Below, piece by piece: positions 1 to 64,000 of a stretch of 64,000 nucleotides of DNA. The DNA is from an uncultured Methanoregulaceae archaeon (GTDB lineage: Archaea; Halobacteriota; Methanomicrobia; Methanomicrobiales; Methanospirillaceae). The notes below the pieces were generated by a model that saw only the letters and a program-made list of their open reading frames with translations, was not told where the DNA came from and did no database searches. Position 1 is the stretch's first letter, and each line of letters starts with the position of its first letter. Where the stretch lies: the NCBI GenBank assembly GCA_963705255.1, contig OY970061.1, positions 128,001 to 192,000 of the forward strand. Direction: 5' to 3'. Made by a program: the position numbers and the translations under genes.

Positions 1-1
1 G

Positions 2-46
2 ATGGACCAGGAGGACATGGCGATTCTTTCGGAACTCATGAAATGA
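2..46 (+). CDS. possible 3' end of a CDS entering the window (MDQEDMAILSELMK*)
   Basis: Open frame ending in TGA at 44-46; too short to identify. Confidence 0.35.
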   Translation: MDQEDMAILSELMK

Positions 47-200
47 ACGAAGATTTTTCCCTGTCCTGTCGCACTGCCTCCCGGCGCAATATCGGCACCC
101 CCTGCCGTCCGATCTTCGGGGATGGTGACGATGCCAGACGGGGATATAGTTGACTGGGCAACTAATTTGATATACCCTTACCGACAGATAGGAGAAAATA

Positions 201-1157
201 ATGCAGGCAATTGAAGTATCTCATCTCGTCAAACGATTCGGCTCTCTCACCGCACTCAACGATATCAGTTTCTCGGTGGGTGAGGGAGAGACCTTCGGTT
301 TTCTGGGCCCCAATGGTGCCGGCAAGACCACCACCATCCGTATTCTGACGGGCATCTCGCGTCCGACCTCGGGGACGGCAACCATCTTCGGCCATGACAT
401 CGAGCACGACACCATCGCCGCACGGCAGTCCATGGGCATCGTATCCGAGACCTCGAACGTGTACGATGACCTGACCGGGTGGCAGAACATGATGTTTTCA
501 GCAGAACTCTATCACGTGGGAAGGAACGAGCGGGAGAAGAAAGCTGCCGAACTGCTGACGCTCTTTGGGTTATACGATCGGCGCAATGACCTCGCGCATG
601 GTTTTTCGAAGGGGATGAAACGACGGCTGACACTCGCGATGGGGCTGGTCAACAGCCCGCGCCTGCTCTTCCTGGATGAACCAACCTCGGGGCTCGATGT
701 CCAGAGCAACCTCATCATCCGGGACGTGGTCACGGATCTCATCCGCGAGGGCGTCACGGTTTTTCTGACGACCCATAATATCGAGGAGGCAAATGTCATG
801 TGCGACCGGGTGGCGATCATCAATAAGGGTACCATTGCTGCCATCGACGCGCCGGAACGGCTGAAAAAGACGATCCAGAGCGTTCAGTCGATCGAGTTCT
901 CGTTCGACCGCAATTCTGCCGACCAGCTGGACGATCTCCGCAGCCTTCCGATGGTGAACGATGCACGCAAGGCCGGCGACAAGTTCAAGCTCTACACCGA
1001 AGACCCGTCGGAAGTTATCGATGCCGTGATGACCTATGCCCGCTCCCGCAATCTCAGGGTGATCAGCATCACGACGCTCGGCCCCAGCCTCGAGGACGTA
1101 TTCATCCGGTTGACCGGCCTGCAACGGGCAGGGGGTGCAGTCCATGCCATCGATTGA
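201..1157 (+). CDS. ABC transporter ATP-binding protein (DrrA/ABC-2 exporter type)
   Basis: Walker A GPNGAGKTT, signature FSKGMKRR, Walker B LLFLDEPT, H-loop LTTH; GGAG RBS upstream. Confidence 0.95.
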   Translation: MQAIEVSHLVKRFGSLTALNDISFSVGEGETFGFLGPNGAGKTTTIRILTGISRPTSGTATIFGHDIEHDTIAARQSMGIVSETSNVYDDLTGWQNMMFSAELYHVGRNEREKKAAELLTLFGLYDRRNDLAHGFSKGMKRRLTLAMGLVNSPRLLFLDEPTSGLDVQSNLIIRDVVTDLIREGVTVFLTTHNIEEANVMCDRVAIINKGTIAAIDAPERLKKTIQSVQSIEFSFDRNSADQLDDLRSLPMVNDARKAGDKFKLYTEDPSEVIDAVMTYARSRNLRVISITTLGPSLEDVFIRLTGLQRAGGAVHAID

Positions 1158-1911
1158 TTATGACGGGCTGGCGGAACGTCTTTCCCGGGAGTTGTCTGCC
1201 GCATGGGCGATCGCCAGGAAGGACATGCGGACCTATTATATCAAGCCCAACATCATCGTCTCCGGCATCCTCTTCCCGCTCTTCATGTTCCTTGCCTTTG
1301 CCATCGGGAAGAACGCCCCGCCCGGCACCCTGATCCCGGGGCTGATCGCGATCACCCTCCTCTTTTCCGCTTCCTCGATCGAGCCGGTATCCATCCCCAT
1401 CGAGCGGCGGGTCAAGACGTTCGACCGCCTGCTCTCGGCACCGATCTCGCTCCACTCGCTGGTCTTCGGCGAGAGCCTGAGCGGTTTTCTCTACAGTCTG
1501 GGGATAGCGTGTCTTCCGCTCGTGTTCGGCATCATCCTGTTCAGCACGCCGGTTGAACACGCACTGGTCCTCGTGATCGCCATGGCACTGACCGCGTTCT
1601 GCTTTGCGACACTCGGGACCCTGTTTGCCGCGTACCCTACCGAGAACGTCGGGGAAGTGATGTCGATGCTCAACACGGTCCGGCTGCCGCTCATCTTCAT
1701 CTCCGGTGTCTTTATCCCGATGTCGGCCATGCCGCAGATCGGCCAGGAGATCGCACTTTTCTCCCCGCTCACCTATGGAAACGACATGATCGAGTACGCG
1801 TATACCGGCACCTCGCTCTTTTCGCCGCTGCTGGATATCGTGGCGCTGGTGATCTTCATCCTGGTCTTCCAGTTTGTGGCAAACCGGCTGTACAAGAAGT
1901 TCAATGAGTGA
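1144..1911 (+). CDS. ABC-2 type permease
   Basis: Six hydrophobic segments, PLIFISGVFIP and SPLTY motifs; overlaps the ATPase stop; ATG at 1144 chosen as start. Confidence 0.9.
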   Translation: MPSIDYDGLAERLSRELSAAWAIARKDMRTYYIKPNIIVSGILFPLFMFLAFAIGKNAPPGTLIPGLIAITLLFSASSIEPVSIPIERRVKTFDRLLSAPISLHSLVFGESLSGFLYSLGIACLPLVFGIILFSTPVEHALVLVIAMALTAFCFATLGTLFAAYPTENVGEVMSMLNTVRLPLIFISGVFIPMSAMPQIGQEIALFSPLTYGNDMIEYAYTGTSLFSPLLDIVALVIFILVFQFVANRLYKKFNE

Positions 1912-2078
1912 GGGGGGTACCAGAACGGTAAAATCAGGGAAGGAATGACAAAAAACGTCAGGGGAAGGCCATGCCGTGAAAACCGGGACGGGTGAGATTG
2001 CCATATATGACGAGGGCAATCTTCATGCAGCCCTCCGGTGAGCGGGGCCGGGGGCCCCGGTATGCCACAATTTTTTTA

Positions 2079-3779
2079 TCAGGCGGTCTCGATCTTATCG
2101 GCTTCCTGGAGCCCGAGCACTTTTACCGACTCTTCCCGCATCCTGAACTTCTGGATCTTGCCGGAGATGGTGACCGGGAAGTCATCGACGAACATGACGT
2201 ACCGGGGGATCTTGTAGTGGGCGATCTTCCCCTTGCAGAAGTCTTTCACATCCTGTTCGGTCATGGTCTGCCCCGGTTTCATCTTCACCCATGCGCAGAG
2301 CTCCTCGCCGTACTTGATGTCCGGGACACCCACGACGTACACATCCGCGATCTTCTCGTGGTGGTGCAAAAACTCCTCGATCTCCCGCGGGTAGATGTTC
2401 TCGCCGCCCCGGATGACCATGTCCTTGAGCCGGCCCACGATCCTGAAGTAGCCCTCCTCGTCCATGGTGGCGAGGTCGCCCGTGTGGTTCCAGTGGTCCT
2501 TGTCGAGCGTGGCATGCGTTGCCGAAGGGTTGTTGTAATAGCACTTCATCACGCAATAGCCCCGGGCGCAGATCTCGCCGATCTCGCCGTACGGCACGAT
2601 CTTGCCGGTCTTGGCGTCGACGATCTTGAGCTCGGTGTGCGGGAATGCCCGGCCCACCGTCGCGACCCGGCGGTCGAGGGGATCTTTCGTCGTCGTCATT
2701 GTCACGCCGGGGCTCGTCTCGGTCTGCCCGTACACGATCACGATCTCGCTCATGTGCATCCGGGTGTTGACCTCCTTCATCACCTCGATCGGGCAGGGCG
2801 AGCCGGCCATGATGCCGGTCCGGAGGGAGCGGAGGTCGTACTTTGCGAAGTTCGGGTGGGAGAGCTCGGCGATGAACATGGTCGGGACGCCGTGTACCGC
2901 GGTGCAGTGCTCCTTCTCGATGGTCTTTAATACCTCCTCGGCATCGAAGGCCGGGGCAGGGAGGACCATCGTGGAGCCGTGGGTGACGCAGGCGAGGTTC
3001 GCGAGGACCATGCCGAAGCAGTGATAGAAGGGGACCGGGATGCAGAGCCGGTCCTTCTCGGAGAAGCCCATACCCTCGCTGATGATGAACCCGTTGTTGA
3101 GGACATTATGGTGGGTCAGGACGACTCCCTTCGGGAACCCCGTAGTGCCGCTCGTGTACTGGATGTTGATCGGGTCGTCGAACGAGAGGGCCTCGCCCCG
3201 TTCGACCAGCTCGTCGGTATTGATCTCGTCCGCCTTTTTCAGGAAGTCTCCCCAGGTGTACATGCCGTTGTAGGGGATGTCCCCGAGAAAGATCGCGTTC
3301 TTGAGGAATGGGAACTTCTCGCTCGAGATCCTCCCGGGCTTCGCCTCGTACACTTCCGGGCAGGCCTCGTAGAACATGCCCACGTAATCCGAGGTCTTGA
3401 ACCGCCCCTGGACGATCAGGGTCGAGATCTCGGACTGCTTCAGCACGTAATCGAGCTCATAGGTGCGGTAGGCGGGGTTGATGTTCACCATGATCGCCCC
3501 GATCTTGGAGGTGGCGAACTGGACCACCACCCACTCGGCATGGTTCATGGCCCAGATGCCGACCCGGTCGCCCTTCTCCACGCCAAGGCCCATGAGGGCG
3601 CGGGCCACCTGGTTCACCTGGGACAGGAAGTCCCGGTAGGACCACCGGAGGTTCTGGTGCATGGATACGATCGCGTCGGTGTCCGGGTATTTTGCCGCAA
3701 TACTGTCGACCATCTCGCCGATGGTCATTCCCAGCAGGGGTACTGCTGATGTTCCGCACGTGTAGCTACCCTCGACCAT
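2079..3779 (-). CDS. AMP-dependent acyl-CoA synthetase (long-chain fatty-acid-CoA ligase family)
   Basis: YTSGTTGFPKG AMP-binding loop, YGQTETSP, TGDLA, GRLKDMVIRGGENIYP, SGKIQK. Confidence 0.95.
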   Translation of the reverse strand: MVEGSYTCGTSAVPLLGMTIGEMVDSIAAKYPDTDAIVSMHQNLRWSYRDFLSQVNQVARALMGLGVEKGDRVGIWAMNHAEWVVVQFATSKIGAIMVNINPAYRTYELDYVLKQSEISTLIVQGRFKTSDYVGMFYEACPEVYEAKPGRISSEKFPFLKNAIFLGDIPYNGMYTWGDFLKKADEINTDELVERGEALSFDDPINIQYTSGTTGFPKGVVLTHHNVLNNGFIISEGMGFSEKDRLCIPVPFYHCFGMVLANLACVTHGSTMVLPAPAFDAEEVLKTIEKEHCTAVHGVPTMFIAELSHPNFAKYDLRSLRTGIMAGSPCPIEVMKEVNTRMHMSEIVIVYGQTETSPGVTMTTTKDPLDRRVATVGRAFPHTELKIVDAKTGKIVPYGEIGEICARGYCVMKCYYNNPSATHATLDKDHWNHTGDLATMDEEGYFRIVGRLKDMVIRGGENIYPREIEEFLHHHEKIADVYVVGVPDIKYGEELCAWVKMKPGQTMTEQDVKDFCKGKIAHYKIPRYVMFVDDFPVTISGKIQKFRMREESVKVLGLQEADKIETA

Positions 3780-4134
3780 TGCACAACTATTGGGGCCCGG
3801 GATATTATATGCATAATGCTTTGTACCGGCTTGTGGTGCACTCGAGTTTCCCCTTCACGGGCAACAATTATGTATGCCGTAATTTTTTTCCATAGGGCAT
3901 CCCCAGGATGATACCTCCGGCTCCGATGAATCTGGAGGTACGGACCGCAGTGGTGCACCCGTCAGCCATTCTGGTGCGGGAGTCTCGCGTTCCTGAAGTG
4001 TCCGGGGTATACGAGTTCCTGATTCCCGTGGCGGGATGCCTGGAGGCAAGGGTCGGAAAGAACAAAACTCTTAAGTTTACGCACTGCGATTTTATTGAGT
4101 CGGAACGGGAAAATTTCCCGGTACTGACAGCATG

Positions 4135-4361
4135 GGGGTTGTGGCCTAGCCCGGTATGGCGACGGGCTCCAGCGGTCTTTGCGTTCTTTCGTGCTCGCAG
4201 ATGATGAACAATGGGTCTACTGAGTTGACCTTTCCGGCATCAGCCGGAGAGGGCAAGGAGAAACTCGTAAGAGTTTCGAATTGATGCGATGATGACCCGT
4301 TGGAGCACTGATGCATGTCGGAGAGACCCGTCGATCGTGAGTTCAAATCTCACCAACCCCA
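4135..4361 (+). tRNA. trnW: tRNA-Trp(CCA) with a 153-nt intron (4173-4325) at position 37/38
   Basis: Acceptor stem GGGGTTG/CAACCCC, anticodon stem ACGGG/CCCGT, anticodon CCA 4169-4171, T-arm GTGAG-TTCAAAT-CTCAC; bulge-helix-bulge with CTCC/GGAG helix and AGC and AGA bulges. Confidence 0.95.
4201..4311 (+). ncRNA. box C/D guide sRNA within the tRNA-Trp intron (guides 2'-O-methylation at C34 and C39)
   Basis: Box C ATGATGA 4201-4207, D' CTGA 4220-4223, C' ATGATGA 4289-4295, D CTGA 4308-4311; guides TGGGTCT and CGTTGGAGC pair with the pre-tRNA so that the +5 base faces C39 and C34; this arrangement is known from euryarchaeal tRNA-Trp. Confidence 0.9.
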
Positions 4362-4453
4362 CGTTTTCTGACATCTTCTGATCCTACCGTTTACTATCCT
4401 GCCGTAAGGGCCCGGGTTTTTATCTTCTTACTCCCGACAGGGATCTGATATAC

Positions 4454-4843
4454 ATGACCAGCGAACGCTACAGACGCGGGTGGGAGAAGCTGAAAGAGGT
4501 AGACGGCGAGGCCGGCGAGAAGGTGATCGCGAGCCTTCAGGATATTGCACCGGACCTCGGGCGGTTCACGATCGAGTTCCCGTTCGGGGATATTTACACC
4601 CGCCCGGACCTGGATCTCCGCTCGCGGGAGATCGCGGTTGTCGCCGCCCTCACGGCGCTCGGCAACGCTGCACCGCAGCTGAAGGTGCATATCCACGGGG
4701 CGCTCAACGTAGGGGTCACACGGGACGAATTGGTCGGGATCATCACGATGATGGCCGTCTACGCGGGGTTCCCTGCTGCGCTCAACGGTATGGCAGCGGC
4801 AAAAGACGTGTTTGCCGAACGCGACGGGAAAGGGCTGGCCTAG
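4454..4843 (+). CDS. carboxymuconolactone decarboxylase (CMD/PcaC-like) family protein
   Basis: FGDIYTRPDLDLRSREIAVVAALTALG..QLKVHIHGALNVG..YAGFPAA pattern. Confidence 0.9.
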   Translation: MTSERYRRGWEKLKEVDGEAGEKVIASLQDIAPDLGRFTIEFPFGDIYTRPDLDLRSREIAVVAALTALGNAAPQLKVHIHGALNVGVTRDELVGIITMMAVYAGFPAALNGMAAAKDVFAERDGKGLA

Positions 4844-5172
4844 TCCCCCTTTTTCTTCTTCTTCCGGACCTCTTCCAGCCCGTCAAGTGCGGCGGGGAGG
4901 CATTCGAGGACGCCGACGAGCCCGGTCAGGTGCAGGTTCATAACGACCGCGCCCACGATCTCGTCCCTGGTCGCCCCGGCCTGCCACGCCATGATGGCGT
5001 GCAGCCGCACTCCTTCGGGGTTCCGGATAGCGGTCTGGATTGCGATATTGATGAGCTGTTTTGTCTTGTTATCGAGGCCGCTGAGGGTCCGCTGAACCTC
5101 CACGAGGTTGTTGAACCGCTCCTCAAGCTCGGGGCACTCCTTCCGGAACACGTCATAGGAACTCTTCGCCAT
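4840..5172 (-). CDS. CMD/AhpD-like family protein lacking CxxC
   Basis: LDNKTKQLINIAI...LHAIMAWQAGATRDEI pattern. Confidence 0.8.
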   Translation of the reverse strand: MAKSSYDVFRKECPELEERFNNLVEVQRTLSGLDNKTKQLINIAIQTAIRNPEGVRLHAIMAWQAGATRDEIVGAVVMNLHLTGLVGVLECLPAALDGLEEVRKKKKKGD

Positions 5173-5238
5173 AGTGCACGCTCGTACTACTTAGGTAATA
5201 TCTGCATCAGCCCGCGGAATTATATAACCTTGTATCTG

Positions 5239-5481
5239 GAGGAAGTCACATCAGTGACTTCCGAGACGAGAAGATTCTGACGCAGGAAGAATCTTCGAGT
5301 TCGAACAGGTCATCGGCTGATTCTTCAGGCCGGTTCTTCTCCACCTCCCGCAGTCGACGAACATACCCGCACTCGATTCCCTGATGGGATGATCTTATCT
5401 CACCGGCTCCTGATGCACATACTCGTAGTCGAAGATTCCTTCGGAATCTTCTCCACTCGTATGTTACTTCGTAACATACTC
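5239..5481. repeat. array of nested mini-hairpin modules in a divergent intergenic region
   Basis: GA[GGAAGTCAC-ATCA-GTGACTTCC]GA 5239-5264; GA[GAAGATTCT..AGAATCTTC]GA 5268-5298; TC[GAAGATTCC-TTC-GGAATCTTC]TC 5429-5453; TC[GTATGTTAC-TTC-GTAACATAC]TC 5457-5481. Confidence 0.85.
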
Positions 5482-5532
5482 GTTTTATGATAGATGACAG
5501 GCACATACTATTACCATCATACGGAGAGTTCC

Positions 5533-6714
5533 ATGTATTTAGTCGGAGAAGCACTTGTTGGTGATGGCGCGGAACTGGCGCATATCGATCTGCTCATGGG
5601 GGACAAGGAAGGCCCGATCGGCACGGCATTCGCGAACGCGATGTCGCAGCTCTCGGCGGGGCACACGCCGCTCCTCGCGGTCGTCCGCCCGAACCTGCTG
5701 ACCAAGCCGGTGACGCTCGTCATCCCGAAGGTCACGCTCAAGACGATGCCGCAGGTGAACGAGATGTTCGGCCCCGTGCAGGCAGCGGTCGCGAAAGCGG
5801 TTGCCGACAGCGTCGAGGAGGGGGCGTTCGCCAGTGCCGATATCGAGCAGCTGGTCATCCTCGTGTCGGCTTTTGTCCACCCGGAGGCAAAGGACTATAA
5901 TAAGATCTACCGGTTCAACTACGGGGCAACGAAGCTTGCCATCACCCGTGCGATGGAAGCGTTCCCCGACAGGAAGACGCTCATCTACGAGAAGGACCGT
6001 GCGGCCCACGCGATCATGGGGTTCAAGGTGCAGCGCCTCTGGGACCCGCCCTACCTGCAGGTCGCCCTCGACCTCGTGGACATGGCAAAGGTGGCAAGTG
6101 TCCTGACAGGACTCCCGGAGAACGACCACCTGATCATCGAGGCGGGAACCCCGCTCATCAAGAAGTTCGGCCTCTCCGTCCTCTCCGAGATCCGAAAATA
6201 CAAGCCCAACGCGTTCATCATCGCGGACCTCAAGATTCTCGATACCGGTAACCTCGAGGCCCGGATGGCGGCGGACGCGACCGCTGACGCCGTGGTCATC
6301 TCCGGGCTCGCCCCCACCTCCACGATGGAGAAGGCGATCGCCGAGGCCCGCAAGGTCGGGATCTACTCGATCATCGATATGCTGAACGTCCAGAACCCGG
6401 CCAGGGTCATCGAGAAGCTGAAGGTCAAGCCCGACATCGTGGAACTCCACCGTGCGATCGATGTCGAGGAGACTGCCCATGCTTGGGGCGACATCCCGGC
6501 GATCAGGAAGGCGGCGGGCGGCAAGCTCCTCGTGGCAACCGCCGGCGGCGTCCGCGTGAACGTGGTTAAGGACGCACTCAAGGCAGGCGCAGACATCCTC
6601 GTGGTCGGCCGCGCGATCACCGCGTCGAAGGATGTCGGGCACGCTGCGGACGAGTTCCTGGAGCAGCTGAACCGGGAAGAGATCGACCAGTTCAGGATTA
6701 TGACGGATTTCTAA
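5533..6714 (+). CDS. fae-hps: bifunctional formaldehyde-activating enzyme / 3-hexulose-6-phosphate synthase
   Basis: N-terminal VGEALVGDGAELAHIDL..GHTPLLAV..FGPVQAAVAKAV (Fae); C-terminal LQVALD, EAGTPLIK, ADLKILDTG, VVGRAIT (HPS); ATG at 5533 after GGAG. Confidence 0.95.
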   Translation: MYLVGEALVGDGAELAHIDLLMGDKEGPIGTAFANAMSQLSAGHTPLLAVVRPNLLTKPVTLVIPKVTLKTMPQVNEMFGPVQAAVAKAVADSVEEGAFASADIEQLVILVSAFVHPEAKDYNKIYRFNYGATKLAITRAMEAFPDRKTLIYEKDRAAHAIMGFKVQRLWDPPYLQVALDLVDMAKVASVLTGLPENDHLIIEAGTPLIKKFGLSVLSEIRKYKPNAFIIADLKILDTGNLEARMAADATADAVVISGLAPTSTMEKAIAEARKVGIYSIIDMLNVQNPARVIEKLKVKPDIVELHRAIDVEETAHAWGDIPAIRKAAGGKLLVATAGGVRVNVVKDALKAGADILVVGRAITASKDVGHAADEFLEQLNREEIDQFRIMTDF

Positions 6715-6747
6715 ATAGGAATTGAAAATTGATATAATTTTTTTCTC

Positions 6748-7548
6748 TCATTCAAAAATTTTTAATAAAAACTCTTTTGCTAATCGTTTTTGAGTTCGTT
6801 CCTCAACAACTCGAAGATCTTTGCCAATTTGAACTGATAAATTTATAATTTTCAGATAGTCTTTCATATTTTTCGAATTTACAACAACAGTTCCTGCATC
6901 GATTCCATTTTTTATAAACGATAACATGAAATCTTTTTGATCATTCCGATACCCAAATTTGACACCATTCTTGAAATTTCCATAATACATAGGCGATTCA
7001 CTTTCTTCAACATCATCTCCACTTTTATCTACGATTTTTTTGTCGATTTTGTCGATTTGTATGATAGAATAATATTGCATAAAAGTACCTAATGAAAGAG
7101 TTGTAATATCAATAAATAACTGAGCAATTTCAATTGAATCTTCTACTTTTCCGGATTCTGGTTTTTTATAAAAATGTTCTAAATCAACTCTGATATTGTT
7201 AATTTTTTTGAAGATTAAAGACGGAGTTAATCCCATCTTTTGCAAATTATCAATTTTTAAAGGAAAATTTAATTTTTCATATGGAATTCCTAAAGAATAA
7301 TGAATAATGTCACTTTGACATTCAATGGATCGCTTAACATTCGTTAATGCATTGATAAAGCCGTGATCGTTGGCAAGTTGAAAATCTTGTTTTGCATATT
7401 CTAGGAATTCAAGTGGTGAAATTTCAAAATGTTGTGAATCTTCTTCTAGAATTGAACTTCCAGAATCTGGTTCAACAATACAAGAGTTTGCATCAAAATT
7501 TATTTCTGAGAATTTCTCTTTTAACGTAAATTGTTGTTTATCTACCAT
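6748..7548 (-). CDS. AT-rich hypothetical protein with a HEPN-like RxxxxH motif
   Basis: Long clean ORF in strongly AT-rich DNA; EFLEYAKQDF..NALTNVKRSIE..KINNIRVDLEHFY resembles a HEPN helical bundle. Confidence 0.7.
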   Translation of the reverse strand: MVDKQQFTLKEKFSEINFDANSCIVEPDSGSSILEEDSQHFEISPLEFLEYAKQDFQLANDHGFINALTNVKRSIECQSDIIHYSLGIPYEKLNFPLKIDNLQKMGLTPSLIFKKINNIRVDLEHFYKKPESGKVEDSIEIAQLFIDITTLSLGTFMQYYSIIQIDKIDKKIVDKSGDDVEESESPMYYGNFKNGVKFGYRNDQKDFMLSFIKNGIDAGTVVVNSKNMKDYLKIINLSVQIGKDLRVVEERTQKRLAKEFLLKIFE

Positions 7549-7630
7549 TATCAAAAATTAAACAGAGGTAATATTTTATTCTGCTTATTATCCCTCACTT
7601 TAGAAAAATGCAGTGGCCACCCCCCCCTAT

Positions 7631-7754
7631 TCGCAGAGAGTCCCCGGCGACGCCTTGTCGGGTCGCAGTTGGGCAGGGTTTCGGATCCGGGTGTAAGTGC
7701 GTAGCGTAAAACCCGGCGAGGCGTTTTGTACGTAGGGCATCGCATCAGACGCAC
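7631..7754 (+). repeat. structured repeat family B, copy 1 (empty)
   Basis: GTAAGTGCGTAGCGTAAAAC..GGCGTTTTGTACGT..GGCATCGCATCAG..ACGCAC recurs at 8697-8825. Confidence 0.75.
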
Positions 7755-7807
7755 AACAATATCCGACCACAAACCCCATCATCTTTCCAAACTCCATTAA
7801 TATATTA

Positions 7808-8182
7808 ATGACTCGCGGAAAAAAGCCTGACGGAGCGATCAAGGAAGCAAAAAAATTCGCGGAGCGGATGGGATACTGGTGGCAGGAGAACACGAATCCG
7901 GAGCTCGCGTACGATCTCTTTACCTTCAAACCCAAGTCCGCTCTGATCGTGAAGGTCCGGCAGACCCGGTACACGATCAACCCGGACACGATGTACGAAG
8001 ATCTTCTCCCGGACGATCTCCGCGGGGTCCGGGCACTCCCGTTCCCGGCTTGGCTGCCCCGCGAGATCTGGCTCCGCACCCAGCACGAGCGGGCCTGGCG
8101 GAGGTTCCGTGTCATCGATCTTGCTGTCAGCGAGATCGAGTGGTGGGGGCCGGATGGGTACAAGAACCCGCATGCCCGGTGA
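7808..8182 (+). CDS. small hypothetical protein with a PD-(D/E)XK/Hjc-like fold signature
   Basis: Helix, then AYDLFTFKPKSALIVKVR and later REIWLR; AT-rich promoter-like segment directly upstream. Confidence 0.7.
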   Translation: MTRGKKPDGAIKEAKKFAERMGYWWQENTNPELAYDLFTFKPKSALIVKVRQTRYTINPDTMYEDLLPDDLRGVRALPFPAWLPREIWLRTQHERAWRRFRVIDLAVSEIEWWGPDGYKNPHAR

Positions 8183-8640
8183 GGTGCTTCCTCCAGGGAT
8201 CGCCCCTCCTTTATAAAGAGGGCCATTCCGGACGGTAAGTCTCCCATGGTCCATTCTCCGACGGAGAGTTCCCGGGCCGGATCCGGCACCGGAAATCTCC
8301 AGTGGAAGGGGTGCCAACGCCCGGCAAAATTCTTCTTTAAAACCAGTATTTTGGCAAAATCTTCATTTTAAGCGGGAAAAACCGTGCAATTTAGCGGGCT
8401 TGTACAGGTCGCGAAAAAAAGACAATTTATACCTTGTCCGGAAACCTGACGGGGCCCGGAGGGTCACTACGGCCGAAAAATAAAGGGGATCCCCGGAGGG
8501 CTGAAAAATGACCGGATTTTTCCCGAAAATGCTGAAAACTGCCCACCGGCGTTCCCGGTCCGGCACCGGAGGGTATCCGGGAGGAGGGATACGGTTTTTT
8601 TGCCGTTTTCCTCGTCGGCTGAAGTGGTCAAAAACCAGAC

Positions 8641-8825
8641 TCACGGAAGAAACTCTCATTCCTGTCAGGGCCCGCGGGACAAGATTCCCAATCAAGGTAA
8701 GTGCGTAGTGTAAAATGTCGAGTCTCTTCAGAGACAAGACAGGAGAAGAACGCATCAGCGTTCTTCGAGTCCCGACAAGGCGTTTTGCGCGTGAGGCGTC
8801 ACGTCAGGTCATCGGAAAAACGCAC
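8641..8825 (+). repeat. structured repeat family B, copy 2 (filled with hairpin modules at about 8720-8773)
   Basis: Same core as 7693-7754, with GA[GTCTC-TTCA-GAGAC]AA and GA[GAAGAACGC-ATCA-GCGTTCTTC]GA in the loop. Confidence 0.75.
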
Positions 8826-8873
8826 CGGAACTCCAGTCAGAAAACCTTAACAAAAATTTCACCTATATTGATT

Positions 8874-9071
8874 ATGAAAATAAACAAAAACTGGGACTGG
8901 AGTCAACTGGCCATTGGTTTCTGGTCAGGAGTAGCGGTCATCAGCCTGATCAATATTGCGTTGATTGTCGTACATCACAATCAGTTTCTGTATGACGAAT
9001 ATATTTTTGGAATTTCGATTGCTGCACTAATTGTATATGTGATAGTGAGGAGCAAGTTGGCAAGGCAATAA
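8874..9071 (+). CDS. small two-TM membrane protein (65 aa)
   Basis: MKINKNWDWSQLAIGFWSGVAVISLINIALIVV..YIFGISIAALIVYVIVRSK; two hydrophobic helices. Confidence 0.65.
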   Translation: MKINKNWDWSQLAIGFWSGVAVISLINIALIVVHHNQFLYDEYIFGISIAALIVYVIVRSKLARQ

Positions 9072-9254
9072 TTCCCCCGGCCTGTATCAGCCGGAGAACA
9101 GGATCATCTTTTTCTCGGTAAAAGACTATGGGGAAAATACGAGCAATTCAGGCCGCAAAAGAGATTTAAAAGTGTCGGGATGGACAGCGGTGTATAAAAA
9201 ACCCGGGGATGGCGTTGCAGGTAAAAGGTTATCAGACAGGGCAAAGGACGTGAA

Positions 9255-9968
9255 ATGACGCTGATTGTAAAGGAAGTTCAGGCAAAAACCATTCTTTCCA
9301 AATCGAAGGTCTATCCCTACGTTGTTAATCCATACACCGGTTGCCAGCATGGCTGCTGGTACTGCTATGCACGCTTTATGAAGCGGGTGACCGGGCACCG
9401 GGAACCCTGGGGGGAATTCGTTGATGTCAAGATCAATGCCGCAGACTTACTCCGCGTGGAAATAAAAAAGAAGAGACGGGGGAGAGTCTGGGTAAGCGGA
9501 GTATGCGATCCGTACCAGCCTCTGGAGGCAAAATACCGGCTGACCCGACAATGCCTGGAAATACTGGCCCTGAATACCTGGCCTGTTATCATTCAGACAC
9601 GGTCTCCCCTGGTCCTGCGCGATATCGACATCATTAAGGATGCTCAGGATTTTGAGGTCGGTCTTTCCATAACCACGGCGGACGACAGGATCAGGAAATT
9701 ATTCGAACCCCAGGCACCCCCGATAAACGACAGGATACAGGCCCTTGATGAACTGCACAAAGCCGGTATCAGGACGTATGCCATGATCGCCCCGGTGCTC
9801 CCGGGAGCAGAAGGGCTAGCAGAACTCCTGAAAGGAAAGATTGACTATGTATTGACTGACCGGATGAACTATCACTATGCCGACTGGGTATACCGGAAAT
9901 ATGGTATGGAGGATAAGCTCACGGACGATTTCTTTGAGCGGATACGGCAGGAATTTGCCTCCCTGTGA
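9255..9968 (+). CDS. radical SAM protein, SplB/Rv2578c-like (putative DNA repair)
   Basis: NPYTGCQHGCWYCYA (CxxxCxxC), DPYQPLEAKYRLTR, QTRSPLVLRDID. Confidence 0.9.
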   Translation: MTLIVKEVQAKTILSKSKVYPYVVNPYTGCQHGCWYCYARFMKRVTGHREPWGEFVDVKINAADLLRVEIKKKRRGRVWVSGVCDPYQPLEAKYRLTRQCLEILALNTWPVIIQTRSPLVLRDIDIIKDAQDFEVGLSITTADDRIRKLFEPQAPPINDRIQALDELHKAGIRTYAMIAPVLPGAEGLAELLKGKIDYVLTDRMNYHYADWVYRKYGMEDKLTDDFFERIRQEFASL

Positions 9969-10540
9969 AAACGAATCCTGATCCACTTGTTCGCAGCGTA
10001 TATGCTCATGAAGATGTCATTCCCGGCCCGCACAGGACCGGTGCTCATCCCGCATTGACGCCAGGCCACGTCCGGCCTTGAATCGTACTGATTATTTCAG
10101 CATAAAAAATTTTCATGGACTTTGTTTCTTCATCTAAGATTTTTCAAAAAAATCCGGTAAAAAATTTCAAAAATTTTCTGTAAGGTCCGGCAAAAATATT
10201 TCCGGAAAAGCCGGTAAAAAAATTAGACATGATCTGCCAGAAACCCACCTTTCCAATCCCCCAGTCCCTCTCTATCGGAGCAGGGTTCCCCCGTCAGCCA
10301 CCTTCGGTACCCGGGGTATCGTAACCCCTTTGGGAGACTTGCATCCCCCAGCGATAATCCGGCCCCTCTACGGCCCCGGATTGCCCTTCCGGGGGGTCTA
10401 TTTCCGGCCCAGGTTGCAAATTTGGGTACATTTTAGCACAAATTTTCAGAAATCCCTGAATCCTTGAGATTCAAGCCAAACGGAGCATTTCGGTGCCGAT
10501 TGAAAAACGCTAATGTACGCTTTTGGGAGGCGAAACTCAG

Positions 10541-10680
10541 GGTCCGGAGGGGTATAGCATGGTCGAAGTGAAGGAAACCCCTGTTCTGGAGAGACCGATA
10601 TGACCGTCAGGGAATATCGGGCTGGAGAAGGCGTAGCCTTCGACTTTCTGGGTTGTTGACCGTCCGCCAGCCCCGGGCCC
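10541..10680 (+). repeat. long imperfect stem-loop carrying GA-flanked hairpin modules
   Basis: Outer arms GGGTCCGGAG/CCCCGGGCCC, GGTCGA/TTGACC and CTGGAGAG/CTTTCTGG; modules GA[CCGATAT GA[CC-GTCA-GG]GA ATATCGG] 10593-10620 and GA[GAAGGC-GTA-GCCTTC]GA 10625-10643. Confidence 0.6.
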
Positions 10681-10722
10681 CTTCAGGAATCCTTGCAAAA
10701 AATGACGGGTACTCCCTGCCGT

Positions 10723-12720
10723 TCAGAGGCAGAAGACCCAGAGGTTCCAGAAATTCACCCACCAGAGCATAGCGACGAGCGCGATGGCTATGATCGTATA
10801 ATGCAGCAGGTGCGGGAGCGTCCAGAACTTCCTCTTCCATGCAAGGGCAGTACAGATGACGGTCAGCCCGGTGAGAACCGCGCCGATGACCGGCACGGTC
10901 AGGACGGCTGTCAGGAGCACAGGTACTGCCTGGTCAAACAGGTAGGAGTGTATCAGGCCCTGGTCGGCAGTGACGGCCGGGAGCAGGACACCGGCAAACA
11001 CGAGGAGGAGAAGTGCGGCAGCTCCCGCGATCCAGCGTGCGATCCGGGCCTCGTTCGGTACCGGTGGTTCCGGGATCGCATAGGCTCTGCGGAATACAAA
11101 GAGCAGCGGCCAGAGCAGGACGGTCGCCAGCAGGATTCCGGCTGCAGTCCTGAGATTTTCCACGAATCCTGCTGTCGCATACCACGGGACGCGGTCATAG
11201 ACCAGGAACGGCATATTTCCGAGACAGAAATAGTCGACCGTGCCATCCGCTGCAGTGTGGAACACGATATCCCCGCTCGCCGGGCGGACCCCGTCGAGCC
11301 GGGAGAATACACCGGGCCGGACTTCGACTGCCTCGGCATGGCCGCTGGTGGAACTCTGGAGCGTACCATTCGGCGTCACCATAATCTCCACCTGCGGGTT
11401 CGGGGTCACGGACTTCCCGAACCTGGTATAGGTGTGCCGGTTGCTTTCATAGGTCCCGGCATACTGCTGCAACCGGGAGACATCCGATGGATTGGGTGCG
11501 GGTAAGGCTGAGGGCACCTGCGGGTAATAGTGGTTCATGAACTTCGTGAACAGTTCGTCGCGGGCTAGACTTCCTCCCGGACTGTTGTACCAGACAAAGA
11601 ACCCGGCCTGCGTATCGGGCAGGAGAATGAGAAGGGAGTGGAACGTATCCGTGTCGCCGCCGTGTCCGATCGCCCGCACGCCATTGTACTGCTGCTCGTA
11701 AAACCCGAGGCACATCCCGGAGACGCGGGGGTCGTTTGCGAACGCCCGGGCATGCATCAGGCCGGCGGCCTGTACGGAGAGAATCGTTGCATTCCCGTAC
11801 GTCCCGTTCATGAGGTGGGCGATCATGAATTTCGCCATGTCTGGCGCAGTGGAACTGATCGACCCTGCCGGGCTGGCAACAACGATGGCATCGTGGACGG
11901 GAACGTTCGCGCCATTGGCATACAGGTATCCCTCCGTGAGGTTGGATGCAAGGTCAGGCGGGAGATCTTCACGGATACTGGTCTGGTTCATCGAGAGCGG
12001 CGTTAATATGTGCGATTGCAGGTACTGGTCGAACGGCATTCCCGAGATATCCTCGACCACCACTGCCGCGAGCACCGTGCCGTAATTGGAGTACGAAGAG
12101 ACCGTTCCGGGAGGACGGACCCGGGCGGGAATATTCTCGGCGCAGTATTGCCGGAAGGGGATGAGATCGGGAATACTGTCAGCCACGGTGTGCCGTTCAT
12201 CGTCCTCGAATCCCGCCGTGTGCGTCATGAGGGAGCGCATCGTTACCGGATGTCCCGGATAGGTGTCCGGGATCTTGAAATCCTTCAGGTACGTATTGAC
12301 ATCGGCATCGAGATCGATCTTCCCCTCCCCGTTCAGCTGCATCACTGCGGTCCAGGTGAAGAGTTTTGTGACCGACCCGATGCGGAACGAGGTCGTATTC
12401 GCGTAGACCGGCGTCCTGTTTCCGATGTCATTGTAGCCATATCCTTTTGCAAAGACGATCCTGCCATCCTTCACGACTGCAACCGTTGCCCCGGGAATAT
12501 TGTACTTTGCAAGATTTGCAGGCATGACCTGGTCGAAGAACGCCGCGACCTCGGCCGGATCAGAGGGGCCGTTTCCGGGCGGTGTACCGTTCACGGAGGC
12601 CGGGACCTGGACCAGGCCGGATATGCCCGTTCCGTTCGATCCGGAATTCTGGGGAACAGAAAGGGCCGCTCCGGCGCTGACCAGAAAGCAGAGAAGAAGA
12701 ATAACACCCGGTATTTTCAT
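10723..12720 (-). CDS. secreted/membrane serine hydrolase, beta-lactamase class C family
   Basis: Signal peptide MKIPGVILLLCFLVSAGAA, SxxK (GSVTK), LMTHTAG, YSN, HGG; C-terminal TM helices; start set at ATG 12720. Confidence 0.9.
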   Translation of the reverse strand: MKIPGVILLLCFLVSAGAALSVPQNSGSNGTGISGLVQVPASVNGTPPGNGPSDPAEVAAFFDQVMPANLAKYNIPGATVAVVKDGRIVFAKGYGYNDIGNRTPVYANTTSFRIGSVTKLFTWTAVMQLNGEGKIDLDADVNTYLKDFKIPDTYPGHPVTMRSLMTHTAGFEDDERHTVADSIPDLIPFRQYCAENIPARVRPPGTVSSYSNYGTVLAAVVVEDISGMPFDQYLQSHILTPLSMNQTSIREDLPPDLASNLTEGYLYANGANVPVHDAIVVASPAGSISSTAPDMAKFMIAHLMNGTYGNATILSVQAAGLMHARAFANDPRVSGMCLGFYEQQYNGVRAIGHGGDTDTFHSLLILLPDTQAGFFVWYNSPGGSLARDELFTKFMNHYYPQVPSALPAPNPSDVSRLQQYAGTYESNRHTYTRFGKSVTPNPQVEIMVTPNGTLQSSTSGHAEAVEVRPGVFSRLDGVRPASGDIVFHTAADGTVDYFCLGNMPFLVYDRVPWYATAGFVENLRTAAGILLATVLLWPLLFVFRRAYAIPEPPVPNEARIARWIAGAAALLLLVFAGVLLPAVTADQGLIHSYLFDQAVPVLLTAVLTVPVIGAVLTGLTVICTALAWKRKFWTLPHLLHYTIIAIALVAMLWWVNFWNLWVFCL

Positions 12721-12930
12721 AGTATGGCATTCGTCTGAGATATAATAACATATTCGGGAGGTTTTACCTGGTACCGGGGTGCCGGTTATCACCCGTACAG
12801 GCACCGGCACCCGGTGTATCGTCATCAAATCCGTTCGTCATGACGTTGATTATTTATAATGAACCGATCGATCAACCACTGAGGGAAAAGCAGATCACCG
12901 AATTCCCCGAGAAACCGGAGTGAGCAAGAG

Positions 12931-13764
12931 ATGGTACCAAGGAGCGAAATTGCCCGGGCGGCAGGGATCACGACAAACCCGGTCGCTATCGTATGGACTG
13001 ACAAAAAACCCGAGAAAGCCCTTGAGTTCAGGCAAGGCGTCTGGAGCTGCGTGATGTGGCTGTTTGCGAAGGTTGCCAGAGAGGGGCGGACCGCGGTCTT
13101 CAGCCGGGACACGACCACGTGCGCCGGCGGGGCGATGGGGCTCGGGTTCGGGCGGCCGCTTGACCGGCACGCGGCCCGGAGCGAGGAGGGATTCTGCTCG
13201 TTCCTCTCGAACGGTATTGAAGGAGCGGTTGACCGGGCCGCCTACGAGGCGGCAATTGCGCAGAGCTTCGATGCCCACCACAAAAAGATGCTCACCGAAG
13301 GGGAACGCTTCTTAAAGAGCCCCGCAATTGTCCGGAAATTCCTCGCAAACCTGCCGGTATATGACGCGAAAGAGCGGTATATCGTGATGAAACCCGTCCA
13401 TGAGGTTGAGGACGGCGAAGATGTGCGGAGCATCGTGTTTGTCGCCAAGGCCGACCAGATCGCCGCCCTTTCGACGCTTGCGAACTACGGGACCGGGAAT
13501 ATCCGGGACGGGGTCATCGTCGCTGCCGGTGCTGCCGGGTGCCAGGCGATGGGCGTATGCACGTATGCCGAGGGAGAGAGCGGTGCGCCCCGCGCCGTAG
13601 TAGGCCTCACCGATCTCTCGGCACGGCGGGCAGTCCGCACGACGCTGGGCAAAGATGTCCTCACATTCTCCGTCCCCTACGGCATGTACCGTGAAATGGA
13701 ACGGAACGTACCGGGGAGTTTCCTTGAACTGGACCTCTGGAAGGAACTTCGGGATTCTGTGTAA
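12931..13764 (+). CDS. DUF169 family protein
   Basis: NPVAIVW, SCVMWL, TCAGGAMGLGFG, GAAGCQ, AVVGLTDLSARR motifs. Confidence 0.8.
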   Translation: MVPRSEIARAAGITTNPVAIVWTDKKPEKALEFRQGVWSCVMWLFAKVAREGRTAVFSRDTTTCAGGAMGLGFGRPLDRHAARSEEGFCSFLSNGIEGAVDRAAYEAAIAQSFDAHHKKMLTEGERFLKSPAIVRKFLANLPVYDAKERYIVMKPVHEVEDGEDVRSIVFVAKADQIAALSTLANYGTGNIRDGVIVAAGAAGCQAMGVCTYAEGESGAPRAVVGLTDLSARRAVRTTLGKDVLTFSVPYGMYREMERNVPGSFLELDLWKELRDSV

Positions 13765-13931
13765 AAAGTGAAGGAAGATTTTTTTTTAAAATACCCACCA
13801 ACCGATCCGGGAATTATTTTTAATTGCCGGATCCAGGCCCGTCTCTTTCCCTGTCCAGATCCGGGGCTGAACCCTACCGACCCCTTTTTAGGTATGCTCT
13901 GACCTAGTATAGATTAAAAGCCAGGCAGACT

Positions 13932-14408
13932 ATGATCCTCACCGAAGCCCAGGATATGTTCACCTTATTCTTCGCGATTTATTTTGCCATGATAATAGAT
14001 CGCTCCCATGAGATGTATAAGCCGTGGGACACCTACAATGCATGGAGAGGAAAGACTCATAATATCAGGCGTTTGCTGGCAGCATGGATTATCTTATTCG
14101 CCATACCCCTGGTGCATTTTGCGATCTTATTCACCCTTCTCGGATCCGTCGATGTCCCGTTCGATCTGACGATCGGCGGCATCTCGAATGTTGTTTTGAT
14201 CGGCTTCAGTTCATTTTTCGAGTTCGGCTATTTCAGAATCTATGAATCTTTTCTGCACCGGTATCCCGCGTCATTCTTCTCCGACGAAGACCTGGCTCAG
14301 ATAGAGGGTTCAGGCAAAATCCGCCCGGATTTCCGGGCCCATTTTATCCCCGGGGCATTGTATGTCATCCTGTCTACCCTGGCCATGGTAATTGCGATCT
14401 ATTACTGA
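13932..14408 (+). CDS. hypothetical membrane protein
   Basis: 158-aa ORF with about 4 hydrophobic segments. Confidence 0.7.
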   Translation: MILTEAQDMFTLFFAIYFAMIIDRSHEMYKPWDTYNAWRGKTHNIRRLLAAWIILFAIPLVHFAILFTLLGSVDVPFDLTIGGISNVVLIGFSSFFEFGYFRIYESFLHRYPASFFSDEDLAQIEGSGKIRPDFRAHFIPGALYVILSTLAMVIAIYY

Positions 14409-14592
14409 CGGCGACTGCTTCATCATGACCACCACTATGTATTTGAACATTGTAACCAGCCGATCCGGGAATCTCCGGGGCCACGGTTCTGGAACAGCAC
14501 CCCCGAACGCTACAGTTAATTAATAAAGACGGAACACAGCTCTAGAAGCGGACATACGCTATAGCGGTCTGGCAAACGGGAACGGTGAAGGC

Positions 14593-15562
14593 ATGGATAT
14601 CATTGAGACACAGAACCTGACGAAGACCTACGGGAACCTCACCGCTGTCGACCACCTCGACCTGAAGGTCGGGAAGGGGGAGGTATTCGGCCTGCTCGGC
14701 CCCAACGGGGCGGGAAAGTCGACGACCCTCATGATGCTGACCACCCTCATCCCGCCGACATCCGGGACGGCGCTCGTGAACGGTTATGACATCCTGCGCC
14801 AGCCCGACCAGGTCAGGAAATCCATCGGGATCGTCTTCCAGGACCCGAGTTCGGATGAGACGCTGACCGGGTACGAGAACCTGAAGCTCCACGGGCTCCT
14901 CTACGATATGGACGCCGGGCTGCGGGAGGAACGGATCGTGGAGGTACTCGCGCTCGTCGAACTTACGGACAGGAAAGACGACATGGTCAAGAAATATTCC
15001 GGAGGGATGCGGAGAAGGCTCGAGCTCGCCCGGGGCCTGATGCACCACCCCGAGATCTTATTCCTGGACGAGCCTACGCTCGGCCTCGACCCCCAGACCC
15101 GGGAGCACATCTGGGAATACGTCAGGAGACTGGCGACGGAGAAGAAGATCACCATCATCATCACCACTCACTATATGGACGAGGCCGACCGGCTCTGCGA
15201 CCGGCTCGCGATCATAGACCGCGGGAAGATCGCGGGTACTCGGTCCCCCGGATGTGCTGAAGAAAGAGCTTGGCGGTGACATCATCCGCATGAGAGCCGG
15301 AACCTTCGACATGGAATTGCTCAGGGAGCTGGACTATGTCACAAATGTCAAAACAGATGACGGGGGTATCAGCGTGACTGTCAGGGATGCCAGCCAGTAC
15401 CTGCAGGACCTCCTGGGCCGCGTAGGCAAGGTGGAAGGTGTCGAGGTCCGCCCGCTGACCCTGGAGGACGTGTTCATCCACTATACCGGCAGGGCGATCC
15501 GGGAAGGGGCCCCCGAGGGCGGCTGGGCGGAGAAAGTGATGCGGGCAGGATCGAGAAGATGA
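14593..15562 (+). CDS. ABC transporter ATP-binding protein (DrrA-like), split by a +1 indel near 15235
   Basis: GPNGAGKS, YSGGMRRR, LDEPT, TTHYMDEA; the second frame continues with LKKELGGD..TLEDVFIHYTG. Confidence 0.9.
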
Positions 15563-16329
15563 GCGATCTGAAAGGGATCTATGCCCTCTGGTACCGCGAA
15601 TTCAAGGTCTTCCAGCGGGAGAGGTCCCGGATGGTCGCATCCATCGTCAACCCGGTACTCTGGCTCCTGATCATCGGCGGAGGCCTTGGATCCGTCTTAT
15701 CCTTCGGGGGAGTGGATTACCTGAGTTTCCTGTACCCGGGAATCCTCCTCCAGTCGGTATTGTTCTCGGCGGTCTTTTTCGGCGTGTATATCGTCTGGGA
15801 TAAAAAAATCGATTTCCTGAAAGAAGTCCTGGTATCCCCGATGTCGAGGACATCCATATTCATCGGCAAGATCCTCGGGGGCTCCACGGATACGCTCCTG
15901 CAGTCAGCCATCCTGCTCGTCATCGGCTATGCCTTCACGGTGAGCGGCGTGCTGAAGGGAATCACGTTCTCCCCGCTCTCGGTCATCGTTGCATCGGTTT
16001 TTTTGTTCGTAACGACCGTCGGGCTCGTCAGCATCGGTCTTATCATCGGCTCGCAGATGGAGAGCCCCGAAGGGTTCCAGCTCATCAGCAGCTTCCTGAT
16101 ATTCCCGATGTTCTTCCTGTCCGGGGCCCTCTTTCCTATCGAGAACCTGCCTTCCTGGCTCACCCCCTTCGTGCTGGTCAACCCTGCCACCTATTCAGTG
16201 GACGGGTTGCGGGGGGTGCTCGTCGGGCTGCACCGGTTCAACCTCGGCCTCGATCTCCTCGTCATAAGCGTATTCTCCCTTGTCATGATCCTCATCGGCA
16301 CCTATGCATTCAGGAAGATGAAACTGTGA
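15559..16329 (+). CDS. ABC-2 type permease
   Basis: YLSFLYPG, FPMFFLSGALFP, NPATYSVDGLR; ATGA overlap with the ATPase. Confidence 0.92.
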   Translation: MSDLKGIYALWYREFKVFQRERSRMVASIVNPVLWLLIIGGGLGSVLSFGGVDYLSFLYPGILLQSVLFSAVFFGVYIVWDKKIDFLKEVLVSPMSRTSIFIGKILGGSTDTLLQSAILLVIGYAFTVSGVLKGITFSPLSVIVASVFLFVTTVGLVSIGLIIGSQMESPEGFQLISSFLIFPMFFLSGALFPIENLPSWLTPFVLVNPATYSVDGLRGVLVGLHRFNLGLDLLVISVFSLVMILIGTYAFRKMKL

Positions 16330-16528
16330 GGGTTTTGCTGTACCTGCGGGTCCTTGGTGCGCTGACGGTTGATCTGAAAATTTTACCGGGATGAACTCAT
16401 GGTCATCAACCCAATATGCAACAGCACCGCGGCAGGTATCCAGTGTTGATCTTTCCTGCGGGCGAACGGTGAAGGTGAACGTTGCCCGGGGGAATTACCT
16501 GATAAGCTTGCGTGGACAACCGGGAGGT

Positions 16529-16861
16529 ATGACTGAAAAATCCGGTATTCTCTACACATTTGCCCTCTTCAAGCAGCGGTACACCCGGGGAACTTCCTGG
16601 ACCCAGATCCTCCTGAACTTCGGCATCATCACCGCCAACGCCAAACTGTTCGAGGACTTCTTCCTCATCAACTTCGGGCTGACGATCCCTATGGTCATCG
16701 GCATATCGATCCCGATCTATGTCATCTTCTGCTACATCCTCGGGCATATCGATGAAAAGAGCGGATTCTGGCAGATCGAGAACGATCTCGGGTACCGGGT
16801 GACCCCGTTGTCCGATGAGATGCTCCAGGCCATACGGGAGATCAGGAAGAAACTCGACTGA
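16529..16861 (+). CDS. hypothetical membrane protein (110 aa)
   Basis: GGAGG RBS before ATG 16529; hydrophobic central helices. Confidence 0.65.
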   Translation: MTEKSGILYTFALFKQRYTRGTSWTQILLNFGIITANAKLFEDFFLINFGLTIPMVIGISIPIYVIFCYILGHIDEKSGFWQIENDLGYRVTPLSDEMLQAIREIRKKLD

Positions 16862-16992
16862 TCCGGCAATCTGCGAAAGACCAGAAGATGTCCGGTATAC
16901 GTGGTACCATCACGGGGGCAGCCGGTTATCGACTGGACCGGAACCATACAATAGTTCTTAACCGATCCTGATCATTGGGTTCATAGAGAGGA

Positions 16993-18237
16993 ATGCATAC
17001 CTGCCCACCCGCCAGGTTCTGGGGAATACTTGTCCTGTTCTGCATCATCGTACCGGCCGGGCAGTCAGTCAGTCCACTCTGGACTGTCCCGGCACCAGCG
17101 GGAGTGGATTTATCCACGGTTGCTATATCGCACGACGGGTCGACCATTGTCGCGGGAGGGGACCAGCTGATCGCGCTCTCTCCCGACGGGACGAAATTGT
17201 GGTCGGGCTGGTCGGGAACCACGCTCGACCTGAGCCAGGACGGCAGGTACATCGTTACGTCCCAGGGCCAGACCGTGCGGCTTTTCACACGGCAGGGGGT
17301 CCTGCTGTGGGACCAGCCGCTGGGAGACAGCGTGACCGGTGTTTCCATCTCGCCGGACGCGGCAATAATCGTTGCCGGCGGGGGGAACACCGTGCGGTCC
17401 TGGTACAATTCCGGTTCCGGCCTCGGGGAGAATGCGACCGAGACCGTACACGATATCAGGCTCTCCCCGGTAAAAGACCAGGTGATCGTTGCCACGGCGA
17501 AGGCGTTGCGGAGCTTCAACCTGAGTTACGTCCCGAACTGGTACGACGACACCTTCAGTCCCGGTATCGTTGAGATATCCGGCGACGGCACCGGTATCGT
17601 GATCCCGAACGGCAACCACCTGCGGATGTATCACGGCAGCGGCACCCTGCTCTGGGACCGCTCATTTCCCGGCGGGAATATCATCTCTCTCGCTTACTCA
17701 TGGGACGGATCGACGATCGTTGCCGGGCGCGACGATGCAACGGTCCTTGTCGTGGACCGGGACGGGAACCTTCTCTGGACAGGAAACGCCGGAGTCTGGG
17801 TAACGAGCGTGGGCGTATCAGATGACGGTTCCACCATCGCAACAGGAAGTATCGACAACCAGATCCACGTATTCAACCGGCAGGGCACGCTGCTCGGGAC
17901 CTCTACAACGCAAAGCCCGATCAAATCCCGTTCGGTTGCCGTGAGCGGAGACGGTTCCCTGATTGTGGCAGTCGATCTTTCAAACGTGTACGGTTTTTCA
18001 CGGTCCCAGTTTACCCTGCCGGTCGCGCCATCAGCCACGGAAGTTACGGTGAACGTCTCACCCGGGACAGCCCCCGACAACGTGACACCCGCCACCACGA
18101 TCCCGGTTGCGGGGATAGTACCATCACGCTCCGGGAAAGCATCAGTCACGGCAACCGGAACAACCTCCTCATCAGGATTCCCGTGGATTCTTACCTTCGC
18201 ATCTCTGGCACTTATCCTGGTGACACGAAAAAAATGA
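16993..18237 (+). CDS. secreted WD40/PQQ-like beta-propeller protein with C-terminal membrane anchor
   Basis: Repeated VAISxDGS and GxLLW units, signal peptide, Thr/Pro linker, SGF + TM + RKK tail resembling PGF-CTERM. Confidence 0.85.
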   Translation: MHTCPPARFWGILVLFCIIVPAGQSVSPLWTVPAPAGVDLSTVAISHDGSTIVAGGDQLIALSPDGTKLWSGWSGTTLDLSQDGRYIVTSQGQTVRLFTRQGVLLWDQPLGDSVTGVSISPDAAIIVAGGGNTVRSWYNSGSGLGENATETVHDIRLSPVKDQVIVATAKALRSFNLSYVPNWYDDTFSPGIVEISGDGTGIVIPNGNHLRMYHGSGTLLWDRSFPGGNIISLAYSWDGSTIVAGRDDATVLVVDRDGNLLWTGNAGVWVTSVGVSDDGSTIATGSIDNQIHVFNRQGTLLGTSTTQSPIKSRSVAVSGDGSLIVAVDLSNVYGFSRSQFTLPVAPSATEVTVNVSPGTAPDNVTPATTIPVAGIVPSRSGKASVTATGTTSSSGFPWILTFASLALILVTRKK

Positions 18238-18413
18238 GGTGGACCCTGTGATATTTTTTCTCACCCTGCAAGATAAAAGGGGTAAGGTGCTCCCATAGCC
18301 AGATCGCTTGGTCAACGGCAGAGCGTTGCGGTACGAGGGCTTTAAAGATCGCCCACTCCCTGCAAAGATATCCTTAAAAACTCCCCCACAAAACATCTCC
18401 CGGGTGAATCTGA

Positions 18414-18974
18414 ATGGACAAGATAACCGTCGGCCCGATGCCGTACATGAGTGTCATGCCCACCCTGCTCGTGGGCGCAAACGTGAAGGGAAAGCCGAAC
18501 TACATGACCGCCGCATGGGCCACGACAGCCTGCATGGCGCCGCCGATGGTGTGCGTGGCGATCAACCATGCACGCTACACGGCGAAGGGGATCGAGGAGA
18601 ATAATACCTTCAGCCTGAACGTGCCGTCAGCGAAGCTCGCGGTCGAGACCGACCATTGCGGTCTCGTCTCCGGTGCGCAGGAAGACAAGTCGAAGGTTTT
18701 CACATCATTCTATGGTAAACTGAAGACCGCCCCGATGGCCAAGGAGTGTCCGGTCAATATCGAGTGCACCGTATTCATGGCCGTGGACTGCGGCAGCCAT
18801 ACGCTCTACATCGGGGAGATCGCGGAGATCCATCTCGACAGGGCGTGTGCAACGGACGGGAAACCGGATATAACGAAGATCAACCCGATAATCTACGCCC
18901 AGTCTGCATATTTCTCGGTGGGGAAAGAGGTTGACAAGGCGTTCTCTGTCGGCAAAAAATATAAGAAAAAGTGA
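18414..18974 (+). CDS. flavin reductase-like (flavoredoxin) protein
   Basis: GKPNYMTAAW, FSLNVP, CGLVSG, ECPVNIEC, GSHTLYIGEI. Confidence 0.9.
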   Translation: MDKITVGPMPYMSVMPTLLVGANVKGKPNYMTAAWATTACMAPPMVCVAINHARYTAKGIEENNTFSLNVPSAKLAVETDHCGLVSGAQEDKSKVFTSFYGKLKTAPMAKECPVNIECTVFMAVDCGSHTLYIGEIAEIHLDRACATDGKPDITKINPIIYAQSAYFSVGKEVDKAFSVGKKYKKK

Positions 18975-19342
18975 GAACAGTTGTTTTGCCGGAAAAATTA
19001 TTCTTTTTTAGATCCAGGCCCGCAGTCCTGTCAGGGCTTCTCCAGGTGACGCTGCTCTCCCGTATATCTTCGGACGGACCGGGGCTCCTCTCTCCCGATA
19101 CCCGATCCCGCTCCCTGGTAGAGAAAACAGAGGCGGGGGTTTTGCGTGCATGCACTCGCATGGGGGGAATTTCCTCCTCATTCCGGAGGAGGGTCGCGGC
19201 CCCGGACCGAGAGATTCACCCGGGGCTAAGGAACGGTACCGATCGACCCCTCCCGTTTGCCCCCGTACATACCTTAAATACCCTGAAACATCCATAACCC
19301 CTTTGCAGAAGAACGATTGAGGACCGGCTGGGAGAAGAAGAG

Positions 19343-19612
19343 ATGGTGAATACAGGACAGCAGCACAGGATGAAACGATCGGTTGAGCGGCTCTTTACCG
19401 GCAGCTGCCACAGACCGCTGACCGGGCTGGAACGCGAGCTTCTCAAACGGGGATTTGTCGAGACGGGAGCAGACCAGGTGGCGGTTGCGATGGAGAACGT
19501 CCCCATGGAACTCTATCTTGAGATTGAACTGGAAGGCACCCGCTGCATCCACAGCTACCTGATCGTCTCATTCGAAGAGAAGGAAAAGAAGCGGCGGAAG
19601 TTCCGGTGGTAA
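19343..19612 (+). CDS. hypothetical protein (89 aa)
   Basis: Plausible ORF with a TATA-like CTTAAATA upstream; no family recognised. Confidence 0.55.
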   Translation: MVNTGQQHRMKRSVERLFTGSCHRPLTGLERELLKRGFVETGADQVAVAMENVPMELYLEIELEGTRCIHSYLIVSFEEKEKKRRKFRW

Positions 19613-20145
19613 GTCCGGCAGGCTGCACCTGTTCCCGTATCTGACCGGGAGCAGCTGATGAAGAATGAGCGATGGATCTGATCAAAAAGACCCGGATTCG
19701 AAAATCGCCTGCAAGTGCAGTACCGGTGAATAACCGGAAAAGATCGTGCGGAAAAATTCAAAAGTATCCCCGAAATCATCATGAAATTCCAAAAGCACAC
19801 CAACAAATAAGGGGTTCACATACGATAACCGGTACCTTCATTCCGGGTTATCCTGTCGCATTTTTATAAGATTATGCAGGAATGAAGTGCAAACCCCCTG
19901 TGCATGCAGGAAAACACCGACGGTCCGGAAAACGCTTCTGGTATATAAATTTTGTTTACTATTTTTTTATCTGAATAATAAAGAGATCTTCAGATTCTTC
20001 AGATAATACAAAATCCCCTTTGAAAAATCAGGTAAATTCCAGAAGATCAAAAGAAAACATCTATATAGTATATTTTTTGACTTTTTATAGGCAGGGTAGT
20101 CTTTTAAAATTATCCGGACAGTAGGGAAAAGGCGGAATTTTTTTT

Positions 20146-21747
20146 ATGTATTCTATTCTGTATGTGGACGATGAAGAGCTCCTACTGACCTCAAATAAGT
20201 TATTACTGGAAAAAAACGGCGAATTTTCCGTGGATACGGTACAATCGGCCGAGATCGCGCTTCAGCAGATCGCGACAACAGGATATGATGCAGTACTGTC
20301 AGACTACCAGATGCCGGGTATGGACGGCATCGAGTTTCTCAAGCAGGTGCGATCGCGGTTCGGCAACCTGCCGTTCGTGTTATTCACCGGAAAAGGGCGG
20401 GAAGAGATCGTGATCGAAGCCCTGAACAACGGCGCCGATTTTTACATCCAGAAAGGCCCAGACATCAAAGGGATGATTGCCGAACTCAAACACAAAATCC
20501 GTCGTGCAATTGAGAGAAAGCGGTTCGCGGAGAGGATTGTCGAGTCCGAACAGCAGCTGGCTGATATTATCGATTTCCTCCCCGACGCGACCTGCGCGAT
20601 CGATATCCGCGGAAAGGTGATCGCATGGAACAGGGCAATGGAAACTCTGACCGGGATACCGAAGAGCGGGATGGTCGGAAAAGGGGACTATGCCTATGCC
20701 GTGCCATTTTACGGGGAGCCTCGTGCGGTCCTGATGGATCTCGTGCTCAAGGGAGATCCCGGGGCTGAAGCACACTACGGTCACCTGGAAAAAACGGGAG
20801 GCAAGATCAATTCCGAGGTATTCATTCCCCGGGCTTTCGGCGGGAAAGGGGCCTACGTATGGGCGACAGCATCCCCGCTGTACGACCGGTCCGGAAACGT
20901 CATTGGTGCCATTGAGTCCATCAGGGATGTCACGGAACAGTACCTCATACGGCGTGAGCTGGACACGGCCCGGGAGATGAACCTGGGGTTTGCCAATATC
21001 CTTCCCGTGGGCGTGTACGAGATGGACTGCGACTGCAATCTTACCTTTGCCAATGACCGGGCATATGAGTTGTTCGGCCTCATCCGGGAAGATGCCGGCC
21101 AGGAGATCTGTATCCTGGATTATATCACCCCGGTCGACCGGAAACGGGCGGCCGGGGACATCCGGAATGCAATGGCGGATCCGAAAAAAAACGGTCAGGA
21201 GTACCTGCTCCAGAGAAAAGACGGCAGTACGTTCCCATCCCTCATCTACGGTGCCCCCGTTATCGATTCCCGGTCAAAGAACGTCACCGGCCTCCGGGGG
21301 GTCATCATCGACCTGACCCAGCGGAAACGGGAAGCACAGGCACTTCGCGAGAGCGAAGAACGGTTAAAACTTGCGGTCAGAGCCGGGGACCTGGGCATCT
21401 GGGACGTGGATATGCGCACTATGACGGTCTACGAGATCCATGAATGGGCCCTGCGTACGCTGGACCATGATCCGGGACTGAAGCCCGTGACGATAAATTC
21501 CTGTAAGACCATGGTCCACCCGCTCGACCTGCCCCGGCTGCTCTTTGCATTCTTCCGTCATCTCAAAGGAAGAGTGCCCCTTTTTGAAGGAGAATTCCGG
21601 ATGCGCCACAACGACGGGACCTGGATATGGGTCATGGCACGCGGAAAGATCATTGAGCGGAATTCCCGTGGGGAACCTGTCCGGATCACGGGGACGATCA
21701 ATGCAGTCAGCCGGCCCCGGTCACCCGGCAAGAAGAGCTGTTCATAA
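20146..21747 (+). CDS. receiver + multi-PAS signalling protein without an output domain
   Basis: ILYVDDE, SDYQMPGMDG, FTGKG, YIQKG receiver domain followed by three PAS/PAC units. Confidence 0.9.
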   Translation: MYSILYVDDEELLLTSNKLLLEKNGEFSVDTVQSAEIALQQIATTGYDAVLSDYQMPGMDGIEFLKQVRSRFGNLPFVLFTGKGREEIVIEALNNGADFYIQKGPDIKGMIAELKHKIRRAIERKRFAERIVESEQQLADIIDFLPDATCAIDIRGKVIAWNRAMETLTGIPKSGMVGKGDYAYAVPFYGEPRAVLMDLVLKGDPGAEAHYGHLEKTGGKINSEVFIPRAFGGKGAYVWATASPLYDRSGNVIGAIESIRDVTEQYLIRRELDTAREMNLGFANILPVGVYEMDCDCNLTFANDRAYELFGLIREDAGQEICILDYITPVDRKRAAGDIRNAMADPKKNGQEYLLQRKDGSTFPSLIYGAPVIDSRSKNVTGLRGVIIDLTQRKREAQALRESEERLKLAVRAGDLGIWDVDMRTMTVYEIHEWALRTLDHDPGLKPVTINSCKTMVHPLDLPRLLFAFFRHLKGRVPLFEGEFRMRHNDGTWIWVMARGKIIERNSRGEPVRITGTINAVSRPRSPGKKSCS

Positions 21748-21946
21748 CCCGGGATCTCCATATGGAGCTATCCTTGATCTCCCCGGTTACGGCATCCGGT
21801 CGCTTTTCGCATGCCGGGGGTTTCCGGCATATCGCCTCTTCACTTGCCGGCTGACGGATCGTGAAATTGATGTAGACGTGATGAGAGAGTACCTATCATG
21901 GACGTTTCCGAAACCGTCCCCTATCCTGTGACGGAGTGAAGCCATA

Positions 21947-22828
21947 ATGCCGGAAGAGATGCCGGACCCTTCCCTCAGTGCCACCCTCCTCTCCCTGCAG
22001 AGAGCAGAGATCACCGAGCACCACATCTATGCAAAGATCGCCTCAGTGACAGAAGAGCGGCGCAACCGGGACGTGCTGGAGCGTATCGCATCGGAAGAGA
22101 TGGACCACTATGCCATCTGGAAGCGCTACACCCGGCAGGACATCCCGCCGGACACGTTCCGTATCTGGTATTATTGCCTGATGGCATGGGTTCTCGGGAT
22201 CACCTTCACGCTCAAGCTGATGGAGAGCGTAGAGAGGCGTGCCCAGCAGATGAACCCGGCACTCCTGTCTGCAATTCCCGAGATCCCCGGCATGCTCGCC
22301 AACGAGGAAGAGCACGAGCGCGAACTCATCGCCCTCATCGACGAGGAACGTCTGCGGTACATGGGCTCGGTCGTACTGGGGCTCAACGATGCCCTGGTGG
22401 AATTCACCGGCATGCTCGCCGGGCTGACGTTTGCCCTCCAGAACTCCCGGATCATCGCGGTTGCCGGCCTGATCACCGGTGTTGCGGCAGCCCTTTCCAT
22501 GGGGTCCTCGGAATATCTCTCCCGGAAATCTGAGGGTGCGGCAACGGATCCGAAAAAAGCGGCGCTGTACACCGGGTTTACCTACATGGTGACCGTAGTC
22601 CTGCTCATCCTGCCGTTCCTGGTACTCGAAAACCCCTACACCTCTCTTGTACTCACCCTGCTCGGGGCGGTCGCCGTCATATTCTTCTTCACCTACTACA
22701 TCTCGGTGGCAAAGGACCTTCCTTTCCGGACCCGGTTTGCCGAGATGCTCGCGATAAGTTTCGGTATTGCGGCGGTCTCCTTTGTCATAGGGCTCGTGAT
22801 ACGGGTGGTCCTGAACGTCAGCGTATGA
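21947..22828 (+). CDS. rubrerythrin-like + VIT1/CCC1 iron transporter family protein
   Basis: ExxH motifs (EEMDH, EEEHE) then VLGLNDALVEFTG and SMGSSEYLS. Confidence 0.9.
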   Translation: MPEEMPDPSLSATLLSLQRAEITEHHIYAKIASVTEERRNRDVLERIASEEMDHYAIWKRYTRQDIPPDTFRIWYYCLMAWVLGITFTLKLMESVERRAQQMNPALLSAIPEIPGMLANEEEHERELIALIDEERLRYMGSVVLGLNDALVEFTGMLAGLTFALQNSRIIAVAGLITGVAAALSMGSSEYLSRKSEGAATDPKKAALYTGFTYMVTVVLLILPFLVLENPYTSLVLTLLGAVAVIFFFTYYISVAKDLPFRTRFAEMLAISFGIAAVSFVIGLVIRVVLNVSV

Positions 22829-23159
22829 GGACAGGAACGCATTTTATTCCGTCCCCGTGCGCTCCTGCCGACAGAAGAACAACCACGTTCACCCCCGGAT
22901 CTCCGGATCTCTGCCCATGAACGCTGATTCATCAGGGACCTGCCGGCAGTCATCACGGTGTCCCCGGACCCCGCTATCGTGAATATCCCTCTGCCGGTCA
23001 GAAGGAGCCCGGCGAGGGATGGCCTGCGGCCATATGCATAGCCCGGCTTTCCTGACGTTTTTATATACTTCATAATAAAAAATGAGGTAATTATACCATG
23101 TCCTCCCTTAATCTCGTATGGGGGAAAACCCTTATACAGCCATTTCCGGTCTGATCTCC

Positions 23160-25291
23160 ATGCCCCTCCCCCTACCCGCCCGGCCCAGGCTCAACGTCCG
23201 GGCCAAGATACTGATTATTTTCCTGGCCCTCTCCCTCATCTCGCTCCTCATTACCGGGTACGTGGCGTTTTTTACCATCAGCAGTGTGGGCAGGTCTGCT
23301 GAAACGAGCAGCTTGTCTCTCGGGCAGGAAGCCGTGGACGAGGCCAGCTCGGCCCTCCGGCAATCCGGGCAGGAAAATCTTCTCCAGATCGCAACCGGCG
23401 AGGTTGCCGTCACCGATGTCCTGTTCGAGGATACGGATTCTGAAATGGAGATCCTTGCTGCAGGCGCAAAGATCCTCGGGAACAACCCTCCTGTCCGGCC
23501 GGAGATACCCTCCTTCGGAAGGAATGAGCCCCCACAGGACCCCGGCATGGCAGTGCTCTTCCTCATCTCCCCGGATTCCCGGATAACCCGCGATTCCGAA
23601 GAGTTCAAAACCCTTGCAGGGCTGGACGATCTTCTGTATGCGGTGTACCAGACCGACGAGAACATGTCCAGTATCTACGTAGCCACGGACTCGGGCATCG
23701 TCCGCATGTACCCGTGGATCGCCATGCCGGGCCAGATACCGGATTCACGGCAGAGAGCGTGGTTCACCGGGGCTGAGAACACGAGCGATATCTTCTGGAC
23801 CGGACCCTATGTGGACGCTGCGGGGCACGGCCTTGTGATGACCGCCTCGAAAGCCGTCAGTACCGAAATACGGCACGTGGGTGCTCGGCAGCGATGTAAC
23901 TGTCAGTGTTGTCAACGCAGAGTTCCTCAACATGACCCTTGGCGGCAAAGGATATGCCGTGCTCATGGACGGCGGGGGAAACATCATCAGCCGCCCCGGG
24001 CTCTCGGCCGGGAACGCGTCCTGGGATGAGCCGTTCAGGAACGAGAATGTCTTCTTAAGCCCCGACCCGGCACTTGTTGCGCTGGGGAGGAATATGACGG
24101 CCGGTAAGACCGGCGTCGAGATGGTGCGGTTCGGGAATGAGGACAGTTTTGTCGCCTATGCTCCGGTAGGGTTCCGGAACTGGAGTTTTGCCGTATCCAT
24201 GCCGGTCGCCGAGATCACCGCACCGGTGGAAAAGACCCAGGCGAAGATCATCAGTTCGACCCGGGAGACCGGTGCCCTCATCAACCGCCAGACGGGAGAG
24301 GTACTGGATATTTTTGCCGTGCTGTTCCTCGGTACTCCTGGTCATTGTCGTCGTGCTCTCCCTCTACCTTGCCCGTGTCATTACCCGTCCCGTTGAATCG
24401 CTGAAGGAAGGTACGCTGGCGCTGGGCAGGGGCGATCTCGATTACCGGGTCAGGATTGAGACCGGGGACGAGTTCGAGGAGCTGGCCGGATCCTTCAACC
24501 GCATGGCTGCAGACCTCAAGAAGAATATCGAAGATCTCCGGAGAACGACCGCCGAAAAGGAGCGGTATGTCAAGGAACTCGAGATCGCAAAGGAGATCCA
24601 GGAGAGCATCCTTCCCGAATCAACACCGGATATCCCCGGCTTTGAAACGGGAGCGGTGACCATTCCTGCCCTGGAGATCGGTGGAGACCTGTATGATTTC
24701 ATCCCGCTGGAAGGGAACCGCTGGGGTTTTACCATCGCCGATGTATCCGGCAAAGGCGTGAGTGCAGCGCTCTTCATGGCGATCTCGCGGAACCTCATCC
24801 ATGCAAGCGGGAGGGCGCTCGCGGACCCGTCGGCAGCCATACGGCAGGCCAACCGGCTGATGTACGAGGACAACAGGTCGAACATGTTCATCACGGTCTT
24901 CTACGGAGTGCTCGATCCGCTCCGGATGACCTTTTCCTATGTGAACGCCGGCCATAACCCCCCGCTGCTGGTGCGGGGCGATCCCCCGGTGATAATAAGC
25001 CTTGAAGGGAAGGGCATTGCCCTCGGGGTGGTCCCGGACGTGAATATTACCCCCGGTATCCTCACGCTGGAGCGGGGGGACCTTATTGTCATGTATACCG
25101 ATGGCGTCACTGAAGCCTTCAACGAACAGGACGTGGACTTCGGCGAGGAGAGGCTCATGGCCTTTGTCCGGAGGAACAGGGCACGACCCGTCGGGGAGAT
25201 TGTCTCAGGACTTCTCGACGAGATACGGCAGTTCTCCGGTAATGCCCCGCAGTCTGACGATATAACTCTGGTCGTACTCAGGGTGCTGTAG
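23160..25291 (+). CDS. membrane Cache-HAMP-SpoIIE (PP2C) phosphatase, split by indels near 23864 and 24331
   Basis: Cache WFT..WTGPYVDAAG, HAMP DEFEELAGSFNRM, PP2C IGGDLYD, ADVSGKG, YTDGVTEA, SDDIT. Confidence 0.88.
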
Positions 25292-25586
25292 AGGGTTGCC
25301 CTGCCGGCACTGTCCGGAGTTCTGGAGAATTCTCCCTCCGGGATACAGGGAAGATCAACATACTTTTTTGAAACCGGAGGGATCAACCTGTACGTAGCCG
25401 TTCCGTTTTACAAGGTACCCCGGGAACTCCGTATCCCCAGGAGTGCCCCCGGTGTCGTACCCCCCCAGACCGCCCGGATGCATGGGGACACCCTGCCCGA
25501 TCCCGCGGTCTGAATCCTGCCCTTTCTGACAGGAATCAGGGGGAGAGGGCGGTCTTCAGGATTCCGTGAAAGACCCGGACGCACGA

Positions 25587-27539
25587 TTATACCCGGGGCT
25601 GCTGCTGGGTAGCGCAATGGAAGGTGCCGGACCCTTCGACCATTGCGCGGGCGTTGATCCCCACCACCTTCCGGCCTGGGAAGAATTTCTGCACGATCAG
25701 CAGGGCAGCAGCATCCTTCGGGTCATCGAAGACCGGCACGATCACGACCGTATTTCCGATATAGAAGTTGGTATAACTCGCCGGGTAGCGCTCATCCCCG
25801 TCAGCAACTTTTGCCGGCATCGGCAGTTTCACCACGGTCAGCGGCCTGCCGTCCTGGTCGGTTGACTGCCGGAGGATCTCGTAGTTGTCCTGCAGGGCCG
25901 GATAATTGGTATCGGAGATATCGGCCTCATATGCACATACCACGGTCGACGGGCCGACGAACCGGGCGATGTCATCGATGTGCCCATCCGTGTCATCCCC
26001 GGCCACACCGTCATTCAGCCAGATGACCTTTTCCACGCCAAGATACTCCCTGAGCCGGTCTTCGATCCCGTCCGCTGAAAGCGCCGGGTTGCGGTTGGGG
26101 TTCAGGAGGCATGCCCGTGTTGTCAGCACGGTCCCCCTGCCATTCACGTCAACCGATCCCCCTTCCAGCACGATACCGGGCTCGAAGAGAGGCAGCGAGA
26201 GGCGGCGGTTCATGATGCGGGGGATATTCCCGTCCCTGACCTGGTCCTCGTATTTCCCGCCCCACGCATTGAAATCCCAGCGGACCATGGCAGTCCTCTG
26301 CAGGGCACGGTTGACAACGAACGTGGGCCCGTAGTCCCGGATCCAGACGTCGGAATATTCACTCGTATGGAGCGTGACCCGCTGGAGGTCCACCCCCAGG
26401 TCACGGAGCCTCGCCCTGACTTTGCGGCGGACTACGGCAGTCGGCACGAAAAGGTCCACCTTCTCCGACGGTTGGATTGCGGCGATGAACTCGTAGTATG
26501 CCTGCTCGACTGCTGCTATCCGGGGGAACGTATTCCTGTTGTGCGGCCACGAGAGCCAGACCGTTTCATGGGGTTCCCATTCCGCCGGCATATGGAACCC
26601 CCGGTTCCGGGGAGTGTCGCCTTTTCGCAGCAGGGGGAAGACCGGGTCTTCACCGGGAAACGGTACACAGATCCTGCCATACGTCTCCGGCCGGCGGTTC
26701 CGGAAAAAACCCCACGAGTCGCGGACAGAGGTGTTCATTGCCAGGTCCACCGGGGCTATCAGGGTCTCTTCCGCGGCACCTGCCCGGGCGATGATCTTCC
26801 CGAAGGCATCACAGACAAAGGAACCACCGAAAAATCTGATCCCCCCTTCCCTCCCGACCCTGTTCACTGCGGCGATATGAACGCTGTTTGCAATGGCATG
26901 GCTCCGCTGGATCAGCTCCCAGGTCTCCCGCCAGTCCCCTTCTGCAGGCTCAACCGGGCCGGGATGGCCGATTGCCGTCGGGTAGAAGAGTATCTCTGCT
27001 CCTTCCAGGGCGACGCACCGGGCTGCTTCCGGGAACCACTGGTCATAGCAGATGAGAACCGCGATACGCCCGTAACGGGTCGCAAAAACCCTGTACGTCT
27101 CTCCAGGATAGAAGTAGCCCTTCTCAAAAAAACCGGGATCCTGGGGGATATGGACTTTGTGGTAGGGAGGGTGAAGGCTCCCGTCGGCATCGATCACGAC
27201 TGCGGTGTTGGAGAACCTGCCATCGGGAGATCTTTCGAAGAGCGGCACGATGATGACGACTCCCCGGTCGCGGGCGATCCCGGAAAATACATCTGTGGAC
27301 TCTCCGGGGACGGTCTCGGCAAAAACCGATGCATCAGTACCGGGATGCTGGGGAAAATAGCGGCTCCTGAAGAGTTCCGGGAGGCAGATTATCTTTGCCC
27401 CCGCGTGTGCCGCCTCCCCGACTCTCACCCGTGCTTTTTCCAGCTCAGCCCCGGGGTCATTGCCCACCGCCATCTGAATGAGCCCGATGATAACGTTTCC
27501 CGGATCCATAGGCCTCGTGGTATACGCATTTTTTTTCAT
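25587..27539 (-). CDS. aguB-aguA: fused N-carbamoylputrescine amidase (CN-hydrolase) + agmatine deiminase
   Basis: N-terminal LPELF, YHKVHIP, ICYDQWFPEAAR (E-K-C triad); C-terminal MPAEWEPH, WIRDYGP, EGGSVDVNG, DDTDGHID, FHCATQQQP. Confidence 0.92.
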   Translation of the reverse strand: MKKNAYTTRPMDPGNVIIGLIQMAVGNDPGAELEKARVRVGEAAHAGAKIICLPELFRSRYFPQHPGTDASVFAETVPGESTDVFSGIARDRGVVIIVPLFERSPDGRFSNTAVVIDADGSLHPPYHKVHIPQDPGFFEKGYFYPGETYRVFATRYGRIAVLICYDQWFPEAARCVALEGAEILFYPTAIGHPGPVEPAEGDWRETWELIQRSHAIANSVHIAAVNRVGREGGIRFFGGSFVCDAFGKIIARAGAAEETLIAPVDLAMNTSVRDSWGFFRNRRPETYGRICVPFPGEDPVFPLLRKGDTPRNRGFHMPAEWEPHETVWLSWPHNRNTFPRIAAVEQAYYEFIAAIQPSEKVDLFVPTAVVRRKVRARLRDLGVDLQRVTLHTSEYSDVWIRDYGPTFVVNRALQRTAMVRWDFNAWGGKYEDQVRDGNIPRIMNRRLSLPLFEPGIVLEGGSVDVNGRGTVLTTRACLLNPNRNPALSADGIEDRLREYLGVEKVIWLNDGVAGDDTDGHIDDIARFVGPSTVVCAYEADISDTNYPALQDNYEILRQSTDQDGRPLTVVKLPMPAKVADGDERYPASYTNFYIGNTVVIVPVFDDPKDAAALLIVQKFFPGRKVVGINARAMVEGSGTFHCATQQQPRV

Positions 27540-27742
27540 GGGATATCAGGATATCCATATTTGACGCGGGCCAGCCGGGCAGGACCGGGGGCCGGAACTT
27601 CAAAGAACCGGGCGGGCACCGGCTGCCGGGAATCCTTCCATGTCGTATCGGCCCGGAAGACCGGTCACTCCCGGGACCACGACTCTTTTGGGCAGTCTGG
27701 AATGATTCAGGCGATACGGGCCCAAAAACAGTCGAATATATA

Positions 27743-27768
27743 TTACTAAATGGGAAATATATTTGACA
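27743..27768. promoter_or_regulatory. putative XRE operator, copy 1 (degenerate)
   Basis: TTACT-AAA-TGGGA-AATATATT-TGACA just after a TATA-like element; aligns with the copies at 28745 and 29335. Confidence 0.6.
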
Positions 27769-27778
27769 AAGAGATGCC

Positions 27779-28240
27779 ATGAAGAAGAATACGTTTTATA
27801 TTTTTACCGGGTGTGTCGCGGTTGCCCTCCTCGCGATATTCTGGTATTCAGTGGAACTTCACCTTCCTTTTGTGCTGGAGATCGCCATCATCATCGGGAT
27901 CGGGGCCATCTACTTTGCACGGCGCACAGTCACGGATCTCATCGAGGATGAACGGAGCGCCAGGATCACAGAGAAAGCGGCCATGAGGACGATGCAGGTC
28001 TTCTGGGTCGTGTTCTGTGCATTTTCCATCGGCGCTGTCATGAATATGCTGTACATCCCCCGGTTCACCAGGCTGCCACTGTCTGAACGCCCGGCGGAGA
28101 TGCTGCCTCCGGAGATCTTACCTCCCCGGACTATCGGATATATCCAGCTTGGCCTCCTGTGCCTGATGATATTCCTCTACGTCGGATTCAGGTTGTACTA
28201 CGCCAGAAAATACGGGGATTGGGAGACTGATGAAGAATAA
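27779..28240 (+). CDS. DUF2178 family membrane protein
   Basis: IEDERSARITEKAAMRTMQVF motif; TM helices; coupled to the XRE gene. Confidence 0.85.
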   Translation: MKKNTFYIFTGCVAVALLAIFWYSVELHLPFVLEIAIIIGIGAIYFARRTVTDLIEDERSARITEKAAMRTMQVFWVVFCAFSIGAVMNMLYIPRFTRLPLSERPAEMLPPEILPPRTIGYIQLGLLCLMIFLYVGFRLYYARKYGDWETDEE

Positions 28241-28448
28241 GATCAAGGTTTTCCGGGCAATGCATGATCTCACTCAGGAAGACCTCGCCAAGGCGATCGG
28301 TGTTACCCGCCAGACCATCTTGGCAATCGAGAAGGGGAAGTACGTCCCGTCCCTTGACCTTGCCTTCAAAATTGCACGCTACTTCAACGTAACTATCGAA
28401 GAAACGTTCACCTATGGAGAAGAAGCCCGGATGACTGATGTCGACTGA
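28230..28448 (+). CDS. XRE/Cro-C1 HTH transcriptional regulator (COG1476-like)
   Basis: MKNKIKVFRAMHDLTQEDLAKAIGVTRQTILAIEKGKYVPSLDLAFKIARYF. Confidence 0.95.
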   Translation: MKNKIKVFRAMHDLTQEDLAKAIGVTRQTILAIEKGKYVPSLDLAFKIARYFNVTIEETFTYGEEARMTDVD

Positions 28449-28744
28449 TCTTTTCATGCGTCCGAAGAACTGCAGAACGGGTGCAGGGCTCAGAATCTCC
28501 CCGATTTTTCTTTCGTTCTTCTTTTAACAGCGTTTCATGTATTCCTTTTCTCCCGGTGAGGTCCGGTAACAATACCCTCATTTGAGCAGAATGGTGTCCC
28601 CGGTACTTTAGCTGGATGCGTGCGCTGTTCTGCGATCGGGAGCCGGTCATGATGAACCGTGACCTGTCTGAGATTTCATGGTATCGTCATAAAAAGAGAG
28701 GATCCCGGTGGCATAGTCGTATCCGGGAATTCGAAAAGTATAAA

Positions 28745-28772
28745 TTACAAAATGTAAAATATGTTTTACATT
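28745..28772. promoter_or_regulatory. putative XRE operator, copy 2 (perfect inverted repeat)
   Basis: AATGTAAAA-TATG-TTTTACATT 28751-28772 directly downstream of the BRE/TATA-like AAAAGTATAAA. Confidence 0.75.
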
Positions 28773-28829
28773 GGATCGCTTTCATCAGCGCTTCCATCAC
28801 TGATATTCCAGATTCAGGTGAACGCAATC

Positions 28830-29160
28830 ATGAAAACGCCCAAAATGTACTATGGTGCCCTTGTGGTATTCTGCATAGCAGCACTCGGCGTTGGTATGGC
28901 CAGTGCGGGGGGCGGAACACTCGCCATTTACGGTAACACCGGCGTTGAAGCGTATGGACATCCGCTTGACCTGACCAATATAACGGTTCAGCAGCACCTG
29001 CTGACTCATCTTGAACAGCAGGGAGTGGACGTACGTGCACTCAGGTACTGCCTTCCGGAATGGTGATACAGCAGCGATACGGACATGGTTTGAAAACTAC
29101 CGTCAGTCACACCCCTTTAAAATAGCAGGTCCCCTGAACCCGGATACGTCTTCATCCTAG
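28830..29160 (+). CDS. secreted hypothetical protein, split by a +1 indel near 29046
   Basis: Signal peptide; after GVDVRALR the alternative frame reads TAFRNGDTAAIRTWFENYRQSHP..* (TAG 29158-29160). Confidence 0.65.
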
Positions 29161-29334
29161 ACCGTCACGGTCACAGGGGGCCGGCCCGATCAAACCCCTC
29201 AGATGTTTTTGGTGAAGACCTCCGGTTTACCGGTTCGTTGGTATTCCGGGCATCCCGGAATCCGGGCGCCTTAAAAATGAAAAAAACGAACGATTATTAT
29301 CCAGATGAGAGTGTACCTGACAAAAAGGTATATA

Positions 29335-29360
29335 GTACAAAATGTAAAATATACATTACA
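29335..29360. promoter_or_regulatory. putative XRE operator, copy 3
   Basis: GTACA-AAA-TGTAA-AATATACA-TTACA after AAAAGGTATATA. Confidence 0.72.
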
Positions 29361-29449
29361 ATTTGTGCACGAATCACAGAATTATCCGAAAGAACCTCTT
29401 GAAGAAACATAGTAATATCTGAACACCTGTACCAGACAAAGGAGAAATT

Positions 29450-30829
29450 ATGAAAAAACGCATAGGAATTTTCAGCTGCATACTTCTGTTGCTGCTTATT
29501 GGTGCGGCAAGTGTAGCCGGCTTAACAAGCACGGGCACAGGCACGGGCACGAGCACAGGCACGAGCACAGCAAGCGCGTCGACAACGACACTTTCACCGG
29601 AACAGGCACTTGCCCAGATCTCCGTGACTTCGGTAACGCTCGATCCCCAGGTATTTTATCCCGGTGAATCGGGGACTATCACGGTCCAGGTGACGAACAG
29701 CGGAACCCAGTCCGTCGCCCTCAGAAGTGCGTCTATCGTTGATTCCAATATTGTTGTTGTTGGAGACACGAATCCCTATAACACCATGCTCTACCTTGGT
29801 CCCGGAAATACCATGACCTATTCGTTCGTAGTAACGGCGACAACCAAGGCGGGAACGTATTTCCCCCTGTTCTCCCTGGCCTCACGGGACGCCGGCAGCA
29901 TCCGGTACCCTATCCAGGTCGAGGTGGAAGCCAATGATATCCAGGCCGCCATCTCGTTAAAACCGGACAACTTTGCCGTCTCAACGGATAACAACGTCAA
30001 CCTCAGTATCGTCAATACCCGGGATGGTCCTGTCGGTACCATAGTCGTGACCCCGGAAGCTGACGGTGTTGTGGTCAGCCCGTCACAGGCTTTCGTGAGT
30101 TCGTTGGATGCCGGAAGTAACGTGCAAATCCCGTTTAATATCATACCATCCACGGGCACAAATGTCACGTTTCATATCACCTACCAGAACGGCGTCATGA
30201 ACGAGCACTCGACTGATGTGGTCCTCCCCCTGAACTTTGGAGTGAACAAAGCGGCAGTAGTACCGGTCATCAACGACCTGGCTCTGGTCGACCAGGGAGG
30301 CGTCTACCAGCTGACCGGTGACGTGACCAATACGGGTATTACCGATGCGAACGGACTCGTCCTCATGGTCGGTCCGCCTGCCATCCCTCAGGAGCCCTAC
30401 TCGAACTATGCAGTCGGATCCCTCACATCCAACGACTTCTCGAGTTTTACCCTCACCTTTACCGCAAATGATCTCTCAGATATCCCCATTCTTATCCAGT
30501 GGAAAGATGCAAACGGAAATACCCTCAGCACCGCAAAGAACCTCGATCTCAGATCGCTCGTTGCGTACGGCACCGCTGGCACGCGCAGCAGCTCAGGAAG
30601 TTCCGGTACGACTGGAGGCTCTGCAGCAGGCGGTTCCGCAGCGGCAGCCGGTGGCGGCGGCCAGTTCCGCGGCGGGGGCGGGGGTATCGGCGGCATCTTC
30701 GGTGGCGGAGGCAGGGGTGGCGACCTCGCTGCATTCTATCCCGTGATTGCCGGAGGCATAATCGTCATCATCGCCATCGTCCTGTGGATGAAACGGAAAT
30801 GGATACTATCAAAACTGAAGAAACAGTGA
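29450..30829 (+). CDS. COG1361-like S-layer-domain protein associated with the ABC exporter
   Basis: Signal peptide, beta-rich Ig-like repeats, LTGDVTNTGITDA, Gly-rich linker, C-terminal TM + basic tail. Confidence 0.8.
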   Translation: MKKRIGIFSCILLLLLIGAASVAGLTSTGTGTGTSTGTSTASASTTTLSPEQALAQISVTSVTLDPQVFYPGESGTITVQVTNSGTQSVALRSASIVDSNIVVVGDTNPYNTMLYLGPGNTMTYSFVVTATTKAGTYFPLFSLASRDAGSIRYPIQVEVEANDIQAAISLKPDNFAVSTDNNVNLSIVNTRDGPVGTIVVTPEADGVVVSPSQAFVSSLDAGSNVQIPFNIIPSTGTNVTFHITYQNGVMNEHSTDVVLPLNFGVNKAAVVPVINDLALVDQGGVYQLTGDVTNTGITDANGLVLMVGPPAIPQEPYSNYAVGSLTSNDFSSFTLTFTANDLSDIPILIQWKDANGNTLSTAKNLDLRSLVAYGTAGTRSSSGSSGTTGGSAAGGSAAAAGGGGQFRGGGGGIGGIFGGGGRGGDLAAFYPVIAGGIIVIIAIVLWMKRKWILSKLKKQ

Positions 30830-30840
30830 CCGGGTTGGTT

Positions 30841-31521
30841 ATGAGCAAACCTCCTCTCATCCAGCTCATCGACGTCTCAAAGGTGTACCACCTCGAGAGC
30901 GGTGATTTTACCGCTCTCGACCATGTCTCGCTTGAGATCAATGACAACGAATTTGTCGCGATCATGGGACCGTCGGGTTCGGGAAAGTCGACGATAATGA
31001 ACCAGCTCGGGATCCTTGATGTCCCGTCCTCCGGAAAACTCATCATCGACGGCAGGGATGTGGCCGGCATGTCAAGTCTTGAGCGTACCCACATGCGCCG
31101 TGATATCATCGGGTATATCTTCCAGAAATTTTACCTGATCCCGCTCCTCTCGGCATACGAGAACGTGGAGTACCCGCTCATCCTCAAATACAAACACCGG
31201 GACACGTCCGGTAAGGCCAATGCCATGCTCGAGGCTGTCGGGATAGACAAGGATATGAGTGCCCACCGACCCAACCAGCTCTCCGGCGGACAACAGCAAC
31301 GGGTTGCCGTTGCGCGGGCTCTCGTCAACGACCCGAAGATCCTTCTCTGCGACGAGCCTACGGGCAACCTCGACAGAAAGACCGGTTTCCAGATCATGGA
31401 CATCCTCTGCGGGCTGCACAGGGATGGAAAGACAGTCATCATCGTCACCCATGATCCCGTGATTTCAGACTATGCGCACCGGGTCATCCGGCTCGAGGAC
31501 GGCAGGGTCGTAGAATCATGA
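30841..31521 (+). CDS. ABC ATP-binding protein (LolD/SalX/MacB-type)
   Basis: GPSGSGKST, LSGGQQQRVAVARAL, DEPTGNLD, VTHD; ATG at 30841. Confidence 0.95.
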   Translation: MSKPPLIQLIDVSKVYHLESGDFTALDHVSLEINDNEFVAIMGPSGSGKSTIMNQLGILDVPSSGKLIIDGRDVAGMSSLERTHMRRDIIGYIFQKFYLIPLLSAYENVEYPLILKYKHRDTSGKANAMLEAVGIDKDMSAHRPNQLSGGQQQRVAVARALVNDPKILLCDEPTGNLDRKTGFQIMDILCGLHRDGKTVIIVTHDPVISDYAHRVIRLEDGRVVES

Positions 31522-32712
31522 GCGACATCTTTTTCGAGCTCTCGGTGAGGAGCGTGAAGTCTGAATTTCCTGCGTTCCCTTCTCGCATCCATCGGCATTG
31601 TCATAGGCGTTGTCGCTATTTCTTCCATGGGGATGCTCGGGACGAACATGCAGCTCTCGGTAAAAGACCAGCTCTCGTCAAATGTCAACACGATCATGCT
31701 GACGTCCGACGTGGTGAAAGTAAGCACCAACCCGGCCGCCGCCACAGCGGTAAACGGGATCGATACCAGTGAGCTGAATGATATCCAGTCGTCTGCAGGG
31801 CAGAACGCAGTCGTCCCGATTCACCGTACGAGTATCCAGTTCAGCGTTGGCGATACGAATGGCAGAGGTTCGATCTATGGACTGAACCCGAACGATATCC
31901 CTAAGTTCCTTACCGTGGACCAGGGGTCGAATCTCAAGGGGGGAAATGACGCCCTGGTGGGTGCCACCATCGCCAGTAACTTCAACATAGGGGTCGGGAG
32001 CACCATCAAGATCGGGCAGAACTGCGCCACGATATCCCGGCCGGTAGTCCGCGTTGCCGGCATTCTTGCGGCGCGGGGAATCGCGTCAGACAACGTCAAT
32101 GCGGATAATGCGATCATCGTATCCGATGACTGGTATACGAACCATTTCGACGACAAGGACGTATACGACCAGGTGAACGTCATCCTGCAGAATGTGGATA
32201 CCATAAACCAGACCGAGGCAACTATTGACAAGAAAGTCAACCGGAATACCGATGTCATCCGCATCAGCGACGCCAGTTCCCGGCTGTCCACCATAACGAG
32301 CACGCTGGGCACTATCACGACATTCATCATGGCGATCGGCGGCATATCGCTTGTCGTGGCCGCAGTCAGTATCTTCAACGTGATGATGATGTCGGTGAAG
32401 GAACGCGTGCAGGAGATCGGTATCCTGCTCTCGATCGGCACGGAAAAAGGAGAGGTGAGACGGATGTTCCTGTATGAAGCGATCATCCTCGGGCTTATCG
32501 GGGCTGTGGTGGGTGGTATATGCAGTTTTGTCATCGGGTATTCTGTTGTGAACGCCATGATAGGCACTACTACGTATTTCTTCCGGCCCGAGAGCCTGAT
32601 CTATATCCCTTATGGTATGGTCATCGGCGTTGTTGTCTGTGTGGTGTCCGGGCTCTACCCGGCATGGATGGCATCGAACATGGACCCGATCGATGCCCTG
32701 AGAAGCGAGTGA
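31518..32712 (+). CDS. MacB/FtsX-type ABC permease, split by an indel near 31559
   Basis: LRSLLASIGIVIGVVAI in the second frame, VKERVQEIGIL, SGLYPAW..DPIDALRSE. Confidence 0.9.
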
Positions 32713-33021
32713 AGAAGTATCAGTACACCAATCCTTTTTTGTTCTCAGGACTGAAGCATCCGGGATCGCCCTTGTGCCTTTGAGGATAGCGAACCGATTC
32801 TGGCAGCAGCAGTTATCCAGGCAGCACCATGATTTTTGGGATGCTGGTGTAAAATCGCCCTTCCCTCCAGAAAAACTGGTTCAATTACATTGAATATCCG
32901 GACTAAATACAAATTTTTTAATATTGTGCACCACAACATTAACGGGTTGGTGCATCAGAACTTCATTACACCTCCCGCATGGTGCGTTCTGGCATCCATC
33001 TGGTTATTTTGAGAGGTTATC

Positions 33022-33612
33022 ATGGAACACCTAGAAGATAAAAACAGGAATAATATTTTTCTGAACGACAACACGGCAAACCCCGCCCCGCTCGGCCTGT
33101 GCGCCTTCGGCATGACAACACTGCTGCTGAGCCTGCACAATGCCGGCCTCACCGCCCTGACGAGCCCCATTCTTGCCATGGCACTCATCTATGGCGGAGT
33201 GGCACAGGTCATCGTCGGGATCATGGAATGGAAAAAGAACAACAGTTTCGGCATGCTGACCTTCGGGAGTTTTGGCTGCTTCTGGATCTCCTTTGCCACC
33301 CTCCTCATGCTGCCGGCACTCGGCCTCGCGAAAGCGCCCCAAGCGGTTGAACTGGCAGCGTTCCTTGCAATCTGGGGTATCTTCGCCCTCGGCCTCTTCA
33401 TCTGCACCCTCGCGATGCACCGCCTCCTCCAGGTAACGCTTGCCGCGGTCGTTCTCCTGGTCGTCCTCCTCGTTGCGGCGGAACTGACCGGGATCGGAGC
33501 GGTCCTCGTCCTTGCCGGTATCGTCGGGGTCATCGCCGGCGCACTCGCCCTTTATATGGGGATGGGACAGGTCATCAACGAGATCTTCGGGAGAACCGTT
33601 CTCCCGGTCTGA
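33022..33612 (+). CDS. satP: acetate uptake transporter (SatP/GPR1/FUN34/YaaH family)
   Basis: ANPAPLGLCAFGMTT signature; six TM helices. Confidence 0.9.
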   Translation: MEHLEDKNRNNIFLNDNTANPAPLGLCAFGMTTLLLSLHNAGLTALTSPILAMALIYGGVAQVIVGIMEWKKNNSFGMLTFGSFGCFWISFATLLMLPALGLAKAPQAVELAAFLAIWGIFALGLFICTLAMHRLLQVTLAAVVLLVVLLVAAELTGIGAVLVLAGIVGVIAGALALYMGMGQVINEIFGRTVLPV

Positions 33613-33743
33613 TCCCCCTTTTCCCTCGTCTGCCTTTAAAAAAGGCAGAATTAATTATATTCGGATTCAATCAGGGATCATGGACCCTTCGGATGCTATC
33701 CTGGATAAAGGGAGTACATCAGAAGGGCAGTCTCCGGTGACCG

Positions 33744-34814
33744 ATGCTCTTCCTTTCCGACGATGAGAAGACCGCGTGGGCTGCCTTCGCCCGCGAGATC
33801 TGCGACAGCTGCGCCGCACGACCACAGGAGTACCAGGAGAAGATCCGGCAGAACCTGGTCTCGGCTTTCGATTTTTACATCGGGACCCTCCTTGCCACCC
33901 GGGGGGAGGGGAGACGCTGCATGGAATGGCTCGGGGCGGGTGCACTCTGCGAGGAAGAAGGCCTCTTCTCGTCAACGTTTCTCCTGGGATTCCTGCAGCG
34001 CCATAACAGGCAGATGACCCGGCCCGCGGTCGCGTTCGAAGATCCCCGCCCGTTCATCCACTTTGCGAATGTCCCGATCATGAAAGAAGCCCGAAGGAAC
34101 CTCGTCTGCCAGTTCGGGCACTCGCTGCCGTCCTTCGAGAGGCCCGTCCGGTTCATGGACATCGGGTGTGGGGACGGCTCGCTCACCGCGATGGTCCTCA
34201 CCCGCCTGCTCGAGACGGGAAAGGTCGGGGAATTTGAGGAGATCCTCCTGGTCGATTCCTCGCCCGCGATGATCGAGTGCGCCCGGAAGACCGTGCATGC
34301 AGCATTTCCGGATCTTCCCGTCAGCACCGAGAAGGCGAGGATACAGGATTGTTCGGCGTCCATCGGCCACCGGTACGAGATCGCGATGAGTTCCCTTGCG
34401 TACCACCACATGCCCATGGAAGACAAAAGGGTCCACCTTGCACGGCTGAAACCCTGGATCGACCATTTCCTCCTCTTTGAGATGGATGCAAATAACGATA
34501 CCCCCGACCTCCTCTCTCCCGAGCTCGCGCTCTCCGTGTACCAGTCCTATGGCAGGATCATGGACTTCGTGTACGCCCACGATGCCCCGGTCGATGTCGT
34601 GACGGACTGCATAGATTCATTCCTGATGACAGAGGTGGTATCCATCCTCACCCAGCGTCGGGGAGCCCGTTCCGATTACCATATGCTGCGTGGCCAGTGG
34701 CACGAGCTCTTCAGGACCGTTCTCGGGCCGGAGTTCTCCATCCGCTCGGACTCCGCCTGCTATGCGGACGAATACATGACCCTCTTCACCATGCATTACG
34801 GCAGGGAGCGGTAG
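33744..34814 (+). CDS. class I SAM-dependent methyltransferase with an N-terminal extension
   Basis: FMDIGCGDG, VDSSPAM, SLAYHH. Confidence 0.8.
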   Translation: MLFLSDDEKTAWAAFAREICDSCAARPQEYQEKIRQNLVSAFDFYIGTLLATRGEGRRCMEWLGAGALCEEEGLFSSTFLLGFLQRHNRQMTRPAVAFEDPRPFIHFANVPIMKEARRNLVCQFGHSLPSFERPVRFMDIGCGDGSLTAMVLTRLLETGKVGEFEEILLVDSSPAMIECARKTVHAAFPDLPVSTEKARIQDCSASIGHRYEIAMSSLAYHHMPMEDKRVHLARLKPWIDHFLLFEMDANNDTPDLLSPELALSVYQSYGRIMDFVYAHDAPVDVVTDCIDSFLMTEVVSILTQRRGARSDYHMLRGQWHELFRTVLGPEFSIRSDSACYADEYMTLFTMHYGRER

Positions 34815-34834
34815 TCCCGCTCCCGCCTTTCATT

Positions 34835-35635
34835 TCAGCCCTCTTTCTCGAGATCAAATACCCACCGGCTCACTCCCGGTGCCACGTTCCCGCAGGGTTT
34901 ATTGTACAGGACACTGAGCCCTTTCTGCCCGAACATCCTGGTCAGCAGAGGGATCTCCCGACGGGTCTTGAATGTATAAAAATGGAGCATCCCCCCTCCG
35001 GGGACGAGCGGCAGAAATGTGTCTAGGACCTGATCCATCCCGTAGGGTGTCGGGATGATCACCCGGTCGAACCGGTGGTGCGGCAACAGGGAAAGATCCC
35101 GGGCGTCTCCCTGGATGATCCTGCAGTTCCGCCGGACGTGGTTGAGCGCCACGTTCTCGTCGAGCCAGGAGAATGCGTCGGGGCTCTGTTCGACGGCAAC
35201 CACCGGTGCACCTTTCGCCGCGGCCGGGATGGCAAAAGGGCCGACACCGGCGAACGGCACAAAAACCTGTTCTCCCGGTTCAACCTGGTCGATCACCCGT
35301 ATCCGTTCGTATGCCATACGGGTATTGAAGAAGACCCTGCTGACATCCAGGCGGTACTCAAACCCGAATTCCCGGTGGAGTGTCACGGTCGTATCCCCGA
35401 TGAGCGTATCATAGTGCGCTGTCCGCGAATTGCCCGAGACCTTCTCAACCTTGTTGAGAACCGTAGAGATATTTCTTCTCCGGGTGATGACAGCCTCAGC
35501 CACTGCGTAACGGAATTCAGCCAGTTCCTCCGGGATTGACAGGACTGCAATATCCCCGATAACCTCAAACCGGTCGGAAAGGTGCTTCAGTCGGTCTTCC
35601 GGGATGATGCCCCTCATCTGGTCTCTGAGTCTCAT
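34835..35635 (-). CDS. Trm5/Taw2 (Met-10+) family tRNA-modifying methyltransferase
   Basis: FEVIGDIAV, HREFGFEYRLDVSRVFFN, PFAGVGPFAIP. Confidence 0.85.
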   Translation of the reverse strand: MRLRDQMRGIIPEDRLKHLSDRFEVIGDIAVLSIPEELAEFRYAVAEAVITRRRNISTVLNKVEKVSGNSRTAHYDTLIGDTTVTLHREFGFEYRLDVSRVFFNTRMAYERIRVIDQVEPGEQVFVPFAGVGPFAIPAAAKGAPVVAVEQSPDAFSWLDENVALNHVRRNCRIIQGDARDLSLLPHHRFDRVIIPTPYGMDQVLDTFLPLVPGGGMLHFYTFKTRREIPLLTRMFGQKGLSVLYNKPCGNVAPGVSRWVFDLEKEG

Positions 35636-35809
35636 TCTTCAGGATATCCGGTAGATCTTCCCATACCAAAACAATTCCCGAATCGCTATCTCCCCTAATG
35701 AGGGTTTCACCCGGCATGGGTGCAGTTCGCGGCTCCCGGGTCTGGAAAAAATTCCGGCATGTATCAAAAACAAATATTAATGCTGCTTCAGTTACCTGTT
35801 CTCTTCATC

Positions 35810-36667
35810 ATGATGCGGGTGCGGGGAGTCGAACGGATCCTGCGGGCATATGCCACGGTTGAGGGGGCCGGGGTGAAATTGCACCGGGCGTTCGGGAATT
35901 ACGAGGTCCCCCAGTTCGATCCCTTCCTGCTGCTGGACGATTTCAGGGCCGGGCGACCGGAAGATTATCTCGCAGGCTTCCCCTGGCACCCTCACCGGGG
36001 TATCGAAACGGTCACCTACATGATCGAAGGCACGGTGGAGCACGGTGACAGCATGGGACATTCGGGCAATGTCAACGCAGGGGATGTCCAGTGGATGACG
36101 GCAGGATCCGGGATCATCCACCAGGAGATGCCACAACCGGTGAACGGGCGCATGGGAGGGTTCCAGCTCTGGGTGAACCTGCCCGCAGCGAATAAGATGA
36201 TGGACCCGCGATACCAGGAGATCGGGAAGGCGCAGATACCCGTGGTCTCCCCGACACCGGAGATCACCATTGCCGTTATCTGCGGATCGTGCAACGGTGT
36301 GACCGGGCCGGTCCGGGATATTATCGCCGATCCCCAGTACCTCGATGTATCCCTTGCACCGGACACGATCTTCACGCTGCCGGTGAGGGAAGGATACACA
36401 GCCTTCGGCTATGTCACCGGAGGAGAAGGGACGTTCGATTCGGAAGAAGGACACCGGGTGGTCAACCGGGACCTGGTCCTGTTTGGCGGCGGGGCTTCGA
36501 TCTGGGCGAAGTCTTTTGGCAAGGGGGTGCGTTTCCTCTTCGTCTCCGGGAAGCCTATCGGGGAACCGGTTGCCTGGCGGGGCCCGATCGTCATGACTAC
36601 GCGGGAGGAACTGCGCCAGGCATTCAGGGAATATGAGAACGGGACATTTATCAGAAAGAAAGCCTGA
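35810..36667 (+). CDS. pirin family protein
   Basis: DPFLLLDDF, HPHRGIETVTY, WMTAGSGIIHQE, QLWVNLP. Confidence 0.95.
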   Translation: MMRVRGVERILRAYATVEGAGVKLHRAFGNYEVPQFDPFLLLDDFRAGRPEDYLAGFPWHPHRGIETVTYMIEGTVEHGDSMGHSGNVNAGDVQWMTAGSGIIHQEMPQPVNGRMGGFQLWVNLPAANKMMDPRYQEIGKAQIPVVSPTPEITIAVICGSCNGVTGPVRDIIADPQYLDVSLAPDTIFTLPVREGYTAFGYVTGGEGTFDSEEGHRVVNRDLVLFGGGASIWAKSFGKGVRFLFVSGKPIGEPVAWRGPIVMTTREELRQAFREYENGTFIRKKA

Positions 36668-36700
36668 GCTGACGGAAGTGCCCTGATCGGGGGTGCCGGC

Positions 36701-37300
36701 ATGAAAACGCCTGCTCTTTACACAACGGCCGATAACGTTGCATTTCATCTCCGGGAAACACCCTTCCGCCAGATCTTCGAAGTCCCGGAATACCGGTTCA
36801 GCGACATCTGGCCCGGCGATCGTGTCCTCGATATCGGTGCGAACGTCGGGGCATTCTGCATCCGTGCAGCCCGCATTTCAGGGCACGTCACGGCTGTCGA
36901 ACCGGTTACGGCGCGGATACTTGAAGAGAACATCAGGCTGAACAATGTCTCCGTCGCCGTAATTGCAGGGGCACTCGGGGACGGGAGACCGGCCGGGATC
37001 GCATGGGACGGGTGCCGTGTAACCAGCCCCACGTACACCCTCCGCTCGCTCACCGGGATGGCCGGGGGGTGCGATTTTCTGAAATGCGACTGCGAAGGAG
37101 CCGAGTGGTCGATCGATCCCGCGGACCTCGGAACCGTCAGGAGGATTGAGATGGAACTGCATATCCCCCCGATAAGCGGTCCGCCGGATCCCACGCTCCT
37201 CGAGTATATCTCCCGTCATTATGATTTTTCGATCGACCGGGACCCCTGTCATCATGTCCTCGGGGTCATGGGGATACTCCACGCAGAACGGCGGAACTAA
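36701..37300 (+). CDS. FkbM family methyltransferase
   Basis: VLDIGANVGAF, AVEP, LKCDCEGAE, MELH. Confidence 0.85.
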   Translation: MKTPALYTTADNVAFHLRETPFRQIFEVPEYRFSDIWPGDRVLDIGANVGAFCIRAARISGHVTAVEPVTARILEENIRLNNVSVAVIAGALGDGRPAGIAWDGCRVTSPTYTLRSLTGMAGGCDFLKCDCEGAEWSIDPADLGTVRRIEMELHIPPISGPPDPTLLEYISRHYDFSIDRDPCHHVLGVMGILHAERRN

Positions 37301-37410
37301 AAAAAGGTTTTACGCAAACGTCCCGGTTCCAGCCGGGAAGGAACTGAATCTGTCAACCGTTTTGCCAACCTTCAAGAACCGGCCAGCCAAACACCATGCA
37401 GGGAGATCTC

Positions 37411-38074
37411 ATGTGCAGCGATATTTTTGAACAAAGAAATGTCTTCCTCGACCAGATCCTCGCCGAACGCCGTTCGCACCGGGTGTTCAGGCCAGAAGCG
37501 CCGTCGGAAGACGGGATACGCCGCATCCTCCATGCCGGGTTACTTGCCCCGTTCGCAGCGGCAGCGGTCGGGGACTCAAAGGATTATTTCCGCCGGTTCT
37601 TCGTCATGAGGAACGGATCGCGGAGCATGAAGGCAGTCATCCCCCTTGTCCGGGAGCAGGTCGCCGCCATGGCGCAGGACATTGAACGGAAGATGGAGGA
37701 CGATCCCGTCCTCCGCGCAAAAGCGGTTACGTTTGTCCAGCGGCTTGCTGCGATCCGGAAGATGGGGCAGTACCCGGTGTCGGGACTGCCCCATGGTATA
37801 TCGTTGTGGCAGAACGGAAAGGGTTTCCCCCGGTTGACTCCAGTCGCTTGCGCACTGCATGGAGAACATGTGGCTGAAAGCGACTGCCCTCGGGCTCGGG
37901 TTCCAGCTCGTCTCGGTAACCTCGCAGATGTCCCCGGACCCGGAATTCTGCCGGGTCCTGGGCATTCCTGCCGGAGAATGGGAGCTGATGGGATGTGCGA
38001 TCGGCTATCCTGCAGATGATCTCTCCCCTTCCATCAGGCCACCGGTTGAGGATGTAACATGCTGGCTTGAATAA
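37411..38074 (+). CDS. nitroreductase family protein, split by indels near 37770 and 37838
   Basis: RRSHRVF, GLLAP, APWYIVV in an alternative frame, MENMWLKATALGLG, AIGYP. Confidence 0.82.
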
Positions 38075-38300
38075 CAGGTTTTTGGGTTTGGGAGAAATCA
38101 TCAGCGTTCGTTGCAGACACTCATGGGTAGTCCCTTCGTCGCAATGGTCCTCATATAATCGGAGACAATATTTCGAAAAGAATGGGAATTAAAAGAGGGT
38201 CATTCTCAAACCATTTGAAATTATAGGCAATTTTTTTTGACAGAATTTCCTCTGAAAATCGTAGTATTCAGATATCACCGGTAGTCGTTTCTCTTCATCA

Positions 38301-38585
38301 TCGCGATGAACGCCGCCGCAGTCCAAGATCTTCTGGCGAAAATCTTCTCCACAGCCTTTGGCTGTCCCCGACGGGGAGCCAGCCGTGACCAGATGGTCAG
38401 GGCTGGCTGAAGAAAATTCTATTAAGAATTTTCGACTCGCCCCCGCGGCGGTTCAACCACCTTGCCCTGCCGTGCCTCTTCTCTTACGAGATTCGGCAAG
38501 TCGAAGAACCTGATGGTTCTTCTCCCGTCTCATTCCTGCGGAATTCGACGCCTCGGAGAGGCCCTGAGGCGGGGAGCGCTCGTAA
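38301..38585 (+). repeat. dispersed repeat family A (core1 + core2), both cores expanded with hairpin modules
   Basis: TCGCGATGAACGCCGCCGC..CGCCCCCGCGGCGG and TGCCCTGCCGTGCC..CTCGGAGAGGCCCTGAGGCGGGGAGCGCTCGTAA. Confidence 0.85.
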
Positions 38586-38695
38586 CTGAACGATTTTCAC
38601 GTTTTGAAGTGAACTCAATCGGTTTATATCTGTATCCATCAAGCCGTTTTTCCGCGTGGTTGTTCCGGTCGGGAATCCCCACCGGTTACCTTTTT

Positions 38696-38905
38696 TCACG
38701 AGAACGCATACCACGCGAGCATACCGATACAGATGAGCGAAAAGATGAGGACCAGGGCAACATTGATGGCTTTTTCCTTCCCTGACATTGACTGCCAGTC
38801 GCCCTTCTGTCTCTTTGCGAGGTACCCTATGGCCAGCCCTATCCCGGTCCCGGCAAGGGAACCCAGCGCAATGACATTCAGGATGCTGAACAGGTCCGCA
38901 CTCAT
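38696..38905 (-). CDS. small two-TM membrane protein (69 aa)
   Basis: Two hydrophobic helices separated by KRQKGDWQSMSGKEK. Confidence 0.7.
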   Translation of the reverse strand: MSADLFSILNVIALGSLAGTGIGLAIGYLAKRQKGDWQSMSGKEKAINVALVLIFSLICIGMLAWYAFS

Positions 38906-38999
38906 ACGTTCACGGTATCCGGGTTGCCTCTCTTCAGATATAAATCCCCGTCAGGCGGGTGTGGACCCGGGCCCGTGTCCCTGAGGCCCGGCACCTGCG

Positions 39000-39968
39000 T
39001 CATAACGGGGCCCGCGGTCGGCGGACCATTCCCAGGGCGATGGCAATGCAGATGGCAAGCAGGGTTCCCGGGATGAACTCTGCCGCCTTGAACGGAATGG
39101 GCGGGACCGGGGATACCGGTGCAAGCACAATAGTCAGTGGCTGGTTCTCGCCGGCAACTACCGATACCGCCTGTTCGGTGGTGACAAATCCGTCATGGGA
39201 GACCGAGACCGTATGGTTGCCGGGCAGGATACCGGAGAGCGTTGAAGGGGAAGTCCCCGCATCTGCGCCGTCAAGAAGGATCCGGGCACCGGAGGGAGAT
39301 GCATTCACCGGAAGAAACCCCAGCTCCGGAGCAAGGGTCACGCTGACTTCCGCTGTCTGCCCGCTCCCGACCGTTACCGGGGTTGATACTTTCGTGTACC
39401 CGAACTTTGAGACGGTGACGTTATAGGTGCCGGGCTCCACCCCCTCTTTTGTTATGGGTGTACTCCCCAGATACTGCCCGTTGAAGACGACTGAAGCGTT
39501 GTCCGGTACGGAAAAGAACTGGACCGAACCCGGTACCGATGGCGTGGTTACTACGACATACGGTTTGAGGAGGGTGACCGATATCGTCCCGTAATCGGCA
39601 TCGCTCAGGTGGGAAAGGTCATCCGGGCCGTCGACCACCCAGATAGTGTATATCCCTTCGTCAAGGCGTCCCCCGGTATCTGCCGTATTCCATTCGTAGC
39701 TCCAGCGGTCGTTGCCGTCAACATCGACAACCGTGAACCCGCCCTGGTCAGCACGCAGGTTGATATTATCGAGTGCTACGCCATTAACCGGCAGGTTGGG
39801 ACCGGTCAGGAAGAGGTAGACCGACTGGCTGGCGGGCGAATATCCCGAGAGCGGTACGATGTCTCCCAGATAGGTCTGGATACCTGGCGCTGCCGAGACT
39901 CCGCTTACAAGGACAAGGCAGGCAACGATGACGAGTGCCGCGTATGCAGCGGTGCGGATGAATCCCAT
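39000..39968 (-). CDS. PEGA-domain surface protein
   Basis: Signal peptide; two PEGA repeats (SVPDNASVVFNGQYLGSTP..PGTYNVTVSKFGY); C-terminal TM. Confidence 0.88.
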   Translation of the reverse strand: MGFIRTAAYAALVIVACLVLVSGVSAAPGIQTYLGDIVPLSGYSPASQSVYLFLTGPNLPVNGVALDNINLRADQGGFTVVDVDGNDRWSYEWNTADTGGRLDEGIYTIWVVDGPDDLSHLSDADYGTISVTLLKPYVVVTTPSVPGSVQFFSVPDNASVVFNGQYLGSTPITKEGVEPGTYNVTVSKFGYTKVSTPVTVGSGQTAEVSVTLAPELGFLPVNASPSGARILLDGADAGTSPSTLSGILPGNHTVSVSHDGFVTTEQAVSVVAGENQPLTIVLAPVSPVPPIPFKAAEFIPGTLLAICIAIALGMVRRPRAPL

Positions 39969-40121
39969 ATGCCCTCATCTTGTTATTGCCGACATTTGGT
40001 TAAGCCTTTTGGATTCCGTAGATCGTAGCCCCGGACCATAAACCCCGGAGGACAGCGATGAAAAAAGACTGCCGATCTGCACATCTTCAGGCACACGAAT
40101 CACTTTCTTATTAATACCCTC

Positions 40122-41544
40122 ATGTCTCACCTAACATCAGACACTACCATGCACCAGCCGGATATCAGGAAGGTGGCGCTCTTTATCGCGGTTCTCTCGG
40201 GTTTTATAACGCCGTTTGACCTCTCCGCAGTCACCATCGCCCTGCCGTCCATCGGCTCGGAATTCGCTATGGATGCAGTCACCCTTTCCTGGGTGTCGAC
40301 CGCCTACCTGCTCGCGGCCGGGGTCTTTCTCGTCCCTTTCGGCAGGATCGCTGATATATACGGGCGGAAAAAAGTGTTTGTCGCCGGGCTCCTTCTCTTC
40401 ATCATCGCATCTGCCTGCATGGTCCTCTCGGTTTCTTCGGTCATGATCATCCTCCTTCGGGTGCTGCAGGGGACAGGTGCGGCGCTGATATTCGGCACGG
40501 CCGTCGCGATCCTCACGGAGGTCTCACCGGTTGCCGAACGGGGCCGGGCTCTGGGAATTTATACGACCGCTGTCTATCTCGGGCTCTCCCTGGGGCCATT
40601 CCTCGGCGGTTTCCTGGTCCAGCACTTCGGATGGCGGAGCCTCTTCCTCGTCAATGTCCCCATCGGGCTTTTTACGATCGCCCTGATCCTGCTCTACCTG
40701 AAAGGGGAGTGGGCAGACTCGCGGGGCGAGACGTTCGATCTTGGCGGCGCCGTCCAGTACCGGCCTTGCCCTGATCTGCATCATGTACGGGTTCTCGCTG
40801 CTGCCTGATACCGGGGGTTTTCTCCTCCTCGTGGCGGGTACCGCGATACTGGTATGGTTTGTGGCACGGGAATTGCGGGTCTCCCACCCCCTGATGGATA
40901 TCGGCCTCTGGACGAAGAACCGGGCCTTCGCCTTCTCCAACCTTGCCGCACTCATCAACTACAGTGCGACTTTTGCCGTCACGTTCTTCCTGAGCCTCTA
41001 CCTCCAGTATGTCAGGGATATTGATCCCTGGTACGCGGGGACCATCCTCATCATCCAGCCGGTCATGCAGGCCGTCCTCTCTCCCTATGCCGGGCGGCTC
41101 TCGGACCGGATCCCTCCCGGGTGGATCGCATCGGTCGGCATGGGGCTGACTGCGGTGGGGCTTGTGGCGCTCGCGTTTCTCGACAATACCACGCCGGTCC
41201 CTGTGCTCATGCTCATTCTCGCGGTGATCGGGATCGGGTTCGGCCTTTTTTCATCGCCGAACGTCAATGCCATCATGAGTTCGGTACAGAAAAAATATCT
41301 CGGGATCGCGTCGGGGACCCTAGGCACGATGCGTCTCGTGGGCCAGATGCTCTCCATGGGTATTGCGACGATGATCCTGGCAATCTACATCGGCAGGACC
41401 CAGATCACCTCTTCCCAGTACGGGCAGCTCCTCTCGGGCATGAAATCCGGCTTTCTGATCTTTTCCGTCCTCTGCCTCGTCGGTATTGCGTTCTCTCTTG
41501 TCCGGTGCGCACGTACCGATGAGTCTGAAGCGTGCGTGCGCTGA
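40122..41544 (+). CDS. MFS transporter (DHA2/EmrB-like, 14 TM), split by a +1 indel near 40760
   Basis: VPFGRIADIYGRKK motif A, LGPFLGG, WRSLFLVNVPIG, FSSPN. Confidence 0.9.
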
Positions 41545-41676
41545 CCCGGCGTCCCTGGTTGTCTCTGCAGATTGTTTCTGGTGCTGTAGTTAAAAAAGGA
41601 ATTCCCGGAAGGGCTGACTGTTCATTTTTCTGCCCGGGCACTTCATCCCGTTCTGCCGGGGCCCGGAAAAAATCAT

Positions 41677-41964
41677 CTATGCCTTGCGTGTCTCTTTCAG
41701 GATCAGGCTGCTCTGGAGATGCCGGTACAGGGCGATGATGACCAGGACATAGGCAAGGGTCCTTATGATAATGAGCGGGATCATCAGCGGCACCTTCAGG
41801 CCGGCAAGGGTCGCTGCATGCGAGATACCGAAGAGGCCGAATGCCGCCCCGATATACAGGGGCAGGTTATGCCTGCTCTTTTTGAAACAGAGACATGCAA
41901 GGATGACGATGATGATACACAGTACAAGATTGATGAACGTGATGGGGTCCCATTCCAGTGCCAT
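41677..41964 (-). CDS. small three-TM membrane protein
   Basis: Hydrophobic helices; GLFGISH motif. Confidence 0.7.
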   Translation of the reverse strand: MALEWDPITFINLVLCIIIVILACLCFKKSRHNLPLYIGAAFGLFGISHAATLAGLKVPLMIPLIIIRTLAYVLVIIALYRHLQSSLILKETRKA

Positions 41965-42135
41965 AGACTACACCTGCATGATATTCCACGTAACTTTTCT
42001 TTAGGGTAACGATCTGTTCCCGGTATTTTGCCGGGCTTCTCTCTCGAGATTTTTTCGTCGGAAAAAATAATTATTCCAAGCGGGGGGCCGGCAGGGGATA
42101 CGACACTTCTCGCTAAGGACGAGCCCCTCCCCGGG

Positions 42136-42261
42136 CTACAGCGACTGCTCCCATGTATGGCCGCAGTCATTGCAGAGGCACACGACGATCGTCTTGTTCT
42201 CTACCGTCTTGCAGTCCGTCCACTCCGTATTTTTTGAACTGCACTTCGGACAATTTGACAT
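42136..42261 (-). CDS. 41-aa zinc-ribbon microprotein (TFS/RpoM C-terminal-like), absent from the ORF track
   Basis: Hand translation gives MSNCPKCSSKNTEWTDCKTVENKTIVVCLCNDCGHTWEQSL*, with CPKC and CNDCGHTW. Confidence 0.8.
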   Translation of the reverse strand: MSNCPKCSSKNTEWTDCKTVENKTIVVCLCNDCGHTWEQSL

Positions 42262-42356
42262 GGTTTTTGCAATGCGACGCAGTGGTAATATTGTTTACGT
42301 ACTTGCTCTGATCTCTATGAAAAATTGTACCCCGGGCCGGGCCGGCAGGCCGGAGA

Positions 42357-43019
42357 TCAGGTGCCGATTCCGACACTTTCACCCGGGTTCAGGACCTGCA
42401 CCTTCAGATCGCTCGTCCGCTCGACCGCTTTTTTGAATGCGTGCGGATCGGCAGCTATCCTGTCCCAGGTGTTGTAATGGATCGGGATCACCAGCTTTGC
42501 CCCGATATAATTTGCCGCCATCATCGCTTCCGCACCACCCATCGTGTACCTCCCCCCGATCGGGAGCAGGGCGACATCCGGGTGGTAGAGGTCACCGATC
42601 AGCTTCATATCCGAGAAGAGGGCCGTGTCCCCGGCATGATAGACCCTTACGTTGTCCATGCCGATGACGAAGCCGGCTGCCGTCCCCCCGAACACCGGTA
42701 TCCCCCCCTCGTCGATGGAACCGGAATGGAGTGCAGGTGTCATCGTGAAGGTCACCCCGTCGACCGTGAGGGTCCCGCCGATATTCATGCCCTCCGAGGG
42801 GACGCCCCTGCTTTTGAGGAATCTGGCGATCTCGGATATCGCCACGGTCTTCTTTGCGAGCGAGACCGTCTCGCCCATGTGGTCGTTATGCCCGTGAGTG
42901 ACCGCGACGATATCAGGATTCGTCCCGGCAACACTTCCGCCTTCGATAAACGGGTCGATAAGGACTTTTTTTGTGCCGGAGAGGAGCACACAGGAATGGC
43001 CAAGGTACGTAAGCTGCAT
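42357..43019 (-). CDS. UPF0173 metal-dependent hydrolase (metallo-beta-lactamase fold)
   Basis: LGHS, THGHNDH, YHAGDTALFSDM, LLPIGG, IPIHYNTW. Confidence 0.93.
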   Translation of the reverse strand: MQLTYLGHSCVLLSGTKKVLIDPFIEGGSVAGTNPDIVAVTHGHNDHMGETVSLAKKTVAISEIARFLKSRGVPSEGMNIGGTLTVDGVTFTMTPALHSGSIDEGGIPVFGGTAAGFVIGMDNVRVYHAGDTALFSDMKLIGDLYHPDVALLPIGGRYTMGGAEAMMAANYIGAKLVIPIHYNTWDRIAADPHAFKKAVERTSDLKVQVLNPGESVGIGT

Positions 43020-43132
43020 ATATGCAGATCCGGTTACTCTCGGATGAAATTTACCATCTGCACATGCAATGATAAAAACCGGGGGCGGAGTGCCAGTAAA
43101 AAGGGACGGACGTTGTATCGGATACCGATCCT

Positions 43133-43741
43133 TTACGTCACATCGATCAGCTCAGCTTCGGTGATGTCGATGGAGTCGCCAAGACTGTCGGCGGTAGCGC
43201 TCCGGGTCATCTGCTCGGAGAGGTCCCGGTCCTCCATCACATCACGGATCCGGTCGATGTACTGGTCAATGGTCGGGTCTTCCTGCTCTTCGATCACGTG
43301 CCGGTACTCGCGGAGGGTCGAAGGGCTCACGCCGAGTTCTTCAGAAACCTCCTTCATGGTCTTACCGGACTCGATCAGCTCCTCCATCTTCACCTTGTCA
43401 AAGGGCATCCTGAAGTCGAGCTCCCGGAAGAGTTTGAGTCTCACGCGGGCCCGTGCGACCGTCTTGCTCAGCTTCTCGTCCCCCAGCTCGCGGGCAATTT
43501 CCGTGTCATTCTTTCCTGCATAGAATGACGTCACGAGCTTTGCGAGCTGGATCGGTTTCAAGGAGGTCTTGAAGATCCCCTGTTCCGTGATCTCTCTCAT
43601 AACGAGAGCGACCTCGCGTTCGATCGCGTCGCTGTCTCTCAGGGTTCCATGGATATTCTTCATGGGCTCGACGATCTTCGTCTTGCCTGACATGGTACTG
43701 AAGAGTTTCAGAAGATGTGCCTTGCGTTTGTCTTCGGTCAT
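43133..43741 (-). CDS. conserved archaeal HTH-containing protein
   Basis: NDTEIARELG and KEVSEELGVSPSTLREY HTH-like segments. Confidence 0.75.
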   Translation of the reverse strand: MTEDKRKAHLLKLFSTMSGKTKIVEPMKNIHGTLRDSDAIEREVALVMREITEQGIFKTSLKPIQLAKLVTSFYAGKNDTEIARELGDEKLSKTVARARVRLKLFRELDFRMPFDKVKMEELIESGKTMKEVSEELGVSPSTLREYRHVIEEQEDPTIDQYIDRIRDVMEDRDLSEQMTRSATADSLGDSIDITEAELIDVT

Positions 43742-44023
43742 TGCATACCCCGTATTGGGATTAGGATATACAATACTTCGTCAACTATTTAATGCTATCT
43801 TTATGCGTTGTTTGACCAAAAGACCTTTAAATTGGTGTTTGCCATTCATACATCCGGGTAGGGTTCCGTGCGCAGATCGCCCGGTATTTCCGTGTTTTTG
43901 CCGCCCGCCTTATGGTCCCTTGTATGCACGGCCGGGTACAGAGAAGGAGTCTTGGTGGAGGGAGGAGAGTCTTTTTGTCGCCAGTCGTGCAACTCTATAA
44001 GAGACGAGTAATTCGTGATCACC

Positions 44024-45746
44024 ATGAGCGATGTCTTTGAGAACGTGATGGAGCTTGCCAGACGCCGCGGGTTCATCTGGCCCACCTCGGAGTGCTACGG
44101 GGCGGTGGCCGGCTTCATCGACTACGGCCCCCTCGGTGCGATGATGAAACGGCGTATCGAGAATATCTGGCGGGATTTTTATGTCATCCGGGAGGGCTAT
44201 TACGAGATCGAGTGCCCGACCATTGCGCAGGAGGCAGTTTTTATCGCCTCCGGCCATGTGGCAGGGTTCGCCGACAAGATGTGCCAGTGCCCGCACTGCA
44301 GGGAATACCTCCGGGCGGACCATGTTGCCGAAGGCGGGGGGATACGGAACGCGTCCACGATGAAGAACGAGGAACTCTCCGCGGCACTCGCCACCTGCAG
44401 ATGTCTGGCCTGCGAAGAGGTGCTCGGCACGGTCGAGGTCTTCCAGTTCAACCTGATGTTCAGGACCATGATCGGCCCGGGCTCGCAGAGGACCGGCTAC
44501 CTGCGGCCCGAGACGGCCCAGGGGATGTTCGTCGATTTTACCCGGTTGCTCCGGTTCTATCGCGACAAACTCCCGTTCGGCGCTGTCCAGATCGGGAAGT
44601 CCTACCGCAACGAGATCTCGCCCCGGCAGGGCATGATCCGTCTCCGGGAGTTCACGCAGGCGGAAGCGGAGATCTTCGTCCACCCCGACGAGAAGGACCA
44701 CCACCCGTCGTTCCAGCGGTACGCAAACTACAGGATGCCGCTCCTCACCTCGGACCAGCAGCTCGCCTGCAAGGAGGCGGTCTCCCTCTCGATGCGGGAA
44801 GCCGTGGACAAGGGGGTGATCGCAAACGAGTACGTGGCGTATTACGTGGCCCTCACCCACGAGCTCGATGATCACGATCGGGATCAAACCGGAGCGGCTC
44901 CGCTTCCGGCAGCACCTGCCGGACGAGCTCGCCCATTACGCGAACGACTGCTGGGACGCAGAAATCTTCTCACCGAGGTTCGGCTGGGTCGAGACGGTCG
45001 GGATCGCGGACCGCACCGATTACGACCTGAACGCCCACGCGAAGCAGAGCGGAACCCCGATGACGGTCTTCATCCAGTATAAGGAGCCCCGGAAAGTCCC
45101 CCGGCGGCGGATCATCCCCAACATGGGGGTGCTCGGGAAGCAGTACCGCACCAAGGCGAAGGCGATCTTTGCCGCCCTCGCGACGGCAACCCCCGACAGC
45201 TCGGGAGCCGACGTGGTCGTGGACGGGGAGAAGATCCACATACCGCCCGACCTGTTCGAGGTCCGGGACGAGATCGTAGAAGTCCGTGGTGAAGATATCG
45301 TCCCGCACGTGATCGAACCCTCGTACGGGATCGACCGGATGTGCTACGCAGTCCTCGAGCAGGCCTATGACGAGGACACCGCGGATGGCGAGAAACGGAT
45401 CGTGATGCGGTTCTCGCCGAACGTCGCGCCTGTCCAGGTCGCTGTTTTCCCCCTTATGTCCCGCGACGGTCTCGACACGATTGCCCAGGAGATCGCGGGG
45501 AAACTCCAGAAGAAGGGGATCCTTGCGGAATACGACGACAGTGGTGCGATCGGGCGGCGTTACCGGCGGCAGGACGAGATCGGGACACCCTTCGCGATTA
45601 CCGTCGATTACGATACGAAGGAGAACAACACCGTCACACTCCGGGACCGGGACAGCATGAGACAGGTCCGGGTTTTTATCAATAAGCTGCCGGAGGTCGT
45701 CGGGTCGCTTGTTGAGGGGAACCTGACGTTTGGGGAGATAGAGTGA
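44024..45746 (+). CDS. glyS: glycine--tRNA ligase (archaeal/eukaryotic alpha2 type), split by a +1 indel near 44867
   Basis: DYGPLG, LRPETAQG, YRNEISPRQGMIRLREFTQAEAE, IEPSYGIDR, IGRRYRRQDEIGTP. Confidence 0.97.
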
Positions 45747-45890
45747 ACATAGTAAAATTTTAAAAAATGTTATCGCCACTGAGCAATTCTTTTAGGAGAG
45801 AAGGAGAAGTTTTTCAGTTTCATCTGTTTTGTAGCGTGAAAATTTTCCTTATCGTCTGATTTATAACCCGGCATTGATGATACAATAATT

Positions 45891-46274
45891 ATGAGCGTTC
45901 CGACGGTTACGGCAACACCGATCAAGGATTTTATCCAGTCTGCGATCATGCAGATCAAAGAATCACTCCCTAACGATGCAAGGATCGATGGAATCATCAA
46001 TATGAAAATAACTACCATCGTTCAAAGAGGAAAAGGTGGAGGGATCGATCTAAAAGTTTTGGAATGGGGCGCCGATGCCTCGACAAGTCAAACTCAAGAA
46101 CTTATCATACCGATCAGAATTCTCACCGACACCGGACTTACGCTTGAAAAAGCTATGAAAGCTGAATTTGAATCACGAATAGCGAAAGCAGAGACGGAGA
46201 GGAAGTTGGAGGAGCTAAAATCTTCGAACATTGGAAAACCATCTGTCCGTGTAAGCTCCACATCGTCTCGTTAG
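45891..46274 (+). CDS. hypothetical protein, Trypco2-like
   Basis: IKDFIQSAIMQIKESL..KITTIVQRGKGGGIDLKVLEWGADASTSQTQELIIPI; lower GC than its neighbours. Confidence 0.6.
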   Translation: MSVPTVTATPIKDFIQSAIMQIKESLPNDARIDGIINMKITTIVQRGKGGGIDLKVLEWGADASTSQTQELIIPIRILTDTGLTLEKAMKAEFESRIAKAETERKLEELKSSNIGKPSVRVSSTSSR

Positions 46275-46327
46275 CGAATTAACGTTTTTTTCCAATATTT
46301 TGCAACCTGAAACTTTCTGAGAATAAG

Positions 46328-46480
46328 ATGGGGGCTGATGCCCCCATACCCCCCTTTGCGATGGACGCCGCCGCCCCGAAGGCCGCCCCGCGGCGGCCTC
46401 ACTTGCCTACAAATCCCCAACCCGTTAATCTGCCCCGCCGTGCCCCGTGAGGGGCCCTGAGGCGGGGAGCCCTCGCAAAT
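46328..46480 (+). repeat. dispersed repeat family A, minimal (empty) copy
   Basis: GCGATGGACGCCGCCGCCCCGAAGGCCGCCCCGCGGCGG and TGCCCCGCCGTGCCCC-GTGA-GGGGCCCTGAGGCGGGGAGCCCTCGCAAAT, preceded by ATGGGGGC-TGAT-GCCCCCAT. Confidence 0.85.
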
Positions 46481-46641
46481 CTCAGACATTTTCCCCTGGT
46501 CAGGCACAAAGATATTGTTTAAATTCCCAATTCCAATGCCAATTCTTCAAAATCGCGGGATCTCACGTTTTTCCGTTTACCCTTCTTGATCTGGTCCATA
46601 AGATCCCTATCGGACAAGACCTCTACGGGACTGAAGGAGAA

Positions 46642-46849
46642 TTAAAAATCATCTTCGGTCAATCCGGCAATGGTAATACAACGGTGAACAATGCCAGGTT
46701 TTAGTTCATTGTGCTGCGGGATTGACAGTTCATCGAAAACATCATCTTTCTGCATGATGACATGGCTCCCAGTCTGACGGACAGCAGTCCAGACCCTTTC
46801 GGTGAAGGACTTTGACCATTTCCTTTCCGGAGAGAACGGGGAGCTTCAT
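46642..46849 (-). CDS. hicA: HicA toxin (one +1 indel near 46793), absent from the ORF track
   Basis: MKLPVLSGKEMVKVLHRKG / WTAVRQTGSHVIMQKDD..SIPQHNELKPGIVHRCITIAGL; ATGA overlap with hicB. Confidence 0.85.
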
Positions 46850-47058
46850 GACTCGACAAGGATCTCCCGGAGATTCGGAAGTGACTTGGCGTGACGGGCG
46901 TTGTGGACTTCAAGGTATACTGGAAGAACTTCCCGGATATTTTTCAGCGCCTCCTCCTCAGTCTCTCCCTGGGACATGCATCCCGGGAGACCGGGTACGA
47001 AGACTGAGAAACCACCGCCTTCTTCTGGTACCAACTGAACCTTGATCTTCATTATCAT
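46846..47058 (-). CDS. hicB: HicB antitoxin
   Basis: EEGGGFSVFVPGLPGCMSQGETEEEALKNIRE. Confidence 0.92.
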   Translation of the reverse strand: MIMKIKVQLVPEEGGGFSVFVPGLPGCMSQGETEEEALKNIREVLPVYLEVHNARHAKSLPNLREILVES

Positions 47059-47120
47059 GTTCTTCTACCTCCGGCATTATCTTGTTTTTGGATGTTCTTA
47101 TTCAAAGCACATATCGTACT

Positions 47121-47411
47121 TGCCCCGCCGTGCCTCGAAGTCCTTACGACCTTCTCACATCTCGTCCCTTTGGGACTCAATAACTCGAAAAACCCGCTGG
47201 TTCTTCGAAGAACTCTGTTCTTCTCATCTCTCGAGTCTGATGACTTTCGAGATTCTCCCGTCTCATCCCTCCGGGATTCGAAGAGTCGAAGAACCTTAAC
47301 GGTTCTTCTTGATTTCGTGGTTCTGATGAATCACTCATAAGTCGAAGTTGCACTTCTCCACAGCCCTGCGGGCTGTCCTCGGAGCGGCCCTGAGGCGGGG
47401 GACCCTCACAA
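47121..47411 (+). repeat. repeat family A core2 expanded by about 240 nt (about 10 hairpin modules)
   Basis: TGCCCCGCCGTGCC .. modules .. CTCGGAGCGGCCCTGAGGCGGGGGACCCTC. Confidence 0.88.
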
Positions 47412-48440
47412 TCAAAATGAAATAGCTATGATACTATTTTCAAAAATTCTGAACCTTTCCGGATTTTCCGGAATTTTACAATTCTGTTCAGCATTTCGAT
47501 AAAAAAAATTTTCAGAATAACTAAAAAAATTCCCGAAAAAATTTCCGGATCCTCCCGGGATTTTTAAAAAAAATATTTTTCCGGAATTTTTTGGATTCAA
47601 AAAAAAATTCCAAAACTTTTCACAGTAACTTTTTCTGAAAAATATTTGCTCGTAAAAAAAAGTTTCCGTTCGTTCCGAAAAATTTCCAAAACATGGAAAA
47701 TTTCACCGAAACGGCTGGGGAATAATCCGCTAATCTCTGAGGAGATCCCCGGCTCCCCCATCCATGCCTAAAACCATACCTTTTCTCAATGTGGTAACCA
47801 AAATACGCCTTTATCATCGTTATTTCGCCAAAATATCCGTAAATACCCCCGACTTTATTAACGGGCCTTAGAGGCCTTTTCTTTGGCAGATCTCATGAGA
47901 AACATACCATAGAAGGCATCAAATGAAAACTCACCCATCTATGGGGGTCGATTTCATTTGCAATTTACCGTTATTTTTACAATCGGAGTTATTATAGAAG
48001 ACTTTATTGAAAGCGCAAATCCGGGCATTTTACGGGCTTTTCCGACATCGGCTTCCGGGAAACAGAACCCGTAAATGGCCCGGATTCGGCGCGGAAGGGG
48101 CTTGGAGAGATGAGCCTCCAAGGATCTGATTTTGGGGAATAATGGTGGGTAAATTGACGGTGGGGAATGGTATACCATTTCGATAGTACCATGCTGCAGT
48201 AAATGAATACCGGACTGTTCCGTCCCGGACTTTCTAAAATTTTCAAATTTGAAAATTTTTTTAAATTTTTCCGGATCCTTCCGGAATTTTTTGAAAAATA
48301 TTTTTCCGGAATTTTTTTTAATTTGTACGGTGCCGGGGCCAAGCCCATCCAAAAAAATTTCCGGCCCGACCCGGCTTCGCAAATCGGATCCCTCCCCCAC
48401 CCTTCCCTATATTACCCTCCGCAACCAAACCTCTCACCAG
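47412..48440. repeat. about 1 kb non-coding A/T-tract and CCGG low-complexity region with an imperfect direct repeat of about 50 bp
   Basis: TTTCCGGATCCT(C/T)CCGG(G/A)ATTTTT..AAAAATATTTTTCCGGAATTTTTT at 47542-47592 and 48268-48316. Confidence 0.7.
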
Positions 48441-48444
48441 CCAT

Positions 48445-50684
48445 ATGACCTTCATCAGTCACCCCCTCGTAAAGCCGGACAGCATTGAATCGCGGGAGTA
48501 CCAGCTCTCGGTCGCGATGCGTGCTTTGGACGGCAACACGATGGTGATCCTGCCGACGGGCCTCGGCAAGACAGCCGTGGCGCTGCTCGTCGCCGCCTCC
48601 CGGCTCTATAACGAGGGGGGAAAAGTACTGATGCTTGCCCCGACGAAGCCGCTCGTCGAGCAGCACCTCCGCTATTTCGAACGCTACCTGCTCGCAAAAA
48701 CTTCTCCCGGCTCGGATGCCTCTCCCTTCGTCATGTTCACCGGCGAATCCCCGCCGGATGAACGGACTGCTGACTGGAACCGGGCGACTGTAATCCTTGC
48801 AACCCCGCAGGTTATCAAGAATGATGTCATCGGGGGACGGTACTCGTTAAAAGATGTCTCGCTCCTTGTCGTGGACGAATGCCACCGTGCGGTGGGGAAC
48901 TATGCCTACGTCTTCCTGGCCCAGCGCTACCTGGCTACTGCTGACAAGCCGCTCCTCCTCGCCATGACCGCTTCGCCGGGAGGGGCACCGGAAAAGATGC
49001 AGGAAGTCTGTGCCAACCTCGGGATCACCCGGATCGAGTCCCGGACTGAGAACGATCCCGATGTCCGCCCGTACGTCTTCGAGCGGGACCTCGAGTATAT
49101 CATGATTGAGCTGCCCCTGAGCTCAGGTCGGCTATCGATGTCATCAACGCACTCATCGAGAACCGGCTTGCCCTTCTTGCATCCCTGCACTTCACCGTGC
49201 CGAAACGCGACCGGCTCACGATGAAGGCGCTCAACGCGATCAACGCCCAGATCCAGCAGCGGATCGCGAACCGCGATCCTGCCGCGTATTCCGCGGCCTC
49301 GGTCTACGCGGAGTGCATGAAGCTCAAGCATGCCGTCACCCTTGCGGAATCGCAGGGGAGCGAGGTGCTCAAAGGCTACCTTGCAAAACTCATCGCAGAA
49401 GGAACGGGCGCCGGTGGCAGCAAGGCAAGCCAGCGTCTGGCACAGGACGTGTCGTTCCGCGAGCTCTTTATAGGCTCCACTGGCTGGACAACGGAGCTGC
49501 ACCCGAAGCCGGGGATCGCGCTCGGGTTTGTGAAGGAGCAGCTGGAAACGCACCCGGACAGCAGGATCATCATCTTCGCAACCTACCGGGATACGGTCCA
49601 GCTCCTCGTGGATTTCCTCGCAAAACACGGGATTGCGAGCGAGCGGTTCGTCGGCCAGGCCACGAAGGATGCGGAGAAGGGGCTCAGCCAGAAGAAGCAG
49701 ATCGCGGCGCTGGACCGGTTTCGCAGGGGTGAGTTCAGGGTTTTGATTGCAACGTCGGTCGGGGAGGAAGGGCTTGATGTCCCGTCCACGGACCTGGTGA
49801 TCTTCTACGAGGCGGTGCCCTCGGAGATACGGTCCATCCAGCGCAAAGGCCGGACCGGCAGGTCGGGGGCCGGGAGAGTGGTTGTGCTGGTGACAAAAGG
49901 GACCTCGGACGAGGTGTTCCGCCACGTCAGCCAGGCCAAGGAGAAGATGATGCACAAGAGCATGCGCACGATGGGAAGCATGACATCGGCACCGCCAGTG
50001 CCCGTCACCGTTGAACAGTCGAGCATCGACGAATTTACCCCCGCGGACCAGCGGATGATCATTATCGATGACCGCGAGACGTCCTCCAAAGTCGTGGAAG
50101 TACTCTCGAACCTCGGGGCGTCGATCCGTGTCGAGCGGCTGGCGCACGGGGACTATGCCATCGGGGACCGGATCCTCGTCGAGCGCAAGACCGCCCGGGA
50201 CTTTGTCGACACGCTCATCAACCGCGACCTCCTCGGGCAGGTCAAAGAGATGGCCGAGGCAGTCACGCGCCCGGTGCTGATCATCGAGGGCGGGGACCTC
50301 TACACCCAGCGGGACGTCCACCCGAATGCGATTCGGGGCGTGCTTGCCGCACTCACCGTGGATATGGGGGTATCGTTGCTCTTTACCCGGGACGAGCAGG
50401 ACACCGCCCAGATGCTCTTCGTGCTCGCGAAGCGCGAGGAGGGCGAGCGGGGGGAGCGCAAGGTCCACCCGCACAAGTCGCACCGCTCCCTGAAGGAGGA
50501 GCAGGAGTATATCGTCTCCTCGTTCCCGGAAATTGGTCTTAGAAATGCCCGGCTATTGCTGGCGCATTTCGGTTCGATTCAGGGGATTGTGAATGCTTCC
50601 CTGGAGGAGCTGGTTGCGGTGCGGGGGATCGGGGAGAAGACGGCGGGGAAGGTGTACCAGCTGTGCCGGAGGGGGTATAATTGA
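48445..50684 (+). CDS. hef: Hef helicase-nuclease (SF2 DExH helicase + ERCC4/XPF nuclease + HhH), split by an indel near 49116
   Basis: LPTGLGKT, DECH, TASPG, QRKGRTGR, GDY..VERKT..D, tandem HhH. Confidence 0.95.
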
Positions 50685-50834
50685 ACTCGCTTTTTAGCTC
50701 TTCAGTAAGGCTCAAAAAACTTTGAGGTTCTTTGGGATCCGGCACATCATGCCTCCACTCCCACCACAATTTCATCGGCTGTCATGGGTTTTCTACAGAT
50801 CCAATATGACAAGAGGAGTACACTTTTCCAGAGA

Positions 50835-50994
50835 TCGCGATGAACGCCGCCGCCCCCGGCGGGGCGCCCCCGTGGCGGATCAATTACTTAGAAGAAAAAT
50901 GGTAACCCGCCCCGCCGTGTTCGAAGTTCCTGCGAACTTCTCGACCTCCTTCGTCGGTCCTCGGAGAGGCCCTGAGGCGGGGGATCCTCGTAAA
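50835..50994 (+). repeat. dispersed repeat family A (core1 empty, core2 with a short insert)
   Basis: TCGCGATGAACGCCGCCGCCCCCGGCGGGGCGCCCCCGTGGCGG; GCCCCGCCGTG-T-TC[GAAGTTC-CTGC-GAACTTC]TC..CTCGGAGAGGCCCTGAGGCGGGGATCCTCGTAAAT. Confidence 0.85.
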
Positions 50995-51343
50995 TGAAAT
51001 TATAATCCAGTCGCGTTCAGATGCGTGCATTGTGCGAAACCCGGATTCCATTTATGCGTGAGTTATTGCATTCGCAATTGATCTCCATCAAAAAATTTTC
51101 AATCCCCCCTCACCTCCTCTTCAAATTTTTTCAGGCGTCTCTTGATATCTGGACTTAAATCCCACGCCGGACAAAAAAAATGTGTCAGTTGTACATCTTT
51201 TTGTAGGATAATTATCCGATATCGGCCCACTAACTAACACCCCGCGATCGCGCCTGAAAAATTTTAATCGGGCTTAGGCCACGAAAAACCGGATCACATG
51301 TATCCGGTTTAACGATAGCAAAACAGAAAAAATAATTAAATCC

Positions 51344-51760
51344 TTACAACCGGCACAGGATCTCGAGCGCCTCGGTCCCGGCCTTCACCGCATTCATCAG
51401 GGTGAGGACATGGCCGGCGTCCTTCTCGTTCTGGATCCGTTCGCAGAGGGCATGGATCGTCATCGCGAGCTCGTCGGCAAGCACGCCCCCCTCCCCTTCG
51501 CAGGTACACGCATCCCCCTCATGGTCCGTGCCGCACGTGCATTCCTGCCGGGGTTCGGCGGGAGGCACCTGCGCCGCAGCAGGAGGAGCCGGTTTTTGTG
51601 CAGCCTTTGCCGCCGCTTCGTTCTCTGCGCAGACGACGCAGAACGTCTTTCCCTTGACTTCAAAGAGCGGGCAGCCGCAGGTCTTGCAGGACTTTTCGAG
51701 CATCTTGCCTCCCTTGAGGAGGTACTCAGCCATGATCTCGTCTTCTTTTCGTGCGGGCAT
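51344..51760 (-). CDS. UPF0148 / Sjogren autoantigen p27-like zinc-ribbon protein
   Basis: [29 protein letters not shown]. Confidence 0.88.
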
Positions 51761-51839
51761 GGTATCACCGTCTTGTCAATATTTAAACTATATATGTCGG
51801 TTCCGCATATTAACTACAGGTACACAGACAGGTGATACC

Positions 51840-52103
51840 ATGCCAAACCCTGAAAAAACCATGGAAAACTGTATCCTGATGCTGCAGCACATCCAGGAGG
51901 ACAGTTCGATCCCCCGTAATATCCGGCGCGTGGCTGACGAGACCCGGACGCTGCTCACGAACAATTCCAAGGCCATGGGGCTGCGCGCCGCGGAAGCCAT
52001 CTCAAAGATCGATGAAATTTCCAATGATCCCAATATGCCCATCCATGCGCGGACCCGGATCTGGGAGCTCGTATCGCAGCTGGAGACGATCCCGCTGGAC
52101 TGA
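51840..52103 (+). CDS. UPF0147 family protein
   Basis: [30 protein letters not shown]; GGTGA RBS before ATG 51840. Confidence 0.92.
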
Positions 52104-52199
52104 TACATCCAGGCTGAACTTTCTTATTTTATCGTGGACCGGGGCATTTTTACCGGGCGAACGCCATCGTTATCCCGATGCGATGGCACCCCCGCCTTT

Positions 52200-52823
52200 T
52201 CAGCCCTCCTCGCTCTGCTTTGCCGGGCAGAAGTTGCAGATGGAGTAAAACACCTCTTTTTCCTTGTCCCGAATCAGGCAGTAGTAGTCTTTTCCCCGCT
52301 GTTCGACCCTGAACCCGCCGGGGAACGGCATCCCTGCGGGGTGGCCGGGTTCGTCGAGGACAAACAGGGTAAATGCCGATATCAGGTAATAGAAGAGCCG
52401 GTTCTTCGGGTTCCGGAAAAATGGGTTGCGCTCGCCTGCGTCGTCCCAGGAAAAAACACCCTCGGGAAGCATCCCGCAGAACTTCCCGAAGATCTCTCGG
52501 TCACGGAGGGGGGAGTCCAGCTTCTTGAAAGCGCCGCTGCGGTGCATGGCGAGGAGGAGGTGATGCTTCCCGAAGAGCTGCTCGCGGAAATACGGCCGGA
52601 TTGCCTCGCGGTACGGGGAGGGAAGTTTCTGGATCTCGATGTTCAGCCTGCCCCCGATGATCTGGAGGTCAAACAGGGAATACCGGGACAATTCGCGGGC
52701 AAGTATCGTGCCGAGGTCGCCTTTCGAGCGGGCTCCCGCGATCCGGTCGGCAACCGAACAGATCTCCCGGTAGACCCCGTCGTCCCGGTCAGCCGGACCG
52801 GATGCTGCTCTGCTGGCTTCCAT
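52200..52823 (-). CDS. DUF2115/UPF0305 family protein
   Basis: YSLFDLQ, DEPGHPAGMPFPGG, YYCLIRDKE..ICNFCPAKQ; start uncertain (52823 or 52868). Confidence 0.88.
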   Translation of the reverse strand: MEASRAASGPADRDDGVYREICSVADRIAGARSKGDLGTILARELSRYSLFDLQIIGGRLNIEIQKLPSPYREAIRPYFREQLFGKHHLLLAMHRSGAFKKLDSPLRDREIFGKFCGMLPEGVFSWDDAGERNPFFRNPKNRLFYYLISAFTLFVLDEPGHPAGMPFPGGFRVEQRGKDYYCLIRDKEKEVFYSICNFCPAKQSEEG

Positions 52824-53019
52824 GCACAATCCCGAACCCTGGTTGTAGTGTTGTTCTTTCCTATCCAAAAATGTCGCTGTGCCATTTCAACCGTTGCGGT
52901 CCGTCCGGCAGAATGGAAAATTGCGAAGCAGCGGGTTTTTGCTGGCAGATATCCTGTCCTGGCAGCCTTTTTTGCCTTGATATATTTATACATCAAAGAA
53001 TACCATATGATCCTGACTC

Positions 53020-53955
53020 ATGGACATCATTTCCATCATCCTGATCATCGCCGGCCTCTGCCTGTTCGAGACCATAACAAGCATTGACAATGCCATCATC
53101 AATGCCGAAGTGCTCTCGACGATGAGTGAGCGGGCGAAGCGCTGGTTCCTTACCTGGGGGCTGTTGTTTGCGGTTTTTGCGATCCGCGGCCTGCTGCCCT
53201 GGCTGATCGTCTGGCTGTCCAACCCCGCACTCGGCCCGGTCGGGTCATTTACCGCCACATTCTCGAGCGACCCGCGGGTACTCTCCGCGATCGAGCAGTC
53301 CGCCCCGGTTCTCCAGATAGGCGGCGGGACATTTCTCCTCTTTCTCTTCCTGCACTGGCTCTTCCTGGAGGACAAGAACTTCGGCCTTCGCGGGGAGCGC
53401 TTTTTTGCCAGGAACGGGGTCTGGTTCTTCGCCCTCGTCTCGGTCGTCCTCGCGGGCCTTGTCTGGTTCTCGCTCGGGATCAACACCATGGTCGCCTTTG
53501 GTGCCGTGATCGGATCGACAGCATTTTTTATTGTCCACGGGTTCCGGCAGAACGCTGAACATGCAGAGGAAAAGATGCTCCGGACCGATATGACCGATAT
53601 CAGCAAGGTCTTTTACCTTGAGGTCATCGATGCCACGTTCTCCATTGACGGCGTGGTGGGGGCGTTTGCGTTTACCATGGCAGTCCCCCTGATCCTCATC
53701 GGGAACGGCCTTGGTGCACTTGTCGTGCGGGAACTCACCCTTCGCAACGTGGATACCATCCGGAAATATCTGTATCTCAAAAACGGGGCCATGTATTCGA
53801 TCTTCTTCCTCGGGATCATCATGATCCTGGACAGTTCCGGGATGCACATCCCGTTCTGGGTCTCCCCGCTCATCACGTTCGGGGTGGTCGGGTACTTCCT
53901 CGTGAAATCCTTAAAGGAGATCCCGAAAGTCCCGCGGTCCAAGAGAAACGCCTGA
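53020..53955 (+). CDS. DUF475 (TerC-like) membrane protein
   Basis: SIDNAIINA, LEVIDATFSIDGVVGAFA, YLKNGAMYSI. Confidence 0.9.
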   Translation: MDIISIILIIAGLCLFETITSIDNAIINAEVLSTMSERAKRWFLTWGLLFAVFAIRGLLPWLIVWLSNPALGPVGSFTATFSSDPRVLSAIEQSAPVLQIGGGTFLLFLFLHWLFLEDKNFGLRGERFFARNGVWFFALVSVVLAGLVWFSLGINTMVAFGAVIGSTAFFIVHGFRQNAEHAEEKMLRTDMTDISKVFYLEVIDATFSIDGVVGAFAFTMAVPLILIGNGLGALVVRELTLRNVDTIRKYLYLKNGAMYSIFFLGIIMILDSSGMHIPFWVSPLITFGVVGYFLVKSLKEIPKVPRSKRNA

Positions 53956-54078
53956 CGGCATTTCTCCGCGAACCTTTCTTCCGATCCCCCTTCCCGGCAA
54001 TGCATCCGCCGTTTTATGCGCCGGGTCCCTGCTGTACTTTGCCTGTACGGGGACTCCGGGACTCTCCTTTCGGATCTC

Positions 54079-55227
54079 CTAACCCCGGTTCTCCGGACCA
54101 TCCGGGGGTTTCGTGGTTCCGGGCCCGCTCTTCAGCCACCCGTTCAGGATAATTCCGTCGATAACCGGATTCCCGTATAAATTACTGATGATTCCATGCA
54201 TGGGACGGACTGATCCATCCGTGGATTTCATGTGCATGCGGACCGGCCTGACGATCCCGGGGCTGCCCATACTGTCAGCAAGAACCCGTTTCAGGGCCGG
54301 GACCTCCTCTCCCGCCATCAGGTCAAAGATCGGTCTTCCCACAAGAACCTCTGAGTCGTATCCAAGGGTGCGGGCGATGGAAGGGCTCTCATTCCGGATT
54401 GTCCCGTCACTGTTCAGGATCGCAATGATATCTGAGGTCTCTTCAAGGAACGACCGGAAAAATTCCTCGTTCTGGCGTGACAGTTCTGCCGATCTCTTAT
54501 TCCCGGTGACATCCGTGATCGATATCGCGTACAATATGACCTCACCCTCCTGGTTGGTTATCGGATAGACCGACGTCTCAAACCAGCTGCCCCTGATCTC
54601 ATCCTCAAAATGTGACGGGGTTTTTGCGGTCGGGTTCATGTACCAGGCTGCCATCCGGGACGACAAAATCCCCTTCCCGACCAGGTCGGAAACATTGGTG
54701 CCGGCAAATTCGCCGACCTGTTTCCCTGCATAGGTTGCGAACGCTTTGTTCACCGCGAGGAACATGCCGTTTAGGTCGATGAGGAAGAGCATGTCGCCGG
54801 TTGCGTCGAGCAGCACGCGGGTGATCTCTTCACTGATCCGTATTGCATGTTCCATGGCGTGCTTGTACAGCGCCATCTCGATGGTTGTCCTGAGTTCCAT
54901 CTCCCGGAACGGCTTGAGGATATAGCCGAACGGTTCGGTGACCTTCGCTTTGGTAAGGATACTGTCATCGCTGTATGCCGTGAGATAGACGACGGGGATC
55001 CGGAACTCCCTCTTTATGATCCCGGCCGCTTCAACCCCGTTCATCTTTCCCGCGAGCATGATATCCATGAGGATCAGGTCCGGGTGCATCTCCCCGGCTT
55101 TCCGGACCGCCTGCTCACCGGTCATCGCTATCCCACAGACGGAATACCCCATCTCAGTGAGGCTTCTCCGGATATCCATCCCGGTTACTGCTTCATCTTC
55201 AACAATGAGGATCTTTGCGTCGCTCAC
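54079..55227 (-). CDS. response regulator with PAS domains
   Basis: ILIVEDE, PDLILMDIML, YLTAYSD, YILKPF plus two PAS units. Confidence 0.92.
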   Translation of the reverse strand: MSDAKILIVEDEAVTGMDIRRSLTEMGYSVCGIAMTGEQAVRKAGEMHPDLILMDIMLAGKMNGVEAAGIIKREFRIPVVYLTAYSDDSILTKAKVTEPFGYILKPFREMELRTTIEMALYKHAMEHAIRISEEITRVLLDATGDMLFLIDLNGMFLAVNKAFATYAGKQVGEFAGTNVSDLVGKGILSSRMAAWYMNPTAKTPSHFEDEIRGSWFETSVYPITNQEGEVILYAISITDVTGNKRSAELSRQNEEFFRSFLEETSDIIAILNSDGTIRNESPSIARTLGYDSEVLVGRPIFDLMAGEEVPALKRVLADSMGSPGIVRPVRMHMKSTDGSVRPMHGIISNLYGNPVIDGIILNGWLKSGPGTTKPPDGPENRG

Positions 55228-57255
55228 GCGCGATCCCCCCCTGCGGTTTCAACAGGAAATTCGACCCGGAATTCCGTCCCTTCCGTTCCATTCACGGCGA
55301 GGGTTCCCTGGACCTGGTCAACAAGGGAGATCACCAGCTGCATGCCCAGCGTTTCAGCGCGGTTCAGCTCGAACCCTGCCGGCAGCCCGATGCCGTTATC
55401 CCCAATGATAAGGGAATAATGGTCATCCTGCCGCCGCAGGCGGATGGATATCACGCCCGACCGGTCATCGGGGAACGCATATTTCAGTGAATTCGAGATG
55501 AGCTCGTTGATTATCAGGCTGACCGGGATCGCCTTGTGGATCGGGAGAAGGATATTGTCCGCCTGGACATCTATCCGGGCCTTTTCCGGCATGATGCTGT
55601 ACGATCGGAGGAGGTAATCCCCCATTTTCTTCAGGTAATCGCCAAAATTGATCTCGGCAAGGCTTTTTGACTGGTATAATTTCTCGTGGATGAGCGCAAT
55701 GGATGTTACCCGGTTCTGGCTCTCCAGGATCGCTTCCCTGCTCCTCGGATCCCTGATCGTCTTTGCCTGCAGGTTCAGGAGGCTTGAGATCACCTGCATA
55801 TTATTCTTTACCCGGTGGTGGATCTCTTTTAAGAGGATCTCCTTCTCATTCAGCGAAGCTGCGATCTCCTCCTGGAGGGTTTTTCGTTCGGCGATCTCCT
55901 CCTGGAGGTTCCGGGTCAGCTCACTGCAGCTCGGTCGTCCGTTCCTGGACTTTCTGTTCCAGCTCGAAGTAGGTCCTCTGCATGGCATCCTCTGCCCGTT
56001 TCCGGTCGGTGATATCCAGGAAACTCTCCAGGATATACGGATGTCCCGATACGGTGACCGGGACTACGGTTTTTAACACCGGTATCTTTTTCCCGTCGGC
56101 TTTCACCAGAATGCTCTCTACGTTTTCGGCTCTCTTCCTGAGATCAATAACCGGGCACCTGCCTTTTCTTCCATGGCAGATGGAATCTTCGCAGACCGCG
56201 CCGATAATTGCGCTCTTTTTTGTGCCGATCAGCCTCACTGCTGCAGGATTGGCATCTACGATCGTGCGGGTGTTCGGATCGATCATCACCAGGCCGGTCT
56301 GGACGGAATTGAATATTGTCTTGAGATACCGTTCACTGCCCTGTAATTCTTCTTCGGCTTTTTTCCGGTCAGTAACGTCCTCAAAGGTTTCCAGGGCGCC
56401 GATTACCTCCCCCTGTTCATCCCGTACCACAACCGCCGTGAAATGGAGCCAGGTACCGTTCTTTCCGATTTTTGGGAAAAAATCCGTTGCTTCATACGCC
56501 CCTTCGATATACCTGGATGAGCTGTACTTGTCCGGGTACCACGCGGGAATGTTATCGATCTCATTCTCCAGCAGCAGGTCTGCAAGGACCGGACGCTTCT
56601 GGTCATAGAACGCCTTCCATGCAAGGGTCGTCCCGCGGACGTCCCGGGCTTTTACCCCGGTGTATTTTTCGAGTGCCCTGTTCCAGTACATCACCTCGTG
56701 GTTCCGGTTGATCACGAACTGCGGGATGGAAGATCCGTCGATAATCGAGTGGAGCCGCTGCCCGCTGGCCCGGATCGCCTCTTCCATCTGTTTGCGTTCG
56801 GTGATGTCCCGGGCGATGGACAGCGACACCTGCCTGCCATGCAGTGCAAACAGGTGCGTGCTGATCTCGACCGGAAACTCTGTCCCGTCTTTCCGCCGGT
56901 GAATTGCGTCGAAGGTGGCATGCCCCCGGAGCCTGATTGTCCGGGCTATCGCAGGAATGTTTGGGGCGTGGACGGGCGAGACGATCTCGGAAGGCGATTT
57001 TGCGAGCAGTTCCTCCCGAGAATATCCGAGCCGGCTGCAGGCGATGTCATTCACCATGATGTACCGCCCGGGAGAGAAATCCGGCAGCATCTCGTGAAGG
57101 AATAGTGCATCGTTCGCATTCTCGAACAGGGCCCGGAACAGCGCCTCGTTCTCTCTCAGTGCATCGGACGGGCCTTCTTCCACGGAACTTCTGCTGCGGG
57201 GAAGGGAAGGGCCTGAGGACGAGGTCTGCCTTCCATCCCTGCAGTATGTATCCAT
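55224..57255 (-). CDS. multi-PAS histidine kinase (HisKA_2 type), split by a +1 indel near 55926
   Basis: Three PAS units, then LLKEIHHRVKNNMQ, NELISNSLKYAF, DNGIG, LGMQLV. Confidence 0.9.
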
Positions 57256-57406
57256 TGAAAAACACACCCGATCTGTTGTATAAAATGCTGACTATCAATA
57301 GTAGATATATTCCACCTATAAAAACAATGACATTTATTTTCCATCCGGTAAAAAGCGGGGGGAAGGGCGTTGGCATGAATATACCGGCAGGAAGCCGGCC
57401 TGTTGT

Positions 57407-58213
57407 TCATCGCCCGCCATAGGACCTTATGTGCTTCCATGCCCGGTGATAGGGTTCATAGTCCTGATTATCCTCGTCGTATATCCCGGGATCCATCCTC
57501 CCGTACCGGATCCTGTCGTCGCCCACGGGACAGACTTTGATGCAGATCCCGCAGGGGGAAATGAAGCGCTTGGACAGCGCTTCGGACCGGGCTGCACAGG
57601 TCTTCTTGTCGATGAGGCCGTCCGGGTAGTCCCTGCCGCTGATGGCTTTCACGGGGCAGCTGTTCACGCACCTCATGCACCTGGTACACAACGGTCTCTC
57701 CAGGATCGGGTCCTCAGGGAGTTCGGCAGATGTGAATACCGAGGAGAAGCGGACCCTCGGCCCGAGTTGTGGCGTGAGGAGGGTATTGTTCACCCCGAAA
57801 TTCCCGAGGCCGGCGAGGTACGCGGCATGGCGGTGCGAGAAGAAGGCGACCGGCCTTTCCTTAAGGACGCCAATCGACCCGTACCCGTCCCGCGGGATCC
57901 ATACCGAGGGGTATCCTTCCGAGGTGAGGAAGGTCGCTATCCGGTACCCGTCCTGGTCGAGCAGGGCATTGACGGTCCGGTAGAGCTCATGGTAATGGAT
58001 AGAAGGAGTTGTCTCAATTATCGGCAGGCTGACCGGCATCCCGATGACAATGACGGTTTTCACTTCCGGGTAAATTGCCTTCGGTCGGAATTCTTCCGGC
58101 ACCCACGGCTCGAACAGGGGCACGTCCCAGCGCCCGGCCGAAGCAAAGCCCACCAGCGGGATGTCCAGACCCGTACATTTTTCAAGGATCTGCCGCTTCA
58201 GTTCACGGTTCAT
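57407..58213 (-). CDS. epoxyqueuosine-reductase-like (QueG-like) 4Fe-4S protein
   Basis: FSHRHAAYLAGLG..GPRVRF, CTRCMRCVNSCP, CGICIKVCP. Confidence 0.82.
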   Translation of the reverse strand: MNRELKRQILEKCTGLDIPLVGFASAGRWDVPLFEPWVPEEFRPKAIYPEVKTVIVIGMPVSLPIIETTPSIHYHELYRTVNALLDQDGYRIATFLTSEGYPSVWIPRDGYGSIGVLKERPVAFFSHRHAAYLAGLGNFGVNNTLLTPQLGPRVRFSSVFTSAELPEDPILERPLCTRCMRCVNSCPVKAISGRDYPDGLIDKKTCAARSEALSKRFISPCGICIKVCPVGDDRIRYGRMDPGIYDEDNQDYEPYHRAWKHIRSYGGR

Positions 58214-58382
58214 TGCCTGAGCATGGAACGGGCGGTGATAAATCGGTTTGGGGGATATGCGGCTACGGCCTGATCATCGTTGCGCCCTTTCGTTCTCTTC
58301 CGGCACATCCATGGTAAAACACCAGGAGGTGGGGGACAGACATCCCCGGTCCGGGTACCCGGGGACAGCGGCGCCGGTTTTT

Positions 58383-58799
58383 TCACTCACCGGACACGGT
58401 GCAGATGATGGTCCGTTCCCTTCCGGCGTTCACGTCGAGTTCGAGCAGCACGACCTGCTGCCATGTCCCGCACATCAGTCCGTCTTCGGAAAAAGGGAGT
58501 GTCAGCGAAGGGCCGATTATTGATGCTTTCACATGCGACCTGCCGTTACCGTCGCCCCACCGGGCGTTGTGGGCATAGTCTGCGTCATCCGGCGCAAGAA
58601 CGGAGAGTGCACGCCGGAGGTCTGACAGCACTCCCGGTTCGTACTCAATCGTGGTGAGGGCCGCGGTTGAATGCTGGACGAAGAGGTGGACGAGGCCGCT
58701 CTTCACACCGCTCTTCCGTATCGCTGTGCTCACATCCCGCGAGATGTCGATGATGTCGCCCTCGCGCGACGAGATAATCTTCAGGCTGGTCCGGTCCAT
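58383..58799 (-). CDS. yjbQ: YjbQ/UPF0047 family protein
   Basis: HSTAALT, YAHN..DGNGRSHVKAS, GTWQQVVLLELD. Confidence 0.92.
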   Translation of the reverse strand: MDRTSLKIISSREGDIIDISRDVSTAIRKSGVKSGLVHLFVQHSTAALTTIEYEPGVLSDLRRALSVLAPDDADYAHNARWGDGNGRSHVKASIIGPSLTLPFSEDGLMCGTWQQVVLLELDVNAGRERTIICTVSGE

Positions 58800-58919
58800 G
58801 GGTACACCGTATACCTGTCTCGTGCCTCGCGCTTTAAAACAATTCCTGATGTCGTTCGATTTTGAATTATCAGAGCAGTTTTCATAAATGGAAACGATGT
58901 GGTTATCATCTCCAGTCTA

Positions 58920-59145
58920 ATGAGGGTGACCCCCTCTCTCCCCCAGAGGGGGAGGCAACCCAAGGGGAGCACCCCCCTTGACCCCCACCCCCTCTTTGGA
59001 AAATTTTTTATTTTCCTTCTGAGTGACTATCCTATTTTGGGGGATGCCCACGCGGCGGGGGCGGAATCTGAAGGGTCCGTCAGGACCCTGAAGATGAGAA
59101 GAACTCATCAGAGTTCTTCGAAGCACCATGTGCTGGAGCCCCCAA
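58920..59145. repeat. GC-rich multi-hairpin element with GA-flanked modules
   Basis: A GGGGGC..GCCCCC stem (59057-59143) encloses GA[ATCT GA[AGGGTCC-GTCA-GGACCCT]GA AGAT]GA[GAAGAACTC-ATCA-GAGTTCTTC]GA[AGCAC-CAT-GTGCT]. Confidence 0.75.
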
Positions 59146-61742
59146 GAGCGTAGACCTGTGAAATTGAGTAATATCTGGAAAAATAATTAGAACGATAATT
59201 CATGAACCAGATCTCCGGCTTGTCTTTTCTTGCTGGTCCTCCCTCTCCCCATATGAAAAGGAAACTATCCGGTCAGTGACCCCAGTTACTGACATCCAAA
59301 CGATAATCCCTAAGAAAAAAGTTATCCGGCAGGGGTCCCGCTCTCGGCAGGCATCTCGCCGTTCCCCGGATCCGCCGGTACGACGGCGATCCCGACGATC
59401 TTGTCATTCTCGTCGAGGCGCATGATCCTGACGCCTTTTGTCCCGCGTCCGATGATCCGGATCTCGCTGACCGGGGTCCGGATGACAACGCCCGACGCGG
59501 TCATGACAAAGATCTCGTCGGTCTCGGAGACGGCCCGCGACTCGATGACTACGGCGTCGCGTTCGAGCACCATGGTGCGGACTCCCTGCGTTGCCCGCCC
59601 GTGGCCGCGGAAGTCGTCGAACTCGGTCCGCTTCCCGAAGCCGACATCGGAGATGGTGAGGAGGGTGTGGTCGTTATCCACGAGGGTGATCGCGCAGACC
59701 GTGTCCTCCTTGACCCGGAACCGCATGCCGATAACCCCTGACGCGTTCCGTCCCACCACCCTGACGCTCTCTTCGTGAAAGCGGAGGCCGTACCCGAAGC
59801 GGGTGGAGAGGACCACCTCACGGGTGTTGTCGGTCGTGATGACGTCCACGAGCTGGTCGCCCTCCTTGAGCCGGATTGCGTTCGTGCCGGTAGACCGCGG
59901 GTTGGCGAACTCGTCCTGCGGCACCTTGATGACCTGCCCCTTCTTCGTGGCGAAGAGGAGGTACCGGTCCTTTCGGAACTCGCGGATGGGGATGACGGTC
60001 GTGATCACCTCGTCCTTCAGGTTGAGGAGGTTGACGATCGGCTTGCCCTTGGCAACGCGGGAACTCTCGGGGATCTGGTAGACCTTGAGCCAGTAGACCC
60101 GCCCGATGTTCGTGAAGCAGAGGAGATAGTCCTTCATCTCCGCGGCAAAGACCGAGCTCACGACATCGTCTTCCTTCGTGGTCATCCCGGTGACGCCGTG
60201 GCCGCCCCGCTTCTGTTTGCGGTAGGAGTCGAGGTCCATCCGCTTGATGTAGTTGGTCTTCGTGATCGAGACGAGAACGGTCTTGTCCTCGATGAGATCC
60301 TCGGTCGAGAGCTCGCTGGTGTCGAGGGCGATCTGGGTCCTCCGCTTGTCGCCGAACTTTGCCGCGATCTCGCCCGTCTCGCGCCGGATCTCGTCCCTGA
60401 TGTTCGCCTCGCTCGCAAGGATTGTCTCGAGCCGTCTGATCTCGGCCTCGAGCCCCTTCTTCTCATCCGTGATCTTCTGCTGCTCGAGGGCAGCGAGACG
60501 GCGGAGCTGCATCTGGAGGATCGCGTTCGCCTGCGGCTCGGTAAGGCCGAACCCGGCAATGAGCGCGAGCCGTGCGTTGTCCACGGTATCGGATCCCCGG
60601 ATAGCCGCAATGATCTTGTCGATCTTCGCGAGGGCGATGAGCAGCCCGTTCAGGATGTGGACCTTCTCCTGCGCCTTCCTGAGGTCGAACTCGGACCTGC
60701 GCCGGATCACCTCGATCCGGTGCTGGACGAAGTGGCCGAGGAGGGCGTGGAGGTTGAGGATCTTCGGCTGGCCGTCTACGATGGCGAGGTTGGATGCCCA
60801 GAAACTGGACTCGAGCGCGGTATTCTTGTAGAGGTTGTTCAGGATGACCGGCGACATCGTGCCCTTCCGGGAGCTCGAAGACGACCCGTATGCCCTCCTT
60901 GTCGGACTCGTCGCGGATGTCGGAGATACCGTCGATCCGCTTCTCCTTCACCATCTCGGCGATCCCGGTGATCCACTGGGCCTTGTTCACCTGGTACGGG
61001 AGCTCGGTGACGATGATCCGGTCGCCCCGGTTCCCGCCATCGTTCTCCTCGATCTCCGCGACCCCGCGGACGACCACGCGGCCCTGGCCGGTGGTATAGA
61101 TGTTCTTGACGCCCTCGACGCCCATCAGGATGCCGCCGGTCGGGAAGTCCGGGCCCGGCATGATCCGGAGGAGGTCCTCGACCGGGACCTCCGGGTTGTC
61201 GAGATAGGCCGAGACCGCCGTGCAGACCTCCCCGAGGTTGTGCGGGGGCATCTTCGTCGCCATGCCGACCGCGATCCCGTCCGTCCCGTTGACGAGCAGG
61301 TTCGGGATCTTTGCCGGGAGCACGGTGGGCTCCTGGAGCGACTCGTCGTAGTTCGGGATGAACTTCACGGTGTCCTTGTCGAGATCCTCGAGAAGCGCTT
61401 CCGCGTACGGGAAGAGCCGGACCTCGGTGTACCTGCTCGCTGCTGCGGTGTCGCCGTCCACGGAACCGAAGTTGCCCTGCCCCTGGACCAGCATGTGGCG
61501 GTACGAGAAGGGCTGGGCCATCTTGACAATCGTGTCGTAGATGGACGCGTCTCCGTGCGGGTGGTACTTACCCATCACGTCCCCGACCACCCTCGCGCTC
61601 TTCCTGGTGGGCTTGTCGCTCGTGTTGCCCATGTCCCACATGCCGTACAGCGAACGGCGATGAACGGGTTTGAGGCCGTCGCGGACATCGGGAATGGCAC
61701 GCTGGATGATGACCGACATCGCGTAGTTGATGAACGAGGTCT

Positions 61743-63931
<2,189 letters not shown>

Positions 63932-64000
63932 TTATCACAATAACTATTGGGTCCCGGATATTATAAAGAATACCGTCTGAAAAATGAGGTCTCTGGTTTA

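Follow-up and report, generated by a model that had tools for sequence, protein, structure and literature searches.

The window analyzed here, a stretch of 64,000 nucleotides from an uncultured Methanoregulaceae archaeon (genome G000), contains at 4134..4368 (+ strand) a gene for tRNA-Trp(CCA) with a long intron holding a box C/D sRNA (Rfam sR3, 4197–4313). The sR3 match reaches 57.5 bits (gathering score 41), with the C, D′, C′, and D boxes all aligned, and the tRNA exons are invariant in an eight-genome alignment; ARAGORN makes no call on this gene. Between the D′ and C′ boxes lies a 62-nt cassette of two hairpins (4228..4289, +), TCCGGC-ATCA-GCCGGA followed by GA-GAAACTC-GTAA-GAGTTTC-GA, which forms an unaligned insert in the Rfam sR3 alignment. 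The cassette is missing from 31 of the 36 other genomes of the family with a match, and three genomes (G094, G201, and G284) have two to four hairpins in this position. No Rfam family other than sR3 reaches its gathering score anywhere in the window. Below threshold, the best match to a module region is GA-cis (RF02987, 19.1 bits vs. 34.7), and the remaining ones look like chance.

Hairpins flanked on both sides by GA (or, on the other strand, by TC) occur at several other places. In the divergent intergenic region at 5239..5290 (+), the modules are in GA orientation, an GGAAGTCAC-ATCA hairpin and an imperfect GAAGATTC hairpin; in the sister species (genome G037), the first one is swapped for ACAGGTC-ATCA-GACCTGT with flanks and loop unchanged. 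At 5425..5481, two modules in TC orientation (GA strand minus) contain the GAAGATTCC and GTATGTTAC hairpins. Both are kept in the G037 ortholog, with one compensatory A–T to G–C change and with loop changes, on the GA strand, from GAA to GCA and from GAA to AAA. The free-standing two-hairpin cassette at 8720..8768 (+) consists of GTCTC-TTCA-GAGAC, a linker, and GA-GAAGAACGC-ATCA-GCGTTCTTC-GA (DNA fold z = −4.8). Compared with G037, its second hairpin (8743–8768) is identical, its first differs at two positions, and the surrounding stretch 8597–8900 is better conserved than its flanks. A second free-standing cassette (10593..10643, +), made of CCGATAT..ATATCGG, GCTG, and GA-GAAGGC-GTA-GCCTTC-GA, is “solo,” as nothing similar to its flanks occurs at other places in the genome.

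Further loci belong to larger elements. At 38085..38652 (+), a MITE with a type A body and a type-B-like left part has hairpin arrays in the loops of both H2 and H3; its TIRs are degenerate (GGTTTGGGAGAAAT ... CATCAAGCC), its target duplication is about GGTTTTT, repeat coverage extends over 38240–38636, and the TIR-like match is at 38085. The whole of it, ∼570 bp, is missing at the orthologous site in G037 and G055, and metagenome contigs of runs X4, X5, and X7 skip it (joint 38084->38693). The type A core at 46320..46480 (+), absent from the first-pass annotation, has no GA modules and is laid out as H1 (ATGGGGGC-TGAT-GCCCCCAT), then H2, then H3 ending in GGCCCTGAGGCGGGG. In the type A H3 hairpin at 47123..47400 (+), the apex holds a 255-nt array of modules in TC orientation, the nested one (47224–47255) among them; such arrays read TC-hairpin-TC-hairpin-TC. 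The type A H2–H3 part at 50840..50990 (+) contains a 50-nt two-hairpin array in its H3 apex (module 50921–50942). Finally, a degenerate S-type MITE (58880..59200, −; repeat coverage 58910–59151) can be aligned with four intact copies with 8-bp TSDs, relative to which the sole extra block is a 56-nt two-hairpin cassette in its loop (59067..59122, +). This cassette reads ..GA-AGGGTCC-GTCA-GGACCCT-GA-AGAT-GA-GAAGAACTC-ATCA-GAGTTCTTC-GA, and its predicted fold (z = −6.3) is a pair of hairpins whose internal loops consist of tandem GA.

The first-pass annotation had reported mini-palindromes with GA..GA or TC..TC flanks at eight loci of this window, and perfect ones are present at all eight (4260–4277, 5241–5262, 5431–5451, 5459–5479, 8745–8766, 10627–10641, 38503–38522, 47207–47223, 47288–47308, 50923–50940, 59072–59089, and 59098–59119). 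Its nested module at 47224–47255 is confirmed, as is its compensatory pair, ATTCC/GGAAT at 38532 and ATCCC/GGGAT at 47265. The constant grammar with strand-asymmetric loops and the recurrence in different combinations that it put forward are also borne out. There are 429 modules with a stem of at least 5 bp in the genome. GA/TC flanks are found on 105 of the 269 perfect hairpins with a stem of at least 9 bp (39%), where chance would give about 0.8% (2/256 possible flank pairs). In intergenic DNA, 207 modules with a stem of at least 6 bp are observed versus 7.05 ± 2.44 in 20 dinucleotide-preserving shuffles (maximum 11). Among the 288 modules with such stems, the loops on the GA strand are ATCA (66), GAA (34), TTCA (18), GTCA (17), and GCA (11), and more rarely AAA (10), GTA (7), GCAA (7), and GGA (6), with GNA and NTCA patterns and, in most, a C–G closing pair; the stem starts with GAAG in 161 of them. 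An identical hairpin sits in many different flank contexts, and modules recur in varied combinations. A literature search turned up no published description of such modules in methanogens, where the first-pass annotation had also known of none.

The stems co-vary. When modules are picked by the outer pattern GAGAAGAA..TTCTTCGA only and the three inner pairs are scored, all inner pairs are Watson–Crick in 57 of 64 modules (1.0 expected by chance), with nine distinct inner triplets. In modules with one mismatch, G.T occurs 25 times and A.C nine times on the GA strand (related copies being counted as independent). In each of the three cassettes folded, the GA strand has a small advantage in predicted DNA fold stability. 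The GA/GA pairs appear, in the sequence and in predicted folds, as symmetric 2x2 internal loops or at helix ends. On the GA strand, they may form a tandem sheared G.A clamp closing each helix. GNA triloops are a common feature of stable DNA hairpins; with the clamp, they would give a self-contained fold, and a module would therefore be tolerable inside other structures. A kink-turn was considered and rejected for the modules inspected, which have no 3-nt bulge in the sequence or in predicted folds.

Most modules lie in larger dispersed repeats: 222 of the 288 have flanks similar to at least three other loci, and 14 are family-like “solo” modules in non-repeated flanks. The larger repeats are S-type (∼253 bp; intact copies of 253–257 bp have no GA modules), type B (350–560 bp), and type A, with ∼70-bp terminal repeats that are inverted copies of one another over about 70 nt. 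The MITE ends are GGCTCTGTAGAAAT-like inverted repeats of ∼14 nt (GGCTCTGTAGAAAT / ATTTCTACAGAGCC-like). In G000, there are 29 TIR pairs spaced 150–800 bp apart, and the 8-bp flanks match at 7 of 8 positions or better in 16 of them, versus 9 of 2000 random pairs; the target duplication is 8 bp long and AT-rich, and some copies have perfect TSDs. Between G000 and G037, filled and empty orthologous sites with TIR and TSD occur in both directions, the empty ones with a single copy of the target sequence. Elements of types S, A, and B measure 150–800 bp, have no ORF, are intergenic, and occur in tens of copies. With terminal inverted repeats, a TSD of fixed length, small size, no coding capacity, many copies, and presence/absence between genomes, these repeats are MITEs, and most modules are passengers inside them, a point overlooked in the first-pass annotation. 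Since the repeats end in TIRs, duplicate 8 bp, and have empty sites, most hairpins disperse as MITE passengers. The type A core is present in 18/18 genomes of the same genus and in 0/12 genomes of other families of the order. Inside type A elements, the modules never share the strand from which the H3 loop of the element itself is read as GNA/GNRA, but always occupy the other one.

The MITEs would be moved in trans by a DDE-type transposase, with the hairpins carried along. With their GGCnnTG ends and 8-bp duplication, they may resemble the ISPna2 group of IS1595 (in the ISfinder classification) as well as elements with ends of the IS6 type. In the subset of the genus searched for a few transposase families, we observed no cognate autonomous IS bounded by the MITE TIRs. 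ORFs matching PF13610 occur at 28 loci in 17 of 81 genomes of the genus (two in G000 and 26 more elsewhere), none with flanking MITE-type TIR pairs; an ORF matching PF12762 occurs only in G056, again without such TIRs, and PF01610 has no match in G000. The Y1/HUH transposase (PF01797) has no match in the six module-rich genomes (G000, G037, G159, G056, G094, and G168), five of which are 96%–99% complete, and control genomes do match in this search. There are three matches to TnpB-like ORFs.

The strict orthologous comparison with G037 covers 1.22 Mb and contains 44 clean indels, seven of which bear hairpins (50, 53, 55, 59, 62, 102, and 118 nt); a looser list adds three more (37, 55, and 64 nt). 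Hairpins are gained and lost as blocks of about 37–120 nt, each with at least two stem–loops and without target duplication. The direct repeats flanking the seven are 0, 0, 0, 0, 0, 1, and 2 nt long, there is no common upstream sequence at the seven insertion sites, and a GA/TC dinucleotide is present at the empty junction in 3/7, versus 27/74 control indels and 0.34 of random positions. Because the repeats are so short and the empty sites show no enrichment, GA/TC looks like a structural clamp and not like a target duplication. In G037, 39 of 75 modules are kept and 36 are not; the presence/absence between relatives anticipated by the first-pass annotation is thus found, but not the one-versus-two copies of TC that it associated with it. 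The direction of change is clear at sites whose family consensus is the empty state (H3 apex, with 22 empty copies, H2, S-type MITE, and sRNA). Most of the blocks observed are inserted in loops or stems of existing hairpins, or beside them, which agrees with the nesting in other structured elements first described. The hosts are H2 and H3 of the MITEs, the loop of the S-type MITE, and the D′–C′ loop of the tRNA-Trp intron sRNA. Two insertions split an existing hairpin at the identical point, after GAGAA, which could point to a site-specific activity. At least three cassettes (G000:1591951, G037:C1:49746, and the one in the sRNA) lie in DNA with apparently unique flanks, so that gene conversion between paralogs is excluded there.

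We favor, with a probability of about 0.6, the reading in which the mini-hairpins are sub-repeats of a lineage-specific archaeal MITE superfamily, together with free-standing cassettes of at least two hairpins. The cassettes would move between arrays by copying guided by homology or microhomology, for example by ectopic gene conversion or by template switching at stalled hairpins, with the shared GA-GAAGA.. / ..TCTTC-GA ends as guides; an unrecognised enzyme could also move them. It is rather unlikely that the two-hairpin cassette is instead itself a very small mobile element, non-autonomous and inserting preferentially into hairpin loops, served by an unrecognised enzyme or an RNA intermediate. 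The clean indels of 37–118 nt without target duplication, the insertions that hit unique DNA or a conserved RNA gene, the 14 “solo” modules, the sharing of one hairpin by many flank contexts, the common breakpoint after GAGAA, and the patchy spread among genomes and genera would all fit such an element. But size and content vary (37–118 nt, two to four hairpins), unlike in an element with fixed ends, most insertions fall within repeats, where recombination could mimic the pattern, and there is no candidate enzyme, with Y1 in none of the six module-rich genomes.

Less probable again is that the modules are selected RNA motifs (3′-end stabilisers, terminators, or protein sites of the GA-motif/K-turn type) whose mobility is secondary. 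Module density is highest in convergent intergenic regions (0.59/kb, compared with 0.38/kb for tandem and 0.26/kb for divergent ones), the GA strand tolerates G.T, this strand is the RNA sense strand in 4/4 genomes with modules in the tRNA-Trp intron sRNA, and module 8745 is identical in G037, within a well-conserved block. Box C/D K-turns, too, are built around tandem G.A pairs. Against these stand the mixed orientation in tandem regions (61 modules sense and 45 antisense to the flanking genes), the 36/75 modules not kept in the sister species, the location of most modules inside MITEs in either orientation, the lack of any Rfam family at threshold on the modules, and the missing K-turn bulge in those inspected. 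The model of the first-pass annotation, in the version in which a single hairpin is the minimal mobile unit, TC/GA is its 2-bp target duplication, and an HUH (Y1) enzyme such as a RAYT or IS200/IS605 TnpA acts on ssDNA, is largely refuted and appears highly improbable. Of the 288 modules, not one has an empty site among paralogs, no clean indel (of 44) has the size and content of a single GA/TC-flanked hairpin, and in type A elements the H3 apex goes from 11–12 nt (22 copies) straight to at least 50 nt. The flanking repeats of 0–2 nt, the junction dinucleotide (3/7 vs. 0.34–0.36), the absence of PF01797, and the lack of replichore orientation bias of the modules argue in the same direction, despite the constant flanks, the GNA triloops as in stable DNA hairpins, and the TC-hairpin arrays. 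A precedent for such a target would be GC42 of yeast mitochondria, which uses an AG dinucleotide (PMC4478555).

With prokaryotic MITEs, the larger elements share the length of 150–800 bp without ORF, the ∼14-nt TIRs (∼70 nt in type A), the 8-bp duplications, and the empty sites. They differ in having no cognate transposase with matching ends in the searches run, and in their interior, where GA-clamped hairpins make up a variable mosaic whose changes are not coupled to the ends. Yeast mitochondrial GC clusters are said to have been treated by Weiller et al. in 1989. In GC42, two sets of the AG target dinucleotide flank the insertion and one is present at empty sites (Wu and Hao 2015, PMC4478555). 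The cassettes are unlike it, with repeats of 0–2 nt and the dinucleotide at 3/7 junctions versus 27/74 control indels and 0.34 of random positions, and a hairpin element of the GC-cluster type was rejected. REP/BIME elements and REPINs (PMC2817692), like the modules, are abundant short intergenic palindromes that are arranged in mosaics, enriched near the 3′ ends of genes, and different from strain to strain. They are bacterial, whereas the modules are archaeal, mostly embedded in TIR/TSD MITEs, and flanked by GA on both sides without a conserved GTAG-type 5′ tetranucleotide; a REPIN/RAYT system was rejected since RAYT (PF01797) is missing from 6/6 module-rich genomes. Palindromic elements derived from IS200/IS605, which also insert without target duplication, but 3′ of a fixed tetra- or pentanucleotide and with Y1 TnpA acting in trans, were rejected with no Y1 gene and no upstream sequence shared by the seven insertion sites.

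Double-hairpin elements of Allomyces mitochondrial DNA were reportedly described by Paquin, Laforest, and Lang in 2000. These elements leave no flanking duplication (PMC2800124); like the cassettes, they and the repetitive hairpin elements of sponge mitochondria are tiny two-hairpin units that are found both between genes and within structured RNA genes and vary between close relatives. The mitochondrial elements belong to eukaryotic organelles, whereas the cassettes lie in an archaeal chromosome, with GA clamps and GNA/NTCA loops, and mostly inside MITEs. The cassettes can be regarded as double-hairpin elements by functional analogy, not by homology. That two GA-clamped hairpins, as a ∼50-nt cassette, constitute a mobile element of their own, targeted without duplication to the loops of other hairpins (in MITEs, and even in the box C/D RNA of the tRNA-Trp intron) through an unrecognised enzyme or an RNA/ssDNA intermediate, we consider doubtful. 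If true, it would be the smallest mobile element known in a prokaryotic chromosome, and the mitochondrial double-hairpin elements would gain an archaeal counterpart open to study across hundreds of genomes.

Within the genus, 10 of 15 genomes have no modules, and counts are 99 in G000, 111 in G037, 69 in G159, and 24 in G056. In other genera, modules occur in G094 (13) and G168 (17).

At every locus cited in the first-pass annotation, there are perfect palindromes bounded by GA on both sides of one strand (the GA strand) and by TC on both sides of the other, and the genes that flank these loci are housekeeping genes of ordinary kind. In the source genome (G000, a single contig of 2.60 Mb with 54.6% G+C), 429 such modules occur with a stem of at least 5 bp. 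The GA/TC flanks represent only two of the 256 possible flank pairs and are found on 105 of the 269 perfect hairpins with a stem of at least 9 bp. With a stem of at least 6 bp, 207 modules are intergenic, against 7.05 ± 2.44 in 20 dinucleotide-preserving shuffles of intergenic DNA, an enrichment of the kind by which the annotation had proposed to judge the family. The strand asymmetry of the loops, also claimed there, is confirmed: read on the GA strand, they are ATCA, GAA, TTCA, GTCA, GCA, AAA, GTA, GCAA, and GGA, with C-G as the usual closing pair, and the stem starts with GAAG in 161 of 288 modules. Modules chosen by the outer pattern GAGAAGAA..TTCTTCGA alone give 99 matches, 64 of them in the 3+4+3 class; all three inner pairs are complementary in 57 of these 64 (1.0 expected), with nine different inner triplets, so that the hairpin itself is preserved and not merely a word. 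The hairpin at 5459 differs from its ortholog in the sister genome G037 by a compensatory change of A-T into G-C, and its loop changes stay within GNA/AAA.

BLAST searches with the cited regions yield dispersed repeats with sharp borders, which form three related element families. Type A has three GC-rich hairpins (H1, H2, and H3, the H3 end being GGCCCTGAGGCGGGG) and about 50 copies in the genome; the S type is basal, with 253–257 bp; the third is type B. The ends of all three are GGCTCTGTAGAAAT-like inverted repeats, reaching about 70 nt in type A (an ORF running through the type A end is really this long terminal inverted repeat, or TIR). Among 29 end pairs lying 150–800 bp apart, the 8-bp flanks match at seven or eight positions in 16, versus nine of 2000 random pairs. 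Between G000 and G037, the closest genome compared (84–97% identity over syntenic stretches), filled and empty sites occur in both directions, and the empty site holds a single copy of the 8-bp target. The S, A, and B carriers are thus MITEs of ordinary kind. The MITE insertion at 38085–38652 (with a degenerate end at its start and flanked by about GGTTTTT) is absent from the orthologous site in G037 and in the related genome G055, and contigs of three metagenome runs skip it (joint 38084->38693). That skip is the sole metagenome evidence taken, since many within-repeat joints derive from paralogous copies and were left out; the contigs of a near-identical metagenome strain (X1) break at repeats.

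The flanks of 222 of 288 modules resemble at least three other loci (50 have no similar flanks), which indicates that most hairpins spread as MITE cargo. The intact S-type MITE is devoid of any GA module and 22 type A copies have a bare H3 apex of 11–12 nt, so that the hairpins must have been added to the MITE bodies. In type A elements, the modules are always on the strand opposite to that carrying the GNA/GNRA loop of the element's own H3. A K-turn in H3 was considered and rejected (the second G.A pair would be G.U), as was an ωRNA or IS200/IS605 right end (no tnpB next to it and no Y1 gene). At G000:C1:2190537–2190850 and 1902473–1902862, the large differences of type B from G037 have direct repeats of internal element sequence at their borders (for example, about 20 nt, CTTCGGGAAGAGCAGTCTCC), which points to recombination between internal repeats.

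The annotation had suggested the single hairpin as a minimal mobile unit. No paralogous empty site was found for any of 288 single modules, and no H3 apex is in a single-hairpin state, the apex length leaping from 11–12 nt to at least 50 nt. Alignment of G000 with 1.22 Mb of G037 (contigs C1, C2, C4, C6, and part of C5) gives 44 indels of 16–150 nt whose two flanks each match in 17 or more of 20 columns. Seven of them contain GA/TC-flanked hairpins (50, 53, 55, 59, 62, 102, and 118 nt); three further blocks, of 37, 55, and 64 nt, come from a looser list over 0.62 Mb and fail the strict flank filter. By eye, each block comprises two or more stem–loops, typically GA-h1-GA, a linker of 4–7 nt, and GA-GAAGAnnn-loop-nnnTCTTC-GA. 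Several insertions have a clear polarity, since the family consensus is the empty state: type A copies in G037 have gained 53 nt in an H3 apex and 59 nt in H2, and the S-type MITE of the window has gained a 56-nt block (59067–59122). Gain and loss between relatives does occur, as had been suggested, with 39 of the 75 modules of the compared spans kept in G037, and it is well supported that the indel unit is a cassette of multiple hairpins.

Larger differences from G037 are also present. The 111 bp of 5303–5414 correspond to about 965 bp in G037:C6, including a methyltransferase-like ORF, with hairpin modules flanking both sides and one module swapped. In G037, about 0.8 kb takes the place of the 3.8 kb of 9983–13782, which has a beta-lactamase-family gene (10723–12828). 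The intergenic region 8597–8900, within which lies the cassette 8720–8768, is about 97% identical to G037 and the neighboring 8400–8596 about 75%; the former may be a conserved non-coding RNA or leader.

The tRNATrp(CCA) gene at 4134–4368, missed by ARAGORN, is the best case of cassette insertion. Its exons are invariant across eight genomes of the family, and its intron of ~150 nt contains a box C/D sRNA (Rfam sR3, 57.5 bits). A two-hairpin insert of 62 nt (4228–4289) lies exactly between the D' and C' boxes of that sRNA. The two sRNA halves are at most 26 nt apart in 30 of 36 other matching family genomes, and the insert is present in G037 and, by the alignment, absent from G149. At the same spot, two hairpins occur in G094, two in G201, and four in G284; a GAAACTC hairpin is common to G000, G094, and G284, with a different partner hairpin in each. 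The spacing of the halves is ~300 nt in G004 and ~76 nt in G186.

For the GA/TC dinucleotides, the annotation offered two readings, a 2-bp target duplication or a structural clamp. The seven strict indels slide by only 0, 0, 0, 0, 0, 1, and 2 nt; among other non-tandem indels, the sliding range extends to 12 nt. In the 3+3 nt around the empty junction, a matching dinucleotide is present in three of seven, versus 27 of 74 control indels and 0.34 of random positions, which is no enrichment; a by-eye impression that five of the seven insertions fit a TC/GA duplication failed this formal comparison. In predicted DNA folds, the GA pairs either close the end of a helix or make up 2x2 internal loops that join stacked helices. 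Cassette folds have z = −4.8 to −6.5 for both strands, with a small advantage for the GA strand. The reading of the GA pairs as a clamp within the predicted fold, and not as a duplication, is well supported. The GA strand agrees with what is known of GNA triloops and of tandem sheared G.A pairs. Among one-mismatch family members (a loop-defined subset), 25 G.T against 9 A.C mismatches also fit the GA strand, with a nominal p of 0.009 that is too optimistic because the copies are related; no such bias is seen over all one-mismatch GA-flanked hairpins (37 G.T versus 35 A.C).

A HUH/Y1 enzyme had been proposed as the mobilizing activity. Neither G000 nor any of five further module-rich genomes (96–99% complete) gave a match to PF01797, which leaves a REP/RAYT or IS200-type mechanism unsupported; among the descriptive results, this absence and the MITE carriers are well supported. 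Searches with PF01797, PF01610, PF13610, and PF12762 gave no autonomous partner for the MITEs and nothing linked to their TIRs: there is no match to ISL3-type transposases (PF01610), the IS240-type DDE ORFs are without MITE ends, and so is an IS1595-type ORF, found in G056 only. The ends GGCnnTG with an 8-bp duplication recall the ISPna2 group of IS1595, a lead and not a result. Two ORFs of 396 aa (G000:C1:2147359–2148546 and 2152905–2154092) combine an IS240-type DDE domain with an N-terminal zinc ribbon; they are 78% identical to each other, share neither flanks nor inverted repeats, and have counterparts in 17 of 81 genomes of the genus. The multicopy ORF families of G000 are glycosyltransferases and FrhB-like proteins. 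TnpB-like loci are L001–L003, and the GIY-YIG match is one 345-aa ORF (G000:6855–7079), which may be a repair protein. A TIR-like pair 1334 bp apart (G000:C1:2259976–2261309, bounded by GGCGCTGTTGAAAT / ATTTCAACAGCGCC) encloses a DNA methyltransferase-like ORF (SPPY motif) and not a transposase; this segment could be a MITE-like element that carries a passenger gene.

We favor a spread in which cassettes would be copied between arrays by gene conversion or by template switching at hairpin-stalled forks, since the helix ends are common to all modules and most observed insertions are in or beside other hairpins. That the cassette is a true mini-element, moved by an as yet unrecognized enzyme, appears unlikely; in its favor are cassettes in unique-looking flanks (G000:1591951, G037:C1:49746, and the sRNA) and two independent insertions that split a hairpin at the same point, after GAGAA. 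In behavior, the cassettes resemble the double-hairpin elements of Allomyces mitochondria, described as free of flanking duplications (PMC2800124). They also resemble yeast mitochondrial GC clusters, for which structure-preserving changes, arrays, and shuffling are reported (PMC4478555). Unlike GC42, they have no dinucleotide target signature, and they share the habit of REP/BIME mosaics, with the RAYT partner missing here. In the literature covered, we found no description of these repeats for Methanoregula or other methanogens; the supplementary MITE lists of PMC11602168 might include them.

Little is understood so far of how very short hairpin repeats, such as REPs, mitochondrial GC clusters, and double-hairpin elements, spread. 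This lineage combines hundreds of modules of simple grammar, MITE carriers with clear ends, and many sequenced relatives, which offer clean filled and empty alleles, including those of a conserved functional RNA with zero, two, or four hairpins inserted at a single site. Together, these make the choice between enzyme-driven and hairpin-to-hairpin copying testable, and also whether tandem G.A clamps render a fold "insertable" into other structures. Annotators should be aware that, in these methanogens, intergenic blocks rich in hairpins are mobile DNA and need not be RNA genes.

All 18 sampled genomes of the genus have the type A core, and none of 12 from the order's other families does. The GAAGAA-type module has a patchy distribution, with 99 copies in G000, 111 in G037, 69 in G159, 24 in G056, and 4 in G149, none in 10 of 15 genomes of the genus, and 4–17 in four genomes that belong to three further genera of the family (the reversed pattern, as a control, gives one match in 201 genomes). 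Module density is highest in convergent intergenic regions (0.59 per kb), followed by tandem (0.38) and divergent ones (0.26). With respect to genes, the modules are of mixed orientation, and no orientation bias with replichore or GC skew was seen. Within the window, overlapping ORF pairs derive from four split genes (40122–41544, 44015–45746, 48445–50684, and 59322–61746; MFS transporter, prolyl-tRNA synthetase, Hef-type helicase/nuclease, and gyrA), a pattern that suggests assembly frameshift errors or pseudogenes; the completeness score of the G000 genome is only 89.5%. In G168, which belongs to a different genus of the family, a GA-flanked module (GAGAAGAATCCAGAAGATTCTTCGA) is present in ten identical copies with a regular spacing of 41 nt (G168:C1:1580104–1580497).

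Follow-up and report, generated by a model that had tools for sequence, protein, structure and literature searches.

Two layers of small repeats in Methanoregula: an intergenic palindromic element and the hairpin modules that fill it

The repeat copies of the window

Four copies of a bipartite repeat, all on the + strand, lie in the window, a stretch of 64,000 nt from the 2.60-Mb Methanoregula genome studied here (G000; relatives' genomes bear labels of the type G0xx and loci labels of the type L###). Core1 (GCGATGRACGCCGCCGC...GYGGCGG) starts at 38303, 46358 and 50837, and core2 (CCCYGCCGTG...GGCCCTGAGGCGGGG..CTCRYAA) ends at 38585, 46480, 47412 and 50994, the copy at 47121 being devoid of core1. 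Measured from the CCCCGCC stem to GGCGGGG, core2 spans 35 nt (46431), 73 nt (50909), 110–115 nt (38463) or 278 nt (47121), and in 4 of 4 copies the extra DNA, referred to as the 'fill', is located between GCCGTG and CTCGGAG. By our own crude ORF calls, three of the four copies are placed between convergent genes. On these points the initial annotation of the window proved right, as it did in describing core1 at 38320–38437 as filled on each side of its central CCCC-GAC-GGGG.

This doubly filled core1 hairpin (38303..38451, +) belongs to element 1 and contains TC-type hairpins on the left and AGCCAGCC..GGCTGGCT plus a GA-type hairpin on the right, a variant also found in paralogues. The TC-left/GA-right arrangement reported earlier stands as one widespread core1 fill variant, but other copies have TC-type modules on the right (533153 and 1409334 in G000, L115 and L127 in G084, and L204 in G113). 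The core2 hairpin of element 1 (38463..38585, +) has a fill of 110–115 nt composed of three modules, which recurs identically in the genome (166560 = 295253), and is followed by a 3′ extension (ACGATTTTCA..GTGAAC.., 38586..38650, +). The DNA fold of the whole element (38301–38592) has a z-score of –4.98. Element 1 and its flanks (window about 38085–38658) are missing from the relative G084.

Element 2 (46358..46480, +), the first row of the alignment used below, is made of an empty core1, a linker and an empty core2 of 35 nt, with an additional hairpin called P0 (GATGGGGGCTGATGCCCCCATACCCCC) upstream (46327..46355, +); core1 is filled in its G084 orthologue. A segment of 640 bp (46481..47120, –) separates its core2 from that of element 3 and carries hicB (46846–47058; HicB_lk_antitox, PF15919, E = 1e-8); a frameshifted hicA-like reading frame was also read in this segment by eye. 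Element 3 (47121..47412, +) is a core2 without core1, in which about ten hairpin modules make up a fill of 278 nt (DNA fold z-score, –4.05), and its 3′ flank and two modules are orthologous to a single element in G084. The hicB segment is absent from G084. It is old and syntenic in G038 and G086 (82–83% identity), and its interpretation as a cassette inserted by site-specific recombination at core2, in an attC-like manner, was rejected because of this synteny; the single G084 element is better read as the outcome of a deletion between two core2 copies. Finally, element 4 (50837..50994, +), located downstream of a Hef-like gene, has an empty core1, a linker and a core2 with a 73-nt span, in which the fill consists of one GAAG hairpin plus GACCTCC..GGTC.

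Family A and its modules as independent layers

Genome-wide comparison confirmed that core1 and core2 form a single intergenic element of about 100–140 nt, here named 'family A'. The 15-mer GGCCCTGAGGCGGGG occurs 39 times in the 2.60 Mb of G000, versus 0 times for the reversed control. A search at ≤2 mismatches gave 59 matches, from which 9 without the rest of the element were removed, and core2 is empty in 24, filled in 24 and truncated in 2 of the remaining 50 copies. All 50 lie outside called genes (own ORF calls) and, as multi-copy, GC-rich imperfect palindromes in intergenic DNA, match REP/BIMEs in this respect. The core2 15-mer was found in 16 of the 18 congeners sampled, and in none of 12 genomes from other genera. 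Copies are situated between convergent genes in 20 of 50 cases, versus 312 of 1460 (21%) intergenic gaps genome-wide, and in tandem gaps their orientation is unbiased (12 sense, 11 antisense), gap classes being based on our own crude ORF calls. In many copies, T-runs were seen by eye shortly past the core2 tail, uncounted.

The stems are well preserved in 27 diverse empty copies, with 98% (P1), 96% (P2 outer) and 98.5% (P2 inner) of cells paired, and the core2 inner stem covaries (UA 14, CG 11, GC 2, unpaired 0), providing one strongly covarying pair. The closing complementarity NNGATG/CNTCNN is looser (65% of cells paired in the alignment) and is better in G010 (AACGATGA/TCATCGTT). The P0 hairpin precedes core1 in 8 of 50 G000 copies and in most G010 copies. 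The 3′ extension is common to about half of the G000 copies, as judged from a loose one-mismatch match to ACGATTTTC (24 of 50, of which at least two, window elements 2 and 3 included, look spurious by eye), and a single copy has a 53-nt inverted copy of the extension at its 5′ end (genome 622314–622366). A K-turn or C/D-box reading of GATGA...CTGA was discarded: by inspection, the 5′ strand opposite CTGA-GGCGGGG is GTG-CC and not NNN-GA, and none of the C/D models of Rfam matches the element.

The fill consists of small hairpin modules that form a family in their own right, and the observations support its being foreign to family A and entering it at fixed sites. The commonest module is a (G)TC-GAAG-stem-loop-CTTC-TC; in most cases a variable hairpin comes after it, and the unit of the two measures ~45–60 nt. 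Among 234 sites defined by their TCGAAG..CTTCTC flanks, the inner stem is fully paired in 170, versus 5.8% after shuffling, and 51 distinct inner stems occur. The 36 nt downstream of modules fold with –5.3 kcal/mol, compared with –3.7 for the 36 nt upstream and –2.9 for random intergenic DNA, and module spacings peak at 50–61 nt. Modules are also found in other repeat families and, as lone two-hairpin units, in intergenic DNA that is unique. The D′–C′ loop of the sR3 C/D-box sRNA gene, too, holds an insert of two hairpins that is module-like. Within family A, three fixed fill sites are the same in four module-rich genomes. Core2 insertion points peak at GTG|CC (consensus positions 12–13; 36 of 57 filled copies), the automatic insertion-point table for core1 being too noisy for use.

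The distribution of the modules across the genus shows that family A and the modules are independent layers. The module pattern TCGAAGAN{8,16}TCTTCTC has at least 20 copies in 21 of 108 Methanoregula genomes and at most 9 in the other 87, and is patchy in other genera. Family A is empty in 8 of 8 copies of the module-poor G003 (1 module match) and in 12 of 12 fetched copies of the module-poor G010 (2 matches). Among module-rich genomes, the filled share is 24 of 50 in G000 and about 28 of 42 in G084; core2 is filled in 2 of 10 copies of G046 (plus 1 core1) and in 1 of 9 of G113 (plus 2 core1).

Turnover of copies and fills, and the search for a mover

Comparison of G000 with G084 (92–97% identical), based on 30 G084 copies with both flanks placed in G000, shows that fills turn over fast at fixed sites. 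Clean indels inside orthologous family A copies measure 45, 49, 53, 58, 59 and 61 nt, and a hairpin outside family A holds a 63-nt unit in its loop; strict mining of colinear BLAST alignments yielded 7 events only. These indels are two-hairpin units of 45–61 nt, at odds with the proposed 'allelic series' as an ordered growth by single modules. Furthermore, modules are added at either end of existing fill, 5′ as well as 3′, and additions thus have no polarity. Site-specific accretion holds as regards foreign fill at fixed sites; its stepwise component has partial support only, since fills spread in whole blocks too. At L098, the core1 fill is replaced as a block on both sides between flanks that are 98–100% identical, and at L124 the inner stem changes along with the fill, two replacements that are conversion-like.

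The direction of change is shown at one locus, window 50835, where it is polarised by outgroups: core2 is filled in G000 and empty in the orthologues (G084/L001, L020 and L071), so that G000 gained two modules there. Other fill differences could be losses, gain and loss being indistinguishable for most of them. Whole copies of family A also vary, being missing from G000 at 4 loci where G084 has one and reversed in orientation at 3 (L109, L116 and L121). At L097 the element is missing in four outgroups, and therefore polarity cannot be set.

No candidate for a mobilising enzyme emerged among the Y1, TnpB-like and small GIY-YIG genes checked. Mobilisation by Y1/RAYT was rejected, as PF01797 has 0 matches in G000 (control genomes were matched) and is confined to 5 of the 108 congeners, each of them poor in modules. 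The three TnpB-like genes of G000 have flanks that are unrelated to family A ends and free of modules, and a small GIY-YIG protein, encoded in 6 of 108 genomes, is uncorrelated with modules and absent from G084 and G046. One tyrosine recombinase gene was also noticed. An autonomous element ending in family A ends, which the initial annotation had proposed to look for, was not found by BLAST of the terminal extension, which returned no pair enclosing a gene. Likewise, no target-site duplication was seen at module insertions or at most presence/absence sites; the exceptions are a composite insertion of 638 bp in G084, bordered by a direct repeat of 7 bp (CAAAACC), and a mosaic of 258 bp bordered by 5 T's. 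For two G000-specific two-hairpin units, no contiguous identical full-length donor was found in G000, and the two hairpins of each match different loci.

Interpretation and relation to known repeats

The reading preferred here, to which we assign a probability of roughly 0.6, is that two layers of repeat DNA, each of them selfish or semi-selfish, are superimposed. The first is family A, a genus-wide REP/MITE-like intergenic palindromic element whose basic state is presumably empty. Its core1 and core2 hairpins are joined by an A/T-rich linker, often itself folding into an ATTACC/GGTAAT hairpin; P0 is optional, and a short terminal complementarity (GATGA/TCATC) closes the whole loosely. The element comes and goes between close relatives, flips its orientation and would act as a recombination substrate. 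The second layer consists of independent tiny hairpin modules that appear to have burst in only some Methanoregula lineages and lodge in the hairpin apices or junctions of pre-existing structured repeats. They may insert as non-autonomous units that seek single-strand hairpins without target duplication; gene conversion or recombination might then spread fills between family A copies, and survival would probably be limited to insertions in structurally tolerant loops. Several species (~80% protein identity) have kept family A downstream of the Hef-like gene, and the inner stem of core2 covaries; these two facts agree with a structure or function under selection no less than with a selfish repeat.

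More tentatively, the two-hairpin modules may possibly represent undescribed archaeal micro-mobile DNA that homes to hairpin apices or junctions on single-stranded DNA, without terminal inverted repeats, target duplication or HUH/Y1 transposase, perhaps via a replication-coupled, fold-back or template-switch process that would also keep their stems perfectly paired. If true, micro-mobile modules would give rise to expansion segments, not only in repeats but also within small-RNA genes that are in use.

Several findings could also be accommodated without any transposition, in which case modules would never travel as free units and pre-existing repeats would be reshuffled into mosaics solely by recombination (homologous or microhomology-mediated), gene conversion, template switching at stalled hairpins and tandem slippage. 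The block replacement at L098, the joint change of stem and fill at L124, the deletion between two core2 copies in G084 and the lack of a transposase among the genes checked favour this explanation, as do paralogues with identical fills (166560 = 295253; a 163–171-nt fill in five copies), CTCG-type microhomology at fill borders and the tandem module arrays of G037, with a period of 53–59 bp. However, it is unlikely on the whole: lone units in unique intergenic DNA and the similar sR3 insert have no flanking repeat homology, G000-specific units lack a contiguous donor, the bimodal module load (21 rich versus 87 poor among 108 genomes) looks like lineage bursts, and recombination by itself does not account for how modules first entered a family whose copies were all empty.

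A role of family A as a putative structured RNA or 3′-end element (terminator, stabiliser or small RNA), with fills as tolerated or adaptive expansion segments, seems quite improbable. The well-kept stems with their covarying pair, the retention next to the Hef-like gene, the enrichment at convergent gene ends, the T-runs noted by eye and fold z-scores of –2.8 to –5.0 argue for it. Against it, the elements stay below the gathering score of every Rfam family (weak sub-threshold matches only), the orientation in tandem gaps is even, the L097 outgroups are without the element, and copies are present, absent or inverted between genomes that are 92–97% identical. In addition, G–U and A–C mismatches in the closing helix are about equal (hand tally, 35 distinct copies), which suits a palindrome in DNA better than an RNA made from one strand.

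Least credible, and very improbable, is the derivation of short copies by deletion from one fixed long element with constant module order, the case named at the outset as the one that would overturn the accretion idea: some fills are indeed sub-strings of longer ones (that at 115540 equals the 3′ part of that at 112336) and hairpin DNA is prone to deletion, but all 20 copies examined in two module-poor genomes are empty, empty is the commonest state (24 of 50) with a covarying inner stem of its own, fills and module order vary (the GAAGAACC hairpin stands before the CCGTCTCAT module at 166560 and after it at 175386), the same modules occur in unrelated repeat families, and outgroups show a gain at window 50835.

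The two-layer reading can be set against known families of small repeats, among which REP/BIME mosaics and nested micro-repeats come closest. REP palindromes carry a head with a conserved GTAG or CGTC tetranucleotide and, to our knowledge, their only mobiliser is the Y1/RAYT transposase. The family studied here differs from REP/BIMEs in its archaeal host, in the lack of Y1/RAYT in G000 and module-rich congeners, in the absence of a GTAG/CGTC head from the 27-copy consensus (stems are flanked by GATGAAC, GTG and CTGA) and in its mosaics, in which a second repeat family is nested in hairpins, as opposed to alternating REP orientations. It resembles the REP/BIME and REPIN-RAYT systems of Proteobacteria (see PMC3116915 and PMC2817692) in being a short GC-rich intergenic palindrome with tens of copies and gene-end enrichment, forming mosaics with other motifs, varying between close strains and persisting at some orthologous sites. 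Like prokaryotic MITEs (Correia, ERIC/RU and RPE; see PMC10969869 and PMC3184786), the elements are non-coding, multi-copy, intergenic and stably folding. Short terminal complementarity, the copy with a 53-nt inverted extension and the 7-bp-flanked composite insertion could be MITE-like too; no matching autonomous IS was found, target duplications are inconsistent and, as the main feature here, a second family is nested at fixed sites, unlike in MITEs. The small dispersed repeats (SDR) of Nostocaceae, 'very small mobile repeated elements' for which we know of no enzyme, are reported by Elhai et al. in 2008 (PMC2527708; discussed in PMC5861425) to be non-coding, tens of nucleotides long and inserted within other repeats as well as at short sites that are specific. 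The modules share with them, by this description, a length of tens of nucleotides and the location inside other repeats; they differ in phylum and sequence and, SDR being compared by description, in being 45–61-nt hairpin pairs with covarying stems placed in the apices of host-repeat hairpins.

In the literature searched, no published description of these repeats was found; the name Methanoregula occurs 0 times in the text of a MITE census (PMC11602168), the supplements of which may list Methanoregula MITEs. The present analysis separates host and module layers, maps their distribution over 108 genomes and defines orthologous indel units. The movement and persistence of very small repeats, REP-like ones among them, are still open questions even in bacteria. 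Methanoregula is a good natural system in this respect: host repeat and modules are cleanly separable, Y1/RAYT is excluded, and congeners with and without modules exist together with orthologous empty and filled sites. In it one can ask whether modules are drawn to hairpin apices or simply tolerated there, and how insertions of this kind reshape the 3′ ends of genes and small-RNA genes in archaea.

Architecture and genomic setting of family A

Direct inspection of the sequence bore out the core1/core2 copies, places and fill sites of family A, the bipartite repeat described in the initial annotation. Core1 is followed by core2 on one strand at window positions 38301, 46356 and 50835, and core2 stands without core1 at 47121. 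Core1 is a hairpin (CCGCCGC/GCGGCGG) with the centre CCCC-GRC-GGGG, and at 38320-38437 it carries fill to the left and right of this central hairpin. Core2 is a hairpin too: inside its outer stem (CCCCGCC/GGCGGGG) lie, in this order, GTG, an inner stem (GCCYC/GRGGC, loop of 3-4 nt) and CCCTGA. Core2 spans 35 nt at 46431, 73 nt at 50909, 110-115 nt at 38463 and 278 nt at 47121, the extra DNA being confined to the GCCGTG-CTCGGAG interval in all four window copies.

The window is part of genome G000, a single contig of 2.60 Mb with 54.6% G+C, where the 15-mer GGCCCTGAGGCGGGG occurs 39 times (reversed control, 0). A set of 50 copies was obtained from 59 matches at up to two mismatches by removing nine that lack the rest of the element; all lie outside genes, as called by our own ORF caller. 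Core2 is empty in 24 of the 50 (34-35 nt), filled in 24 (73-278 nt) and reduced to its right half in two, while core1 is present in nearly all copies, decayed in some. The hairpin GATGGGGGCTGATGCCCCC-ATACCCCC is frequent upstream, and the linker between core1 and core2 can frequently pair ATTACC with GGTAAT. A 3′ extension was tagged in 24/50 copies by a loose motif match, at least two of these tags looking spurious, and its inverted copy is found at the 5′ end of one element only. With the same ORF caller, 20/50 copies lie in convergent gaps, an excess over the share of such gaps (312 among 1460); seven lie in divergent gaps, which is rarer than such gaps occur, and those in tandem gaps are sense (12) or antisense (11).

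Fill modules as a separate repeat family

The fill of family A is a different repeat family from its host. The module seen most often, (G)TC-GAAG...CTTC-TC, forms a hairpin and has 234 sites when defined by flanks alone; at 170 of them the inner stem pairs completely, leaving a loop no longer than 6 nt, compared with 5.8% after shuffling. The inner stems are of 51 different sequences, TGAT is the favoured loop and no strand bias is seen along the chromosome. A second hairpin usually follows: the 36 nt downstream of the module fold at -5.3 kcal/mol, those upstream at -3.7 and random intergenic DNA at -2.9, and module spacings peak at 50-61 nt. Modules also occur inside other repeat families and in unique intergenic DNA.

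The same modules occupy other host families at window 59028-59189 and at many genome sites (e.g. 253931-254370 and 547895-548099 of G000); one is bounded by ATGGGGGATGCCC.AGCGGCGGGG ... CCCCCAAGAGCG and another begins GAGGGTGACCCCCTCTCTCAAGTCGAAG. Head-to-tail arrays of five GAAG-hairpin units each are seen in congener G037, with periods of 53 (C44:2036-2271), 59 (C54:1886-2151) and 55 bp (C64:1362-1607). L204 (G113:C20:17030-17524) is the only core2 copy seen to be filled 3′ of the apex, after CCTCGGAG, and it holds modules in reverse (GA-type) orientation, a hint that orientation follows the hairpin arm, not the strand. The C/D-box sRNA sR3 (RF01133, 57.5 bits; window 4197-4313, + strand) has a 62-nt two-hairpin insert between its D′ and C′ boxes that looks like modules in reverse orientation. 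In the genus as a whole, sR3 matches are long (~27, 99-117 nt) or short (~65, 53-61 nt), both forms lying ~1.1 kb apart in some genomes.

Host repeat and modules differ in distribution. Core2 was found in 16/18 sampled congeners and in none of 12 genomes of other genera; the module pattern reaches at least 20 copies in 21/108 congeners, with at most nine in the remaining 87, and is patchy among other genera of the order. Among module-poor genomes, family A is empty in 8/8 copies of G003 (one pattern match) and in 12/12 fetched copies, of 16 existing, of G010 (two matches). Among module-rich ones, core2 is filled in 24/50 copies in G000 (138 matches), ~28/42 in the relative G084 (149; automatic measure with at least one miscall), 2/10 plus one core1 in G046 (156) and 1/9 distinct copies plus two core1 in G113 (144). 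These fill states, together with the same three fill sites in each of the four genomes with filled copies, exclude the refuting case named in the initial annotation, in which the short copies would derive by deletion from one long element.

Orthologous loci in a close relative

G084 is syntenic over the region and 92-97% identical. Window element 1 (38301, ~575 bp in all) is missing from it, and a single element there takes the place of three features of G000: element 2 (46356), a hicB segment of 640 bp and element 3 (47121). Core1 of this G084 element is filled, its G000 counterpart being empty, and its core2 has two modules orthologous to two of about ten in G000. The hicB segment, syntenic in G038 and G086, was most likely lost from G084 by recombination between two core2 copies. 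A hicA-like frame (~46600-46850, - strand) appears frameshifted by eye. Marker completeness of G000 is 89.5% for a single-contig genome, so assembly indel errors are likely, both here and in the Hef-like gene.

The Hef-like gene (48445-50684, + strand; DEAD, Helicase_C, ERCC4 and HhH domains) is interrupted, falling into two overlapping ORFs (48445-49224 and 49197-50684). Upstream, an A/T-rich block (47500-48400) contains repeated TTTCCGGA..CCGG..AAAATT motifs, among them a 72-nt pair (47526-47597 and 48252-48323, 72% identical). Downstream of the gene, core2 is empty in G084 (L001), L020 and L071, and the two modules that G000 has there are a gain in the G000 line. L001 also holds, at 4482-5180, ~700 bp of additional sequence, rich in A/T and ORF-like, between the gene and the family A copy; G000 lacks it.

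Across the whole genome, both flanks could be located in G000 for 30 G084 copies, and 19 alignments were inspected. Clean indels of 45, 49, 53, 58, 59 and 61 nt were found within family A, each of two hairpins, and a 63-nt unit in the hairpin loop of another repeat family. Core1 of L098 differs on both sides (95 + 61 nt) between flanks 98-100% identical. At L110 the two genomes have different 3′ modules, one set replacing the other, and at L109, L116 and L121 the element lies in opposite orientation. For the new units, G000 yielded no identical contiguous donor. The accretion envisaged in the initial annotation has no polarity, since new modules lie on either side of older fill. The element is not in G000 at L096, L100, L101 and L111 (flanked at L111 by a direct repeat of 7 bp), and four more distant genomes lack it at L097; L112 is the only locus of equal state in both genomes.

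Origin of the fills

Two rivals to a mobile origin keep some weight because neither a mobilising enzyme nor a target duplication at module insertions was found. Recombination only is the less improbable, though unlikely: fill and inner stem change jointly at L124. As for enzymes, Y1_Tnp is absent from G000 and occurs in only 5/108 congeners, each with at most three module pattern matches; the flanks of three TnpB-like genes contain no modules, a small GIY-YIG protein shows no correlation with modules, and one tyrosine recombinase gene was found.

A functional RNA is somewhat more doubtful still. In a set of 27 distinct empty copies that covers several species, 98% of cells are paired in the core1 stem (P1), 96% in the core2 outer stem and 98.5% in the inner stem, with one covarying pair (UA 14, CG 11, GC 2, unpaired 0); an empty copy folded as RNA gives a z-score of -2.8, and filled copies folded as DNA give -5.0 and -4.1. 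The closing helix NNGATG/CNTCNN is paired in 65% of cells (clearer in G010, AACGATGA/TCATCGTT) and does not indicate a one-strand RNA, because G-U and A-C mismatches are about equal by hand tally. An Rfam search returned no family at its gathering score for the element, and these Methanoregula repeats are not described in any of the literature searched.

The best explanation, to which we assign a probability of about 0.6, has two layers. Family A would be a REP/MITE-like host repeat, upon which an independent burst of hairpin modules would have been superimposed, lodging in the apices and junctions of its hairpins; conversion among family A copies may afterwards have spread the fills.
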